Part shown: positions 1 to 64,000 of the stretch, piece after piece
How the letters are laid out: every line of letters starts with the position of its first letter
How positions within the stretch are numbered: the first letter of the stretch is position 1
Source: Malacoraja senta
Lineage: Eukaryota
Length of the DNA stretch: 64,000 nt
Direction of reading: 5' to 3'
Assembly: GCA_038087875.1 (NCBI GenBank)
Contig: CM075989.1
Span: forward strand, 10,728,001-10,792,000
The notes under the pieces: model-generated
Seen by the model: the letters and a program-made list of their open reading frames with translations, nothing else
Told to the model about the DNA's origin: nothing
Databases searched by the model: none
Made by a program: the position numbers and the translations under genes

Positions 1-315
1 TGAAGAACCTGCCAATCTCTGATTTAAAAATTACCCAATGACGTGGCCTCCACAGCCATCTGTGGCAATGAATTCCTCAGAGTCACCACCCTCTGGCTAA
101 AAGAATTCCTCCTCATCTCCATTTGAAAGGTTTTATTCGGGGGTTGTGCTTTCTGGTCCTGGACTCTCCCACAACTGGAAATATACTCTCCACATTCACT
201 CTATCTAGTTCTTTTGTTATTCAGCAGGTTTCAATGTGATGCCTCCCCTCATCTTATTAAACGCCAGCACGTACATGCCCAGAACCATCAAACACTCCTC
301 ATGCGTTAATCTTTC
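1..315 (-). mobile_element. Degenerate CR1 (HER1-like) LINE 3' fragment
   Basis: Reverse complement resembles the CR1 ORF2 C-terminus seen at 17783-18150 (GGAGATGAGGAGGAATTCTTTTAGCCAGAGGGTGGTGACTCTG...). Confidence 0.7.
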
Positions 316-1072
316 ACACTGGATGAATAAAAGTGAGCTTGTGGGATGACAGATCCACCTTGCACAGAACTAATGGCGCACTGTTTCAGCACCCCATGAT
401 GTTCCATTGTATCTCCACTGCCAGGCTTTGAAACCTTCATCTCTACAAGGGTATGAACTATATAGCAATCTATATATCAGAGGACCAGCAATCAAACTGC
501 TGTTTGTATTTGAATTCTTCTCCCACATTATTTCTCCCACTGCAGTCTCAGCTGGCAGCATTAGCCAGCCCTTTCTGAAGAGGTGAAGATAATAATTGTT
601 ATTTCACTCTCAAATGGGCCTCTCGACGAGAGGATATCATTGATGGTGTTTTGGAGATGACAAAGGGATACATTCCTATGCACCCTTCTTCCCAAAGAGA
701 TCAGTGAGGATATAGAAACGACATAGAAGGGAAAAAAAGCCCTATTTGTAATGCACTCATTGACACGCTTGCACTTTTATCTTGTAAAAATTTCAAGTTC
801 AAACATGAAACATTTGAATTTATTTATATTGTAGGGAATTAGGTAACTCTACTTTTGAAAATCTGGGTATGTCATTAATTCTCACGAGAAGAAAACAACT
901 AGGTAACACTTTCAAAGGTAGACAATTCCCTATTTAATCCTGCTTAATGGATGTGCTTATGGTGATGTTACAAACTAATTCCGGATATATAGAGCAATTT
1001 AAAATATTTCAGATATAGTTTCCTGTGTAAATGGGACTACAGGTTTTATTACAGATGAATACAGAATTGGCA

Positions 1073-1866
1073 AAGTTCAAGTTCGCATTTATTGCCACCT
1101 GCACCAATTAAGGTACAGTGGAATTTGATTTACCATGCAGCCACACAGTCAAAAACAGCACAATACACAATAGAATGTAACATGAACATCCACCCCAGTG
1201 GAATCAACATTCTTCATTGTGGTGGAAGGCAATAACATTCAGTCAGTCCTCCTTTGTTCATCCGTGGTCGGGGCCATGAACCCTCCACAGTTGCCGCTAT
1301 GGACGGCCCGATGTACAGGCCCTCTCATCGGGAGGCTCAAAGCTCCGACGTCGGGACGGATGGACATTCTGCAGCTTGGAGGTCCCGAATCGGCCGCTTC
1401 CTACCGGAGACCGCATCTTCACGATGTTATAGGCCGCAGGCCGACGGTCGGAGCTCTTCTCCGGCGATCCCCGGCAAGGGATCCCAGACTCCACGATGGA
1501 AAGTCCACGTCGCGCCCGTGGCTATAAGCACCGCAGACCGCGGCTTCAGGATGTTGTAGTCCGCGGGCCAGCGATCAGAGCACTTCTTCTGGTGACCCCC
1601 CGGCAAGGAATCGCCCTGTTCCGCTGCTGAAGCTCTGGACACGACTCTGGGAGAGGCCGCACCAATCCAAGCTGTTAGGCCGCGAGGGAGGGCGAAATGC
1701 AACTAGGAGAAACGTCGCATTCCGCCGAGGTGAGTGACTAAAAAACATCCCCCTTCCCCGCCCCCACCCCCCCACACTAAAACACACTTTTAGACATACT
1801 AAAAACAAAAATAAGTCAAAAGGACGAACAGCTGCTGGCGAGGCTGCCGGCTCGCAGCGCCACCGG
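1073..1866 (-). mobile_element. GC-rich non-autonomous retroelement (SINE-like or internally deleted LINE)
   Basis: CpG-rich body with internal repeats, (AACTTG)n-like tail on the minus strand, homologous copy at 50274-50850, possible short TSD GAATAC (1057-1062 / 1867-1872). Confidence 0.6.
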
Positions 1867-2126
1867 GAATACTAATTTAATCCTGATGTCCAGAGATTCC
1901 GGAGTCATGGAATCATCAGTCTTTTCTCGCTGATGCTGCCTGCCGTGCTGAATATTACCAGCACTTTTCATTTGATTCAGTAACGATAACTCAGTGTGTG
2001 AAAGTTGTGGGTTGAAATCCCACAGTCGGAGGAACTGCCTTTTGGGTGAACAGGTAAACTGAGGCCCCACCCTCCTGAGATGGTGTAAAGTACCCAGCGC
2101 CACGTGGTGTGTTGCACCTATGGTTA

Positions 2127-2400
2127 GGGGTGGCACAGTGGTGCAGCGGTAGAGCTGCTGCCTTACAGCGCCAGAGACCCCGGTTTGGATGTTTTCCCTG
2201 TGACCACGTGGGTTTTCTCCGGGTGTTCCTGTTTCCACCCACACTCCAAAGACGTACAGGTTCGTTGGTTAATTGGCTTTGGTAAGTTGTAGAATTGTCC
2301 CTAGTGTGTAAGATCGTGTTAGTGTACGGGGTGATCGCTGGTCTGGGCGGACACAATGGGCAAAGGGGCCTGGTTCCGCTCTGTATCTCTGAAGTCTAAA
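2127..2400 (+). mobile_element. HE1-type tRNA-derived V-SINE
   Basis: tRNA-like head GGCACAGTGGTGCAGCGGTAGAGC, part of the V-domain (GTGGGTTTTCTCCGGGTG...CCCACACTCCAAAGACG), CR1-like tail; has an internal deletion. Confidence 0.85.
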
Positions 2401-2457
2401 GGAAAATATTTATTCCTCGACAATAATTGAAAATGCTAAATTATCTGGTTATTGTCA

Positions 2458-2632
2458 CAAAAGGACACAAAGTGCTGGAGTAATTCAGAGGGTCAGGCAG
2501 CATCTCTGGAGAACATGGAAAGGTGACGTTTTGGGTCGGGACTTTTCTTAAGAGCATTCTTCCTGACCCACTGTTACTACAGCACTTTGTGTCTTTTTTT
2601 GCAAACCAGCATCTGCAGTTCCTTGTTTCTAT
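2458..2632. mobile_element. Fold-back PLE terminal-repeat derivative
   Basis: Inverted arms of the PLE 3' repeat; TSD TGGTT(A/G)TTGTCA at 2446-2457 / 2633-2644. Confidence 0.75.
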
Positions 2633-3134
2633 TGGTTGTTGTCATACACTGTGGGAGCTTACAGTGTGGAAACTAAGGTTTGCTTATATTGTAACCACAT
2701 TTTATATAGTTTCATACTTCCTGTTGTGGAGAAGGAGGTTGTTCCACCACTGAGCCTATGCTGTTACTCAGAGCGATGCTATTAATCCGATACCTCCCTT
2801 TATTTCCATCTAACATATTCTCTCAGGCGTATCTATTAACATCTCCGATTCTTCCACTAGCCATCTACAATTGGGATAATTTACAGTTTCTAATTAACCT
2901 TTCAACATGTCTTTGGGAAGTGGGAGAAAGCTGGAGTACTCAGCCGGCCATGGGGAGAACATATAAACTCCTCTCAGCACTTCTCAAAGGTTGGAATTGA
3001 ACCTGGGTCATTTGAGCTGTAAGAGAGCTGCACTCCATGGATATCAACTGTTCTCTCCTTCAAAATAACGCCAGTGGCTACAAAGTACTTTGGTGCGGAA
3101 TGAGAGTGTAAAAAGGTTCTATGTTACATTCTCA

Positions 3135-3401
3135 CAGTGCGACCAGATAAATGTCCGTGCCACGTCCATGCGATCAGCGATCACCTGTACACTAGTTCCA
3201 TCCGACACAATTTACAGAAGCCAATTAACCTACCAACCTGCACATCTTTGGATGTGTGGGAGGAAACCGGTGCACCCGGAGAAAACCTACGCGGTCGCAT
3301 GGAGAACGTACAAACTCCGTACAGACAGCACCCATAGTCAGGATCAAACCCAGGTCTCTGGTGCTGTAAGGCAGCAACTTTACCGCTGCGACACTGTGCC
3401 C
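3135..3401 (-). mobile_element. HE1-type V-SINE
   Basis: Reverse complement of the HE1 head, V-domain and tail. Confidence 0.85.
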
Positions 3402-4118
3402 TTTGTTGTGTAACTCCAAATTGTCCTGCTCCACCTTTGGTTTTGTGCCCTCAGCTGCAAGGCCTTCATCTATGGAATTCTCTCCCAATCCTCTCCCTCT
3501 GCCTGCCTTTCTGCCTCTTCCCCTTTAAGGTGCTGCTGCAAACATCTCTCAAGAGCCAGACCTGACTGGGTAAATAGCAGTTGAAATGTCCTGACCTAAA
3601 AACGTGTTGCATCAGCACTCGTGCTGTTGAGCCACTCACTAATGCACAACATACTGTAAAATAAACAGGAGATATAAGAGCTTTGCAAGCAATGTAAAAC
3701 TTTGAGAATAACTCCCAACACAAAGATAAGCTTTGTGTTTCCATTGCAGCCTGAGCTTTGATTGTACGTGCAATGACCTGTGTAAATCACACAATGGCTT
3801 TATCTCTTTCCCTCTGCACCTGAGACTTCACAGAAACGCTTTGTTCTCAGTAAACACTGGAGATAGTTTGGCTCCTAATCTGTGGTTTCAGGCAGCACGA
3901 TTAACTCAGTTAATCTAAATGCCACCAGGAGAGTTGTGTAGACCCGGCAAAGAGTGCAATCAAGGGAGGTCGAGCAGCCAAACACTGTACAGTGCACCTG
4001 CTTGAATTGGAGCTGCTAACATTGACAGCTGTAAATTCATCTGCCATCCAGTGTCCGTTTCCACGTGCATCCATTCCTGCCCTTGCCCCTTCGCTCTCAC
4101 GCAATTGTCAGAATGTTT

Positions 4119-4201
4119 GAAGAAGGGTCTCGACCCGAAACGTCACCCATTCCTTCTCTCCAGAGATGCTGCCTGTCACGCTGAGTTACTCCAACATTTT
4201 G
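4119..4201 (+). mobile_element. Short PLE terminal-repeat insertion with hammerhead-like core
   Basis: GAAGAAGGGTCTCGACCCGAAACGTCACC...; 13-bp TSD TGTCAGAATGTTT at 4106-4118 / 4202-4214. Confidence 0.8.
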
Positions 4202-4461
4202 TGTCAGAATGTTTTGCTGGACAATATCAGAAACAGAGGCTGGGAAGGTCTTTCAGCCTCTCGAGATACTTCCGCCAGTCAGTGTGGTTGTCGTTGGCCT
4301 AAGCTCCAGTTTCCTGCTTGCTATCCTTCACCCTTGACTCCTCATTGAATACATTAAATGATTCAGCCTCCCATGTTAGAATATTGATACATGGCCACCA
4401 GGAAGAAGTGGAAATTGATATTGTTCTTGGAGATGTAATCAATGCCCACACCTGGGCATTG

Positions 4462-4748
4462 GGGCACCATGGTGGCGCAGCGGTAGAGCTGCTGCCTTAC
4501 AGCGCCAGAGACCCGGGTTTGATCCTGACTACGGGTGCTATCTTCTACGTTCTCCCCGTGACCATGTGGGTTTTCACCGGGTGCTCGGGTTTCCTCCCAC
4601 ATTCCAAAGACGTACACGTTTGTAGGTTAATTGGCTTTGGTAAATTGTAAATTGTTCGTAGTGTAGGATAATGGGATGTACGGGGTGATCGCTGGTCGAC
4701 GCGGATTCGGTGGGCCGGAGAGCCTGTTTTGGCGCTGTATCTCGAAAC
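4462..4748 (+). mobile_element. HE1-type V-SINE
   Basis: A-box-like TGGCGCAGCGG, B-box-like GGTTTGATCC, V-domain and CR1-type tail. Confidence 0.9.
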
Positions 4749-6603
4749 CTATGTCCAGCATCTGTGAGGTTTTTACTTTCTTTTCCCAGCATTGATTAGA
4801 TGGGTGGATTGGCCAGTTTGTTTACTGTATATTCAGTGTGGTGATCTAACTACTGCCCTGTTTTTGATGGTGCTGAATGTTTACAGTTAAAACTTTACTC
4901 TTAGGCATTAAGATATCAGTAATTTCAAAACGCTTTGTGCCATTTCCCGAGACGGCAGCCACTGTGACTTATGGATTATTATATTGGTGTCACGTGATTA
5001 TTGCATAAATGAATTCCTTCTTGGGCCAACGTTTAGCCAAGGCAGTTTTTGAGATGGGGAAGATGGGGAGAGAAAAGGAAATTAAATATCCTGCCATGTC
5101 TGGGTTAAAAAACAAGTGAGGCTTCATGTTGAGTCTTGAAGTTTCCAGAGTGGTTCAGTAATGTGCTTATGCAAGCAGAGAGAAGCTTACCGAGCGCTCT
5201 GATCTGTTCAGCAGGCTGTGGGAATGAGCTGAGAATTTAATCAGCGATTAATTTTATCATATTGACTCTGCAACATGTCAACATTAGCTCTGTCAACAAT
5301 GAAAGAGTTGCTATTTGCACAATCAACACAGACGCCAATAGCACAAAGAACTGGAGGTCACAGGGAGGGGGCAAAGGGGGAGGTTTTATTACAGGATCGC
5401 TGAACAAAAGGAATAGGGTGAAGTGCGGGCAGATGGGCTTGGGCATCATTCATACTCGATTATAAAAATGAACGGGCACAGCACACATCGTGGTTGGCAT
5501 GTAATTAGGTTCTTGCTCTTGCTGTGTTTGTTTAATGGGCAGGTGGACCCTCACTGCCTGTGGAAATATTGACCTACATTGCTGCTATTTAGCAAGCACG
5601 GCTCCCCTTCTCTTTAAGCCGTCTCTCTGTTTCTGCGGCAGTGGCCAATTGGGGAGCTATGGGGCAACAGATGCTTGGATGGTGGGGAGCTTCTTCTGGT
5701 GTTTGCAGTGTGCTCCTGGTCAATGAGATTGCGGTTCTCAATATCACCCTTGAACACCCCTTCTGAGCATTGAAGGTATCAGAGGAGGTGAGACATTTAA
5801 TCATGGGCCTTTTGAAAGCATTCACGAAACATTTTTTCCTTCCACCTGAGGAACAATCTCTTGCCATGCCAGGGCTCAGTCCATTTCGGGAGCCAGGTGG
5901 TGGGGACGTGAACAAAGTGGGCAGCTGAGTACGATTAGTACCTCTGTGCTGGCGGGACTGGTCTGGGAAAGGTCACTGACATTGCTTACAACAACCATCG
6001 AGTGTTTGTTGGCACACACACCACCAGGCCTCACAGCCTTGCCAATGGAACACTCGCTAATGAGAGATTAAAGGCTTTCTTATCAGTTTGCCTTTGTTCT
6101 TGCTGAAGGAGGCTGCTTTCCCAGGGCCCTGCCGTTAATATTTATTTGGGCCTGCAGCAGTTTGCTGTTGCTCAGGCGTCACCATAACGGCTCCCTTTGA
6201 CAGGTTGTTTGCTTACATTCCCCGTCCAAAGATTAGATGTGAATGAGTACCTCGGAGTCCGAGCTCTCCCTTATGACATTGAAGGAGGCCATTTGGCCCA
6301 TTGAGTCTGTGCCAGTTTTCAGAGCAACTCTACCGCTGCGCCACCGTGGCTGGCGTATCTCAGTGGGTTCATCTTCCATCTTCCCTCCTTCTTCTGGCTT
6401 CATAGTCTGCAACTCCTCAAACCTCGCTTCTACTTAGCGTTCATATTTCTGGCCTTTGTCTCAAAACATCTCAATCCCTCTCGTCTTTTTTGACAGGCAG
6501 ATGATTGGAACAAAAGGCCAGAGATTGCCCGCCACAGTTTGTCCTTCCTCTCCCTTTTTCCAGCTCTCTTCTCCCCCTGCCCCCTCCCCCCACCACAATC
6601 AGT

Positions 6604-6632
6604 CTGATGAAGGGTCTCGACCCGAAACGTTA
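6604..6632 (+). ncRNA. Minimal type I hammerhead ribozyme-like motif in a PLE terminal repeat (6540-6700)
   Basis: CTGATGA-A-GGGTC(TC)GACCC-GAAAC-GTTA: canonical CUGAUGA and GAAA core around a stem II. Stems I and III are minimal; activity is not shown. Confidence 0.6.
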
Positions 6633-7185
6633 CCTATCCATGTTCTCCAGAGATGCTTCCTGACCAGCTGAGTTACTCCCGCACTTTGTGTCCTTTGTGG
6701 TTTTTTACAAATCCAGTATTAGTGATGCATGTTGAACAGGACCCTGCAGTCTTCAACAATTGTGGCTTGCTGGAGCCACGTAAGGCTATTTATTACAGCC
6801 TTTGTTATCAAGAAGAGAGAGTTTTGTAACGGCCTGTTCCTGAAGAAAGCTTCCATTGGGGATGGATTGGGACAAAGATTAAACAGCCTCAGAGATTTGA
6901 AAATTTCCATTCAAAGAGTAAATTACATCATGCAGTGAACCTTTGTGGCTCTGTTGCTGATTCTGAGTTGGAGGGACTGAAATGAGACACTGATTTCTTG
7001 TAAAATCAGTGATTCAATTCACAGGCTCTCTAGTCACATATCCCAGTCAAGAGAGATCCATTTTAGCTACCAGCACATTGGGACAGTCGATGCCGATTCG
7101 GTGGGCCAAATGGCCTGTATCCGTGCTACATGGCTATGGGGGTGGAAATGACAACGATCTGAGGCACATCAGCAACAACTCACAT

Positions 7186-7810
7186 GTAGGAAGGAACTGC
7201 AGATGCTAGTTTAAACCAAAGATAGACGCGAAATGCTGGAGTAACTCAGCGGGACAGGCAGCATCTCTGGAGAGAAGGGATGGGTGACGTTTCGGGTCGA
7301 GACGCTTCTTCAGACTAGTCAGGGGAAAGTGAAACGAGAGATATAGACAGCGATATTGAGAGAGATGGGACAAATGAATGAAAGATATGCAAAACAGTAA
7401 CGATGATAAAGGAAACAGGCCATTGTTAGCTGTTTGCTAGGTGAGAACGGGAACCTGGTGCGACTTGGGTGGGGGAGGGATAGAGAGAGAGGGAGTGCAG
7501 GGGTTACTTGAAGTTAGTGTAATCAATATTCATACCACTGGGTTGTAAGCTGCCCAAGTAAAATATGAAATGCTGTTCCTCCAATTTATGATTAGCCTCA
7601 CTCTGACAATGGAGGAGGCCTAGGACAGAAAGGTCAGTGTGGGAATGGGAAGGGGAATTTAAGTGTTTGGCAAGCAGGAGATCAGGTAGGTCCAGGCAGA
7701 CTGAGCAAAGGTGTTCCGCGAAATGATCGCCCAGTCTACGTTTGGTCTCGCCGTTGTATAAGTGTCCACATCTTGAACAACGGATACAGTAGATGAGGGT
7801 GGGGGAGGTG
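7186..7810 (-). mobile_element. Penelope-like element 3' fragment (GIY-YIG endonuclease C-terminus plus terminal repeat)
   Basis: ORF 7504..7932(-) contains LIYCIRCSRCGHLYNGETKRRLGDHFAEH...GMNIDY, closely matching 53379..54107; followed by the hammerhead-bearing repeat. Confidence 0.9.
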
Positions 7811-9794
7811 AAATGTTCATTCCAAAACATAAAGTCCCAAAGTGCGACAATAGGAAGCCTTTGCCAGGCACTCCGCATCCTGTACAGAGTGGCAGCAATT
7901 AGAAAAAAGATTACTAACAGGATTATAAACAACTTTTGACTGGATTCCCAAAGCCAGATGGTTTAAGGATGCAGTGGAGTTATGTTTGGCTTGGTTACTG
8001 TGATGGGGTTGTTCAGATTGTTAACTCAATTAATCACCCGAAGAGCCCACAATGGTGTCAACCTCTCCTCCAAACAAAGTAAGATTCAGCTGATTTGTTC
8101 GATACATGAATATAAATTAACATCCTTTGCTGTCTGGAAATCAAATCAGATGCTAGAAAAATGACGTAGTTAGGAGCAGCACAGTTGCGCAGCAGGTAGA
8201 GCTGCTGCCTCACAGTGCCGGAGACCCGGGTTCGATCCTGACCTGGGCTGCTGTGTGTGTGGAATTTGCATGTTCTGCCTGTGACTGCTTGGGCTTCCTC
8301 CGTGTGCCGTTCTACCTCTTTGCCACAACGCAATATTCCTGTACACTTGAAAATCTAAGAAACTGCTGGAAATCTAAAATAAAAATAGAAAATGCTGGTG
8401 ATACTCCACAGGTCTGGCCACATCAGTGGCAGTATCTCCTTTGCTAGGGCAACCTTCCCAAGTAAAGGTGCTATGTAAATGCAAATTGTGTTTGTTGTAC
8501 CTTGATCACATGAGCTTTGACCAACGCAGTTTACTGATCGTAATTACCTTAGACTCTGTAATCAAAAAACATTTATGGCAAATTGTTTGCTTTGTATTGA
8601 ATAATCAGTTGGTCTGCCAAGCACTTCCATACCATTTGTTAATTACTGTTTCACTTTTATTGCTAAAAGCCTGTGTAGCGATATGGACAATATGAGGGTC
8701 ATAAGTTACTGTGTACACAGTGACAGACTTGTGCTCCACAGAGACTCTATTAAATCATTGTGATTAGGAGCAATGGAAAATAAGTGACAGCTTTGTTAGT
8801 CCAATTGTGTAGTGTCTATTTGCCCAAGCGCTCGGCTGTATGAACACACAGTAGTCTTTCAATGCACTGTTGAAATAGCATGATTTCTAAAACATCCGGC
8901 TCTTATTTGCAGGGAGAATATTGCCTGCACAGAAGGTGATCACATCTTTTTACCCATCTCCTGCAGGTTCAAGTAGCTTCTGGAAACAATGAACAAACCC
9001 AAGGTCCATGAGTTTCCAGCCGGGTCTGCCCAAGTCCAGCGACCGTTTTTTGATCTGAAGGAGGATCCTGACCCGAAATGTCACCTATCCACTCTTCCAG
9101 AGATGCTGCCTGACCCACTGATAGACACAAAATGCCAGAGTAACTCAGGTGACAGGCAAGCATCTCTGGAGAGAAGGAATGGGTGATGTTTCGGGTCCCG
9201 CTGAGTTACCCCAGCAATTTGTATTTTTGTAAACCAGCATCTGCAGTTTCTTATGTTGACTCTTTTTATTTACTTATTTGTTTATCCTTTTATTTGTTCA
9301 TGGGACGCAGACTTATGGGCAAGGCCAGCGTAGCTTATTGTGTGCAAACTGACGAAGGTCTACAACACCAAAGGGTCATATGTCAATTTGGACAGCAAAT
9401 TTGACCCATTTTCCCTATACACTCAGGGGCAATTTACAGACGCTGAAGAACCTCTTGGCCAACGTCTTTGTGATGTGGGAAGAAACCCACGAGGTCACAG
9501 GGAGATAATGCAAACTCCACATAGACAGCACCCGATGTCAGGAACGAACCCAGGTGTCTGTTCCTATGAGACAGTGGCTGTACTAGGTGCGCCATTGTGT
9601 TGCCTATTGATTCTGGGTCAATGTTGTTGATGTATGTTTGGAGTTGAACCTCCAAATGTCTCTGAATGGATCAGCTATCTCCCCATGGAATCTCCTTGAA
9701 CTGTTGAGATCAGTGCCTCATATGTACATTTAGAAACTCCAGCAGTTGAGAAGACAATAATTGGAAAATGTCAAATCTTCGTTCCGTAATCGAA

Positions 9795-10070
9795 AGAACA
9801 ACTTCCATTTCTATAGCGCTTTTTACAACCACGGGATGCTGTAATAAACCTTACAGCCAAGGAAGTACTTTGGGAGTGTGGTCACTTTTATAAAGTAGAT
9901 AACATAGCAGTCAGTGTACGTGCAGTAAATTCCAAACAATGGTGTGATAACAACCAGACAATCTTATCTATGAAAATGGTTGAGGGATAACTGTTGGCAG
10001 AGGACATGAAGAATACATGCCTACACTTCTTTGAAACAGTGCTGTGGGGCATGTTGTGTCTTGCTGAAAG
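9795..10070 (-). mobile_element. Old Deu-domain SINE (SacSINE1/AmnSINE1-like)
   Basis: Reverse complement resembles the DeuSINE 3' half (...ATCCCTCAACC...GTGACCACACTCCCAAAGTACTTCCTTGGCTGTAAG...GCGCTATAGAAATG), compared against a consensus recalled from memory. Confidence 0.55.
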
Positions 10071-11104
10071 AGCCTTGCTGTTAAAGATGGCACCTTTAGC
10101 AATACAGCTCTGCCTTGGTGGTGTAGCAGAATGTCTGTCTGACCTCTGGGATACAGGGGTTATGGGGAGAAGGCAGTAGAATGGGATTGAGAGGGAAAGA
10201 TAAATAAAGCATGATTGAATGGTACAGTGGACCTGATGGGCTGAATGGCCTAATTCTGCTCCTGGAACTTAGGAACTTTGGCTGCAACCTTCAGGAGGTT
10301 TGTCCTGTGGACATAGAATGATCAACTTCCAGCTCATCGGACTGCTACGTGACAATTTTATCAATATTGATAAAAGCCAAGCATTTCGCACAACCTCTCG
10401 CAGGCTGCAGAGTAAATAACTAACGCGTTATAAAATTGAGAAATCAGATTTCCATTGAGGCATGGATCAATTGGGGCTTGTAAGATTTGAAAGTCACATC
10501 AGAACTTTGTTCTTTGAGTCCCCAAAATGCTTCCTGATATTTTCTCCCATATTTATATTATCCCCCAGGTCAATTTATCTGCTTTCTTGCAATAAGGGAT
10601 GATTGTAGAGGCCCACCCTGTATTGGTTAATGTGCATCACATGACCCTGTAGATAATTCATGGTTAGATGACAATAGGATCCCAACAATGGTCTTCTATC
10701 AGCTGACTCACCAGGGGCAGTAGAGTTGGCCATCATTGGGGCCCTGCTTGATCCCTTTGGAAAATGGCTCAGAGCCATTGAGTCTGGCAAATATATAAAG
10801 GCTCTATGGAAAAGCAAGCAACTGGTACCGACTGAGGGTTGTTGTGGTTGCATTTGGAAGAGGATCCAGAGATGGGGAGCCAAGGATGAACTAGGAAAGC
10901 AGGGTGAGGGTTTTAAGAAGCTGGGGGAGGTGGTGTTGGGAAGAGCGTGGGGCTGCAGTTTTAGTGTTAATGAACTGTTTCATGCCTCGTTACTTCCCCC
11001 TCCGTGGTTGTGATTTCAAACTCTACTCCTGAAGTGTGAGTACAACATTCTCTGCTGTGCATTCACAGGGAGCATCTCACTGAGAGATTCATGTTTTCAT
11101 ATTC

Positions 11105-11325
11105 GTGTGGAATTCATTGCCACAGACGGCTGTGGAAACCAAGTCAATGGATATTTTTAGGGCAGAGATTGACAGATTATTGATTAGTAAGTGTGTCAGG
11201 GGCTATGGGGAGAAGGTAGGAGAATGGGTTTCAGAGGGAATGATAGATCAGCCATGATTAAATGGCAGAGTAGACTTGATGGGCCAAATGGCCTAATTCT
11301 GATCCTACAAAAATTATGAACTTAT
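11105..11325 (+). mobile_element. CR1 LINE 3' end
   Basis: GTGGAATTCATTGCCACAG...GGGGCTATGGGGAGAAGG...GGGCCAAATGGCCTAATTCTG tail with TTATGAAC repeats. Confidence 0.75.
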
Positions 11326-12483
11326 GAACAAGGAACTGCAGCTGCTGGTTTACACAAAAGGATACAAAGTGCTGGAGTAACTCGATGGGTTAGGCAGCTT
11401 CTGTGGAGAATGTGGATAGGGGATGTTGTGGGTCTGTGCTGTCTGTGTGGAGTTTGCACGTTCTCCCTGTGATCATGTGGATTCCTTTCAACATCCCAAA
11501 AATGAGCTGATTGATATTTCAATTGGCCTCTGTAATTAAAGGTGTCCAGCATTGTTTAGAGCAGATAGTCAGAACCTTTTTCCCATGGCAGTAGTATCGA
11601 AAATAGGTGGGACTGGGATTAAGTTAAGAGGAAATTGTTGTAAAGAGGATTTGAGAGAAAATTATTTACCCAGAGAGTAGTTGATATGTGAAACTCACTG
11701 CCAGAGTAGATGGTGGGGTTAGAAACAGTCTCTATGTTGCTGAGATATTTAGACAGACACCAAAATACACATTGCATTGAAGGATTGTACCTTGTGGGCA
11801 AATGGGCTTTATGGAAATAGCCAAAATAGTCAACATGGACATGGTGGACTGAGGGGACCGTTTCTATGGTGTATATCTCTATAGCTATGACTCTACATGT
11901 GGTGGAATCTGGTGGCAGTTGAGGGAGCTGAGGGGACAAATATAATGAGGTAAAACAGGATTAGTATAGAAATGGGTGCTGAGTGGTCAGCATGCACTTG
12001 GAGGGCCAAATAGCCTATTTCCATGCTGTATTTCTCTTTGTCTTCCACTCAAAACCTCCATGAAAACCTTTCCATTGATGATGCTTTATCTTTCTAGAGA
12101 GTGGTTGAAATCTGGAACTGGCTGCCAAAGGAAGTGGTGCCAATAAAACTGGGTACAACACCAATAATAGTTACATTAAGTGAGGTTTGCGATGTTGTCC
12201 TGAATTTAGTGACTCGTTCATGTGTGCGAGATGTGGTGTTGGTAACCTGGGGAGCTGTGTACTCTGCCGCCTCGCTGCAGGTATCTGGCCTTATTGATTC
12301 ATAGCAGCACTGAAGAAACTGTGTAATGTTGGGGATTCCACGTTCTGGATGGGACATTAAACCGAGACCTTGGCTTCTTTCTCAGCAGAATGCTGCACAA
12401 TGTCAATACCACTATTTTGAAGAGGAGTAATGGTGATCTGCCGGGGAACCTCTACATTTATCCGAGGAGCAGATGGAGCCTCT

Positions 12484-12552
12484 AGGGCCTGTCCCACTTG
12501 GGCGTCATTTACGCGACATCATTTACGCGTCACGATGCACGACACGATGCAC
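12484..12552. mobile_element. Truncated end of a Harbinger-type MITE
   Basis: AGGGCCTGTCCCACTTGG...CATCATTTACGC matches the reverse complement of the right end of 49418-49637. Confidence 0.7.
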
Positions 12553-14759
12553 TTCAGCCTGGATTTTATACACACCCTGTGATTGAGGTGAGATCATTAC
12601 CCACGAGGTCATGACTAACCCAGTAATCTTTTCTGCTTAAGAGCCACAGACTGCTTCTTCATGAGTCTGTGACATTATGATTTGGTTGGACACAGACCTA
12701 GTGAGGCAATTACTGGTGAATTGTGATATGTGATATGCAAATTGTGGTATGCAAATGTGATACCTCCTCAGTTGCTCGCTTCCTGCGTTATGTGAATAGT
12801 GACTTCCACACAAAGCTTTCTTAACATTCAATTGGTGCATGCACCTCCAGTGCCCCAACCTTGTCAGGATGGTATGTTGATGAAGCGCGTAAGATCTCGG
12901 AGGTGAATTCTGTGAGAATAGGAATCGATGTTGGTTCGAGTCGAAACCCTTCTTCAGACAGAGTCAGAGGAGAAGGAAACTAGAGGCATGAAATGGTTCA
13001 GAACAAATCAGAGCCGACACCGATGTCCAAGGAATGGTGGAGCCCACAATGGACCATTGTTGGCTGTGTAAGAGGTGATAATGAAGGGATATATGGATAC
13101 AAACAGTGGAACCAGCAGGATGGCTGGGGGTGGGGTGGTGGAGAGAGAGAGAGAGAGAGGGGGGGAGGGAATGCAATGCAGAGGTTACTTGAAACCAGGG
13201 ATGAACTGTGGTTTGCTGGTATGCCTGCCACTGGACAGTCGGGCATGAGAATGCATTCCTGCTCTGGCACTTTGATATCCACTCAGGTAACTTTCCCTGG
13301 ACTCCACCTCATCCACACCACACACGCCATTCTCCACCATGATCTTTATCTTACAGCAATCTTTGCTTTTCCCAATGATTCTCAATTCCTAACCAGTTCT
13401 TTCAGTCTTCTTCGCTGCAATAAAGTGAACTCCCCTTGGCAGCTCCGAGAAGATAGACTACCTAGAAATGGGTCCATCAACTGCCGAGCTCCCATTTATT
13501 CTCCCCATTTACAATCAATTCCCTCTGGATTCTACCACTCAACAGCACACCAGGGTATATTGATGCTGGCCATCAGAGTAAACATATAAATCCCATCCTC
13601 TCACTTTTTTCCCTGTAACTTGTTCTCTGACCCAGATCATTGAACTCCATTCTGACTCCCGTACCACTTTTAGCAGCCAGTTAACCCACTAACCTGCACG
13701 TCCCTGGGACGTGGGAGAAAAGTGGAGCACCTGGGGGAAACCCATACAATCACAGGGAATCATCACACACGCACACAGCACCCGAGGTTAAGATTGAGCC
13801 TGGGTGTCTGGAGCTGTGAGTCAACAACTAGACTAGCTACACAATAGTGCATGCTGAATGCGACTAACGTTGACTGATGCATCAGATCCTGCCCTCACTG
13901 TCGGTTGCCGTGTTTTGCGTCTCTCTGCCAACAGCTTCTCATTACCAGAGGCTCCCAGGAATGTAATTGGCAAATGTCCTCCGTCACCCATTGCCTCTGA
14001 CTGTTCGTAATGAAACACAAAATTGGAGATCTTGTTGGAGCAGAGCTCTTGATTGCTTTCCTAGCTGGAGGCTATCTTTCTGAATTGTGAGTGTGGCAGG
14101 GCCTGGGCTTGTATTGATCACAAGTCTCGAGTTCGGGATGCTGGGGTGCTCTGCACCCACTCTTTCAGCTGTGTTCTGCTACTGGTAATTGGTTTATCTC
14201 TGACAACATACAATTTGAGTTTACTGAGTGAGGTTGTTCCTGGACACACTAGTAATAACAACGTGTTTCTATAACGTGTGAATAAAAAGGATTCAAAGTA
14301 TGTGCATCACCAGAAACTGCTCATAGAATCACACAATCGGCTCACCTCATCCATGTCAAATGTGGTGCCTGTCTTCGCTAATCCCATTTGCCTGCATTAG
14401 TTCAGGATGCTTCTACACCTTTCTTTTCCAAAATACCTTTTAAACATTTGCCACCGCCACCACCTTCTCCAGCAGTTTGTTGCAGATGTTTCAACGGTTC
14501 AATAGTGCTTTATCATCACATCTGCAAAACACCGTGAAATTATTTTTCATTGCGCCAGATTTGGTGCCATTTTCAAAGTCCGACTGCGTACTAAATCTTA
14601 TGGAGCGGTGACCGATCCAGGCAACCCCAGGCTGCCTGCAGGATTTCCAGCCATCGCCTTCATCTGGATTGTTTATCAAACCGACGTCCCTTTCCTCGCC
14701 CGGCCATCTTTGAGCCTCAGAGCGCCTCCTGCAACCGACCTTGAGAGCACGGAAGGTAA

Positions 14760-15283
14760 AGGGGCTGTCCCGCTGCGGCGACCTAATTGGTGAGTTTAGG
14801 AGAGTTTGAAAAAGTGTCATGTTGAAGACCTCCTTCGACTATGTGGAAGATCTCCTTCGACCTCCTTGGACTATGTTGAAGACCAGCTTCGACTAGCTTC
14901 AGGAAAATTGGACACCGAATAGTGGAGAGTGAAGACGACCTCCTTCGACCTCCCTTCGACTATGTTGAAAACTATCTTCGACTACCCTCGATTACTTATG
15001 AATAACATGCCGACCTACTACGACCTACCTTAACTAAACCTACGAGTAAAAAAAATATCGATTTTTTCCATGGCGACCTATTTTTATACAAGTGGGCATT
15101 TTTCAGCATGTTGAAAAATACGCCGCAACCTAGCTGAGGCCTCGAGTACGCGGGGACTACTCTTGAGCATGAAGGAGAGTTACAAAGGCCTTCTAGGACC
15201 TCGTGGCGACCATGCTGCGAGTATCAGTCGAGGGCAAACTCTTCTGAACTTGCGGATTAGGTCGCCGCAGTGGGACAGCCCCT
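14760..15283. mobile_element. PIF/Harbinger-type MITE (524 bp)
   Basis: TIRs AGGGGCTGTCCC(G/A)CTGCGGCGACCTAAT; TAA TSD (14757-14759 / 15284-15286); inverted near-copy at 57450-58007. Confidence 0.85.
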
Positions 15284-15286
15284 TAA

Positions 15287-15914
15287 AGGGACCTACTTTG
15301 CGAGTTTAGGAGAGTGTCATGGTCTTGTTGTATCGCCGAAGTAGAACACCTCCTACGACCTCCTTCGACTATGTAGAGAACCTCCTACGAATATGTAGAA
15401 GACTTCCTAGGACCCTGTAGAAGACCTCCTTCGACTATGTTGAAGACTGGCTTCGACTATCTACGATTTACTCGCTGATGCTCTCTGGAAAATTGGACAC
15501 CGAATAGTGGAGAGTGAAGACGACCACCTTCGACTACCTTCGACTACCTTTGACTAGACTAACACTATCTACGACTACCGTCGATTACCTTCGACTTCCT
15601 TTGATTACCTTTGATTGCCTTTGATTACCTACGAATAACATGCTGACCTACTATGATCCACTTCGACTAAACCTACGAGTAAAGAAATATCGGGTTTTTT
15701 CCATGTCGACCAATTTTGACTCGCGGACAATTTTCAGCATGCTAAAAAATACTCCTCGACCAAACTGAGGCCGCGAGTACGCGGGAACTTCTCTCGAGCA
15801 TGAAGGAGAGTTACAAAGACCTCCTAGGACCACGTGTTGACCATGCTGCGAGTTTAAGTTGAGCGCAAACTCTCCTAAACTCGCCAATTACGTCCCCGCG
15901 GTGGGACAGGCCGT
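15287..15914. mobile_element. Second, related Harbinger-type MITE directly abutting the first
   Basis: Same internal blocks (GAAAATTGGACACCGAATAGTGGAGAGTGAAGACGACC); right TIR GTGGGACAGGCCGT followed by TAA; left TIR partly deleted; shares the TAA at 15284-15286. Confidence 0.8.
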
Positions 15915-16039
15915 TAAAACTCTGGTTCACTTTCCTACCACCATTGCCCCTGGCGACCGTTGTCTCCGGCTCTGGGCGACGGTCAGGGGCTGGGCTTGAT
16001 GGCTTCACCCTGAAAGGCCACGCAGATCGCTAATCTTTC

Positions 16040-16215
16040 AATAGACAATAGGTGCAGGAGTAGGCCATTTGGCCCTTCGAGCCAGCACCGCCATTCAATG
16101 TGTTCATGGCTGATCATCCCCAATCAGTGCCCCGTTCCTGCCTTCTTCCCATATCCCCTGACTCCGCTATTTTTAAGAGCCCTATCTAGCTCTCTCTAGA
16201 ACCTGCCTCCACCGC
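16040..16215 (-). mobile_element. CR1 LINE 3' tail
   Basis: CAATAGACAATAGGTGCAGGAGTAGGCC... is the reverse complement of the tail at 18020-18150. Confidence 0.85.
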
Positions 16216-17243
16216 CCGGCGGTGTTCTGGGCGGGTTCCTGGTTCCACAGTGGGCGAGCCAGGCCTGCTGGTAGGTCTGGTCATGTCTTGCCTGGATACC
16301 ACCTTCTGAGTGAAATTATATCTCTCAGATCTCCGTTAAACTTCTCCCCTCTCACTCTAAACCAGTTCTTGACTCCCTTGCCCTGAGAAAATTTTCAGAG
16401 TTTCTAACAACTTACTTTTCCTCTCCTGGGTGTGGGTTTGAAGCTTGCTACATCTTCAAAGCAACGTTCATTAAACAAGCTCACTGTACAGGCCGTGTTG
16501 CTGCACAGCTGAGCCACGGGGAATGGTCGGCAGTGGGGTCTCTGCTGGGATTCTCTCTCCACGTAATTCTCCTCTCACCTCTTTAACTGGAATCTGAAGG
16601 GTGAGTTTCATGGGAATGTGCACAGAATAAAAAGAAAATCAGATTAATGCAGGATTAGTGGGTGCCAGTATAAGGGGCATCCCTGACGATACTTCCAGCC
16701 TTCCTGATGCAATGCACCGTGAAGATGGACTGCTTGTGCCGAGCCTGTGATGGACAAGGTTGCATTCAGCATTCTCTGCCGGTTCAGGTGGTCAAGAATA
16801 GAGCAGGTGCCATACTAGACGGAGATGCAGGTTGTCGATGATATAGATACCTAGGAACGTGAAGCTGTCGGCCATCTCCACAGCCGCTCCATTGATGAGG
16901 TTTTCCCTTCCTTGCTTCCTTAAGTCAACAACCTCTTTCATCTTAGAAAGACACAAAACACTGGAGTAACTCGGCAGGTCAGGCAGCATCATCAGGGGAA
17001 CATGAATAGGTGATTTTTCAGACTCCCAAATTGTCACTATCCATGTTCTCCAAAGATGCTGCCTGACCAACTGAGTTCCTCTATCATTTTGTGTCTTTCT
17101 TTGGTAAACTAGCATCTGCAGTTCCTTGCTCTGGTATTTTATTTCATTCTTCACATGTTTAAAATATAATGTTTTATTTTTAAATGTCTATTATGTATAT
17201 TGTGTTGTTACTTGTGAGCAAAGCACCAAGGCAAATTCCTTGT

Positions 17244-17244
<1 letters not shown>

Positions 17245-17273
<29 letters not shown>
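17245..17273. repeat. (GATA)n microsatellite
   Basis: AGATAGATAGAT... run at the tail of a nested element. Confidence 0.9.
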
Positions 17274-17274
<1 letters not shown>

Positions 17275-17782
17275 TGCCTTTATTGTCATTCAGACCGAAG
17301 TCTGGACGAAATTGCAGCAGTCATACATATAATACAACAAAAACAACAATAAACACATATTAACATCCACCACAGTGAGTCCACCCAGCATCTCCTCACT
17401 GTGATGGAGGCAAAAGTCTTATGTCTGCAGTCTATTCCCTCCTCTTCTCCCAAGTATGTATATATACTTGGCTAATAAAATGTATTCAATTCAATTCAAT
17501 TGCTATTACCCCTTTAGTCTTGCTGATGGTAAGAGCTAGATTGTTGTCCTGGTCCCATGTCACAAGCTTGTTGATCTCTTTCCTGTCTCATTATTGTTGT
17601 TGATCTGCCCGGCCAGAGCGATATCATTGAACATGAAGATCTAGTTGGCATTGTACTTTGTGATGCAGTCATGGGTGCTGGGAATGGAGAAGGTGACTGG
17701 GCATACAACTCTGCGATGATGCAGATCAGGGTGGAGAAACGTTCTGACCAACTGAGATTTACCACAAAGGAAGTCGATTGTT

Positions 17783-18150
17783 AAGGGCTTGGACACACTA
17801 GAGGCAGGAAACATGTTCCCGATGTTGGGGGAGTCCAGAACCAGGGGCCACAGTTTAAGAATAAGGGGTAAGCCATTTAGAACGGAGACGAGGAAACACT
17901 TTTTCTCACAGAGAGTGGTGAGTCTGTGGAATTCTCTGCCTCAGAGGGCGGTGGAGGCAGGTTCTCTGGATGCTTTCAAGAGAGAGCTAGATAGGGCTCT
18001 TAAAAATAGCGGAGTCAGGTGATATGGGGAGAAGGCAGGAACGGGGTACTGATTGGGGATGATCAGCCATGATCACATTGAATGGCGGTGCTGGCTCGAA
18101 GGGCCAAATGGCCTACTCCTGCACCTATTGTCTATTGTCTATTGTCTATT
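17783..18150 (+). mobile_element. Young CR1 (HER1-like) LINE 3' end
   Basis: ORF 17789..18022 ESRTRGHSLRIRGKPFRTETRKHFFSQRVVSLWNSLPQRAVEA is the CR1 ORF2 C-terminus; (CTATTGT)n tail. Confidence 0.92.
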
Positions 18151-19614
18151 GTTGCAGATGGAGGCCCTAAGGCCAAGGTTCAGTAGTTTAGGAGTGAACT
18201 TATTCGGCATTATGGTGTTGAAGGTTGAGCTGTAGTCAATGAAAAGCATCCTGACATACAGTAGGTGTTCGCATTGCCACCACTGCACAACAAGTTGGTA
18301 CAGCGTTGGTAATTCCTCTCTCATCCCTGTGAGTTATTGACCATTACGGGTTAATTGTTCAACATGGATTAGCCTTGCTCAGAGCAAGGTTGAAAGATGC
18401 TAGAGAAGTGATGCTGCAGTGTGAGGATAACAAAGAGGAAGTCTCTTGGCTACGGGACCTCGAAGCGGCCAATTCTCATGGTCTGTGGGTCAGTCGATGG
18501 TCGGGTTGGATCAGTGGGAAAGGAGAACGAGAACCCGACAATACACGGGCCAGAGGTCGAGAGAAACTGGAACAAGAACAAAAAATGCTGGAAATACTCA
18601 GCCAGTCAGGCAGAGTCCCTGGAGAGGGAAACCAATGGTAACGTTTCCAGTCAAAAACCTTTCATCAAAACTGGATGACGATAGGACTAAATGGGCCAAA
18701 TGGTCGGCATCTGTGTCATAAGAAAATATGAGCATATAGTAGAAATATGAGGTTCAAACAATAAAAGACATAAACCAGATATGCCCAGACATTTCCCCTT
18801 CAGCCCCCATGCATCTGTCCTCTCTGTGTTGTATCTATCCTACTATCACCAGCTTTTAGCTCTCTCTCTGTCTCTGCCCTCTTTGATTTTAGCGGCACCT
18901 CTTATCTCTGCCTGTTCAATTTTTTAACCTCTGCATCTGTGTGCCTCATTTCCGTGCATTTCTATTTCCCTCTCGACATCTAGGTACGTTTAAGCAGCCT
19001 TGTTACGACAATAACATACCTTGCAACTGTGGATTCTGCCGCTGTACTCCTCTCAAAAGAGCAAGTCTCTCAGAGGGGCATGATCCATCTTCCTATTAGA
19101 TATTGACATCAGCCCTGACAACCTTTCCTGACCACGTCACGGTAATTAGCAAATATGATAGAAGCCAGCTCATGTAACACAAAAGCTTTTATTTCAACCC
19201 TGGTGTGCCTGTCTCAGACTTGATGGTATTTTGCCGCCTAAGCTATTAAAACTAGCTGCTCAAAGGAATTAATTGACCTCTTGGGCCCAATTAATATTCA
19301 CAAGATTAAAGGCTCTGCTTGAGGCTGGCACTGTGCCTTGTGTCTCCTGTCATTCTCGCATCTCTGCTCTAACCTGATCTTAATCTTGTCGAGGCTGTTC
19401 ATGAAATAAATTCTGACCTGAAAGAATGGTTTGTTTTCTTGTGCTGGTTGAGAGGTGACAGGTCTTTGTCTGGGAGAGATAGAGATGAGCATTTAATGGA
19501 AACTTGGACAGGATTTACAGACAGGGTTCCTGAGCATTAAAACATGCTTTAAGGGGGAACCCGTGGCTGCAGCCACCGTTTGTGCACAGCAAGCTACCGC
19601 AGGCAGTGATGGTG

Positions 19615-20420
19615 ACAATGAGAGGTGTCAAGTAATGCGTTTTGGCAGAAAGAATGAGGTTGGGCAATGTGGGCTAAATGGTGGAATTCCAATGGGAATT
19701 CAGGGAGACAGGGACCCGAGATCGCATATCATGGATCTATGGAATTGACAGCAGTTGATGGGAGCGTATTTGGGAAGGCACACATGGGGTCAGAGATTTT
19801 TATAGGCAGGAGCTTTAACCTCAGGGACAGGGATGTTATTTTCAGTAATTACAAAACATGTCTGGAGTATTATGTTCAGTTTTGGTCACCAGTTTCGGAA
19901 GAGTTGGACGGTCATGCTGAGAGCTTTACAAGAATGATTGAGAATGTCATATTGCCGCTGCAAGGTTAGATGAAGGAGGAAGGACACAGTGGACGGCTCG
20001 ATTGTTATCATGTATTGTCTTTCCGCTGACTGGCTAGCATGAAACAAAAGCTTTTCACTGTGCCTCAGTACATGTGGCAATAAACTAAACTCAAGGAAGA
20101 CTGGGAGGGAACTTAATGGAGTCCTGCAAGATTATGAATGGTTTGGGATAAATGAGAGGGAAGCAAGTGGTTCAAGGATCAGGGCAACAGATTTGAAGTC
20201 AGCAAAAGATGCAGTGAGGATATAAGAGAAAGTTCTTAAGCAGAATGGAATGAGCATGAGATTAAGAAGTTTGCCGGGGAGGTGGAAACCCCTCAAACTC
20301 AACAGTGAGGCATGAGAGGGGATAATTTACAGGCCACAAAGACATGGGGCTCATGGCATTGCCTTACAGAGGGCTAATATGGGTTCAATGGGACGAATGG
20401 TCTCTATGCTGTACTGACTT
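19615..20420 (+). mobile_element. Old, degenerate CR1 LINE 3' region
   Basis: Peptide remnants RCQVMRFGRKN and LEYYVQFWSP; CR1-type tail near 20380-20420. Confidence 0.7.
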
Positions 20421-23400
20421 CATGGGTGAGATATCTTGCTTGAGGTGCAGACTGAGGGATAAATGGCTCTCAAAGCCCTGGATCAGTTCCATTTGAAGAT
20501 TCCAACATGCTTCTCCAATTATTCAATTGCAAAGATGCAGCAGCTAAAATATTGGCTGCAGTTTGGGTCACAGGCTTCACATTTTCTACCAACTTAACCC
20601 CTGCGTTTCACCGCCTGACCTTCCTCATGCACTGGATGCGGAGGTTAAAAAAAACCTCCACAAAGTCTTAAAACCCTTCAGCCCACCTGGTCTCAGCTGA
20701 CCAACAACCGCCCATTTATACTGCTACATTATTCCCATGTTCCCATCAATTTCCTTCAGGTTCTAGCCCTCGCCTACACACCAAGGGCAACTTATAGTGG
20801 CCAGTTAACTCACGTGCCCACACGTCTTTGGGATGTGGGAGGAAACTGGAACATTCTGGGGAACCCCACAGTCACAGGGAGAACATGCACTCAAGGTCAG
20901 GTCTCTGCTGCTGTGAAAAGCTATGTAATTGCCTGTCTAAAGTAGACAAAAAATGCTGGAGAAACTCAGCGGGTGAGGCAGCATCTATGGAGAAATGGAG
21001 TAGGTGACGTTTCGGTCCGAGACCCTTCTTCAAACTTCTTCTTGAGTGCCTGTCTAGATGTCCTAGCAATGTAGTGACTGTAACTAACTATACCACCTCC
21101 TCTGGCAGTGAGTTCCTGATAATAGCTGCTCTCTGTGTAAAGAAATTTATCCTCAAATCCTTAAAATCTATTTCCTCCCACCATAAACCCATTCCTGCTT
21201 TTTTTTATACTACCACCATAGGAATAACGTTTTATCTACCCTAAACACTGCTACACACCGTAATTACAAAGGCTAATTCACATACCCACGGACTCATGTT
21301 TGCGGAGCAGAAATGAATCCATATGGTCACAGGGAGAACGCGCAAACTCCACACAGACAGTTCCTGAGGTCAGGATTGAACCCAGGTCTTGGGTGATGTG
21401 AGGTAGTGACTCTACCAGCTGCGCCACTATGCCAACATCTTGAGCTTGGTGTATTGATGGTCTATATGCTTGCACTGCAGCAGGGTGAGAGGGTGGTGAG
21501 GAACTCTTGTGCTCACTAACTGGAAATGAGTGTCTTGGGAAATCGCAGGCTGGAACTGAGTGGCGTTGTCTACCGAATGCAAATCTTGCCTCGTGTTTAC
21601 AACATCCGAGGAGACCTTCCTCCCGCAAAGCAGACAGCTCCGGATCCAAGTGTAAAAAGTCCTGCCACTTCAAGGCAGGGGAAGGAATTTACACTCCAGA
21701 TCTGACAGCGTCAGTGCTGGGAACTGACTTCATTTGTTTAGGTTGGCTGCTTAGGGCTGCTTAGAGGATCAGGTCCACTCTGCCTTAAACCAGAGCCTCT
21801 CAATTGCTGTGTGTGCATGGGTTCGATCCTGACTACTGGTGCTGTCTATACAGATTTGTGCGTTCTTCCTGTGAGCGCATGTGTGTACTTCGAGTGATCT
21901 GGTTTCCTCGCACATTCCAAAGACGTGCAGGTTAACTGGCTTCTGTAAATTGTCCCTAGTGTGTCGGATAGAACAAGTGTATGGGTGATTGCCGGTCGGT
22001 GTGGACTCGGTGGGCCGAAAGAACTGTTTCCATGCTGTGTCTCAACTAAACTTCACTCAACCAGGAACACACAGGGTTAAGAACTTCAAGAAAACATTCT
22101 CACTTTTTACCTTCTTCGTACCTCGCAAAGATGTTCAACATAAATCAGTTGGTTTTATTCGCAAAGTTTATCTTTAAATCAATTATAATTCATTGAAACC
22201 ACAATGTTTCTGGGTTGGTGAGCTCGCGGCTCAGTCTGTCAGATGTTTCACTGGAGGAGGACTGATGTTCCCACTTCATTTTCAGCTGCAGTTCAGTGCC
22301 TAGTGCTCTGATCCTCTCACTGGGAGACTGCAGTCAGCTCCCACTGCCCAGATGTTAGTATGAAATCTAAGTTGCTGCTCCAGCGCAGAGCTGAGAGAGG
22401 GGGTGGCCTAGTCCTCCAGGTCTAATGAAGGGCCCGGTCCCGAAACATTAACTCCTTCTCTCTCCACAGATGCTGCCTGACCTGCTAGGTGTTTCCACCA
22501 TCATCGTCATCGGTCTCAAGAAGGGTCCCAATCTGAAATGCCACCTGTTCAAGTTCTCCAGAGATGTTGCCTGACACGCTAAATTACTCCAGCACTCTGG
22601 CTTATTTTGTAAACCAGCATCTGCAGTTTCTTGTGGCAACTCATTCTGCACTGGTTTAATACCATTTCTAAACTGGGCAAGAAGGTACTTTGCAACTTGT
22701 AACCAACTAGTTTTTTTCTGCTCCAAATTCTAACGAAGGAGCTTTGATCTGAACCATTAACTATGTTTCTCTTTACACTGATGCTGCCTGTCTGGCATGC
22801 TGCATGTTTCCAATAAGTTCTCTTTCATCTCAATATAATCAAAACCTGTGCTCCTTTTAAAAATTGGACTTTGTTTTATTAATTAGCAATGACGTTTGAT
22901 CTGGACTTTCTGGAAAGGGATATCTAGCCTTGGTATAGTGATAATTTGCGGATTTAACTTAATGACAATAACTTTTTGTGGGAAGGATTGATTCTAAAAC
23001 TAATGCGGTAGTAACAACTAACTGGACTGGTTCCCAACTATTTTTAACGCTGATGTATTTGCTGTTAGAGCATTAATATGACACCTTTCCCGACCTCCGA
23101 ATGCTCCCGTCTCCCACAGTCACTTAAGTACCCTTGTAATGGCTGGAGGCACGGCAGTCAATTCATGCACAGTAGGATACGGCATCCATGAGGAACAGGT
23201 AGTCCAGTTGGTGATGTTGTTTGAGGGGAAATGTTCATCATGGCACTGGAAAGAAATGTCAACTCTTCCCTGGCACCGCACCACACCTGCTCCTGTCTCT
23301 GCCTCTCTCTGAACTAGTGCCATGGAATAACTCTGAACAAGGGTCCTGACTCAAAACATTGCCCATCCATGTCTTCCAGAGATGCTCCCTGGCCTGTTGA

Positions 23401-24166
23401 GATACACCAGCAATACGTATTTTACTCAAGAGTGAGTAATCAAGAATGTATCTGCAGTTGATAGTGTCTCATTGGAATCTTTACTGTCAGCTATGAGTGC
23501 AGGCAAGCCCTGGTTTATCAGCATCTCCAACCTGAGCTATCAGTCTGGCTTTCTGAGTAAGGGAACCAGGGTCCCATTCTAAGACTTGAACACACCACCT
23601 CAGTAGATGCAGCTGTAAGAGTGCTGGACTGTCAACGGAGCAGTGCCTTGGTATGTCCAAAAAGCTCAGCACCATTTTCCCCCTCCACTGCAGTGCCAAG
23701 TATGTCTGGCATTTTCTGCTTTCCTTTCAATCCAAATGCTGAGATATCTATAGACAAATCTGTCAGTGATCTGTGAGCTTATGCATGTTCCCAGTATAAA
23801 TGACTTGCCATTTTAGTAATAAAAAGCAGGAAACGCTGGAAGCACTCAGCAGGCCAGGCAGCATCTGTGGAAAGATATATCAGGTTCTTGAACCAACCCA
23901 TACAACACTGATCATTCTTTGGCAAAGGAACACTACAGATCACGTTGTGCACTATCAAGGGGATGTTTTTTAATCTAACTGTTTTGCAGAGTTGTCTTTT
24001 TTTTCTTTTTTTCTTTTTTACTGTCTTCAGAATTTGTGCATAATTTATGTATAATATAATTTTTTGTGCATTGTTGGAGTATGTGTCTGTGGGCAAGATT
24101 TTGCATTGTATCTGCCACTCGCTATACTTGTGTAAATGGTACAACAACTCGTCTTGACTGGGCGGC

Positions 24167-24585
24167 ACCGGAGGTCTTGGAGAAAACCCACGCAGGTCAC
24201 GTGGAGAACATACAAACTCCATACAGGCAAGCACCCATAGTCAGGATCGAACCCGGGTCACTGACGCTGAACGGCAGCAACTCTAAGGCAGCGCTGTGGT
24301 AGAGTTGCTGCCTTACAGCGCCAGAGCCGCAGGTTCGATCCTGACAACGGGAGCTTGTCTGTACGGAGTTTGTACGTTCTCCCCGTGACCTGCGTGGGTT
24401 TTCTCCGGGATCTCCGGTTTCCTCCCACACTCCAAAGACGTACAGGTTTGCAGGTTAATTGGCTTGGTATAATTGTAAATTGTCCCTGGTGTGTGTAGGA
24501 TAGTGTTAGTGTGCTTGGATTGCCAGTCGGCGCGGACTTGGTGGGCCTGTCTCCACGCCATTACTTGAAACTAAACTAAAACTAA
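24167..24585. mobile_element. Head-to-head HE1 SINE pair
   Basis: Minus-strand 5' part at 24167-24285 and plus-strand copy at 24300-24585, separated by a 14-nt spacer. Confidence 0.85.
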
Positions 24586-25325
24586 AGATGGCTGTAAACA
24601 GTAACAAACTGTGATATTTGTCAAGTGGGTATCCGCAGTACTTGGCTTCGCCATCAGATGTCGCCGTTGCCCCACAGCTAGAGCTGAGGCCAAGCAGAGT
24701 GGAGGCTAATGTGACACCAATCAGCTGTCTGCCCCCTGAGCTCACGCCTGAGCATGTAGCACATTTTCAGTTTACTGCCTGTAATTGGAGAAGTTTATTT
24801 TCAAAATGCAGACGCTGAAATTGGCTCTTGGAGAAGGCAAACTGGCACCGAAAGCACTCTCTGGCTTTGGTGCTAATCTCTGCATGTCATTTCAGTAATG
24901 ATTACAATATTCCACACTTTATTGTCAAACCACACGGAAGTATCTAACACGGGCCACAGGAGTATAATTGAGCAAAGAGCTTTTCAGGAATTTCTTGTTA
25001 ACCGTTTCTGAACCGGCTGCCTTGAATGTTCTTTGGCGTCTGGAAACACTCTGCCTTTAATTAATTGCCCCTTCCGCACGGCAAAAGATGACACAATCTT
25101 TTATCGTTTGATATGCACATTAAGCTGGAGTAACTCAGCGGATCAGGCAGCATTCTGGTGAAAGCGAAATGGTGACGTTTTGGGTCAGAGCTGAAGGTAG
25201 GGGTGGGAGGGGAATAATCTGGAGACGAGGAAGGGCCAGAACAAATTAGGGCTGGCCACGGATAACCTCCGGAAGGGTAGAGCCCACAATGGCCCATTGT
25301 TGGCTGGGGAACGGGGTTAACAGTG

Positions 25326-25585
25326 TTAATGAAGGAACTGCAGATGCTGGAAAATCGAAGGTACACAAAAATGCTGGAGAAACTCAGCGGGTGCAGCAGC
25401 ATCTATGGAGCGAAGGAAATAGGCAACGTTTCGGGCCGAAACCCTTCTTCAGACCCTTCAGTCTGAAGAAGGGTTTCTTCAGACCCTTCAGTCTGAAGAA
25501 GGGTTTCGGCCCGAAACGTTGCCTATTTCCTTCACTCCATAGATGCTGCTGCACCCGCTGAGTTTCTCCAGCACTTTTGTGTTAA
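25326..25585. mobile_element. Fold-back PLE terminal-repeat element with hammerhead-like cores on both strands
   Basis: Long inverted arms; core CTGAAGAAGGGTTTCGGCCCGAAACGTT at 25493-25520(+) and ~25426-25453(-); 8-bp TSD TAACAGTG at 25318-25325 / 25586-25593. Confidence 0.85.
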
Positions 25586-26378
25586 TAACAGTGATCTTTT
25601 GATTTATATCAAACCCCAAATAGCAATGGGAGCAAGCTCGCAGTAACAATGCGCTGAACACCCAGGCAGACTCTGCAAGCAGAGGTGAGGGAGAGCTGTC
25701 GGGGTGCAGACTAGCCCTTAAAATGAAGGCCCATGTGTTATTTGGAGGGGAATAGTTGCCATTGACATGGGCAACACCCTCACCCACAAATCGGATTAAC
25801 CGAAGCATTTCACCCCATCACTTTTCGTGGGTTAGACACAAAATGCTGGAGTAACTCAGCGTGACAGGCAGCATCTCAGACTGAAGAAGGGTCTCGACCC
25901 GAAACGCCACCCACTCCTCTCCAGAGAGGCTGCCGGTCCCGCTGAGTTACTCCAGCATTTTGTGTCTCCCCCAGGTTTGGAGGTTAATTGGCTTGGTAAA
26001 TGTAAAAATTGTCGCCAGTGTGTGCCGGATAGTGTTAATGTGGGCGGACTCGGTGGGTCGAAGGGGCCTGTTTCCACGCTGTATCTCTAAACTAAACTAA
26101 AGTTTCAGGGTGAGAGGTGAATGGGATTGTCAGCTCCTGTAGGTGACCCCGATCTGCATGTCCACCTGCTGTGGAAACATGTTGTCAATCTCTCGTCTTT
26201 GCCAGGTCCTAATCCTGGAGCAGCTCTGGGGAAGCACCTTCAACACATGGGCTGCAGCTGTCCAAGAAGGTTCATCATCACCTTCTCAAGGACAGTTAGT
26301 CTCCAGCTGTAAACGTTACTCTTGCCAACAATGTCCACATCTGGAGAAGTAATTTGTTGTTGTTGTTGTTGTTAGCAA

Positions 26379-26585
26379 AGGGCCTGTCCCACTTACGTGA
26401 CCTTTACAGGCGACTGCCGGCATAGAGCCGATGGTCGTGAGAGGTCTCCTATGGTCGTGAGAGGTCTCCAAAGAGTCGTAGTGTCTTTCTGGTCGCCGCT
26501 GAATTATCAACATGTCGAAAATTTTGGCGACCTATGACGGGTGCCGGCAGTCGCCTGTAAAGGTCGCGTAAATGGGACAGGCCCT
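26379..26585. mobile_element. Short Harbinger-type MITE (207 bp)
   Basis: TIRs AGGGCCTGTCCCA(C/T)TTACG(T/C)GACCTTTACAGGCGACTGCCGGCA (~44 bp); flanks CAA / TAA. Confidence 0.8.
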
Positions 26586-28804
26586 TAAGACCCACAGTCA
26601 AAGCCAGTCTCTCTCTCCTCAGTCTGAATAAGGGTCCCGACCTGAAATGTCGCCTGTCCATTCCCTCCACAGATGCTGCCCGACCTGCTGAGTTCCTCCA
26701 GGACTTTGTGTTTTGCTCATGATCCCAGTACCTGCAGTTCCTTGTGCATTCACTGCTCATTTGATGCTCCCGCGGATACACTTTGAAGAGCAGGAAATCT
26801 CTGTGCCTTCACACGAGCTCATTCCACAGCAGAGGCGCTCAGTTCGGACCTGGCCCATGTGCCTGGAGGAGTAAGTCTCTTTCACTGATCTCGATCCCGA
26901 GATTAATTAATGATGTCTTTAATATAGTCTCTTGTCAAGGCCTCTTGGAGCAGGTCTCTGAATTGCTTGAACTGTGTACAACATCTGTCACTTCACAGGA
27001 AGTGCAAAACCTTTGAGAGGTGCTCCTCAGCACCACTTGTATTAAACATTGACGAGTTCCTGTTTATCCAGCAGGATTAGTTTTCCAAAACCACGTCGAC
27101 CTCTGTGCATTTCACTGGGGCCAGTCCCGACCCTGACCGGGAGAGGCTGACCACTATCGAAGGGGGTGAGTGCCCAAGGTCTCTCCAAGTTAGTCCTCAC
27201 TCCGACAGATTGCCTGGTGAGATATCGCCGAGAGAAAGGGTTGGCGTTGGTGCAGCGTGTGGCGAGGCAGCTTTGAGGGGCCCATCTGCTCCTTCTCAAA
27301 TATGCACAGCAACACACGTTAGATCTAGTCTTTTGGGAGCTTCAAGTAAACGTCGAGAAATTGGAACCGTATTCTCAGGGAAAAATGTTTTTTTTTAAAG
27401 CCAATTATAGTGCTTGGAATACAGGGTCAATAGTTCACTTTCAAACTCGCAATAAATAGTCTGTTTCCAATTACCTCACCAAATTCCTTTTTATTTGATC
27501 CTTGTCTGATTAAAAACTTTCATTATGTATCAGCCAACCTTTTGCTTTTCTATAAACACTGGCGAATTTAATCTGGCAACCATCCTATAACCACTTCAAA
27601 CAAATTATTTTTGTAACACAGTGGCTTCTATGCATTTTTTTGCACTTTCCTCCTTCACTGGGCCTGCCCCACCCCCTTCCCCTCCCCTCCCCTTCCCTTC
27701 CTATCCTATGTAAGCATCGGTCTGCTGAAGATGCCCCAGCCTTGGTGCGTATGTGCAGGGACACACGGAACCTTTTACAGATGGAAATGTCAGCACCCAC
27801 CTCACACACGGTCGGTGCTGTTGGGGCTGGGTGGGTAGGTGAGCGGAATAAACATTCACTGGTTAGAGCAGAGCGCAGTGAGAGAGAGAGAGACAGACCT
27901 CAACCCTGCGTTCATTTATTACACAGTCAGATGTCGTTTGGCTGTTTGCATCCACACCAACTGGTTGCAAGAGTAATCTGACCAGTCTCACTCCCCCACC
28001 CTCTCCCCGCGGGCCTGTAAATTCTTTCTCATCAGACAGTCAGCCAGCTCCCTGCAAGCACTGTAATTTAATTTGCCTCCACCCCCCTTGCCCTGTTTCC
28101 AGCCATTTACTGGAAATGAAACTTCCTTCTACGTCCCCTGGTTCTTGACCCTCAGCTAAGGGGGAACAGTGTCTACTCATGATGGTGGAGCTCCTCGCAA
28201 CCCATCTCTGAGCCCGTTCAAGGAGAACGACCCCAGCCCTTTCAGTCCATGCACAGAACTGAAGTCCTTCACCCCTGGAATAGTTTCTGTAAATCTATCT
28301 GCACCTTTACTAAAACCTTCAGTACGTCAACACTCCATGCCTTATACACACAACTCTGTTTGCAAAGCCCAGGATTTTGTATGTGGTTCTAACCACTATA
28401 TCAACATGTCTGCCACCTTCAACAAACCACACACATAAACACCAAGATCGAACTATTCTTAGAATTGTACCTCTGGTCTATGTTGCCTCTTCTCATTCCT
28501 CTACAGAAATGTAATACTTTATATTGCTCTGCATTAAACATCACCTTTCCACCCATTCCACCCATGTGTATACTGCATTGAAATCTTCCACTGCCCTCCT
28601 CTCAGTTCATTACGCTTCCATCTTTTGTGCCATTTTCCCCATTTGGAAGTTATGCTGTACACCCCAATTCATATTCAGTCTTTATCTATTTCTTGGCAAA
28701 AATGGAACTAAAATTCTTTGAAAACGAAATCTTTTAGTCATCTTATGCACACCTAATGGATCCTTTTAATCTTCTGTGCTTCCTAATACCCGTAATCAAG
28801 AGCC

Positions 28805-29165
28805 ATTTTCACCCAGGTCATTCCCTCCTCTTCTCTCTCCCCTTGGGCAGAAAGTTCTAAAGCTTGCAAGCACCTACCACCAGATTCAGGAACAGCTTCT
28901 TCCCTGCTATGATCAGACTACTGAATGGACCTCTCATAAGCTAAGGTAAAGTCCTGATCTACCAACCTATCTAATTGCGTCTTTGTACTTTAAAAAAGAA
29001 AACTGGACTGTAGTTTAATGCTATAACACTGTGACATTATATCCTGCACCCTTTGCATTATGATGTATTTGTACTCATTTCTAGTATGATTTGACTGTAT
29101 AGCATGCAAACAACGTTTTTCACTGTATCTCGGCATGGCTGACAATAATAAACCAATATAATACC
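28805..29165 (+). mobile_element. Rex1/Babar-like LINE 3' end and UTR
   Basis: ACCACCAGATTCAGGAACAGCTTCTTCCC (TTRFRNSFFP motif), then a TTTTCACTGTATCTCGG...GACAATAATAAACC tail. Confidence 0.65.
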
Positions 29166-30301
29166 TCCGCACTTAATTATTGCAATGCACTTCTATTCAG
29201 CCTGTCATCCAAAACTTTGCAGACCATATGCTTGCCATGTTCTCCATTCACCCAGTATCTATAAAAGATAGACTTTTAAAGATAGCAGAGTCGGGGGATA
29301 TGGGGAGAAGGCAGGAACGGGGTACTGATTGGGGATGGTCAGCCATGATCACATTGAAGGTGGTGCTGGCTCGAAGGGCCGAATGGCTTACTCCTGCACC
29401 TATTGTCTATTAGTGGGGGTCTGATGAGAATGCAGGAAGAATAAAATGAGATGAATGTGGGATTAGTGTAAATGGGTGGCATGGATTTGGTGAGCCAAAG
29501 GGACCTGTTTCCATATTGTATCATGTGGGAAGGAACTGCAGATGCTGGTTTACATTGAAGATAGACACACAATGCTGGAGTAATCAGCGGGACAGGCAGC
29601 ATATCTGGATAGAAGGGAATGGGTAGCGTTTCGGGTCAAGTCTGAAGAAGGGCTCAACCTGAAATGTCATCCGAGTTACTCCAGAATTTTATGATTATCT
29701 CCCATGCTATATCTTTCTGTGAATATGACTTATTGATCTTTGCCTTCTCTTGGTTAAACAAAGTTGTGGTCTCACCTCACCACAACCTCACCCATCTAAT
29801 CTCTAAAATTACCCCCACCCTCTGACATCTCCTAATTCCAGCCTCTCCACCCTCTATAAAGATGTCCATCCCACACTGCTGACCATCCATCCCTTCAGTG
29901 ACCAGAACTCTCAGATCTTAAACCTCTCTCCGCCTTTAAAGAAGGCCCTTGAATCTTCTCTCTGACAAAGCTGTTGACGAACTGCCCTGAGATCTCCATA
30001 AGTGACGTGGCACCAAATCTTTGGTCGACGGTCGGCTACCGTTGCCATGTTGCTGCAAACTGTTTTCATTCAGCATTTTACAAACTGGCGCACATCTATT
30101 TCCAAAATCATTGAATGGGTGGAAAGGGCGGTAAATTAATTAATGGTTTTAATAGAGAATCTCCTCCCTCTAGGGAGGGTCTCCTGGTTCTGATTGTGTG
30201 TTTGCTGACATTATGAGCAGGAGAAAGGCCATGAATCTAATTACTGACCTATTTTTAAAACAGTCTCAATTCCATGGTGATTGGAGAGAGAGCAAAACAG
30301 T

Positions 30302-30449
30302 AACACATTGCCTGCGCCTCTGAAACAGACCACATATTTTGAACGGGGAACTTTCCCTCTTTGAGTACTTGAAGAGACTGCTTCTCGACTCTCACTGGAC
30401 TTTCACACCAAGCTCCTGGGCCTTAGTGAGGAGCTGGAGTGCGGGGCCT
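30302..30449 (+). repeat. Left copy of exact 148-bp direct repeat flanking the L1
   Basis: AACACATTGCCTGCGCC...GTGCGGGGCCT, identical by eye to 33378-33525. Confidence 0.95.
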
Positions 30450-33377
30450 AATAAAAATGCGGAGACAATAATAAAATCTCAGAATTTTTAGATAATTGTA
30501 ATCTACCACAATTAGAACGCAGGGAACAAGAGGAACTGGGAGCACAAATTACTTCTAAGGAGATAGAAGACACAATAAAAACACTAAAAAATGGAAAAAC
30601 ACCAGGACCAGACGGATTCAGTAATGAATTTTATAAATCTTTTTATGATATAGTTACTCCACGATTACAAAAAATGTATACATATGCTTATAAAGAGCAA
30701 AACCTACCTGAAACACTAGCGGAATCAACGATCATATTAATACTTAAAAAAGATAAAAATATAGAAGAACCAGGATCATATAGAGCTATTGCTTTGTTAA
30801 ATACGGATCAGAAAATAATAGCAAAAACATTAGCCAATAGATTAAGCAAGTATGTTAGTAGACTAATACATGAGGATCAAACAGGATTTATACCTAAGAG
30901 ACACTCATTTAATAATTTGAGACGTTTGCTTAACATAATGCATTCACATAAATCTTATGACCAAGAGTTAGCTATCATCTCACTGGACGCAGAAAAAGCG
31001 TTTGATCAAGTAGAATGGGACTATATGATCAAAGTATTGCAAAAATTCCAATTGGGAGAAAACTTTATTGCATGGATAAAACTACTATATAACAAACCTA
31101 CGGCTAGAATACTAACTAATAATATATTATCTTCAAAATTCGAATTATCTAGGGGCAACAGACAAGGATGTTCACTATCACCGCTGTTATTTGCTTTGGT
31201 AATTGAACCCCTTGCTGAAAAAATAAGAACACACTCGAATATTCACGGTTATAACACAAAATATTCAAACAACAAACTATCCCTATATGCTGATGATGTA
31301 CTACTGTACATCACAAAACCACAAATTAGTATACCAAATATATTAAACTTAATTGAGGACTTTGGATCCTTTTCAGGATATAGAATAAATTGGAACAAAA
31401 GTGAAATTATGTCGATTAAACCAAAAGACTCAACACATCTCAGGAAATTCCCTTTTAAAATAGCTATGGAAAAATTCAAATATTTAGGAATTGAGATTAC
31501 TAGAAATTACCATGATATGTTTAAAGCTAATTATAATCCCCTACTTAAGAAATTAAATAATCTGATTAAATTTTGGAAAACACTTCCGATGTCCTTAATA
31601 GGTAGGATAAATGCTATAAAAATGATTTTCTTACCACAAATCCTTTACCTATTTCAATCAATACCTATATATCTCCCAAAAAAGTTTTTCAAAAAACTGG
31701 ACTCAGACATTACAAATTTTATATGGGATTACAAATCCCACAGAATACAAAGAACACACCTTAACAAACGAAAAGAGTTGGGGGGTCTAGCGCTCCCTAA
31801 CTTTATGTATTATAACTGGGCAGTAAATATTAAAAATATGATTCACCTGCTGGACAATTCTGCCCAGCAGGTGGACTGGATTATAATGGAAAAAGGGGAT
31901 TGCTCCCCGAATAATATAGGAGCGATTATTCTCTCTCCAATAAATTTGAATAATAAAAATTATAATAAAAATCCAATTATATATAGCACTATTAGAACAT
32001 GGAAGCAAATAAAACAGAATCTAAAATTAAGAAACCTATCTCTCTTAATACCAATAGTCAATAACCCATCGTTCAAACCTTCAATCATAGATAAAGCATT
32101 TATACAATGGGAAAGAATGGGAATTAAAACGCTCGAAGATCTGTATGAATTAGAAAAATTACTATCATTCCAACAACTACAACTGAAATATAATTTGAAA
32201 AATAATCAATATTTTAAATATATACAAATCTGTGACTATTTGAAAACACACACAAAAGATTATTATAATATGCCTTCCGACTTACTAGATGAAGCAATGA
32301 AGACAAAGGCGGAATCAGTTAATTTAATATCATACTTATATAATATCATCTTAAATATAGAAATACCCACAACAGATGGAATTAGAAGAGATTGGGAACA
32401 AGATCTAGGTATAAAAATTTCAAAAGAGAGTTGGGATAATCATTTATTACAGGTGCATAAATGCTCGATCAACGTACGACATACGCTTATCCAATTTAAA
32501 ACATTACATAGATTATATTATTCAAAAACCAAACTAAATAAAATCTTTCCTAACGTCTCACCAATCTGTGATAAATGTATATGTCAAGAAGCTACCATAG
32601 CACATTCTTTTGTTTTTTGTACAAAAATCCAAAAATTCTGGTTTGAAATATTTGATATTTTTTCAAAATTAATCAAAATAAAACTGGTACCAAAACCAGA
32701 ATGGATTATTTTTGGAATATCGGAAGGTATTCCTGAATTAAACGTGTATCAGAAGAATTTACTCAATTATGGGCTAATAATGGGAAAAAAGCTTATACTT
32801 AAATTCTGGAAAAATGCGCCCACACCAACAATAAAAATGTGGACATCAAATATGTTGGAAACATTACATCTGGAAGAGATGAGATTCCTCCTAGTAGGCA
32901 AAGTAGATCAATTTCAAAAGACGTGGTCTACGTTTTTGGACCTATTACAAGCATGAGGTGCAATAGTAATTTAGAAAAACAAATAAATAAATAAAAGGTA
33001 TCTGGACCTGGTAATGGGAGGTAAAATAAAAACAGACTTGGTTGGTAGTTCCTTCTCTATGAAGTATGGTATAAGAGTTATAATAGAGCGATTGTTCCTT
33101 CTTTCTTTCTCTTTTTTTTTCTAGGGTCTATTTTCTAACTTTACTTCCTTCTCTAACCTCTTTTCTAAGGGGCTTTCTTTTCCCAACACTCTTTTGCACT
33201 TCACAACCTTTGCGCACTTTCTTCACTTTTCTTACTTCTTTCTTTTTCTTTCTTAAAGTTTAAAAAAGTGAAGCGGTACAAAAAATGTATTAATATATAC
33301 GTGTTGTACATTACTGTAATCTACCGTACTTCTAAAAAATTAAAAAAAATAAAAAATAAAAAAAAATAAAAAAAAAA
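30450..33377 (+). mobile_element. 5'-truncated young L1-clade LINE (ORF2 RT plus Cys domain, 3' UTR, poly-A)
   Basis: Sharp AT-rich block, uninterrupted frame from ~30455 to 32956, pyrimidine-rich 3' UTR, A-rich tail ~33333-33377, flanking direct repeat. Confidence 0.95.
30674..32956 (+). CDS. L1 ORF2 remnant: reverse transcriptase plus C-terminal CCHC-type domain; endonuclease and ORF1 lost
   Basis: Motifs YRAIALLNTDQKI, QTGFIPKR, SLDAEKAFD, RGNRQGCSLSPLLF, LYADD, KYLGI and CDKC-x8-H-x4-C. The in-frame upstream KTPGPDGFSNEFYK shows the ATG is internal. Confidence 0.9.
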   Translation: MYTYAYKEQNLPETLAESTIILILKKDKNIEEPGSYRAIALLNTDQKIIAKTLANRLSKYVSRLIHEDQTGFIPKRHSFNNLRRLLNIMHSHKSYDQELAIISLDAEKAFDQVEWDYMIKVLQKFQLGENFIAWIKLLYNKPTARILTNNILSSKFELSRGNRQGCSLSPLLFALVIEPLAEKIRTHSNIHGYNTKYSNNKLSLYADDVLLYITKPQISIPNILNLIEDFGSFSGYRINWNKSEIMSIKPKDSTHLRKFPFKIAMEKFKYLGIEITRNYHDMFKANYNPLLKKLNNLIKFWKTLPMSLIGRINAIKMIFLPQILYLFQSIPIYLPKKFFKKLDSDITNFIWDYKSHRIQRTHLNKRKELGGLALPNFMYYNWAVNIKNMIHLLDNSAQQVDWIIMEKGDCSPNNIGAIILSPINLNNKNYNKNPIIYSTIRTWKQIKQNLKLRNLSLLIPIVNNPSFKPSIIDKAFIQWERMGIKTLEDLYELEKLLSFQQLQLKYNLKNNQYFKYIQICDYLKTHTKDYYNMPSDLLDEAMKTKAESVNLISYLYNIILNIEIPTTDGIRRDWEQDLGIKISKESWDNHLLQVHKCSINVRHTLIQFKTLHRLYYSKTKLNKIFPNVSPICDKCICQEATIAHSFVFCTKIQKFWFEIFDIFSKLIKIKLVPKPEWIIFGISEGIPELNVYQKNLLNYGLIMGKKLILKFWKNAPTPTIKMWTSNMLETLHLEEMRFLLVGKVDQFQKTWSTFLDLLQA

Positions 33378-33525
33378 AACACATTGCCTGCGCCTCTGAA
33401 ACAGACCACATATTTTGAACGGGGAACTTTCCCTCTTTGAGTACTTGAAGAGACTGCTTCTCGACTCTCACTGGACTTTCACACCAAGCTCCTGGGCCTT
33501 AGTGAGGAGCTGGAGTGCGGGGCCT
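33378..33525 (+). repeat. Right copy of the 148-bp direct repeat
   Basis: Begins at the end of the poly-A tail; identical to 30302-30449. Confidence 0.95.
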
Positions 33526-33921
33526 CCTTATTAGTCTGCTCCTGAGCTTCACAAGATGACCGTTCATAGATCCAAGCTTTCGGTTGTCAGGGGAGGGGAG
33601 GAGACTTATTCATTCAGATTGTTTGTCCCTCTTCCAAGCTTATCTTCATGCTAGATGACAAGGGAGAGAGTGCATGTGGTTTCAGCTGGTTTAGAGTTAG
33701 TTAGTTTATGGTCATATGTACTGAGGTCCAGTGAAATGCTTTTTTATTGCCTGCTATCCAGTCGGCGGAAAGACTACACATGATTACAATCAAGCTGTCC
33801 ACAGTGTACCGATGCAGGATAACGGGAATAACGTTATAGTGCAAAATGAAGGCCAGTAAAGTCCGATTAAAGATTGTCCAAGGTCTCCAATGAGGTGGAT
33901 GGTAGGTCAGGACCACTATGG

Positions 33922-34212
33922 TCGGCACAGTAGTAGTATTGCTGCCTTACAATGCCAGACACCTGGGTTTGATCCTGACTACAGGTGCTGTCTGTATCGA
34001 GTTTGTACAGTCTCCCTGTGACCACGTAGAATTTCTCTGGGTGCTCCAGTTTCCACCCACACTTCAAAAACTTAGGTTAATTGGCTTCGGTAAAAATTCT
34101 ACATTGTCCCTAGTGTGTAGGGCAGTGCTAGTGTACGGGATGCTCGCTGGTTGGCGCGGAGTCAGTGGGCTGAAGGGCCTGTTTCCGTGCTGTATCTTTA
34201 AAGGAAACTAAA
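33922..34212 (+). mobile_element. HE1-type V-SINE, adjacent to a minus-strand LINE 3' UTR at ~33700-33920
   Basis: HE1 head, V-domain and tail motifs. Confidence 0.85.
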
Positions 34213-34535
34213 GTAATGACCATTCTCTAGTTGGAGATAGGATGGTTCAGGTGTCTGATAACAGCTGGGAAGAAGCTGGTTTGATTGGAAATCCGTGATC
34301 AGTTGGCACTGTAAGGGTTGGACATGCAGAACAATTTACGTTTCCTGCTCTCAGTGTTTTCCTTTAAAGGGAGCAGAAATGTTGGTCGCCCTCCAGGCCA
34401 ATGTATATCCAGAGAGGCCTCCTGCTGATTGATGCTGTACAGACCACCCCGGAAGAGAAATAGAGCTAATGTTTTAGATCCTGGACCATGCCTCTCAAGC
34501 GGCAAAGTGGCACAAGTTAGATTTAAGATGCAGGG

Positions 34536-34538
<3 letters not shown>

Positions 34539-34629
<91 letters not shown>

Positions 34630-34770
34630 GGGGGGAGGTGGGGGTGGGGGTGTGGGTGTGTGTGTGTGTGGGGGGGGGGGTGGGTGTGTGTGCGAGTGTG
34701 GGGGGGATGGGGGGTGGGGGTGTGTGTGTGTGTGGGGGGGATGGGGGGTGGGGGGGTGGGGGTGGGTGGA
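34539..34770. repeat. (GT)n microsatellite grading into a G-run/GT low-complexity tract
   Basis: About 44 perfect GT units followed by multiple runs of 4-11 G. Confidence 0.95.
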
Positions 34771-37700
34771 TGAGATCATCAGGGTGACAGATGAATAGGA
34801 GAAGAGAGAGAAGGGAAAAAAAGCTAAGGTGTGAAATGCAGGTCAGCGCTATAGGAAGTGCTGAATGATTCAATCCGTGGAGAGGGAAGAAGAGAGTCAA
34901 ACTGCATCAGGTCAGCTCTGACACACACAGAAAGTAAGTTCCTGAAATAACTGAATTTGATATTTGATATTTGATTCGATATTGATTCTCCTTTACCTTA
35001 AATTTACACCCTATGGCTCCCAACTCTCTAACTACTGGAAACACTCTTGACTGCTCCTATTGTATTTCTCTTCAGCCATCTCTACTCAGGAGAAATCCCC
35101 ACATCTTCTTGACATTATTGATCATTGGATTTAGATTGCTTACACACTTTACAATAGAGACACAGTCAAGTTAGTGTGAAGCTGGTAGGCTGCGCTGCAT
35201 TGAACCCAAAGAATGAACAGAAACTAGTTTCTTCCTCATTTATAATATTTTAAAGGCATCTTGTTTAACCAGCTCATGTAATTCTGTTATTAATCTGGAT
35301 TTTATGTGAAGCCAATTTCAATAGTTAGGAGGGACTTTTCCAGCTTTCTCTCCCTAACCACTTTCTGTCTGTCGAAGAGTCCCAACCTGAAACATCATCT
35401 GTCCATTCCCACCGCAGTTGCTGCCCGACTTGCTGAGATGCCCCAGCACTTTGTGTTTTGCCGTTGAATACGTTCTAGGAGCAGAATTAGGCCATTCGGC
35501 CCATCAGGTGTACTCCGCCATTCAATCATGGCTGATCTCTCATTCCCTCTCAACCCTATTCTCCTGCCTTCTCCCCATGTATAAGGCCCAATGGTCCCAG
35601 CTGAAAGGTTAACTGGCCCTCACGAGGAACATCACAGGTCAGAAGTAATCCATCGGAAGCATCAGTCTGAAGAAGGGTCTCGACCCAAAATATCACCCCC
35701 CTCTTCTCCGGAGATGCTGCCTGTCCCGCTGAGTTACTCCAGCATTTTGTGTCTACCTTGGAAGCATCTGTCAGAAGCTGAGTACATGAGGTGCTAGTGA
35801 AAAGAACCCATCACCCCGTTGCAGCCGACTTGCGGCTCAGTTGGATGTTTCGTCTGCGCATGTCCGTTGATGGGGTGCGAGGTGGACAACTCAATGTGAT
35901 ATCGGCAGTGACCCATCAGGCAGTCGCAGCACGGCAGATGGGCTCAATCAGACTTGCCTCCGAGCATGATCCCTGGAATGAGGAAACAAAGGCAACTATT
36001 TTCTTTGCAATGCCATGCAGGAAAAAGCATTAATGAGCAAATGAAAACCATGATGACTCCACATCCTCTGTAGCGGCGACTGTTTGGCTTTCTCAGCGGG
36101 GGGTGAATTGCTCAGAAGGAAACGATTTCTAGTTACAGTAAATGATTCATATTCTCTTCGTGGAAGAAACATGCAGGAGATTGCAACCGATTCAATCGCT
36201 GTGGTAACTGCCTCAAGACACAAATGAAGGTCAGTCTTTAGCAATAGTCACAAGAGAAATGAGCACTCCAGACCTACTCCAATTCCCAAAGCTCGCATAT
36301 TCCACATAACCGGGACTAATTTAACATCGTCTGTGGAACTCTGCTGCTTTGGAAGTGGCAGACAGTTCAAGATATATCACAAATTCATAGAGTCCCAGTG
36401 TATAATATGCCTCTACCGAGTAATTGAAGAGCTATCTTGGCTGTGTTGTCCCCTGCTTCTCCTCGATGTCATGGGACGTTTTGCAAGTTTTAACAATAGC
36501 CATAGTTCCAGTGGTGGCAGTCTGGTCTCAGAGTATAAAGGACACTCCAGAGACTTGGGCACTGTGGTCCGGGGGTGATGCTCCCAGTGCGGGTAACATC
36601 ACCTGGACGAGATGCCAAACCAAGCTCATTCCTACTCATAGATGGACACATAGGCTCCTGTGGTCCTACTGTATACAGGAGCTGCAGTGTCTATCTACAA
36701 TGGGACAATTTTTCAGTGGGGACCAGAACAGATCTGCCAGGTCTGGACTTATCTGAAGTAGAGGTTGTTGTGCAGCCCGATAAACAGAGGGAGTTTCATG
36801 GACCACCCATTTAGCTGGGCTTGCCTGGCCCAAGTACAGCACGCCATTTAAAATTAATGAGAGACAATAGTTGCTGGCAGTACATAGAACATAGAACAGT
36901 ACAGCACAGGAACAGGCCCTTCGGCCCACAAGGTCTGTGCCAAGCATGAGGCGGTGACAGATTTTTATTTGATTAAATTAAAACATTTTGGTTGTTTCCA
37001 TAAATCAATGGGTGTTTTTAGTTTTTCATGTTTGTAATGTTAGAAATGACCTGTGTGATCTTGATGTGTGCACGGGCGATACGGAATGGGTAGCTGTAGA
37101 AAACGAACGACCGCATGATGCAGTACTGAGAGAGAAGGAAGCGGTACATCAGGAACAGGAGACTCTGCTATCTTGGGCTGTGGGTCTTTAGTATTGGGTT
37201 TGGGGGACGTTGTTTGCTGCTGATTTAAGGAAAAATCGGATTACAGAGTGTTCTCGGGAACAGTCCCTTGTGCAACCTACACCTCCTCACTCCTCCATAA
37301 CGGGCAGGAAGCTTTAATTGGTAATAGATAAGGTTGCACATGCACTTCTTGCTCATAATTATAGAGGCATAGAGTACAGAAAGAGTCCCTTCTGCCCATC
37401 AAGCCTATGGTGACCATCAAGCATTCATTTACACAAATCTAACGCTAATCCCATTTTTTCTGCCCCCAATCACTTGCACAAAGGGGGTCATTTAAAGCAG
37501 CCAATTCACAGAGCAACTGGTGCGTTAGGATGCCGGTGGAAATGAGAGCAACTGAAGAGAAGCTTATGTGATCACAGGGTTCCACACAGACGATGCCCAA
37601 GGTCAGTAATTGAACCTAGGTCACTTGTATCTCGACATCTCACGAAGGTTACTTTGCAATATATGTTGAAGGAGAAATCAAGCAGCTTTCAGAATGGCCT

Positions 37701-39539
37701 TTATGGAATAGTAGAAGGAACGAAGGCTCAGGTTGGGATAGTCCAGAAGCTACAGTGGCGCGGTTGGCAGAGCTGGTTCCTCAGAGTCAGAGGCCCACGT
37801 CCGATCCTGACCTCGGGTACTGTCTGTGTGGAGTCTGCAGATTCTCCCTGTGACCATGTGGGTTTCCTCCTGGTGGTCTGGTTTCCACCCACATCCTAAA
37901 GACGTGCGGGATTATACGTTAATGGGCCTCTGTAATTTGCCCCGAGTGTGTAAAGAGTATTTGTTCAGTGTGGACTCAGTGGGCCTAAGGGTAGATTTTC
38001 TTGCTGTATCTCTAAAGTAAACTAAAGTCCAATTCCTCATAATGCTTCAATTTTCCTGAAGTTCTTAGATGTTCCTCCCAGTTCTGCCCCCATCGGTACA
38101 TTTGTCCAAAGGCCAGGAACGTTTACTTAACACCTTTCAGCCCGCATCTCCCACACTAGTTCGATGGTACAGACTGTGGGCTGGCCCACTCAGTTATAAT
38201 GATATTTATTTAAACCCCTCATTCCACAAATGCCAGCTCAAATATATTTATTTATTAACTCCACAGATTCCTGCAAATCCGTTGCTTGCACACAGCTATT
38301 TATTTTCACTTAGCTTACATGTGCAATCTCTGCATACTTCTGTGGTGGCCTGAGTTTACAGTGGTTTGAGGAAAGGCTCCCCACATCCTCTCTCTGGTTC
38401 CTGCATTCACAGTATGTTTACCAAACTCACCTCTTCTCCATTCATCCTCGGTTCAAGATACCCTCCCCCAGTCAGTCCCTTTTGCTGAGATCGCTTGCCG
38501 CCACAACTCGCTGTTCCACCCACGTTCGAACCCTCCACGTTTTGCAGCGGCTTGTTTTGATCAGGAACGCACCAGTTAATCGATGATTCAATGATCATTT
38601 TTGACAGGGAGTCAGGGAGACGTGATTTTTTACATCTCTCTTCGTTACCTCAGAATGTTCCAAAGTTGATTGCTGCAGAGTGTGAAACGCAACAGCCAAT
38701 GTATGTACAGAGATTGGACAAGCCCCAAAGTGATAATAATCAATAACGTTGAATAAGGAATAAATATCAGGCTAGATTTTCCACTGCCGTGAGATTGACA
38801 ATTGTGTGCGGCATTCACTCCACCTCCATTGGGTTGATGAATCACTCCTAGTGGCACAGCACAGTGCAGAAGGAGGCCATTCTGCTTTTGGGTCTATGCC
38901 AGCTTCCAGTAGAACCACTCTGGCGGTCCCAATCCACTTTCCCTCAAGTGCACGACCAATCCCAGGTGGGAAGCCACATCCCTGGAGAGGGTTTGGAGTA
39001 TTCCTCTCCACAGTAGATCCCTGGGACGAGGGACCTCTAGTAACGTGGGGTGGGTGTACTCCTCCGTGCAAGCAATTCCAAAGGAAGGTCCAAAAGAAGA
39101 ACACGGTGCACAAAGGAAGAGATTTATTTCGCTGTTACACCCTTGTACATCACAGGGTGTCTAGCTTGCACTCAAAGTGGTACTTGGTTGCTCCAGCAAA
39201 TAGTATGAAGTGGAATCCCTTTTGTAATGCAATTGGGTGCATTACCCCAGATTAGAAATGCTGGACAAATAATGTTTACTTTATTTTTGGCAGCTTTGGC
39301 ATCTAATGCATGCGTTGATGACTTATGACTTTGGGATTTCAAAGACCCTGAGATTTGAGCTGCCAGTGGGGATGAAGTTCAGGCCAGGTGATGGCCTGGA
39401 TTAGCTCATGTTCAGATTGTCCCACCTAATTAGATTCAGGCAATCTTCCTCTATTTAGGAAGCACAGCAACTAAATTGTGGGAAGGAAAATCCTAACACC
39501 TATCAATGCTATAGCATCCAGGTGTAAAATTGAAAGCCA

Positions 39540-39755
39540 TTAACCAGGGCACTTCAATGTAACTCCCCTGCTCTTCAATAATGGGAGCTTAACTTTCACC
39601 TGAGAGATCTGACAGGGCCTGGGTTTAATATCAGAAAGACAGCATCCCCGATAATGCTGCACTCGTGCCTCAGCCCAGCCCTTTCCACTGGAGTATCTCC
39701 AGTGAGACTTGAACCTTCAAACTTCCAGCTCAGGAATAGAGAGAAACCCACTGGG
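39540..39755 (-). mobile_element. Old Deu-domain SINE fragment
   Basis: Reverse complement contains GTGCAGCATTATCGGGGATGCTGTCTTTCTGATATTAAACCCAGGCCCTGTC...CTCAGGTG, resembling the Deu domain. Confidence 0.55.
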
Positions 39756-41559
39756 CTGGCCCAGCCGTGGTCCATGTGAGGTCAAAGATCAGAACTGGAT
39801 CTTAAACCAGAGTTTATGCCTGAGAATTATTGCCTTTACCAATTTAAAACCACATTATTTTTATTTTTAGTCATAGGATTGGGTTTCGCAGGTGTTCTAC
39901 ATTAATCATATCCCCCTCCCTTCAACCCTAATTTCTCTATAGAAGACGGTAATGGACAAACTCTCCTGGTCATGGTGGTCAATTAATCAAAGTGCTTCAT
40001 TTTCTACTCTGTTTGCCTTGCATGTATCTCTTCCCACCATGTCTCAACACTAGTTCCAGGAGTTCAATGCTCATGGGTCTTGGCATAATGTATTATTCTT
40101 CAAATGTATTATGTATTATTTGAAGATGTATTATTCTTCAAAGCTCTCGAAGCACCGTTGGTGAAAGGGAAAGAGAGAGCCTCAAAGCTCAGATGGAACT
40201 AGGCAGGCTCATTTGACACGACACCCAGTGCCCTGGTACCCAAACATCGCTCCGTGGAACCAGTAATGATGAAGGAAAGACGGTGTGTTTCCAAAAGAAG
40301 ACACAAAGTGCTGGAGTAATTCAGCCGGTCAGGCAGCATCTCTGGAGAACGTGGATAGGTGACATTTTGGGTCAGGACCCTTCTTCAGACAGATTGTAGG
40401 GCTGGAAGAGAGATGGGGCAGAAAAAAGCCGAGCAGATAATAGGTTGAAACAAGGAACCGCAGATGCTGGTTTACACAAAAAGACACAGTGCTGGAGTAA
40501 TTCAGCGGGTCATGCAACATCTCTGAAGACCATGGATAGGTGACATTTCCGGTCGGGACGCTTCTTCAGATTGTAGGTTGAGGGGGGAGATGCAGGAAAG
40601 AGCCTGGCAGGTAATCGTGTGATACATGTGAGGAGTGTGGATGATGAGTAAGAATTTAATTGTTCTATCTGGGACATATGGCAATAAAACACTTGATGAT
40701 CAACACAGAGAGAAACCTACACAGGGTTTGCTGCCCCTGTTCTTTATGGTAAAGTCCAGGGGTGTAGGAGGTTCTGTTGGCGTAGCCTGGTTGAATATGT
40801 GTGGTGCATTTTGTAAGTAGTAGACACTGTGTTGTAGACAATGGATGGAATATATTTAAGGTGAGGTTGGGGTGCCAATCAACCCAGTTGCTGTCTCCTG
40901 TTTCAAGCTCCTTGAGGTTTAATGCAACATGCATTCAAGACAATGAAAAACCTAGCAATATTGCAAATAAAATCGCAAGACAGCAGAGAGTTAAAAACAA
41001 GCTTGCTGTCTTGAACAATAATCCAAGATTCACAAGCTCACTGTTCCATTATCTGCATCACGCTAATTGCTCTGGTGGCTAAGTTGCATTAATGGTACTT
41101 GAACAGTCAATTACCTAAAATGCTCCATTTACAGAATCTAAAAATGTTCATTCATCTTGCGTGTATCGTTTCCCAACATGCCTCAGTGAACCCCAACCCA
41201 CCTTAGTCCCTTTTGAAAGGGAAATATGATTGTTGAAGCATTAACAGGCACTAAACACACTAATGCTAAAATCGCTCCGCAAATTAAATTTTAAATTGCA
41301 CCAGATTATAAGATGGCAACTTTAAATAAATAGGTCAATGTAAATGGGTAGTGGGGAATTTTGAGTCACCTTGACATTAGCTGCCGGTGTGGCCAACTGA
41401 TGTGCCTCACAGTAGAGCTGGGTGTATGACAGCCTGTCACTGTTTATTCGTGAATCAGCCTCTTGTGTGTTCTCCAGGTGCAGGTTCGTTACTCTGACAT
41501 AATAGTGGGGCAGCCATTACAATCCGTCAGATAAATCACAGCAGGGTAACCACTTTTAG

Positions 41560-42035
41560 TTTTTAACTTTTAGAGATACAGTGTGGAAACAACCCCCTTG
41601 GCCCACCAAGTCTGCAACGACCAGCGATCACCCATACATTGGTTCTAGCCCACATTATAGGGACAATTTACAGAAGCCAACTCACCTACAAACCTGGGAT
41701 AGACACAAAAAGCTAGAGCAACTCAGCAGATCAGACAACATCTCTGGAGAAAAGGAGTAGGTGACGTTTTGAGTCGAGATCCTTCTTCAGACCCCTGACT
41801 CTCAGTCTGAACAAGGGTCTTGACCCGAAACGTCATCTATTCCTTTTCTCCAGAGATGCTGCCTGACCCGCTGAGTCACTACAGCTTTTTGTGCCTATCT
41901 TCGTTTTAAACCAGCATCTGCAGTTCCTTCCTACAAAAACTACAAACCTGCACGTCTTTGGAATGGGGGAGGAAACCGGAGCACCAGGAGAAAACCGACG
42001 CGACCACAGGGAGAAGGTACAAACTTGGTACAGTT
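41560..42035 (-). mobile_element. HE1 SINE interrupted by a fold-back PLE derivative
   Basis: HE1 sequence resumes in register after 41939. Confidence 0.85.
41697..41939. mobile_element. Fold-back PLE terminal-repeat element
   Basis: Inverted arms of ~95 bp; exact 11-bp TSD CTACAAACCTG at 41686-41696 / 41940-41950. Confidence 0.88.
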
Positions 42036-42234
42036 ACATGTACAGCTCCGTACACGACAGTTGCACATAGCAGTGATAGCGTCCTACTCTGGAGGAGGCA
42101 TTATGGTTATTCAGGTTAGTTTACTGCCGTTTTGTGAACTCTCTCTCAATGCTTGTGACTCGTGAAACGATCCCTACTTATTTCTCCAAATAAAATCCAT
42201 AGCCTTTTCCCTTGTTGATACTCTGGAAGTCAAA

Positions 42235-43150
42235 CCAAGCCAGGACTGATGATCAACGGTAGGCCCCTAAGGAGTGTAGTGGAACAGAAGGGCCCAGGAG
42301 TAATCATACATGGTTCCCTGAAGATTGACAAATTGGTGAAGAGGCTTTTGGCATGCTGGCCTTCATCAGTCAGGGCACTAACTGTAGATGGTGGGATATG
42401 AAGTGCTGGAGTACCTCAGCAGATCAGGCAGCATCTCTGAAGAACATGGATAGATGACGTTTCGGTACAAGACCCTTCAGGCTGAAGAAGGGTCCCGACC
42501 CGAAACATCATCTATCTATGTTCGCCAGAGATGTTGCCTGACCCGCTGAGTTACTTCAGCACTTGGTGTCCTTTTGTGTAATCCAGCATCTGCAGTTCCT
42601 TGTTTCTACGTGGAACTTGGGATGTTATGTTGCAGTGGTGGTGAGGCCACACTTGGAGCATTATGTTCACATTCGATCATCTTGCTATTGGAAAGATGTC
42701 ATTAAACTGGGAAGAATGCAGAATAGATTTATGAGGATATTGCCAGGACTTGAGGGTCTGAGTTGTAGGGAGAAGTTGGACAAGCTGGGACTTTATTCCT
42801 TGGAATGTAAGAGACTGAAGGGTGATCTTATACAGGTGTATAAAATCATGAGGGGCATAGATAGGGTGAATGCACAGTCTTTTACCTGAAGTTGGGGAAT
42901 CCAGACAGAGGGCATAGATTTAAAGTGTGCAGGAAATGGTTTAGTAGGAACTCGAGGGGCAACATTTTCATACAGAGGGTGGAACTAGATGAAACGAGCT
43001 GGTTGGGGCAGGTTCAATAATAACATTAAAAGAAGCTTGTACAGGTACATTGACCAAAAAGGCTTTGAGGAATATGGGATAAACGCAGGCATACCAGACA
43101 AACTTGGTTGGGCATTTTAGTTGGCATGGGCCTGTTTCAGTGTTGCTGTC
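42235..43150 (+). mobile_element. Degenerate CR1 LINE, interrupted at ~42400-42610 by a fold-back PLE derivative
   Basis: ORF 42563..42889: VRPHLEHYV...LGRMQNRFMRILPGLEGLSCREKLDKLGLYSLECKRLKGDLIQVYKIMRG. Confidence 0.85.
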
Positions 43151-44504
43151 ATGTGTGATGTCATGTCGGGTGAGGAAATACTTCCCATTAGCTTGGATGA
43201 GTGCAGTTACAACCACAGTTAAGAAGTTGAACACGATTACTATAAAGCAGCCCACTCTATTGACCTTCAATTCATTGCCTAAATACCTCCCCACCAGAGC
43301 TGCAGTGTGTACTGCCCATACATGCACTGCAGTTACTCACCAGACTATCCTGACAGTACCTCCCAACATCTTCCACCCAGAAGAACAAGGGGAGCAGCTA
43401 TAGGGCAATAACATCATCATGGTTGCCCATCCAATGCACACCATCCTGATTTAGAAATATATGGCACTTCCTTCATCACTGTGAGACCTAAATCCTGGGG
43501 CACTCTCCCCGTAGGCACCATGAGAGCAGTAACTCCCAAAGACCCCAGCAATTCCAGAAGATGACACAGCACCTCCTTCTCAATTAGGGGTGGACAACAA
43601 ATGCTGGCCTTACATTTCTAATTGTGCCTTTTAATGCAGCAAATTATCATATGGCATTTTGGGGATTGTTTGACAAATGTGATGTGAGGGTTTGGTGTAA
43701 ATTCCTCTGGGGGAAAATGAGTTGGAGAGGTGTAGGGAGGGAATTCCAGAGCTCTAAGCCCAGGCAGCTCAACGAATGGTGGATGGTGACTTACAATTGT
43801 GGATGTACAGTTTGTCAGTATTGGTAGATCACGGAGGTGTTGAAGATTAAGAACATAAAAAGGACAGGAATAGATCAGGTGTTGCCATGAGCCTTCTCTG
43901 CTGTTCAGAGAGGTAATGGCTCTCTGAACCCAATACCTCACCTCAGCATTCAACCCAATCCCCATGCCCCGAGATCTCCAAGTTATTTTAAACCCGCCTG
44001 ATCCCAGACCTGATAATGCTCATCACCTGAACATCCTTAACCCCCAATTGGGAATTCCAAAGATTCACCAGCTTCTGTGCCAATTCATTCCTCCTCGTCT
44101 CAATCCATGGCTGACTCCTCATCTGGCGACCATGTCCCTGGTTCCTGTTCCACCCTGAGGAAACAACTCTTGGCGTCTACCTGACCAACAACTCTCTGGT
44201 TCCCACCGGTCTCAGTGAGATCACCACTGTTTCCCTAACTCCAGGAGGTACAGGTCAATGTTAGATAATCCTCAAAGGACAACTCCCCATCTCGGGAAAC
44301 TCTCTCGTGAACTTATCTAGATATAGACGCCTCGAAGCACTGGAAAAGCACCCCCAACACTAACACTCTGCCCAAGCGTCCAGGCTTGGGGATGGAGAGG
44401 ATCTCAGACATGCAAGGTATTTGAATCAACAGATGTGGCAAACGTGTTTCCATATTGGGTTCAACACATATAGACTGTCATTAATAAATATATAAGCGAA
44501 ACAA

Positions 44505-44765
44505 GAGAGTTGTGAATTTCACCCAGAGAGTTGTGAATTTGTGGAATTCCCTGCCGCAGAGGGCAGTGGTGGCCAAATCACTGGATGGATTTAAGAGAGA
44601 GTTAGATAGAGCTCTAGGGGCTAGTGGAATCAAGGGATATGGGGAGAAGGCAGGCACGGGTTATTGATTGGGGGCGATCAGCCATGATCACAATGAATGG
44701 CGGCGTTGGCTCGAAGGGCCGAATGGCCTCCTCCAGCACCTATTTTCTATGTAAGTTCTATGTAA
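44505..44765 (+). mobile_element. CR1 LINE 3' end
   Basis: CCCAGAGAGTTGTGAATTTGTGGAATTCCCTGCC...GGCTCGAAGGGCCGAATGGCC tail. Confidence 0.85.
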
Positions 44766-46444
44766 CTCCCCAGAGAGTGATGACAATATAGAACTTGCTA
44801 ACACAGAAGAATGGCTCAGTTTAAAAGAGAGCAGGATAAACACAAGAAGAGGCGTGGACGGGTGTGTTGATGGAGTTGAGAGGGTGAGGATGAAGTAATA
44901 TGGGAATAGTCCTGACTATTCATTTAATTCTGTGTGCGAAGTTACAGCTTAGACATATGCCACTGTGGGAAGTACAAAGAGATATTTCTTGGGAGCCTTT
45001 TATTTGAGAGCTCAATTTTCCCCTTGTTGTTCAGTAACAAGGTTAGACCGAGACAGCTAATAAGAGCAGAGGGCACTGTTTACTTCACACACTGCATTTC
45101 TTCTACACACGACATTTCAGCTGTGGAATCAATTGAAAAAAATAGCTAGTTAATCGTCATGAGCAGCAGAACTTGTGTTGGGGTTTAATGTAGATCCAAG
45201 TATGCCAAGAGGTATTCTTGCATGCTGTCCAATTAACATGAAAATGCATTGGCGCAGTTTGGAGAACAGTTGGAATAATAGAGTCTTAACCTTCTCCGAT
45301 TCAAAGCCTAACCTCCTTGGTTCCTTGTTATGAGAGAAGGTTAGGTTTGTGTCACAGAATGTTTCCATAGCAACAGTGCTAGGCACTCAACTCACATTGC
45401 ACATTAATAGAACAACTCAAGTGACAGCATACAATTTCAAAATGACACTTTACAAATTATGTATCCATATAAAAGTTTTGAGAGAGTCTGTCATACTTCA
45501 TTTTGAATGCCTCATTCTAGATGTCACAATGATGTGTGTCAAAGGCACACATGTATATTGAAAAATAAATATACGTAGGCAGTTATATAGCGCTGTTTCT
45601 TTTTACTGACCAAGATTAAGTTTACAAGAGCTTTCTCATCTGCTGAGCCTTCCTCCCCAACACTGCAATTAAATCTTGGTGACCACAAGTTGTGAAGATT
45701 TCAGCACATTGACTTTGTCTTAAAGCCTTAGTGACAGAATTACCTAATTAGTAGAATATTACGGCTTGCTGCAAGCTTTACTACTCCAACATCACAGGGG
45801 ACTTGTTAATATATGGATTATTGACTGTAACATTTTAGAGAAAAACTACTGTTGTAACCTGCAATTTTCTGTTCTTTCCAAATTAACAACATAAGAGACT
45901 AGAGATGCTAGGATCTTGAGCAAAAACAAAGTGCTGGAGGAACTCGGGACCAGGCAGCATCGGTGAAGGGAATGGACAAACGACATTTCAGGTCGCGACC
46001 GTTTGAAACGGGGTACTGATTGGGAATGATCAGCCATGATCACATTGAATGGCGGTGCTGGCTCAAAGGGCAAACTGGCCTACTCCTGCACCTATTGCCT
46101 ATTGTCTATTGTCATTTCGCTCCACAGATGGCCCCTGACCCGCTGAAATGCTCCAGCACTTTGTTTTTTGCGAACAATTTCTATTCTTTTTTGCAAAAGA
46201 TATTTGCAACAACATCAGGTTCTCATTTTAAAGGTGTTCGTTGGTGATGTTACCACAAATAAAGAATTTATTTTTGGATAAATGAAGATACACAAATCTC
46301 CATCAAATCTATCACAATCTACAACATGTAAGTATGAGGACGTCAGACCCTCCCTTAAACCTGGCCGAAGCTCTATTTCAGTCTTATACTTTCCCCACAA
46401 TGATTGATAGAGTCTCACCTTTGAACGAGTCTGCCCTTACATGT

Positions 46445-46652
46445 GTAAGAAGGAACTGTAGATGCTGGTTTAAACCGAAGATAGACATAAAAGCTGGAGT
46501 AACTCAGCGGGTCAGGCAGCATCTCTGGAGAGAAGGAATGGATGACGTTTCGGGTCGAGACCCTTCTTCAGACTCGAAACGTCACCCATTCCTTCTCTCC
46601 AGAGATGCTGCCTGTCCCGCTGAGTTACTCCAGCTTTTTGTGTCTATCTTCA
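46445..46652. mobile_element. Fold-back PLE derivative with an intact hammerhead-like core on the minus strand
   Basis: 46543-46571(-) reads CTGAAGAAGGGTCTCGACCCGAAACGTCA; TSD GCCCTTAC(A/T)TGT at 46433-46444 / 46653-46664. Confidence 0.85.
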
Positions 46653-46789
46653 GCCCTTACTTGTACCCTGTAGGTTTAGGTTTATTATTGTCACGTGTAC
46701 CGAGGTACAACGAAAAGCTTTGTTTTGCATGCAATCCAATCAGATCAGATAGTACTGTACCCGGTGTTACAAAGGCTGATCAAATGTTG

Positions 46790-47105
46790 GCGACGCAGTG
46801 GTGCATCTGGTAGAGCTGCTGCTGCTGCTGCACAGAGCTGGAGACCTGGGTTCGATCCTGACTTTGGGTGCCAACTTTGTGGAGTTTGCACGTTCTCCCT
46901 GTGACAGCATGTGTTTCCTCCGGGTGCTCCGCATTCCTCCCACATCCCAAAGACGTGCAAGGTTGTAGGTTAATTAACCCTCTGTAACTTGCCTCTATTT
47001 TGCAGGGAGCGGATGCCAAGGTGGGATAACGTAGAAGTCGTGGTTAGTGTGGACTCTATGTGCTCATGGGGCAGTTTCCATGCTGTAGCTCCAAACTAAA
47101 CCAAC
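46790..47105 (+). mobile_element. HE1-type V-SINE
   Basis: GGGTTCGATCC B-box and V-domain GTGGAGTTTGCACGTTCTCCCTGTG. Confidence 0.8.
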
Positions 47106-49417
47106 ACAAAATGGAGATCAATCACAAACATGTGAAAAGAAAAACTGATTCGAGAAACTAATGTATGAAAATAAGTTGATCTGTGACCACATTGACGTTC
47201 TATCTACAGGATATGGGACGCACCAGTTACTGGTGCTTCAAAGAGACCAACTACAGCCAAAGTACATCCACCTATTGTTAACTGAATGAGACAATAGCAG
47301 TGGGGTGGCCAAAAATTATGCTGTATGTTTTATTCATCTTTTTCCTGCCACATTTGTGAAAGTATTCTAGTCTGATCAGCATCAACTTTCCTCAAAGAGA
47401 ATCTGGTCCTTGTTAGTTTTTACAAGAGGATTTCCTGTTATGGTTTTGAAATTGTTGCAGGAACACACAGATCAAGATTTATTTATCCCTGATGTTAAGT
47501 TTAGAAACCGGATGGATTTCAGCATGGATCCATAGACCCATATGGGGAGAAAGCAGGAATGGGGTATTGATTGTGGATGACAACATTGAATGGCGGTGCT
47601 GGCTCGAGGGGCTGAATGGCCTACTCCTGCACCTATTGTCTATTGTCATTCATCAGGGATGCAATGTTGCATTGACGCAATTCGTCTCCTGCAGGGTTCT
47701 GCAGTCGCAGGTAGCAGTGACGAGTCTCGTCACTTATATAAAATGCACTCAACATAATAAACCTCCCTCAGGTGCTAGGCAGGAATGTTATCAAACAAAA
47801 TTCAACACTGAGAGACAGAGGAGATAATAAGGCAGGTGATTTACAGCTTAGTTGAAGAGTTCAGCTGAAGAGGCATCTTAAGGAAAATGAGAGAAGTGAA
47901 TAGTTTAAGGAGGGAATTCAAGAGCTTGACTTCTTGGCCAGAAGGCACAGCTGCTAGTGGTGGAATGATTAAATTAGGGAGTTTCAGGAAGCCATGAGTT
48001 GGGAAACAAAAAGTTTGACAGTGCCAGTAGAAGCTCAACGAATCAATCATGTTCATTTTTTTTCTTTTATAAATTAATTTGCAATGAGCTATTCATTCAT
48101 GCTTCTAAATCGCAAAGCAAAGAAGCTTGAACTGATCAATATTTCCTCATAGGGCAATTTCCATATCCCAGGAGTAAATGTAATGAACCTTTGCTGAATT
48201 GCCCCTGAGGCATTTATATCTTCCCTGAGCTAAGAAGATGAAACTCTTAAGTTTAACATTTTCGAGGCCAAAAAAACTGTTTGATTAGGACTTTATCAAC
48301 CATACTAAATATTGATTCCTTCCCCCACCACTGTGTTTGCAGTGTGCATCAAATACAAAATACACTGCAGATATCTGTCCAGGTCACTCTGGCAGCATCG
48401 TCCCAACCAGCAACTTCTATCATTAAGCAAAAGCAGCAGATGCATGGGTCCTGCGTCATCCTTGGGTGTAAATCCTGGATCTCGTTGTCTAATGGCATCG
48501 GGAGAGTGCTTCCACTAACATCAGCTCAGGAAGGCAGCTCACCACCATCTCCCAAGGGCAGTATGAAAACACGACCATTAGTGAGTAGAGGTAGAGGTTG
48601 GCCACTCAGCCTCTCAAATCTGCCCTGCGATTCAATGTGATCACCACTGATCAGACCCTTGCCTCAATTCTTGCCATTTCCCCATACCCTTCAATTCCCT
48701 TATGTCCATTTTCTAATCTTGCAAAAATGTACCAGTCCTCTCGTTAAATACCTCCAATGATCTGCATGGTCATGACTCAGTGATGGAGATGGAATCAGCA
48801 GTCGCTCGGCTGTCAAAACCTCTCAATCTCTTTCTGACATCTCCTCTATGGTTATAACTAGTATTCCTACCTTTCAGATTCCATCTCTCCTTGCAACATC
48901 TCATTTTGCGTCCTAATTATTTCCAGTATGTTCCCACTGACTCTCTGTGTTTCTTGTTCAAGGACATACAAGAGTTGAATGCCAACACTCATTAGTCTCA
49001 CACCATTTAAACAATTTTCTGATTTTCTAGTCATTCTAGCAAAGCTGATAACTTCGCCCACATTATGCTCCATCTGGCAGCTTTTCACCCACTCAATTAA
49101 TTTTGTGACCTCCTTGTAACTTACCATTGCACCTGTCTCTCTATCATCAGCACGCTTGAATCCAGTCTCTTCCGAAGATAGACACAAAATGCTGGAGTAA
49201 CTCAGCCGGTCAGACAGCATCTCTGGAGAAAATGAATAGATGACGTTTCGGGTCGAGCCCCGTCTTCCGACTGAGGGTCAGGGAAGAGAGAAAGTAGAGG
49301 TCACCCAGATGCTGTGGGCAAGTTTTCACTGGTGAAGACCTGAACGTGAGAGCGTAGCCTCAGGATAAAGGGATAGTCGTTGAAGATTGATGTGATCTAT
49401 GGATACTGAGTTATTTA

Positions 49418-49637
49418 AGGGTCTGTCCCACTTGGCTGTCATTTGCACGTCACGCAGATGGCGTGCAAAGATTTTGTACATCACAAAATCCTGCGATGCC
49501 GCGCGTCACTGCCTACGTCATCGCGCACCATGCGCGCGTAATGCACACCATGCGCGCATCACGTGCGTGTCACGTCGTGATGCGTAAATGATGTTGCGTA
49601 AATTACACGCAAATGACGGCCAAGTGGGACAGGCCCT
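49418..49637. mobile_element. CpG-rich Harbinger-type MITE (220 bp) inside a decayed CR1 tail
   Basis: TIRs AGGG(T/C)CTGTCCCACTTGGC(T/C)GTCATTTG; flanks TTA / TAA. Confidence 0.8.
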
Positions 49638-50273
49638 TAAGTGTTTTCAAGGCTGGGACAGCCAGAATTCTTTGGGCTATAAGGGAATCCAAGGTCAAGT
49701 TTACTGTCAAGGTTTACTGTCAAGACAGTGAGGTACAGATACAAAGAAAATCCAATAAGCAGCATCACAGGCAAATAGAGACCAACAATGCACAAAACCA
49801 TAAATTAAACATGAATTACACCTAAATAACACATAAAGTATACAAGACAGAGTAAAGAAAAAGGACTGTGCTAAAAAGAGAGATGAGAGGTTAGAGAAGG
49901 TGCATGTGAACCTCTGTCTACCAGGAAGGACAAGTCAAGGGAGGAGGTGTAAGGACAGGTGTTGCATCTCTTGCAGTTGCAGGGGAAAGCAAACAAAAAA
50001 TATCATCAGCTGATAGTCAATGTTGGTTGAGAAATGGCAGCCTTGGTTACAGGCTTGCTGACTCTTGTTGGTGCAATGCCAGTTTCATCGTATATCCTGG
50101 ATTAAACAGCACGCTTCTATCCTTCTCTCCCTCTCCATTGTGGGTTGACATGACCATCTTTGATGCATCACGCCTTCCAATGTCCACCTGGAAATGGACA
50201 CGACTCCTCATTGTCCTTTGGTGGATTCTACATAACAACATTCCTCTTCTTTATAATAGATTAAGAACATTAA

Positions 50274-50850
50274 ATCATAATCATAATCACACTTTATTAG
50301 CCAAGTATGTTTTGCAACATACGAGGAATTTGTTTGCCATATGGTCATACAAATAAAAAGCAACAGAACACACAAAATACATTTTAACATGAACATCCAC
50401 CACAGTGACTCCTCCACATTCCTTACTGTGATGGAAGGCAAAAAAAAAAGTTCCATCTCTTCCCTTCTTTGTTCTCCCGCGGTCAGGGGCCTCGAGCCTT
50501 CCGTTGACAGGACGATCTTGACTCCCGTAGCCGGCGGCGGGCCTCCTCGTCAGGACAATCAAGCTCCTGCTTCGATGGGGATGTCAGCTCCCCACGCCGG
50601 CGATTGGACCCCGGGTCAGCGCTGGTCGAACATCGTGCGGTTTTGGAGCTCCCGACTTGGCCCCTCCCGAGACTGCGAGCCCTTGGTGTTAAAGTCCGCA
50701 GGCTGCGGTTGGAGCATCGATCCCAGGCAAGGGATCAGCTCCGATGTAAGTCCACGTCCCCGCGGTGGGGTTCAAAGTCAGTCCCGAGCAAGGCCTCCAG
50801 CTCTATGATGTTAGGCCGCAGAGCGACGAGATAGAATCGCAACTCCGGCA
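50274..50850 (-). mobile_element. Second copy of the GC-rich non-autonomous retroelement
   Basis: Shares AACATGAACATCCACC(A/C)CAGTG...GGAAGGCAA, GGCAAGGGATC and TAGGCCGC blocks with 1073-1866; (ATTATG)n tail on the minus strand. Confidence 0.6.
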
Positions 50851-51048
50851 ATGAAGAACAGATTCCATTTAGCAAAAGTTTCAATGATTTTACTCTTGAG
50901 TGTTTCCATCTTCAGAGTTCCTGGGAATTCCAGGACACCTCCCAAAGCTAACAAAGCTCAAATACTGAGAAGTTTAGGTTAGTTTAGTGTAGTTTATTGT
51001 CACATGTACCGAGGTACAGTGAAAAGGTTTTGTTGCATGCTAACCAGT

Positions 51049-51800
51049 CAATAGACAATAGGTGCAGGAGTAGGCCATTTGGCCCTTTGAGCCTCACTAT
51101 TCAATGTGATCATGGCTGATCATCCCCAATCAGTACCCCATTCCTGCTTTCTCCCCATATCCCCTATCTTTAAGAGCCCTATATAGCTCTCTCTTGAAAG
51201 CATCCAGAGAACTGGCCTCCACCGCCCTCTGAGGCAGAGAATTCCACAGACTCACAACTCTCTGTGAGAAAAAGTGTTTCCTCGTCTCAGTTCTAAATGG
51301 TTTACCCCTTATTCTTAAACTGTGGCCCCTGGTTCTGGACTCCCCCAACATCGGGAACATGTTTTTTGCCTCTAGCATGCCCAAACCTTTAACAATCTTA
51401 TATGTTTCAATAAGATTCCCTCTCATCCTTCTACACTCCAGAGTGTACAAGCCCAGCCGCTCCATTCTCTCAGCATATGACAGTCCCGCCATCCCGGTAA
51501 TTAACCTTGTAAACCTACGCTGCACTCCCTCAATAGCAAGAAATGTCCTTCCTCAAATTAAGGGACCAAAACGGCACACAATACTCCAGGTGTGGTCTCA
51601 CTAGGGCTCTGTACAACTGCAGAAGGACCTCTTTGCTCCTTTACTCAATGCCTTTCGCTTTCTTCACTGCCTGCTGTACCTGCATGCTTACTTTCATAGA
51701 CCAATGAAGAAGGACCCCCAGATCCCGTTGTACTTCCCCTTTCCCCAACTTGACACCATTTAGATAGTAATCTGCCTTCCTGCTTTTGCTGCCAAAGTGG
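51049..51800 (-). mobile_element. CR1 (HER1-like) LINE 3' portion inserted into a LINE 3' UTR
   Basis: ORF 51130..51525(-) QRRFTRLITGMAGLSYAERMERLGLYTLECRRMRGNLIETYK...RVVSLWNSLP; the host repeat resumes at ~51801. Confidence 0.92.
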
Positions 51801-52104
51801 AAAGACAATACATGATTACAATCGAGCCATCCACAGTGTACAGATACATGAGAAAGGGGATAACGTATAGTGAATGCTATTGTTGTAGAGATTTAAAAGA
51901 GTTGGGCAATTGTAATGCGTGATTGCAGATCCGCTTCTGTGGCCAGGGCTCTAAGAGTCACGGTCATCCCTTCCCATCCTACTTCCGCTGGAAAATACCA
52001 AATCCACAATTCTCACCTCCGTGTTGCAGCAGGGGAAGCTCCAATCGCACTTATTCTCCCCCCACCCTCTTCCCATTCAACAAAAAGGTAGCTGTGCTGT
52101 GAAT

Positions 52105-52670
52105 ACAGGCCGACCCTCCAGTGCAGAGTGGAGCAATGTTGGAGGTGTTCAAGAAGGAACTGCAGATGTTGGAGAATCGAAGGTAGACAAAATTGCTGGA
52201 GAAACTCAGCGGGTGCGGCAGCATCTATGGAGCGAAGGAAATAGGCAACGTTTCGGCCCGAAACCCTTCTTCAGACTGAAACTCAGCGGGTGCGGCAGCA
52301 TCTATGGAGCGAAGGTCTGAGGAAGGGTTTCGGCCCGAAACGTTGCCTCTTTCCTTCGCTCCATAGATGCTGCCGCACCCGCTGAGTTTCTCCAGCAATT
52401 TTGTCTACCTGCAATGTTGGAGGTGCCTCTTACAGGTGAGACATTAAACAAAATCCCTTTCTGCTCCTGTGGATGTGTGTTCAGGTTCACTATGGCACTA
52501 TTTCCTAGGAACAGCAAGTTCTCTATCTTGCCCCGGACAATATTTATTTCTCCCGTGAATGAAGCTAAAATAAAAATTGCTGTGGGATTTGTTGGGCATG
52601 CTGTATCTTTCACACTTGGGATGTCTTCAAAGGGATATGACAGGAGCTATAGAAATGTGCGTCTTTTTAC
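52105..52670 (+). mobile_element. Old Deu-domain SINE interrupted by a fold-back element
   Basis: TGTTGGAGGTGCC...GAGACATTAAAC...ATGGCACTATT...ACAATATTTAT resembles the Deu domain. Confidence 0.55.
52148..52410. mobile_element. Fold-back PLE terminal-repeat element
   Basis: Core CTGAGGAAGGGTTTCGGCCCGAAACGTT at 52317-52344; exact 15-bp TSD GCAATGTTGGAGGTG at 52133-52147 / 52411-52425. Confidence 0.9.
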
Positions 52671-53270
52671 TGGAGCAGAGGAAAAGGAGCTGTTTAACAT
52701 TCAGTAATGGCTGGCTGCCTTGGCTTGTCAGATGTCCCCTGAGTGGCCATTGCAGCTTGTTCTCAATATAATCTTTCCATTGTTATCATGTCAGACTTAT
52801 AAAGCAGTTGAGCTTTTCCAATTCAGAGCATCATTAGCCAGGGACCCTGCGTTACGAGTGTGTTGTATAATTTAACACCAGCAGGTCTCCAAAAAAGCAT
52901 GAAGGCTGATTATGTGCAGATTACGATGAGTTTGATCAAAGCTGCCAGGAAGAAAGAATTGATTTCCATTAGTCCTCGTGTAATATGCCGCCACCTCCGG
53001 TCACTTTTGTTCTTTTACACCGACAGAATTAAACCTCTTTGAGTTACGGCACATTTTTCTGCATGGATTCAGAATGTTAATTAGTGTGTCTGGTTTTAAA
53101 GGTGAATTATTGCCGGGTTGGGCACGCAGGTCTGGTTATAAGAATTTTTTATTTTGTTTCCAATCTAATATCAGGGGTTTTCAAATGGAATACAGAATTG
53201 TTGATTGACTGCATTTTAAATGAGCTGTGACAGAACATGTTTAGAACGCAATGCATATTGTTGGCAATTC

Positions 53271-54310
53271 TAGACTACACTTCTTCCCACCCTGCTTCCT
53301 GTAAAGACTATCCCCTACTCCCAATTCCTCCGTCTACGCCGCATCTGCGCCCAGGAAGAGGTCTTCCATACTAGATCATTGGAGATGTCCTCGTTCTTTA
53401 GGAAGCGGGGGTTCCCCTCTTCCATTACAGATGAGGCTCTCACTAGGGTCTCCCCGATATCCCGCAGCTCCGCTCTTGCTCCCCCTCCCCCCATTCGCAA
53501 CAAGGACAGAGTCCCCCTTGTCCTCACCTTCCACCCCATCAGCCGTCTCATACAGCATATAATCCTCCAACACTTTCACCACCTCCAACGGGATCCCACT
53601 ACTGGCCACATCTTCCCATCTCCACCTCTTTCTGCTTTCCACAACTCCCTGGTCAACTTGTCCGTTCCCACCCAAACCACCCCCTCCCCAGGTACATTCC
53701 CCTGCAACCGCAGGAGATGCAACACCTGTCCCTTTACCTCCCCCCTCGACTCCATCCAAGGAGCCCAACAGTCTTTTCAGGTGAGCCAGAGGTTCCCTTG
53801 CACCTCCTCCAACCTCATCTACTGTATCCGCTGTTCCAGGTGTCAACATCTGTACATCGGCGAGACCAAGCGCAGGCTCAGCGATCGTTTCGCTGAACAC
53901 CTCCGCTCAGTCTGCCTTAACCTACCTGATCTCCCGGTTGCTCAGCACTTTATCTCCCCCTCCCATTCCCAATCTGACCTTTCAGTCCTGGGCCTCCTCC
54001 ATTGTCAGCATGAGGCCCAGCGCAAATTGAAGGAACAGCACCTTATATTTCGCTTGGGTAGCTTACACCCCAGCGGTATGAACATTGATTTCTCTAACAT
54101 CAAATAGCCCTTGCTTTCCCTCTCTCTCCATCCCTTTCCGCCTCCCAGTTCTCCCACCAATCCTACTGACTCCGACTACACTCTATCTCTGTTCCGCCCA
54201 CTCCCCTGACATCAGTCTGAAGAAGGGTCTTGACCCGAAACATCACCCTTTCCTTCTCTCCAAAGATGCTGCCTGTCCCGCTGAGTTACTCCAGCATTTT
54301 GTGTCTACCC
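53271..54310 (+). mobile_element. 5'-truncated Neptune-type Penelope-like retroelement (RT thumb, Cys linker, GIY-YIG endonuclease, terminal repeat)
   Basis: LDYTSSHPASC and IPYSQFLRLRRIC upstream; ORF 53379..54107 with CNRRRCNTC linker and NLIYCIRCSRCQHLYIGETKRRLSDRFAEH; hammerhead-like core at 54217-54240. Confidence 0.9.
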
Positions 54311-55651
54311 ATTTTAATAGGTCTTTCTAATAGGAAGTTTTCCATCTATAATACCTCATGCAGATAGCAATCAACTTCCTTGGTTAAATATCTGATGTTA
54401 TTGTGCCTCGGTGGGCAGGTGTCTTATGTATGAATCAGAAAGTTGTTGGCTCAAGTCCTACTGGAAAGACTTGGACTCAAAAATGGAGGCTGACACCCGG
54501 AGTCTGTTTTCTAAGTTGGAACCCACAATACTATTTTGAAGAGGAGTTCACCTCAGTGTGCTGGGGTCAATATGTATCCTGCACCAGCGTGGGTTTTCTC
54601 CAGGTGCTCTGGCTTCCTCCCACACTCCAATGACGTACAGGTTAGTAGGTTAATTGACATCAGTATAATTGTCCCTAGTGTAGGATAATGTTAGTGTATG
54701 GGGTGATCGTTGGCTGTGTGGACTCTGTGTTTCCATGCTGTGTCTTTAAAAAGTAAAAGTTTTTTTTAAAAGTCACTGAAGCTAATTCCTGGTTGGACCC
54801 AATGTGCTGCATGTCTTGATTTCCATTTGATGGTTGGGATATGGTGGTCGAATGAATAAGTTAGTGGACAAGCATCTGGAGTCTGAAGAAGGGTCTCGAC
54901 CCCAAATGTCATCTATTCCTTTTCTCCAGATCCGCTGCCTGACCCGTTGAGTTACTCCAGCACTTTGTGTCTATGTTTGGAGCTTTGGACCATTGAACCA
55001 GAGACAAAACTCAATGCCATGGCAGCTGGGAAATATAGTTCAACTAACTAGATAAATCTGGATCTAATAAGAGCCATAGATACACAGCACAGAAATAGGC
55101 CCTTCAGCCCATTTTGTCCCTGCCAACCATCAACAATCCATTTATATTTATCCCACATTAATCCAATATGAATCTCCTCACATTCTCGCCAGATCACCCT
55201 GAATTATATCTCTCATCCACATGCTCATGGCAATTTACAGACACTTGGGATGTGAGAGGAAATTGGAGCAAGGCACTCATAATCACAGGGAGAAGTGCAA
55301 ACTCCACATTGTCAGCATCTGAGGTCAGGATAGAACCCAGATCTCTATCGGTTGTAGAAACAAGGAACTGCAGGTGCTAGTTTGCCAAGGAAATAAATAA
55401 AATGCTGGAGTAACTCAGTTGGTCTGTGGAGAATGTGGGTAGGTGACATTTTGGCTTGGGACCCGTCATCGGTCTGAAGAAGGCTCCTGACTCGAAATGT
55501 CACCTATCCCTGTTCTCCAGTGATGCTGGCTGACCCAGTATTTTGGGTCTTTCCAAATCTATCAGTTGTGCCTTTGTCCCATCACTGTGTTGCAGTGATG
55601 TGTGGTGAGGTTAATGGCTGGGGAGGCACTGGCTTCTACCCCATCCTAACT

Positions 55652-55930
55652 TAGTTGTGTGTGTGTGTGTGTTAGTTGTGTGTGTGTGTTAGTTGTGTGT
55701 GTGTTAGTTGTCTGTGCGTGATGTGTGTGTGTTAGTTATCTGTGCGTGATGTGTCTGGGAGGGCGAGAGAGAAGGGTTGGAGGGAGGGAGAGAGAGTAGG
55801 GTGGGAGGGAGGGAGAGAAAGAAGGGAGGGAAGGAGAGAAGGGAAAAGAGAGAGGAGGGAGGGAAGGAGAGAAGGGAGGGAGGGAAGAAGGGAAGGGAGT
55901 GAGGGAAGGGAAGGAGAGAAAGGAGGGAGA
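55652..55930. repeat. (TTAGTTGTGTGTG)n-like minisatellite followed by a polypurine GA tract
   Basis: Directly visible repeats. Confidence 0.9.
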
Positions 55931-57449
55931 GGGCTGGTGGCGGGAGTGGATGCTGGGGTCCCGAGCCGAGAGTAGATTACTCCAGCGCGGGGCCCAATTG
56001 GGAGCTCTCAGCGGCCCAGAGCCTCCGAATCGGCCGCTACAAATCAACGAATCAACCTACTGTCAGCGCCGCCTGTGGCTGGAAATTCAGCGCCGCCAGC
56101 GGTGGAATCCAGTGCTGCGCCGCCGCTGCTGAAGCTAGCTAACGTGGAGGGAGAGCGAGGCAGCGTCAATTACATGAGCCTACGTAATTGACGCTCACTC
56201 TTCCTCCACTGGGCTCAAGACATGCCCCCTTGTGAGGCAGACATGATAGCTGCCTCCCCTGCTGCTTTTTCATTGCAGTTTTATGAAGCGACCAGTGAGC
56301 CTAAATTTAATATATTTATATGTGAAATAAGTTCCCTGGACTATGGAAGGTGAGGATATGTAATGAAGGGGTTTACACACATTACATTGGTGACATACAT
56401 AGAGATAGTAACAGGCACACGCTTATTGCCCGCGCTCCATGCAGTTTCTGAGGGGTTGCGCAATCAGAGGGGAGGCTCAGCTCGTCGCTGCCTCACCTCT
56501 CATCTCTCCCTGTATTTGAAGCGGAGCTGCGCAAATTAGGCGATTTTTACTATAAAAAATGATTAGATTCATATAGAAATGACATTTATAACAGATCAGT
56601 GGAAAAATCTTTATATTTATTTTATTTTATTATTATTTTCCTTTACTTTTCTTAACAGCTATTTTCATTTTTTTTTTTTTTTTTTTCCTTAAATGTTTTT
56701 TTTATTAGATTTTTAAACAAATGTACAATTTACAAGGAAGGGTAGAAAGCTCACACAATTTAAAAAACATTTACACAAAATTATCAAATTAAAATATTAA
56801 CATTTTTATCTATAATATATTCAACCTCCTGCGGTGACCAGCGTTCACAGCTATTATCATTGGGAGTATGACAGGTGAGGCTCTGCCTCCCCTGACCGCA
56901 TGTCCCTGCTGTGTTGTCTTTCTTAAATAACTTTCCCTGACAGAGGTAGCCATTTGAAGGGAAAGTTACATTGCACACCAACTTTGTTTTCAATTAAATC
57001 TACTCTCATCACAAGTCACCTTTAACTTTGTTAGTAATTAATTCTCAATGAAGTGTATTGGGTTTAAATTGCTTTTAAATCACACATTTGTGAGTGAAGA
57101 TGCCTGTGAAACACAAGGGTATATCATTGAATGCTTTAATCAGATGTTGCAATGTTTTTTGCTCTGTAACCTTGGGTCACTAATGCATGGTTAATGTGGT
57201 TGGAGACCCGCTGTAGAAGGCACAGCATTTGTGAGATCGCTGGGGTGTGCCGGAGCTGAAAGCTGTGTTGTTCATTGCGTGCTGTGGCAGAGAAGGCAGC
57301 TGTGGCTGGGGACTTTGCAGTCTTGCTGAATGAGGAAACCAGCAGCGTGCCCTCTGCAATTCATTCCTTACGTTCCCACTGATCGGAGGGCCTGATACTG
57401 GGAGCCAGCGTCTAAACATCCCAGCAGGCATCCGTTGAGAGCAGAGTTA

Positions 57450-58007
57450 AGGGGCTGTCCCACCTACGGCGACCTAATTGGCGAGTTTAGAAGAGTTTGC
57501 CCTCGACTCATACTCGCAGCATGGTCGACACGAGGTCCTAGGAGGTCTTTGTAACTTCATGCTCGAGAGTAGTCCCCGTGTACTCGAGGCCTCAGCTAGG
57601 TCGCGGCATATTTTTTAACATGCTGAAAAATGCCCGCGAGTAAAAAAAGGTTGCCATGGAAAAAATCAATACTTTTTTTACTCAAAGGTTTAGTCGAAGT
57701 AGGTCGTAGTAGGTCGGCATGTTAGTCGTAGGTAATCGAGGGTAGTCGAAGGTAATCGTCGATAGTCTTCAACATAGTCGAAGGGAGGTTGAAGGTGATC
57801 GAAGGAGGTCGTCTTCACTCTCGACTATTCGGTGTCCAATTTTCCTGAAGTTAGTCATAGCTAGTCGAAGCTGGTCTTCAACATAGTCGAAGGAGGTCGA
57901 AGGAGGTCTTCCTCATAGTCGAAGGAGGTCTTCAACATGACACTTTTTCAAACTCTCCTAAACTCTTCTAAACTCGCCAATTAGGTCACCGCAGTGGGAC
58001 AGCCCCT
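57450..58007. mobile_element. PIF/Harbinger-type MITE (558 bp), inverted relative to 14760-15283
   Basis: TIRs AGGGGCTGTCCCAC...GACCTAATTGGCGAGTTTAGAAGAGTTT; TTA TSD at 57447-57449 / 58008-58010. Confidence 0.88.
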
Positions 58008-58419
58008 TTAGGAAACTCCCACACGCTGAGGGAAATGTGGAATTCCCCACCACACTGATATCTCGGGTCACTGGACCATAATCATCCTATACCAATACCA
58101 ATAATTGGTGTTGGGTCTATTGTTAATTTTATATCCAAGACTGATGCACTGACCAAAGTAGTTCAGGAAGAGGGGAGAAAAACAGAAATATAGATTGCGG
58201 TCACAAATATAGAACTAGTGAGAACGGGTGATTGAAAGTCGGCATGGACTTGGTGGGCAGTAGGGCCTGTTTCCATACTCTATCTCTAATCTAAACAAAA
58301 CCAAACTAGACTAACTGAGCCACAATCTTATTAAGTGGCAGAACAGGCTTGTGGGGCTGAATGGCTTCCTCCTGCATTTATGTGCATGGGTTCATGAATT
58401 GCTCTGAAGTCGCCACTAT

Positions 58420-58718
58420 TTTAGTTTAGTTTAGAGATGCAGTTCGGAAACAGGCCCTTCGGCCCACCGAGTCCATGCCGACCAACAATCCCTGCACACT
58501 ACCACTATCCAACACACAAGGGACAATTTACAATTATACCAAGCCAATTAACCTACACCCCTGTACCTCTTTGTAGTGTGAGAGCTACCCGTAGAAAACC
58601 CACGCGGGTCACAGGGAGAATGAATCAACTCTGTACTGACAGCACCCGTAGTCAGGATCGAACCCAGGTTTCTGGCGCTGTAAGGCAGCAACTCTACCGC
58701 TGCAACACTGTGCCACCT
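58420..58718 (-). mobile_element. HE1-type V-SINE, full length
   Basis: (TTTAG)n tail, V-domain and tRNA head; a divergent plus-strand SINE head follows at ~58790-58960. Confidence 0.88.
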
Positions 58719-59329
58719 TGTGTGGACATTGAGGAACCTCACGACACTTGTTTCAATGCCTTTGCACAGTACTCTGCTCCCACAAGTTGTCTCAGTGGTG
58801 CAGCTGGTAGTGCCGCTGCCTCACAGTGGCAGCGACCCCGGTTCAATCCTGACCCCTTCTGATGTGTTTGAATGTTGTGCCTGTGAGCATGAGGATAGGC
58901 TTTGGGTCTCCAGTTTCCTCTGGCATCCCGAAGACATGTGGGTTTATAGATTAAATGGCCGCTATGATTTGCAGCTGAGTGGTTGAATCTGGAGGAATGG
59001 GAAGGGGTTGGATGTGGGAACCATAGGTTACAAGGAAAAAATGAGTGGGGAATGGGATTGCTCTGTGGGCTGGCATGGACTCGATGGGCAGAAATGGCTG
59101 CTTCTGCATTATAAGAAATATGGGACATGTCAGGCATGGCTCTGTGGTCGCCATTCATCTCTGAACCAGAAAGTTTGGCTCCATTCTAAAGATTTGACCA
59201 CATACTTCAAACAGGCACTCTGAATGCAGTACTGAGGGCCCAGAACATTGTCTGAGATACAGTTCTATGGATGAGATGTTAAATAGAAATCCTTTACATC
59301 AGGAGAATGAGCAGGAGGCACAAACACCG

Positions 59330-60215
59330 ATATCCATACCCACTCTCTCCACACCTACAAATGTGCAGCCAGATACAGCACCAACGCCATCTTGCAGGAG
59401 GGTTATTAATAGTCTGGTTGAGGGGTACCAGAACAACAATCTTGCTCTCAACATGAGACTAATCGTTGACTTCAGGAAGGGAAAGACAAGGGAAACATGC
59501 AGCTGTCTGCATCGATGGGGAGAGTAAACAGCTTCAAATTTCAGGGCGTGCATATCTCAGATCTGTCCTGGGCCCAGCACATTGATGCAATGGCAAAGAA
59601 AGCTCACCAATGCCTCTACTGCCTCAGTCCTTTGAGGAGATCGACCTGTCGCCAAACACTCTATCCAACTTCAACAGGTGTGGGATTAAGAGCATAGTGA
59701 ATGGTTGCACACAGCTCGCTTTAATAATTCAAACGCTCAAGAACAAAACAGGCTGCAGAAAATGGTGGACATTGCCCAGTGTTGAGCTCCCTGCTGTCAA
59801 AGGGATCTACAGAAAATGCTGCCTCAAGAAGGCAGCTAGTATCATCAAAGACCTACACCACCCTGCTCACGCTTTTGTCTCATTGCTACCATCAGGATCA
59901 AGGTAGGTACAGGAGTCTAAGAACAAGGTTCAAGAACACCTTCTGCACATCCACCAGTGGATCTTGAACCTGCTTGCACAACTCTAAGCACAACAATCTA
60001 CCTGAGCACAGAAAAAGCACTACTACAGGCCTTGCACATCTAAAACTGCACCTCGTATTTTAACTTTGTCTTGCACGATGGTAGTCTGGTTTCCTTAGAA
60101 GAACTGGTAATGTATGGTATATTAGTTTGTTATGTTGCTGCATTTAATGGGCCTGTAAAGCTACAGCAAGTAAGAATGTCATTGTTCTAGACCTGCTGTG
60201 TGTGACAATTAAACT
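59330..60215 (+). mobile_element. Degenerate Rex1/Babar LINE 3' region
   Basis: NNLALN..LIVDFRK, VNSFKFQGVHI..LSWAQHIDAMAKKAHQCLY, KKAASIIKDLHHPAH, TRFKNTF. Confidence 0.8.
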
Positions 60216-60599
60216 CTATTGATCTCCACTACCTCTGACCCAATAATGATTTCAGTGATTGATTGGACGTATTGATTTTAAAATCTGAGATTAATGGATG
60301 TTTATTGAAGGATATGTAGTTGAGATAGAAGTATAGATTCAGGTCACTGATCGACTCTAACCTCATTGAATGGTGCATTTATAGAGTGCGCTACTGTGCT
60401 CCGCATGGTTAAATTCTCTACACATCCTGTGCGGATTTTTTCAGAGCAGGGAAGTCCGAGCCTGGTGGACATTTATCTTTCCACTGGGACTGCTGAACAA
60501 GCAACTTAACTAGTCATCCATCTCACAGCTGTTGGCTGGACCTAACCATGCATAAAGTGACTGTAACCCGTGCCTATGATACAATGATGACGGGGCCTC

Positions 60600-61040
60600 G
60601 GAATCGTACGCTGGATGAGTGGAGGAGTGCAGGAGTCCGATGACAGAATAGCAAAGGAGCTACTTTCTGGAGAGCTGACTGAGGACTGTGGTCAGTCGAA
60701 GAGGTTCAACGACTCTAATAGAACATCCCTGAAGAGTTTCATCGTTGACGCACGGCCCTGGAAAGAACAAGCATCAGATTGTCCTCGTTGCCGCACCCGT
60801 GCTAAAGGTCGTGCTCACTCGTGTGAGGAAGCTGGAGTGGAGGAAAGCAAAGAGGAAAAGCGAATCTCAATAAGCAAGAACCATGATGTTGCAGCTTCCT
60901 GACACCCCTGTCACCGACACGGAAGGAACTATCGAGCCCAGATTGGTCTAATCAGCCACCTCGACACACATTGCAACACTACAGATCAAATGTCATGGTC
61001 TTACCTGAATGAGAACGAGTGGCGAGCAACAGTAACAAAC
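60600..61040 (+). mobile_element. RTE-clade (BovB-like) LINE 3' fragment
   Basis: DDRIAKELLSGELTE..GQSKRFND..SLKSF..D...W, then a degenerate zinc-finger GRNYRAQIGLISHLDTH, typical of RTE/BovB C-termini. Confidence 0.75.
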
Positions 61041-62124
61041 CAAAGAAATTGACTATTAACTGCTCTCTGAAATGGCCCAGAAAGCAATCAGTTCAGGAGC
61101 AACAGACGATTAACTTGTCACCGATGTTCTGACCCTTAAAACTAAACAGATGAAAAACATTTCTCTCAATTGTGGGCCTCAGAAGAATTGCTTCCACCCC
61201 ATTTCTCTTGAGGAAGAAACACCAACACTGTTGTCTCTGGAGGAACGCAGGAAGGAGAATTTCAGCCAGCAATCTCCAAAATACTATGCAGGCCACGGCA
61301 GGGTCATCTGGAGTTGCTGAAGGAGTTTCTCTTTTTATTAATCATACATATTTGGGGATGTGGTAATTGCTGAAGAGGCCAGCGTTTATAAGCTGTTGCA
61401 AAGTGGCCCTGGAGAAGTGGTGAGCTTAGACCTATCAATGTGACAGTCCTTCTGGTGTGCTGTTGGCAGCGAGTTGTGGACATTAGACTCAGTACAATGA
61501 AGGAATGGCAATGGATGTCCAAGTCACACTTGGAGGAGATGTGAGGCTTGGAGGGGAAGCTGTGGATGGCGGTGTCCTATGTAGCCGCTGCCCTAGTCGT
61601 CCAGGGTGGTGGAGATGGCAGGTGTGGGAGGAGCTGACAGACAGGCATGTAACTAGGGTGTTCTATACAACCCCCTTGAGTGAGTGACATGGTAGGTTCA
61701 TTGGTTGCTGTAACTGACCAACTACTGTAGATCAATGGCAAAAAATAATCAACAGGGAAGCTGCTGAACATGGGTGAGGGAAAACACAGGGAGCTAAGCA
61801 AAAGGGAGACCCGATTAATGGAATCCCTCCTTAGGAGCCAGCATGGATCTGATGGGCCGAATGCTCTGCTTCGGTATGGTTGATAAGCTTTTGTAGATGA
61901 TACTTGTGTAATACTAAAACTGCTGATGGTAACGCAATCACTGTTTTGGGTTGAAGCTCACTATCTGTCGATGGTGAACCACAGGTGTGGGAGGTAAATG
62001 CTCTCAGGTAACTGTCAATGGGAAGGTGTGGAGACGTTCCAGCAACTGAAATCCAGAAACAGATTTGCAATTATGCTACATGATGAAATACCCCAAGGAA
62101 TTTCCCAGAAAGCACAAGAATCGG

Positions 62125-62430
62125 TGCCAGAGACCCGGGTTCAATCCTGGCTACGGGTGCTGTCTGTACAGATATTGTGCTTACTGCCCGTGACTGCGTG
62201 GGTTTCCTCCAGGTGCTCTGGTTTCCTCCCACGCTCCAAAGACGTACAGGTTTGTAGTTTAATTGGCTTCAAGAAAATGTGTAAATTGTCCCAAATGTGG
62301 TAGTATAGTGGTAGTGTACGGAGATCGCTGGTCGGCACGAACTCGGTGGGCCGAAGGGCCTGTTTTGACACTGAAACTAAACCAAATAGGCTCTCTAAAC
62401 TAAAATAAACAAAACTAAACCAAACTAAAT
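62125..62430 (+). mobile_element. HE1-type V-SINE
   Basis: B-box, V-domain, GGTGGGCCGAAGGGCCTG tail and (CTAAA)n. Confidence 0.85.
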
Positions 62431-63464
62431 CTGTACATGCTGGAAAAAGAACATAGACCATAGAATGGTACAAAACCAGAACAGGACCTTCGGTCCACAA
62501 TTGCTGTGCCAAACATGCGCATAATCCATATCCTGCCATTCCCTGCATGCAAAGGGAATAATCCATATCTGCGCATAAGGTGCTCCTGTTTCCTGTGACA
62601 TCCCAAAGACGCTTGCGTTGATTTCAAATTTCTCCAAGTGTGTGGGTGAATGGTAGAATCTGAAGGATGTAGATGGGAATGTGGGGAGAATGAAACAGGA
62701 TTGGTCTGGGATTTGTGTAACTTGATGGCCAGCATAGACTCAGTGGGCTGAAGGCCTGTGTCCTAGTTCTATGGTTCTCTGACTCCTACGTTTTATAAAT
62801 TCATCAAGAGTAATGTTTGCTCCTGAGACATCCCTGTGTCCCAGTGACTAGCATCTGTGTGAATCAGCTGGCAGCCTGTGCCACTGGAAGACAATCTTGC
62901 TTGTCCAAACACATAATGTCGATACGTTGCCTGCCTGCCTGCCCTTTCCAGCATCATCAGCCTCATGACAGACTGTTCATTAGATGGACCAACGGCAGTG
63001 ACCTCTTTTCCTTTGATCACCTTCCACTCTGGCACTGAGCATCTCACCAAAGCCTTGCCTCTCCTCATCGTTGCATCGAATATCCCGACATTACTCCTGA
63101 TTAGCACGTTCTATTCCCACACATTCCAACAGTGCTGACAGCTTGGGGAGTCAGCAGGGAATTAAAGTCCCAGCAGTTTGTTCAGGGACACCAACTAAAA
63201 CCACACATGACAGCTGATGGAGGATGGTGCTCACCTGGTGTATTTAAGCTTCAGGCCCATTGTATCCAGGCAACAGTTGAGGCAGATACAATACCAAGGT
63301 TTCAAAGACATTTGGACAGATATGTAATCAGGAAAAATTTAGAGAGAGATCTATCAAAGTCGGGCAAATGGGACTTGCTTAGAATGGGCATCTTGACCGC
63401 CATGGACAAGTTGGGCTGAAGGGCCTTTTTCCATCTTGTATGACGCTATGAGCCACTTCTTAGT

Positions 63465-63930
63465 TTGTTTGAGAAGAGGTCCACTATCATATTCAGCATG
63501 AGTAGCCTACAACCCAACAGTATGAACATTAAATTCATACCCTTACCCACACCCCCTCCTCTTTCCCCTGAACCTCCCACAGGAGTGCACATACATTTCT
63601 CCCACTATCTCACACCACTCCCAGTCTCTCTGCTCCTTTCCCCTCCCTTCCCTTTTATCCCTCCTTTCACCCCCCTCCCCACCACCATGTCGTTTCCATC
63701 CATATCCTCCTGCTTTACATTTCACTCATCCTCTTCCCTCCTTATCTGATACCCTATTGTCTCTTTTTCATCTCTCGCCTTTGTCCACTCATCTGACAAT
63801 CAGCCACCTCTCTCCTGTATCCATGTGTCACTCGCTGGGCTTTGCTCTATTCCCAGCTCTCTTTTCCGGCTTTCTCCCCCTATGACGCCCGTTTAAAGAA
63901 GGGTCCTAACCTGAAATGCTGCCCATCTAT
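63465..63930 (+). mobile_element. Degenerate Penelope-like 3' end
   Basis: IFSMSSLQPNSMNIKF aligns to the PLE C-terminus IFRLGSLHPSGMNIDF; pyrimidine-rich UTR; decayed core AAAGAAGGGTCCTAACCTGAAATG. Confidence 0.65.
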
Positions 63931-64000
63931 TCCCTGGTTTGTAGGTTAATTGGCCTCTATGTAATGTGTACAGAGTGGATGAGAAGGTGGGATATAGTGC

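What the first reader, a model, noticed from the sequence alone, without database searches (positions are those of the whole stretch)
2446..55569. Family of short fold-back, hammerhead-bearing Penelope-derived elements that appear to insert as discrete units
Seen: about 30 copies (manual count) of the non-coding repeat that follows the PLE GIY-YIG stop codon at 54107. Many are ~170-260-bp head-to-head inverted pairs with no ORF. Several are bounded by their own direct repeats: 15 bp exact (52133-52147 / 52411-52425), 11 bp exact inside an HE1 SINE (41686-41696 / 41940-41950), 8 bp (25318 / 25586), and 12 bp with one mismatch (2446 / 2633, 46433 / 46653, 55344 / 55558). Single-arm copies also have TSDs (4106 / 4202, 20930 / 21047, 35655 / 35760). 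Established: PLEs have pseudo-LTRs, often inverted, that carry minimal hammerhead motifs. Inference: a high-copy non-autonomous 'ribozyme SINE' or retrozyme-like family mobilised in trans by Neptune-type PLE RT/GIY-YIG, or a stereotyped very short product of PLE integration. Arm lengths and centres differ between copies, which fits de novo fold-back formation at each insertion.
Basis: partly seen in the sequence, partly recalled or inferred. Interest (0 to 1): 0.82.

Follow-up and report, generated by a model that had tools for sequence, protein, structure and literature searches.

The report
Stub-sized fold-back Penelope retroelement insertions
The window holds about thirty 50-260-bp dead-end copies of the end module of a Penelope-like jumping gene, about a third of them mirror-image pairs, several with target duplications; this is the known insertion signature of that element class and is likely a by-product of its integration, not a separate ribozyme-driven family.

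Summary
The window has 47 matches at 31 loci to one ~100-135-bp unit. This unit is the pseudo-LTR (pLTR) of Neptune-like Penelope elements (PLEs). All nine quoted direct repeats are present. 24 of 25 uninterrupted paralogues of the host SINE-like repeat show that the 11-bp repeat at 41686/41940 is a true target duplication.

In 1.23 Mb of this genome, adjacent copies are head-to-head 91 times. The other three orientations occur 8-14 times each. Exact flanking repeats of 8 bp or more occur in 36-41% of pairs, against 2% in permuted controls. In 56 of 65 pairs one arm ends at a "short" terminus and the other carries a ~30-bp "tail".

Full-length elements show the same unit on both sides of a ~1240-codon RT/GIY-YIG ORF. 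They share the same termini, duplications and inverted arms.

This is the published PLE insertion architecture, reduced here to the pLTR alone. A self-propagating "ribozyme SINE" or retrozyme is not supported:
- centres differ between copies;
- short and ORF-linked copies share majority sequences;
- tandems are rare;
- only 5 of 269 single copies start at the predicted hammerhead cut.

Still unexplained: 29% of single copies start within 7 nt of the motif's upstream edge. Interest is moderate to low.

The parts
53274..54107 (+). 5'-truncated PLE ORF remnant (277 codons, C-terminal part with GIY-YIG endonuclease), stop TAG at 54105-54107
   Evidence: It aligns to residues 978-1249 of a full-length copy's ORF at 74% identity. 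The translation contains CNRRRCNTC and LIYCIRCSRCQHLYIG.
54108..54310 (+). ~105-nt pyrimidine-rich spacer followed by the pLTR unit (hammerhead-like boxes from 54212), ending at the 'short' terminus GTCTACC
   Evidence: model 97-220
2458..2632 (.). head-to-head pair; 12-bp duplication with one mismatch at 2446-2457 / 2633-2644; right arm carries the tail
4119..4201 (+). single arm; 13-bp exact duplication TGTCAGAATGTTT; short terminus
6594..6710 (+). unit with pyrimidine-rich spacer upstream (longer 5'-truncated PLE end)
7184..7797 (-). longer 5'-truncated PLE: ORF C-terminus (7510-7797), spacer, unit and tail (7184-7438). Used as the coordinate reference for the profile.
9050..9252 (.). complex + - + arrangement of three partial units
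11327..11434 (-). single arm with tail (model 142-252)
12914..13069 (-). spacer plus 5' part of the unit (model 5-170)
16938..17130 (.). head-to-head pair, short/tail termini
18576..18668 (-). single arm
20940..21046 (-). single arm; 10-bp exact duplication TGCCTGTCTA; short terminus
22418..22637 (+). two units in tandem (a rare arrangement)
23295..23459 (+). unit with some spacer upstream (model 92-245)
23822..23874 (-). short fragment (model 166-218)
25105..25306 (-). longer copy with spacer (model 8-224)
25326..25585 (.). head-to-head pair with a multiply switched centre; 8-bp exact duplication at 25318 / 25586; left arm carries the tail
25831..25978 (.). head-to-head pair with a very short left arm
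26615..26744 (+). single arm with tail
29523..29702 (.). head-to-head pair, tail/short termini
35359..35467 (+). single arm
35664..35759 (+). single arm; 9-bp exact duplication GGAAGCATC
40289..40583 (-). two same-strand units 43 bp apart
41697..41939 (.). head-to-head pair inserted in a SINE-like repeat; 11-bp exact duplication CTACAAACCTG; right arm carries the tail
   Evidence: 24 of 25 uninterrupted paralogues show exactly 11 nt duplicated.
42380..42605 (.). head-to-head pair
45893..46003 (-). single arm with tail
46116..46167 (+). short fragment
46445..46652 (.). head-to-head pair; 12-bp duplication with one mismatch; left arm carries the tail; arms 96% complementary
49164..49301 (-). unit with some spacer upstream
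52148..52410 (.). head-to-head pair with an extra partial arm at the centre; 15-bp exact duplication GCAATGTTGGAGGTG; left arm carries the tail; arms 95% complementary
54880..54982 (+). single arm, short terminus
55356..55557 (.). head-to-head pair; 12-bp duplication with one mismatch; left arm carries the tail
63877..63934 (+). fragment (model 113-168)

Best explanation
These are pLTR-only insertions of Penelope-like retrotransposons, as single arms or head-to-head pairs, a good share with detectable target-site duplications. They are likely abortive by-products of integration by the autonomous elements, not a self-propagating family.

Shown here:
- The unit (~100 nt to a 'short' terminus, ~135 nt with a 'tail') lies on both sides of a ~1240-codon RT/GIY-YIG ORF in full-length copies. 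The tail runs on towards the start codon.
- Short copies use the same two 3' termini as long copies.
- Short copies have 8-17-bp duplications.
- When paired, they are almost always head-to-head, with one short and one tailed terminus.

Inferred mechanism:
1. The element's endonuclease nicks both target strands a few to ~17 bp apart.
2. Reverse transcription starts inside the RNA at either of two adjacent start sites. This was shown in vitro for an Anolis PLE.
3. In paired insertions, both nicked strands probably prime, one from each site and perhaps on one RNA held by a protein dimer.
4. Both cDNAs stop within ~130 nt, often at the upstream edge of the hammerhead-like motif.
5. Their ends are joined at the centre through microhomology or template switching, which gives a new centre each time.
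6. Single arms arise when only one strand primes.
7. The copies lack whatever lies 3' of the start site, so they would be dead on arrival.

The hammerhead-like motif is carried along. Its cut site does not define the ends.
For: Identity and copy number:
- The unit matches 43 HSPs and 47 profile hits at 31 loci in the window.
- It matches 529 hits at 384 loci in 1.234 Mb.

Discrete insertion:
- All nine quoted repeats are present.
- 24 of 25 uninterrupted paralogues show an exactly 11-nt duplication at 41697-41939.
- Exact flanking repeats of >=8 bp occur in 17/47 and 12/29 pairs, and in 21/150 and 20/113 singles. Permuted controls give ~2%.

Stereotyped architecture:
- Close neighbours (gap <=20 bp) are - + 91 times, - - 14, + - 8 and + + 8.
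- One short plus one tailed terminus occurs in 56 of 65 classifiable pairs. About 50% is expected from singles (126 short, 112 tailed); p about 9e-10.

Same machinery as long copies:
- Four full-length copies have the unit plus tail ending 2 nt before the ~1240-codon open frame, and the unit again ~105 nt after the stop.
- A 2.3-kb truncated copy has a 14-bp duplication and the short terminus.
- Two long copies carry a short inverted arm at the 5' end.
- About 25-30 ORF-bearing fragments in 634 kb mostly retain only the C-terminal part of the ORF. About half keep fewer than 100 codons.

No separate lineage:
- Families A, B and C each contain spacer-linked long copies, singles and paired arms. 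In family A the three classes are similarly diverged; B and C are too few to compare.
- Majority sequences of long and short copies are the same, apart from 1-2 low-support sites.
- Inner breakpoints differ between pairs.

Literature read (passages or named sections):
- An inverted 5'-truncated copy, and a 30-40-bp tail often at one end only (Craig 2021).
- A 31-bp tail on one of the inverted pLTRs, a 9-bp duplication, palindromic junctions, head-to-head as the most frequent form, and solo pLTRs (Arkhipova 2013).
- Two internal RT start sites with the tail between them, both strands nicked and extended, a predicted dimer, and uncut RNA as the dominant template (Frangieh 2024).
- Dual minimal hammerheads 100-700 bp apart on opposite strands, ascribed to truncated PLEs (Cervera 2014).
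Against: - The 5' ends are not a smooth truncation series. 78 of 269 single copies begin within a 7-nt window (model 120-126), just upstream of the motif. Such hits have ordinary, not pyrimidine-rich, sequence upstream. A discrete end fits a defined short RNA, which a dedicated non-autonomous template could also supply.
- Short loci are estimated at about 0.6 million. The first-look candidates were only 115,513 for the ORF C-terminus and 10,738 for mid-ORF. Those figures are lower bounds, not copy numbers.
- 'Dead on arrival' rests on the template requirements of a different PLE, from Anolis and tested in vitro. It was not tested here.
- The partner arm is the best match among all arms in only 2 of 45 pairs. 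This is expected for old copies, but it does not itself prove a single event.
- Which way the inversion forms is open. Inner ends of the two arms are correlated (Spearman 0.38-0.49) and 44 of 77 centres overlap. Both facts also fit fold-back self-priming.
- No RNA evidence was obtained.
Confidence: 0.78

Rival explanations
1. A dedicated non-autonomous family ('ribozyme SINE'). A defined short RNA starts at the upstream edge of the hammerhead-like motif. It is transcribed from earlier short copies or from a few master loci, and PLE RT/EN mobilises it in trans.
For: - A sharp 5' end: 78 of 269 singles within 7 nt, confirmed by copies whose duplication abuts that end.
- Short loci far outnumber ORF-bearing ones.
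- pLTRs alone can mobilise foreign sequence in trans in a rotifer (Arkhipova 2013).
- An initiator-like TCAGTC / CTAGTC lies at the 5' edge. This is my reading; the consensus is recalled.
Against: - The majority sequences of short and spacer-linked copies are the same in families A and B.
- Every family has long copies.
- Centres of pairs differ from copy to copy.
- Copies end at the RT start site, so they lack any downstream sequence. The Anolis element needs ~50 nt past the start site.
- A test for an extra, cap-derived G at the 5' end was not significant: 4 of 11 and 3 of 11.
Confidence: 0.13
2. A retrozyme-like cycle. Tandem units are transcribed, self-cleaved by the hammerhead, circularised, and copied back into DNA.
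For: - The unit carries the minimal hammerhead boxes CUGAAGA ... GAAA ... GUC/GUU.
- Non-LTR retrozymes are reported to derive from PLE pLTRs (Li et al. 2026 preprint, abstract and Results).
Against: - Same-strand close neighbours number 22 of 121, against 91 head-to-head.
- Only 5 of 269 singles begin at the predicted cut site, model 153-158.
- No Rfam hammerhead model matches, even at E<=10.
- Helix I has only two contiguous pairs by my reading.
- The termini coincide with PLE RT start sites instead.
Confidence: 0.02
3. Solo pLTRs left by DNA-level recombination or deletion between the two pLTRs of once full-length insertions.
For: Solo pLTRs without duplications were ascribed to recombination or deletion in a rotifer. 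Many singles here have no detectable duplication.
Against: - Recombination between direct repeats cannot make head-to-head pairs with one tailed arm.
- Full-length insertions are far too rare to be the source.
- 5' ends inside the unit (85 of 269 at model 127-200) are not expected from recombination.
Confidence: 0.03

Closest known systems
Insertion units of canonical endonuclease-positive Penelope-like elements: pLTR, adjacent inverted 5'-truncated copy, one-sided 30-40-bp 'tail', variable TSD (Arkhipova et al. 2013, PMC3846280; Craig et al. 2021, PMC8557442; passages read)
   Same: Head-to-head inverted pLTRs, a tail on one arm only, duplications of about 8-17 bp, overlapping or palindromic junctions, and strong 5' truncation.
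   Different: Here both arms are truncated to the pLTR itself, with no ORF between or beside them. The form is very abundant, at roughly 300 loci per Mb. I found no paper describing this extreme in cartilaginous fishes in searches. The library is partial, and Dfam and Repbase are not on hand.
PAc (Poseidon of Anolis carolinensis) in vitro integration (Frangieh et al. 2024, PMC11167929; main text read)
   Same: Two adjacent internal start sites, with the 'tail' as the sequence between them. They lie ~70-100 nt downstream of the hammerhead cut site. HHR cleavage is not needed for insertion.
   Different: It belongs to a different clade. In PAc the start sites lie inside the ORF. Here they lie ~37-67 nt upstream of the start codon. 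The coupling of one short and one tailed end within one insertion (56 of 65) is not stated in the passages I read.
Dispersed minimal hammerhead motifs of metazoan PLEs (Cervera and De la Pena 2014, PMC4209133; parts 1-2 of 4 read)
   Same: Core boxes, an extra nucleotide before helix II, a G-C pair at the base of helix II, and a palindromic CG before U-H. Motifs occur mostly singly or as close opposite-strand pairs, which the authors ascribe to truncated PLEs.
   Different: That work did not analyse termini, duplications or tail asymmetry. No cartilaginous fish is named in the parts read.
Non-LTR retrozymes (Cervera and De la Pena 2020, PMC7229834, passages; Li et al. 2026 preprint, abstract and Results)
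   Same: Short, non-coding, hammerhead-bearing and related to PLE pLTRs.
   Different: Retrozymes are head-to-tail tandem arrays of 150-450-bp monomers. They carry canonical type I hammerheads and are expressed as circular RNAs. The copies here are dispersed singles or inverted pairs with only minimal boxes.
Twin priming of LINE-1 (recalled, no call)
   Same: Both nicked target strands prime cDNA synthesis, which gives an inversion inside one insertion bounded by a duplication.
   Different: In L1 the second primer anneals at an arbitrary internal site, so the inverted part comes from a different region. Here both arms start at the element's own start sites, which makes a true fold-back.

Membership tests
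Endonuclease-positive Penelope-like element | Single ORF with RT and C-terminal GIY-YIG endonuclease, with CCHH cysteines between GIY and YIG | tested here: met
   RVT_1 (20.2 bits) and GIY-YIG (20.4 bits) both match a 687-codon copy, and both lie below Pfam's cut-offs. LIYCIRCSRCQHLYIG is seen in the window ORF. Full-length frames span 1193-1250 codons.
Endonuclease-positive Penelope-like element | pLTRs: the same non-coding unit on both sides of the ORF, often as partial tandems | tested here: met
   The unit lies before and after the ORF in four copies. Five copies extend upstream through the spacer as partial tandems.
Endonuclease-positive Penelope-like element | Adjacent inverted 5'-truncated copy (head-to-head) | tested here: met
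   91 of 121 close neighbour pairs are - +. Two long copies carry a short inverted arm.
Endonuclease-positive Penelope-like element | [quoted passage not shown] | tested here: met
   56 of 65 pairs have one tailed and one short terminus.
Endonuclease-positive Penelope-like element | Variable-length target-site duplication | tested here: met
Neptune clade of PLEs | [quoted passage not shown] | tested here: met
   CNRRRCNTC in the window ORF. Criterion taken from Craig 2021.
Neptune clade of PLEs | Placement in an RT phylogeny with named references | not tested
   No named reference PLE proteins were fetched.
Hammerhead ribozyme (type I / minimal PLE variant) | Core boxes CUGANGA, GAAA, UH, with helix II of >=4 bp | tested here: met
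   Present in the long copies of all families. 71 of 184 copies that cover the core keep all boxes, and 43 of those keep 4 of 4 outer helix II pairs.
Hammerhead ribozyme (type I / minimal PLE variant) | Helix I of about 4-6 bp; match to a curated covariance model | tested here: not met
   By my reading, only two contiguous pairs are possible next to the core. There is no Rfam hammerhead match at gathering score, nor at E<=10 in 54100-54400.
Hammerhead ribozyme (type I / minimal PLE variant) | Self-cleavage | not testable with these tools
   Needs a transcription and cleavage assay, probably as a dimer or with the element's protein.
Non-LTR retrozyme | Head-to-tail tandem repeats of the monomer | tested here: not met
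   22 same-strand against 91 head-to-head close pairs.
Non-LTR retrozyme | Unit ends or junctions at the ribozyme cut site; circular RNA | tested here: not met
   5 of 269 singles start at model 153-158. Circular RNA could not be tested: only contigs were available and no RNA holder was listed.
SINE-like non-autonomous lineage | Own source genes, recognisable by diagnostic substitutions not shared with the autonomous partner | tested here: not met
   (families A and B). The samples are small: 13 and 10 long copies.

The most novel reading that the evidence does not exclude
The main template in vivo is a defined ~100-135-nt leader RNA that begins at the upstream edge of the hammerhead-like motif. 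A dimeric PLE ribonucleoprotein primes both nicked target strands on it, one from each of two adjacent start sites. This would explain three things together: the near-obligate pairing of one short and one tailed terminus, the correlated inner ends, and the 7-nt pile-up of 5' ends. The hammerhead would then mark or shape the leader rather than cut the template.
Probability: 0.22. Interest if true: 0.6.

Novelty: new member of a known kind. Interest (0 to 1): 0.36.

Why it matters
- The unit fills about 4.5% of the 1.23 Mb sampled, which suggests roughly 0.6 million loci genome-wide. About a quarter are ~200-bp palindromes.
- Repeat annotators will probably split or misname these copies. They can also disturb assembly and replication, or yield hairpin RNAs when transcribed.
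- For PLE biology, three figures are cheap genomic read-outs of an integration mechanism so far studied in vitro for one lizard element:
  - 56 of 65 pairs have one short and one tailed end;
  - 29% of single copies start within 7 nt of the motif's edge;
  - 2% start at the predicted ribozyme cut.
- These figures argue that uncut RNA is the template in vivo.

Tried and rejected
- **Rfam.** No family reached gathering score over the whole window. No hammerhead appeared at E<=10 in 54100-54400; only chance-level snoRNA, miRNA and lncRNA rows were listed.
- **RNA evidence.** No RNA holder was listed for the leader/ORF-start stretch. Four runs laid were contigs only. They show loose ends at the same 5' edge and at the short and tailed termini, but they cannot show RNA starts.
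- **Cap-derived extra G at the 5' end.** 4 of 11 in sample 1 and 3 of 11 in sample 2, not significant. One script error was corrected first.
- **Fold-back with the tailed arm made first.** The tailed arm reaches further 5' in 15 pairs, the short arm in 28, and they are similar in 13. The prediction is not met.
- **Head-to-head pairs with one long arm.** There is no excess of - + over + - at gaps of 81-3000 bp.
- **Near-symmetric centres away from the common 5' edge.** 7 of 28 against 4.0 expected, p=0.06.
- **Full-length 5' ends.** Of 20 further 5' regions fetched, only 4 reached the ORF start. 3 of those are partial tandems, so the RNA 5' end could not be read from them.
- **Earlier notes.** There are none for this genome and none by sequence.
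- **Clustering.** Average-linkage clustering of units resolved only two large clusters. I replaced it with assignment to three natural references.

Full report
**What is there**

The 213 nt after the ORF stop at 54107 match 43 places in the window. All share query positions ~105-200.

I built an nhmmer profile from the longest window copy (reverse complement of 7183-7440; 257 positions). Its landmarks are:
- GTCTGAAGAAG at model position 125;
- the predicted hammerhead cut after GUC at about 154/155;
- a 'short' terminus at about 215-230;
- a 'tail' terminus at about 250-256.

The profile finds 47 hits at 31 loci in the window. Printed sequences show that paired copies are head-to-head. The hammerhead-like ends meet at the centre and the 3' ends point outward.

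Six are exact and three have one mismatch in 12. The repeat finder independently returns the 15-bp and 11-bp repeats, and arms 83-96% complementary.

**Is it more than chance?**

I took two samples of the window's own genome at round coordinates:
- sample 1: the window plus 57 stretches, 634 kb;
- sample 2: 60 stretches, 600 kb.

Together they hold 529 hits at 384 loci. 98 of those loci contain an adjacent - + pair.

Orientation of close neighbours (gap <=20 bp):

| Orientation | Count |
|---|---|
| - + (head-to-head) | 91 |
| - - | 14 |
| + - | 8 |
| + + | 8 |

Exact flanking repeats of 8 bp or more at the outer boundaries:

| Class | Sample 1 | Sample 2 | Permuted control |
|---|---|---|---|
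| Pairs | 17 of 47 | 12 of 29 | about 2% |
| Singles | 21 of 150 | 20 of 113 | about 2% |

. Those repeats are 8-17 bp long.

The fold-back at 41697-41939 sits inside a SINE-like repeat. In 24 of 25 uninterrupted paralogous copies the two flanks map contiguously with exactly 11 nt shared. This is the equivalent of an empty site.

**What the unit is**

Protein searches of the genome with the window ORF and with a mid-ORF probe found many relatives, some with long open frames.

In four fetched copies with open frames of 1200-1250 codons, the unit plus tail (model 112-253 in three copies, 136-253 in the fourth) ends 2 nt before the open frame. The first ATG follows about 37 nt later. The unit recurs about 105 nt after the stop, behind a pyrimidine-rich spacer. 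The unit is therefore the pseudo-LTR, and the 'tail' is its continuation towards the ORF.

Other copies show the rest of the known repertoire:
- One copy has a 7-bp duplication. Others are partial tandems. Two carry a short inverted arm at the 5' end.
- A 2.3-kb truncated copy has a 14-bp duplication and the short terminus.
- The ORF has RT and GIY-YIG matches, both under Pfam's cut-offs.
- The translation shows cysteines between GIY and YIG, and a CX4CxxC motif upstream. Craig 2021 names this as the Neptune/Nematis mark.

**The one-sided tail**

Of 65 pairs whose two termini could be classed, 56 have one short and one tailed terminus. 6 are short/short and 3 are tail/tail.

Singles are 126 short and 112 tailed, so independent arms would give about 50% mixed pairs (p about 9e-10, and sample 1 alone). 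The two arms are therefore coupled products of one event.

**By-product or separate family?**

- About 25-30 ORF-bearing fragments lie in 634 kb. Most retain only the C-terminal part of the ORF, and about half keep fewer than 100 codons. So 5' truncation is steep.
- Three unit families (A, B, C) each contain spacer-linked long copies, singles and paired arms. In family A, median identity to the family reference is 0.86-0.88 for all three classes.
- Majority sequences of long and short copies agree over 131 positions, except 1 site in family A and 2 in family B. Each of these has support of 0.5 on the long side.
- Inner breakpoints differ from pair to pair.
- Arm-to-arm identity averages 0.815, against 0.761 between pairs. 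The partner arm is the best match in only 2 of 45 pairs, as expected for mostly old copies.
- Only 5 of 269 singles start at the predicted cut site.

These results favour abortive products of the autonomous families over a self-propagating lineage or a retrozyme cycle.

**What remains odd**

78 of 269 singles begin at model 120-126, and 108 begin at 115-126. Hits starting at 120-126 have ordinary upstream sequence. 4-6% are pyrimidine-rich, against about 4% background, so these are real ends. Copies whose duplication abuts the unit start with (C)AGTCTGAAG or nearby.

This could be the 5' end of a leader RNA. An initiator-like TCAGTC/CTAGTC sits there (the consensus is recalled). It could instead be a strong stop for the RT. 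A test for a cap-derived extra G was not significant.

How the inversion forms also remains open:
- Inner ends of the two arms are correlated (Spearman 0.49 in sample 1 and 0.38 overall).
- 44 of 77 centres overlap.
- The tailed arm is not systematically the longer one.

I commit to priming of both nicked strands from the two adjacent start sites, and I mark it as inference. Fold-back self-priming followed by endonuclease resolution is the alternative offered in the literature.

**Comparison with what is known**

- Craig 2021 and Arkhipova 2013 (passages read) describe inverted pLTRs, a 30-40-bp tail at one end, variable duplications, palindromic junctions, and head-to-head as the commonest form.
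- Frangieh 2024 (main text read) shows two internal start sites with the tail between them, nicking and extension of both strands, a predicted dimer, and uncut RNA as the template.
- Cervera 2014 (parts 1-2 read) reports minimal hammerheads in pLTRs, and close opposite-strand pairs ascribed to truncated PLEs.
- Retrozymes are tandem arrays with canonical hammerheads and circular RNAs. That definition is not met here.

Searches found no paper on pLTR-only fold-backs in cartilaginous fishes. The library is partial. bioRxiv supplements and Repbase/Dfam could not be seen.

Earlier notes of this scan on other genomes reach similar readings. They are not independent evidence. I tested the same claims here.

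**Scale**

The unit covers 56,136 of 1,234,000 sampled bases, or 4.5%. Leaving out the window, there are 353 loci in 1.17 Mb. This scales to roughly 0.6 million loci in 1.94 Gb. It is an extrapolation from a small sample at round coordinates.

**Verdict**

The structure is the known PLE insertion signature, reduced to the pLTR. The 'ribozyme SINE/retrozyme' reading is not supported. The sharp 5' end and the short/tail coupling are the parts worth following up.

Noticed in passing
G000 places listed; loci L061-L066: One PLE family looks young. All 150 scored matches to a 200-residue mid-ORF probe are 93-100% identical at protein level, and 141 of them have no stop inside the match. Open frames reach up to 1250 codons. 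This suggests recent or ongoing activity.
   Followed up: partly
window 41554-42033 (minus 41697-41939) and many sample loci: The host of the 41697 insertion is a SINE-like repeat at high density. 37 left-flank and 68 right-flank matches occur in 634 kb.
   Followed up: partly
window 30001-34000: A 4-kb block of low G+C (0.34-0.35, against 0.43-0.49 elsewhere) holds no PLE unit hits.
   Followed up: no
window 54212-54260; L061:2340-2420: The purine run GAAGAAGGG at the 5' side of the hammerhead-like core is complementary to pyrimidine tracts on both sides. One lies in the upstream spacer (CCTTTCTTC) and one just 3' of the predicted cut (CCTTCT). These alternative pairings could compete with the ribozyme fold.
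   Followed up: no
model 122-127, e.g. L061:2362-2367: TCAGTC (family B) or CTAGTC (family A) sits at the preferred 5' end of short copies and resembles an initiator element. The consensus is recalled and was not tested.
   Followed up: partly
L061:2250-3050 in runs X1-X3 and X19: Contigs of public runs labelled as several coded organisms hold the unit at >=90% likeness, at depths 100-1000 times that of the ORF start. The unit family is probably shared among related species.
   Followed up: no
L003, minus strand, 2-2282: Two long open frames with LINE-like endonuclease/RT-looking sequence lie beside the PLE copy. They were not analysed.
   Followed up: no
window 55650-55700: A (TG)n-rich microsatellite lies just after the last fold-back.
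   Followed up: no

What the first reader, a model, noticed from the sequence alone, without database searches (positions are those of the whole stretch)
6604..52344. Minimal hammerhead core with a conserved stem II, variable loop and palindromic stem III
Seen: CTGA[T/A/G]GA-A-stem-GAAAC-GT[C/T] at 6604(+), 25493(+), ~25426-25453(-), 46543-46571(-) and 52317(+). The free N7 position varies (T, A, G). The hairpin keeps GGG...CCC pairing while its interior changes (GGGTCTCGACCC, GGGTCCCGACCC, GGGTCTTGACCC, and GGGT-TTCG-GCCC with a UUCG loop in a second subfamily). The stem III region is only the palindrome ACGT or AACGTT. Established: CUGANGA/GAAA/UH is the hammerhead core, and PLE-associated minimal variants can cleave as dimers through a palindromic stem III. 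Caveats: an extra A precedes stem II and stem I has only 2-4 possible base pairs, so monomeric folding is doubtful.
Basis: partly seen in the sequence, partly recalled or inferred. Interest (0 to 1): 0.72.

Follow-up and report, generated by a model that had tools for sequence, protein, structure and literature searches.

The report
Fish Penelope stubs carrying minimal hammerheads
The motif is a known small self-cutting-RNA (hammerhead) sequence in the end repeat of a Penelope-like jumping gene of a probable skate; most copies are decayed and likely inactive insertion stubs, and the one less ordinary feature is that many stubs begin just before the ribozyme, which possibly marks where the element's RNA starts.

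Summary
The motif sits in a 95-130 nt repeat with 50 arms in 35 clusters, 7.6% of the window. The repeat is the 3' pseudo-LTR of a GIY-YIG Penelope-like element (Neptune/Nematis type); two ORF remnants end 110 and 191 nt upstream of cores.

The extra A and the ACGU palindrome are published traits of Penelope minimal hammerheads (PMC4209133). Related invertebrate elements carry the motif in 19 of 54 loci (antisense 0), with covarying stems.

The window's copies look like relics. Only 12 of 33 keep the full core, and CpGs decay equally inside and outside the ribozyme. No insertion 5' end and no RNA end maps to the cut site.

One lead: 16 of 28 bounded 5' ends fall 0-9 nt upstream of CUGA, possibly a transcription start copied by strong-stop-like cDNA (untested). 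The scan found this kind of element, and this lead, earlier in other shark and skate windows. New member of a known kind.

The parts
6604..6631 (+). Minimal hammerhead C3 to H17, intact core, in a solo pLTR stub with native pyrimidine-rich upstream (about 6563-6696)
7286..7313 (-). Minimal hammerhead, intact core (one stem II pair broken), 191 nt downstream of a PLE ORF stop
7183..7503 (-). 3' UTR / pseudo-LTR with the roughly 35-nt tail of a 5'-truncated Penelope-like copy
7504..7809 (-). Decayed GIY-YIG endonuclease end of a Penelope-like ORF
   Evidence: weak Pfam E=0.09; tblastn 54% to a shark PLE protein, E=2e-32
25318..25593 (.). One inverted-pair insertion (UUCG-loop subfamily): minus arm with tail (core 25425-25452), plus arm without tail (core 25493-25520), duplicated junction, 8-bp TSD at 25318 and 25586
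46433..46660 (.). One inverted-pair insertion: minus arm from -3 with tail (core 46544-46571), plus arm from about +19 without the CUGA half, 8-bp TSD at 46433 and 46653
52133..52425 (.). One three-arm inverted insertion (UUCG-loop subfamily): cores at 52247-52274(-) and 52317-52344(+), 15-bp TSD at 52133 and 52411
53274..54107 (+). 5'-truncated Penelope-like ORF end: CX4CX2C linker plus GIY-YIG endonuclease, 277 codons open
   Evidence: PF01541 E=7e-4, below the gathering score; 56-58% to shark PLE proteins
54108..54314 (+). 3' UTR / pseudo-LTR of that copy; hammerhead core at 54217-54244, 110 nt after the stop, palindrome decayed to ACAT
41686..41950 (.). Inverted-pair insertion with 11-bp TSD; both cores carry a mutation
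42380..42605 (.). Inverted-pair insertion fused at the core start; plus-strand core at 42482-42509
25830..25976 (.). Inverted-pair insertion; plus-strand core at 25881-25908 with U16.1 mutated
4106..4214 (+). Solo stub starting at about -3, 13-bp TSD
35655..35768 (+). Solo stub starting between -7 and -3, 9-bp TSD
20930..21056 (-). Solo stub starting at -3 behind 10 nt of filler, 10-bp TSD
1930..63934 (.). Span of the whole family in the window: 50 arms in 35 clusters, 4,854 bases

Best explanation
The motif is the minimal type I hammerhead in the 3' pseudo-LTR of a GIY-YIG Penelope-like retroelement, and the copies in this window are short, mostly decayed insertion stubs that were likely reverse-transcribed from uncleaved RNA and are likely inactive. 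Shown: the motif follows the endonuclease ORF on the same strand; stubs end at two places (about +90-100 and +115-125 from C3); many are head-to-head pairs with the tail on one arm; some have 8-15 bp TSDs. Inferred from the Anolis Penelope biochemistry (PMC11167929): the element's endonuclease nicks the target, its reverse transcriptase starts inside the RNA at either of the two end sites, and it copies back through the intact ribozyme. Inferred here: most cDNAs stop 0-9 nt beyond the core, most likely at the RNA's 5' end (a start site; about 40%). The cDNA then either joins the target or pairs by microhomology with itself or a second cDNA, which gives the inverted pair. In the parent element the ribozyme would cut after C17 only as a two-RNA dimer joined by the ACGU palindrome, and probably only with help from the element's protein. 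This was not tested.
For: Location: cores lie 110 and 191 nt behind GIY-YIG ORF stops on the same strand. The ORF's best hits are shark PLE proteins at 56-58%, then RT-bearing PLE proteins; the linker is CX4CX2C.
Relatives: 19 of 54 scorable loci have the motif on the sense strand, 17 of them 88-172 nt past the ORF; antisense 0; shuffles 0.05. All 19 have the extra A, 14 have ACGT, and 16 have a stem I of 3-6 bp although the descriptor did not ask for stem I. Across 17 aligned motifs, 90.6% of cells pair against 67.3% shuffled, and all four stem I pairs change on both sides.
Window: non-CpG core columns are 93.3% conserved against 84.1% in the flank (p=0.014).
Relic state: 12 of 33 arms keep the full core; CpG columns are 74.3% conserved inside and 74.2% outside the ribozyme. 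G12 is mutated in about 22% of reads of run X22.
Uncleaved template: 0 of 28 bounded 5' ends lie within 5 nt of the cut site, and X22 shows no pile of molecule ends.
Insertion anatomy: tail on one arm only in 8 of 10 inverted pairs; TSDs in 9 of 35 clusters against 9.8% by chance (p=0.006).
Against: No cleavage assay was possible. The fish stem I is only 2 bp, shorter than in most relatives. The hammerhead fold is not the predicted ground state: the dimer scores -7.1 to +1.3 kcal/mol in the seven younger copies (+22.6 in an old one) against -14.6 to -79.8 for the best co-folds, so the fish lineage may have lost activity. The downstream block +42 to +77 is almost as conserved (88.8%) as the core, and the read-based core-versus-flank contrast is not significant (0 of 18 against 15 of 97, p=0.065). 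35 of 54 related loci had no descriptor hit and were not examined one by one. No RT domain of this element lies in the window and no genome is held. A poly(A) library with random fragmentation is a weak test for cleavage ends, and X22 is a related organism, not shown to be the same species. The start-site step is unproven: the initiator consensus fits only 5 of 14 native upstreams, and an extra 5' G is not enriched (6 of 16, p=0.14).
Confidence: 0.85

Rival explanations
1. An independent non-autonomous retrozyme or SINE-like element: the 95-130 nt unit is transcribed, self-cleaves, circularises and spreads in its own right.
For: Very high density. Copies start and end at fixed places and have their own TSDs. 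Head-to-tail joints restart at -2 to -6 in run X1 contigs (15-24 contigs per joint). bioRxiv 10.64898/2026.07.22.740005 reports tandem retrozymes in its one sampled chondrichthyan and derives them from pLTRs.
Against: A cleaved or circular template would give boundaries at +28; 0 of 28 lie there. No two intact same-strand cores lie closer than 1,257 nt. Reads over the repeat come equally from both strands. The same sequence continues into PLE ORFs twice.
Confidence: 0.07
2. The 5' pile-up is not a start site. It comes from fold-back or self-priming at the near-palindrome around the core start (TCAG-T-CTGA), from a reverse-transcriptase stall, or from an endonuclease cut there.
For: 12 of the 16 near-core 5' ends are inverted junctions. 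PMC3846280 (passages) reads palindromes at inverted junctions as self-priming. No cap-G excess was found.
Against: Four solo, TSD-bounded stubs also start at -7 to -1. Tandem restarts fall at the same place. Neither needs a palindrome.
Confidence: 0.35
3. The 5' boundary is a 3' splice site (pyrimidine tract plus YAG), as in D. virilis Penelope, where the intron ends at the 5' end of helix I; splicing would supply a longer stem I and switch the ribozyme on.
For: YAG at -4..-2 in 6 of 14 native upstreams, behind pyrimidine tracts. D. virilis precedent (PMC4209133). C at +30 is kept in 41 of 42 arms although its native partner at -3 is usually A.
Against: No shared exon lies 5' of the stubs, and three of four TSD-bounded stubs have no room for one. 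No GT..AG joint appeared among the best-supported joints shown (522 more not shown). 8 of 14 upstreams lack YAG.
Confidence: 0.12
4. Chance resemblance: a repeat that happens to contain the core letters and never derived from a ribozyme.
For: No Rfam hammerhead model matched at E up to 5. The hammerhead fold is not the minimum-energy fold. Stem I is 2 bp.
Against: Distant relatives (37-45% protein identity) keep the same core at the same place with unrelated, covarying stems.
Confidence: 0.02

Closest known systems
Minimal hammerheads (min-HHR) in pLTRs of metazoan Penelope-like elements (Cervera and De la Pena 2014, PMC4209133)
   Same: Type I core, no helix III, palindromic 15.2-16.2, unpaired base between 9 and 10.1, G10.1-C11.1, location in the pLTR, thousands of dispersed single motifs, opposite-strand pairs close together.
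   Different: Stem I is 2 bp and stem II 4 bp (reported for S. mansoni: 4-5 and 7-8 bp; D. virilis also has a 2-bp helix I). Cartilaginous fishes are not named in the text read or in the 2 of 3 supplement files searched.
Poseidon element of Anolis carolinensis, PAc (Frangieh et al. 2024, PMC11167929)
   Same: Two 3' ends about 30-40 nt apart (tail). Uncleaved RNA as template. No RNA-seq ends at the cut site.
   Different: Different clade (this one has the cysteine linker). PAc cleavage was shown in vitro, only with the protein present; nothing was assayed here. A 5'-end pile-up at the ribozyme edge is not mentioned in the parts read.
EN+ PLE insertions with inverted 5'-truncated pLTR, one-sided tail and 8-10 bp TSD (PMC3846280; PMC8557442)
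   Same: Head-to-head arms, tail on one arm, TSD, palindrome or microhomology at the junction.
   Different: Here most insertions consist of the pLTR arms alone, with no ORF between them, at about one arm per 1.3 kb.
Dimer-cleaving small PLE hammerheads (Lunse, Weinberg, Breaker; known here only from its title and the summary in review PMC6765202)
   Same: Palindromic, extremely short stem III; dimer-dependent cleavage.
   Different: The paper is not held, so I could not check whether this family is among those tested.
Non-LTR retrozymes (PMC7229834, listing only; bioRxiv 10.64898/2026.07.22.740005)
   Same: Type I hammerhead in a short non-coding repeat derived from a pLTR.
   Different: Retrozymes are tandem arrays of complete ribozymes; the window has solo and inverted stubs.

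Membership tests
PLE minimal hammerhead (min-HHR) | Core C3-U4-G5-A6-N7-G8-A9, G12-A13-A14, A15.1, U16.1, H17 | tested here: met
   Majority base at every core column; complete in 12 of 33 arms
PLE minimal hammerhead (min-HHR) | Helix II closed by G10.1-C11.1 with one unpaired base before it | tested here: met
   Extra A in 33 of 35 arms; G-C in 17 of 17 aligned motifs; extra A in 19 of 19 relatives
PLE minimal hammerhead (min-HHR) | No helix III; self-complementary 15.1-16.1 for dimer pairing | tested here: met
   ACGT is the majority, often CpG-decayed in the window; ACGT in 14 of 19 relatives
PLE minimal hammerhead (min-HHR) | Short helix I | tested here: met
   2 bp in fish copies, with wobble-compatible variants at both pairs; 3-6 bp and covarying in 16 of 19 relatives. 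The fish form is at the short extreme.
PLE minimal hammerhead (min-HHR) | Located in the pLTR behind a PLE ORF, sense strand | tested here: met
   Two cases in the window
PLE minimal hammerhead (min-HHR) | Self-cleavage after H17 as a dimer or with protein help | not testable with these tools
   No assay. No RNA ends at the site in run X22 (weak test). Dimer fold not favoured by nearest-neighbour energies.
EN+ Penelope-like element | C-terminal GIY-YIG endonuclease | tested here: met
   PF01541 E=7e-4, below gathering; matches residues 624-889 of a 900-aa RT-bearing homologue
EN+ Penelope-like element | Telomerase-like RT in the same ORF | tested here: inconclusive
   Both window copies are truncated before the RT core; longer homologues carry RVT_1
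EN+ Penelope-like element | Inverted 5'-truncated pLTR, one-sided 30-40 nt tail, TSD | tested here: met
   Tail on one arm in 8 of 10 pairs; TSD in 9 of 35 clusters
Neptune clade | CX2-5CXXC linker between RT and EN (shared with Nematis, PMC8557442) | tested here: met
   CX4CX2C at residue 144 of the ORF remnant
Neptune clade | RT phylogeny separating Neptune from Nematis | not tested
   No RT in the window; no tree built
Non-LTR retrozyme | [quoted passage not shown] | tested here: not met
   Closest same-strand intact cores are 1,257 nt apart; tandem joints exist elsewhere in run X1
Non-LTR retrozyme | Unit-length circular RNA with ends at the cut site | tested here: inconclusive
   0 of 28 insertion 5' ends near +28; circular RNA not testable in a poly(A) run
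Rfam hammerhead families | Match to a curated hammerhead covariance model | tested here: not met
   No hammerhead family among 16 matches at E up to 5

The most novel reading that the evidence does not exclude
The element's transcript starts 3 nt before the ribozyme core, so the hammerhead is the first thing in the mRNA. The stubs are integrated strong-stop-like cDNAs that run from the internal priming sites back to the cap. Because cleavage needs two RNAs, the ribozyme acts as a concentration-dependent off-switch: it removes the capped first 31 nt when transcripts and protein are abundant, rather than releasing the template. That would explain why cleaved RNA is never seen in insertions. In the full-length relative L018 the first ATG lies inside the core, and in PAc the cut falls 26 nt into the ORF (PMC11167929), so cleavage there would remove the start codon.
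Probability: 0.15. Interest if true: 0.6.

Novelty: new member of a known kind. Interest (0 to 1): 0.22.

Why it matters
As a ribozyme finding it matters little: the class, the extra A, the palindrome and the link to Penelope elements have been in print since 2014. I found no paper describing it in cartilaginous fishes (searches; subscription papers, Repbase and closed supplements not seen). The family makes up 7.6% of this window, so it is a major repeat to annotate and mask; its inverted pairs give sub-threshold microRNA-like Rfam hits. Its value is as a large natural record of Penelope insertion ends. The function of PLE hammerheads is still called unclear (PMC8557442). The fixed 5' boundary at the ribozyme's edge, with none at the cut site, makes two open questions cheap to test: where the RNA starts, and whether cleavage serves or limits transposition.

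Tried and rejected
Rfam scan: no hammerhead hit; only hairpin-driven microRNA-like matches below gathering scores. tRNA/SINE head: ARAGORN found none. Whole genome: not held, so copy number and genome-wide junction counts could not be made.

More copies of the fish repeat: 0 in metagenome contigs and 0 in prokaryote genomes. The 17 viral-contig matches to a 16-mer mostly match the profile over little more than the motif itself (output cut at 17 rows) and were set aside as chance. Two weak viral loci (L081, L082) were not used. Run X21 laid 0 reads and is no test.

Extra A as evidence against a hammerhead: rejected. Stem II variants as covariation inside the window: rejected; they are one-sided or loop changes. 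A longer stem I in the old copy at 18668: rejected, because the upstream letters belong to its TSD. Cap-templated G: 6 of 16, not significant. The initiator count had an off-by-one error on the minus strand and was redone (5 of 14). 5' ends of inverted pLTR copies in invertebrate loci scatter from about -270 to +46, with a few at -9 to +1, so the pile-up is not confirmed outside fish. The depth step in X22 across -6..0 (814 to 3,678) fits the pile-up but is confounded by subfamilies with other upstream sequence and by read clipping.


Full report
OBSERVATION. All five sites exist as described. The core pattern occurs 11 times against 1.20 +/- 0.99 in shuffles; ten are family copies. A profile built from 15 copies finds 51 hits. 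After dropping one duplicated stub there are 50 arms in 35 clusters covering 4,854 bases, 7.6% of the window. Positions below are relative to C3 = 0; the predicted cut is after +27.

WHAT CARRIES THE MOTIF. The core at 54217(+) lies 110 nt behind the stop of a 277-codon ORF remnant (53274-54107), and the core at 7313(-) lies 191 nt behind a second remnant. The longer remnant has a weak GIY-YIG hit (E=7e-4, below gathering) and a CX4CX2C linker. It has 81 longer homologues, led by shark proteins at 56-58% and followed by RT-bearing proteins of other animals. PMC8557442 (passages) assigns such a linker to Neptune and Nematis. The host is a cartilaginous fish by inference; 'skate' rests on an unchecked earlier scan note for this genome. 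The repeat is therefore the 3' pseudo-LTR of an EN+ Penelope-like element.

INSERTION ANATOMY. 3' ends fall at +88 to +102 (21 of 50) and +115 to +125 (19 of 50); in 8 of 10 inverted pairs exactly one arm reaches the outer end (profile-based ends are approximate). TSDs of 8-15 bp flank 9 of 35 clusters against 9.8% by chance. This layout is described in PMC3846280 and PMC8557442 (passages). PMC11167929 (parts 1-2 of 4 read) shows that the two ends are two internal RT start sites in the Anolis element.

IS IT A HAMMERHEAD? PMC4209133 (parts 1-2 of 4 read) lists as recurring traits a base between 9 and 10.1, G10.1-C11.1, and a palindromic 15.2-16.2. All are met, so the extra A supports the assignment. 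As an independent test I fetched 80 related loci (the best 80 of 445). 54 had the ORF end and at least 250 nt downstream; 19 carry the motif in sense, 0 in antisense, 0.05 expected from shuffles. All 19 have the extra A, 14 have ACGT, and 16 have a stem I of 3-6 bp. The other 35 had no hit and were not examined. An alignment of 12 of these 19 (five near-duplicates and two distant hits left out), L018 and 4 window copies gives 90.6% paired cells against 67.3% shuffled and 26-43% for slid controls. Stem II and the palindrome were required by my descriptor, so only the stem I covariation is non-circular; all four of its pairs change on both sides. In the window, non-CpG core columns are 93.3% conserved against 84.1% in the flank (p=0.014, columns not independent), but the block +42 to +77 reaches 88.8%. 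The read-based contrast is not significant (p=0.065). Rfam gives no hammerhead match.

IS IT ACTIVE HERE? Probably not in these copies. 12 of 33 arms keep the full core, and CpG columns decay equally inside (74.3% conserved) and outside (74.2%) the ribozyme. In poly(A) run X22 of a related organism (about 6% of the run read; 15,549 reads laid), G12 reads A in about 22%, similar to 16-17% at a CpG outside the ribozyme. Both strands are read equally, and no place shows many molecule ends (a weak test). Stem I is 2 bp. In eight copies folded, neither the monomer nor the dimer hammerhead is the predicted ground state (core tertiary contacts are not modelled). No two intact same-strand cores are closer than 1,257 nt, so a cis-dimer has no close partner in the window. 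Published behaviour fits: monomers inactive and dimers weak (PMC4209133); PAc cleaves only with its protein, cleavage is not needed for insertion in vitro, and no RNA-seq ends were found at the site (PMC11167929); 1 of 9 Xenopus dimers cleaved (bioRxiv 10.64898/2026.07.22.740005, parts 1 and 3 of 5 plus passages). The Lunse et al. dimer paper is not held; I saw only its title and a review's summary (PMC6765202, passages).

THE ONE LEAD. Of 28 arms whose 5' end is fixed by an inverted partner or a TSD (classified partly by eye), 16 begin at -9 to 0 (13 at -3 to 0), 3 further upstream, 9 downstream, and none within 5 nt of the cut site (p about 1e-8 against a uniform null, which is a crude null). 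Head-to-tail joints in run X1 restart at -2 to -6. X22 depth rises from 814 at -10..-6 to 3,678 at 0..+4, though other subfamilies confound this. My preferred reading is a transcription start at about -3 with strong-stop-like cDNAs (about 40%). D. virilis Penelope has a TATA-less internal promoter with an initiator in its pLTR (PMC2377424, passages). Against this reading: the initiator consensus fits 5 of 14 native upstreams, an extra G is not enriched (6 of 16), and invertebrate relatives show scattered ends. Fold-back at the near-palindrome, a stall or a cut (35%), and a splice acceptor (12%) remain open. I noted this idea before seeing that an earlier agent had reached it on another genome; that agreement is not independent evidence.

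NOVELTY. The ribozyme class, its host element and the insertion layout are published. Five library searches found no paper on this family in sharks or skates. The one paper holding 'shark' with the other terms uses it for the ribozyme's name (PMC6155905, passages). Two of three supplement files of PMC4209133 name no shark or skate (file 1 not searched), the PMC11167929 supplements held as text had no hit for my terms, and bioRxiv supplements are closed; unseen files may list it. The scan has reported this kind of element at least eight times in other shark and skate windows. Verdict: new member of a known kind, interest 0.22.

Noticed in passing
window 30294-33525: A young 5'-truncated LINE (833 open codons at 30455-32956 with RVT_1 E=2e-41 and a weak zf-RVT hit; poly(A) tail) is flanked by a 156-bp direct duplication (30294-30449 and 33370-33525, 98% identical): an unusually long target-site duplication.
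   Followed up: partly
run X22 laid on window 41792-41935: 161 reads from about 90 starts show a tandem unit of about 66 nt that ends near +78 (plus 7 further letters) and restarts at G12, so it lacks the CUGA half of the ribozyme: a satellite-like derivative of the pLTR.
   Followed up: no
L018:260-3406: Apparently full-length relative: 1,049 open codons whose first ATG lies inside the hammerhead core (positions 6-8) of the 5' pLTR.
   Followed up: partly
L013:2030 (-): A different, canonical-looking hammerhead (no extra A, 6-bp stem I, 8-nt palindromic stem III region) lies antisense near a PLE remnant.
   Followed up: no
window 14741-15924 and 57435-58010: A second repeat family of about 550 bp, two tandem copies and one distant inverted copy, 71-85% alike; not identified.
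   Followed up: no
window 25453-25492: The junction of the inverted pair holds a short duplication of the core start, suggesting repeated template jumps during joining.
   Followed up: partly
repeat position +30 and block +42 to +77: C at +30 is kept in 41 of 42 arms without a native pairing partner, and the downstream block is nearly as conserved as the core; possibly the protein-binding or priming signal.
   Followed up: no
window 49887-49987 (-): Small tblastn matches to a shark PLE protein, possibly a third ORF scrap.
   Followed up: no
window 51130-51552 (-): Open frame that resembles the 3' end of a CR1/L2-type LINE (recalled likeness; no Pfam hit).
   Followed up: no

Follow-up and report, generated by a model that had tools for sequence, protein, structure and literature searches.

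A recent, unfixed 5'-truncated L1 copy flanked by exact duplications of 146–148 bp of its target site

How L1 completes the second strand during insertion continues to be described as unresolved (PMC12871754). Most polymorphic human L1 insertions are bounded by a target-site duplication (TSD) of 10–20 bp (PMC12350158), at least one genome survey collected TSDs of 5–30 bp only (PMC2912911), and the usual spacing has been argued to be element-specific (PMC4245944). Most long duplications on record are human, arising in engineered or somatic events. TSDs of more than 100 bp never account for above 10% of L1 insertions in HeLa cells and are found in most of those in NER-deficient cells; such large TSDs have been ascribed to a distant nick or to a replication end (PMC5223499, citing Gilbert 2002, 2005). 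Somatic L1 insertions in human neurons include TSDs above 40 bp, one of them 92 bp long, and polymorphic germline copies have shorter TSDs (PMC4398972).

Here, we describe a natural L1 copy with a 148-bp duplication in a 64-kb window (the whole stretch of DNA that was analysed, 64,000 nt) from the assembly of a non-mammalian vertebrate. With the human insertions from HeLa and NER-deficient cells it shares 5' truncation, an A-tail, a degenerate endonuclease site, and a duplication of more than 100 bp, whereas those events were engineered in cultured cells (PMC5223499) and the copy studied here is a natural one, from a non-mammalian vertebrate L1 family. The neuronal insertions are likewise natural L1 copies with TPRT hallmarks and long duplications, but they are somatic and their TSDs are shorter than 148 bp (PMC4398972). 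HERV-K (HML-2) copies with TSDs of 111 bp and 250 bp are comparable in being germline and polymorphic, with a long duplication shown by the empty site, although their mechanism is integrase-based and retroviral rather than TPRT (PMC5488345). A duplication of 146–148 bp departs from the canonical L1 TSD length (about 7–20 bp) and falls within the long-TSD class (>20 bp) of PMC4245944. L1 duplications above 100 bp are a described minority class and the 148-bp case is unusual but precedented, departing from typical TPRT insertions in TSD length only.

The insertion and its flanking copies are laid out as follows.

30302–30449, plus strand: left copy of the duplicated target (148 bp), found nowhere else in the window apart from the right copy and single in empty-site contigs
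30450–30462, plus strand: 13 extra nucleotides, not L1 sequence of that position, as judged from an X22 contig and the P0121 alignment
30463–32956, plus strand: 5'-truncated L1 ORF2 with RT (YADD), a C-terminal C-x2-C-x8-H-x4-C motif, and a stop codon at 32954–32956
32957–33333, plus strand: T-rich L1 3'UTR
33334–33377, plus strand: A-rich tail with periodic T interruptions
33378–33525, plus strand: right copy of the 148-bp target duplication, running on unbroken into the right flank

The two copies are identical over exactly 148 bp, as the first-pass annotation of this DNA had claimed, with 0 bases of further extension on either side. Because the right copy opens with two A's that may belong to the tail, the length of the duplication is given as 146–148 bp. 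The annotation had also placed the copies directly against both ends of the element; this applies to the right copy, which begins immediately after the A-tail, whereas the left copy adjoins the 13 extra bases and L1 sequence starts at 30463. No further match to the 148-mer was found anywhere in the 64-kb window, in which the longest other exact repeat measures 46 bp (a GT microsatellite set aside). Rfam returned 0 matches in the window, so the 148-mer is not a known RNA, and its folding is no better than that of shuffled sequences (z = +1.11). Pfam matched 0 of the 100 other open frames of at least 92 residues, and no host exon was thereby identified, a search that short exons would escape.

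The insert between the copies (2,928 bp) is a 5'-truncated fish-type L1 composed of an open ORF2 remnant, a T-rich 3'UTR, as also described for zebrafish L1s (PMC5381506), and an A-tail. Its open frame of 833 codons (30455–32953) encodes an RT domain (Pfam RVT_1, E 2e-41) with YADD at residue 278, and the ORF2 remnant contains neither an internal stop nor a frameshift. Residues C705, C708, H717, and C722 of the C-terminal motif are invariant in 9/9 aligned sequences. The best E value was 2.5e-117 against human L1 ORF2p (PDB 8uw3) versus 3e-22 against R2 proteins, and the frame is colinear with the human protein from human residue 428 through its end, with the 5' truncation point at about ORF2 residue 430–440. 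The RT domain and these scores support the L1 identity proposed in the annotation and, judged on the tested features (RT, CCHC motif, A-tailed 3'UTR, no LTRs), the element is a member of the L1 clade. It thus has RT and the C-terminal Cys/His motif in common with human ORF2p. Both ORF1 and the endonuclease domain, which full-length homologues carry as PF03372, are missing from the truncated copy, and it therefore cannot mobilise itself. Its closest near-length protein relatives are 52–53% identical, those named coming from bony fish (for example P0003, named from Salmo trutta, a fish-type L1 ORF2 protein of 52% identity). The closest family protein recovered, P0121, is a fragment with 90–91% identity. 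The repeats around the element suggest a cartilaginous fish as the host. Two other explanations of the flanking repeat were tried and ruled out: an LTR-like or element-owned repeat, since the 148-bp sequence is present at empty sites, and a 3' transduction, since a second tail is lacking and the right copy passes straight into the flank.

No second L1 was found within the 64-kb window. In the public runs X20, X21, and X1, summed contig depth over 30472–33231 of the L1 exceeds the depth over the unique flanks by a factor of thousands; summed contig depths do not equal copy number, and the excess suggests a large family that is common to a relative too. Despite this high depth, the protein search gave no near-length member above 53% identity.

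Among 24 public runs found, four were examined (X20, X21, X1, and X22), as assembled contigs rather than reads and with small-share rows left out; contig data of this kind demonstrate presence, not absence. An empty allele with one 148-bp copy, as anticipated in the first-pass annotation, is crossed by a single contig in three of the four runs, the fourth lacking cover of the flanks. Record 9 of X20 matches 29587–30311 and then 33388–33794 with 1 difference in 1,132 nt, and record 16 of X21 matches 29587–30311 and then 33388–33781 with 0 differences in 1,119 nt. In both records, positions 725/726 are adjacent at the skip, which spans 3,076 bp, that is, 2,928 + 148. X20 and X21 are two near-identical samples from the same study with the same organism label. 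Record 2 of X1, which bears another organism label and whose flank is diverged by about 6%, likewise has one copy and no L1 (skip of 3,074, with 3 letters between). X22 shows no depth over the unique flanks and informs on the L1 family only. The single copy in the diverged X1 relative makes the empty state ancestral; the empty alleles, each with one copy, further show that the repeat is target DNA and that the insertion has not reached fixation.

A prior tandem pair in the empty allele, which the annotation had raised as a possibility, was not seen in X20, X21, or X1, all of which have a single copy. That the repeat pre-existed as such a pair, or that the empty alleles were produced by recombination between the copies, is in our judgement extremely improbable: long direct repeats can indeed recombine and delete the insert between them (PMC5223499), but the X1 relative carries a single copy without the L1, and the L1 itself differs hardly at all from other copies of its family.

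With regard to age, the zero mismatches over 148 bp bound divergence only below about 2%. In an alignment of 1,829 nt, 3 substitutions and 1 gap separate the L1 from the five closest X22 contigs among those listed; X22 also has three pieces with 14–19 differences, which were taken to be other members of the family and excluded. Taken together, the open frame, the empty alleles, and the near-identity to family copies indicate that the copy is very young; the insertion is recent and has not become fixed. The earlier proposal of a recent, possibly polymorphic event thus stands as to youth and lack of fixation, on the evidence of the empty alleles and of the near-identity to family copies, while the identity of the two copies yields only the 2% bound.

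The same contigs bear on whether the duplication is an artefact of assembly or polishing, in which the empty haplotype and a heterozygous L1 with an ordinary short TSD were collapsed into one, some 130 extra target bases being written ahead of the L1 5' end. Empty alleles occur in near-identical samples, and 0 of the 32 contig pieces listed (360,098 more lay beyond the listing) bridge 30449/30450 or 33377/33378, so that the filled allele rests on the assembly. Moreover, the contigs of X20 and X21 cross the target without interruption, where a heterozygote would tend to break them unless the branch had been pruned; they fit animals without the insertion or a pruned minority branch. Reads of 150 bases are common, and 148 is close to this length. 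In contrast, the window contains no N (count 0), the 2.5-kb frame without frameshifts suggests accurate sequence, the right end is clean with its tail-to-target join at an endonuclease-like site, and long duplications have biological precedent. We consider such an artefact unlikely.

The right end also indicates where insertion may have begun.

30298–30303, minus strand: inferred first-nick site, 5'-TGTT/AC, 4/6 to TTTT/AA, top-strand cut between 30301 and 30302

The start of the duplication coincides with both the tail and this degenerate endonuclease-like site. Its score against the mammalian consensus TTTT/AA agrees with the weak fit to the mammalian preference remarked on in the annotation. 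TGTT/a is among the human L1 cleavage sites in Table 4 of PMC5223499. The weak match would also suit a history of two events, either an ordinary L1 insertion followed by a small tandem duplication or repair on the 5' side, or an endonuclease-free patching of a staggered break, and small tandem duplications at L1 sites are known and put down to end processing (PMC11702581). However, the duplication starts exactly at the tail join, the copies are identical, a complete A-tail is present together with a TT primer, and so young an element is unlikely to have suffered another, independent event at the very same base. We regard two events as distinctly unlikely.

At the 5' junction, record 22 of X22 continues for another 357 bases upstream, but its match to the window begins only at 30463, and P0121 (91% identical) aligns only from 30464 and differs just before. 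These alignment starts define 30450–30462 as 13 extra bases. Extra bases are present in 14.6% of human 5'-truncated L1s (PMC2912911). Two candidate origins were found.

32830–32842, plus strand: best candidate template of the 13 extra bases, 12/13 identical, plus one shared A at the L1-body join
33528–33534, minus strand: a second candidate, accounting for the first five extra bases by inverted copying with a primer overlap of 2 nt, chance about 1.7%

The stretch at 32830–32842 is the sole other match with at most 2 mismatches on both strands of the 64 kb and lies in the same orientation within the same L1. The chance of such a match was 0.8–1.4% in Markov simulations, and a composition-matched control gave 11/614. 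In the inverted-copy reading, the first five extra bases are compared with 33528–33532. Both origin tests were post hoc. The internal match suggests that the 13 extra bases derive from this L1 stretch and hence that template jumps took place at the 5' join. Same-orientation multi-piece L1 inserts have been put down to template switching (PMC11702581). No microhomology was found where the end of the duplicated target meets the extra bases or their candidate template.

The first-pass annotation had attributed the long duplication to a distant second-strand nick. The locus fits this proposal, and the product alone cannot separate such a nick from copying-back by the cDNA. Insertion and duplication are very probably real and would have arisen together by one or the other of these routes. 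Of the two, we lean towards TPRT from the TGTT/AC nick with completion at an unusually distant top-strand 3' end. The ORF2 protein would nick the bottom strand at TGTT/AC, providing a two-T primer for the tail, and reverse transcription would start there and cover about 2.9 kb of the RNA. Copying would halt at 30463, where the enzyme may jump to the short L1 template at 32830–32842 and add 13 bases with one change. With no microhomology involved, the cDNA would next be attached to a free 3' end of the top strand, 148 nt downstream. This far break could be a distant nick or the end of a nascent strand at a replication fork, the latter being plausible. Unwinding of the 148-bp duplex between the breaks and fill-in of both strands would leave the duplication.

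The lack of microhomology at the join of target and extra bases is expected of a jump or of ligation to a free end, and both candidate origins of the extra bases are compatible with a free top-strand end at this position. Against completion at a distant end, the template match at 32830–32842 has a competing origin of similar strength, at a chance level of 1–2%, and the nick site reaches only 4/6 of the mammalian consensus. Human ORF2p in vitro needs or prefers a nick close by the end of a duplex that carries a 5' overhang, resembling a lagging-strand template (PMC12503042), and the 148-bp duplex here offers no such nearby end.

The same product as a long TSD could result from a templated insertion, for which no second nick is needed. 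Here, the 3' end of the cDNA would leave the RNA, invade the duplex 148 bp downstream, and copy the top strand up to the first nick, in a manner that resembles synthesis-dependent strand annealing. Copied genomic templates, typically of <250 bp and ≤15 bp from the site, have been described in 22 tumour L1 insertions (bioRxiv 10.1101/2024.08.27.596794). Like these, our locus has a duplicated genomic stretch of <250 bp adjoining the site, its size and place (148 bp, distance 0) are those expected of copy-back, and the 13 extra bases argue that the cDNA end did switch templates. Unlike the tumour insertions, however, the 148-bp copy is exact from the nick, shows no microhomology, and is separated from the L1 body by the probably L1-derived 13-mer (bioRxiv 10.1101/2024.08.27.596794). 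Strand invasion is expected to use microhomology. None was seen between the end of the duplicated target and the 13 extra bases, whose origin is only probable, or their candidate template. Copy-back is possible in our view, if rather improbable, and we retain completion at a distant top-strand end as the preferred reading. On this reading, the insertion is probably a one-off outcome and not the rule of its L1 family.

The window holds several other repeats. A hammerhead-core pattern (CTGA-N-GA, short stem, GAAA) has 13 matches, located in a dispersed repeat, whereas 30 shuffles gave 2.2 on average and at most 6.

6604, 25493, 25881, 29642, 42482, 52317, 54217, 55474, plus strand: hammerhead-like matches
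7313, 25452, 40569, 46571, 52274, minus strand: hammerhead-like matches

These resemble the minimal hammerheads of Penelope-like elements in fishes (PMC4209133), and Rfam at gathering score detected no hammerhead in the window. Next to hammerhead-like repeats, a 277-codon open frame (53274–54104, plus strand) has a weak GIY-YIG match below the Pfam cut-off (E 7e-4) and is probably a remnant of a Penelope-like element. Three near-adjacent inverted pairs of repeat copies (24167–24418, 25363–25582, and 52176–52415) have arms of 101–126 nt that are 84–95% complementary, with spacers of 0, 4, and 38 nt. Related tandem units of 10, 22, and 32 nt occur in opposite orientation at 14792–15805 and 57555–57965 and are up to 97% complementary. 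A T19 tract at 56668–56687, followed by AT-rich sequence that is unique in the window, is possibly the tail of another minus-strand retrocopy. No flanking duplication was found for the T-tracts at 23997 and 56668 (for the latter, within 8 kb).

The nucleosome core comprises 147 bp, close to the 148-bp duplication. An active, high-copy L1 family might regularly complete insertion about one nucleosome away or at the end of an Okazaki fragment; the spacing argument is drawn from one number, and we hold this idea to be very unlikely. If it were true, the distribution of TSD lengths in the family would have an additional peak or a shoulder at about 150 bp, missed by surveys capped at 30 bp, and would reveal in a natural setting how the second-strand step of TPRT proceeds. 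Literature searches, in which coverage of subscription papers was incomplete, returned no matching report on L1 TSDs in fish, cartilaginous fish, or skates, and no matching case for a link to nucleosomes or 147 bp or for unusually long TSDs.

With its empty allele, an outgroup, and a traceable 13-base piece at the junction, this natural case is a clean data point, and it means that L1 can duplicate exon-sized host DNA. A single case leaves the model of L1 insertion unchanged, whereas a family-wide peak in duplication length would alter it.
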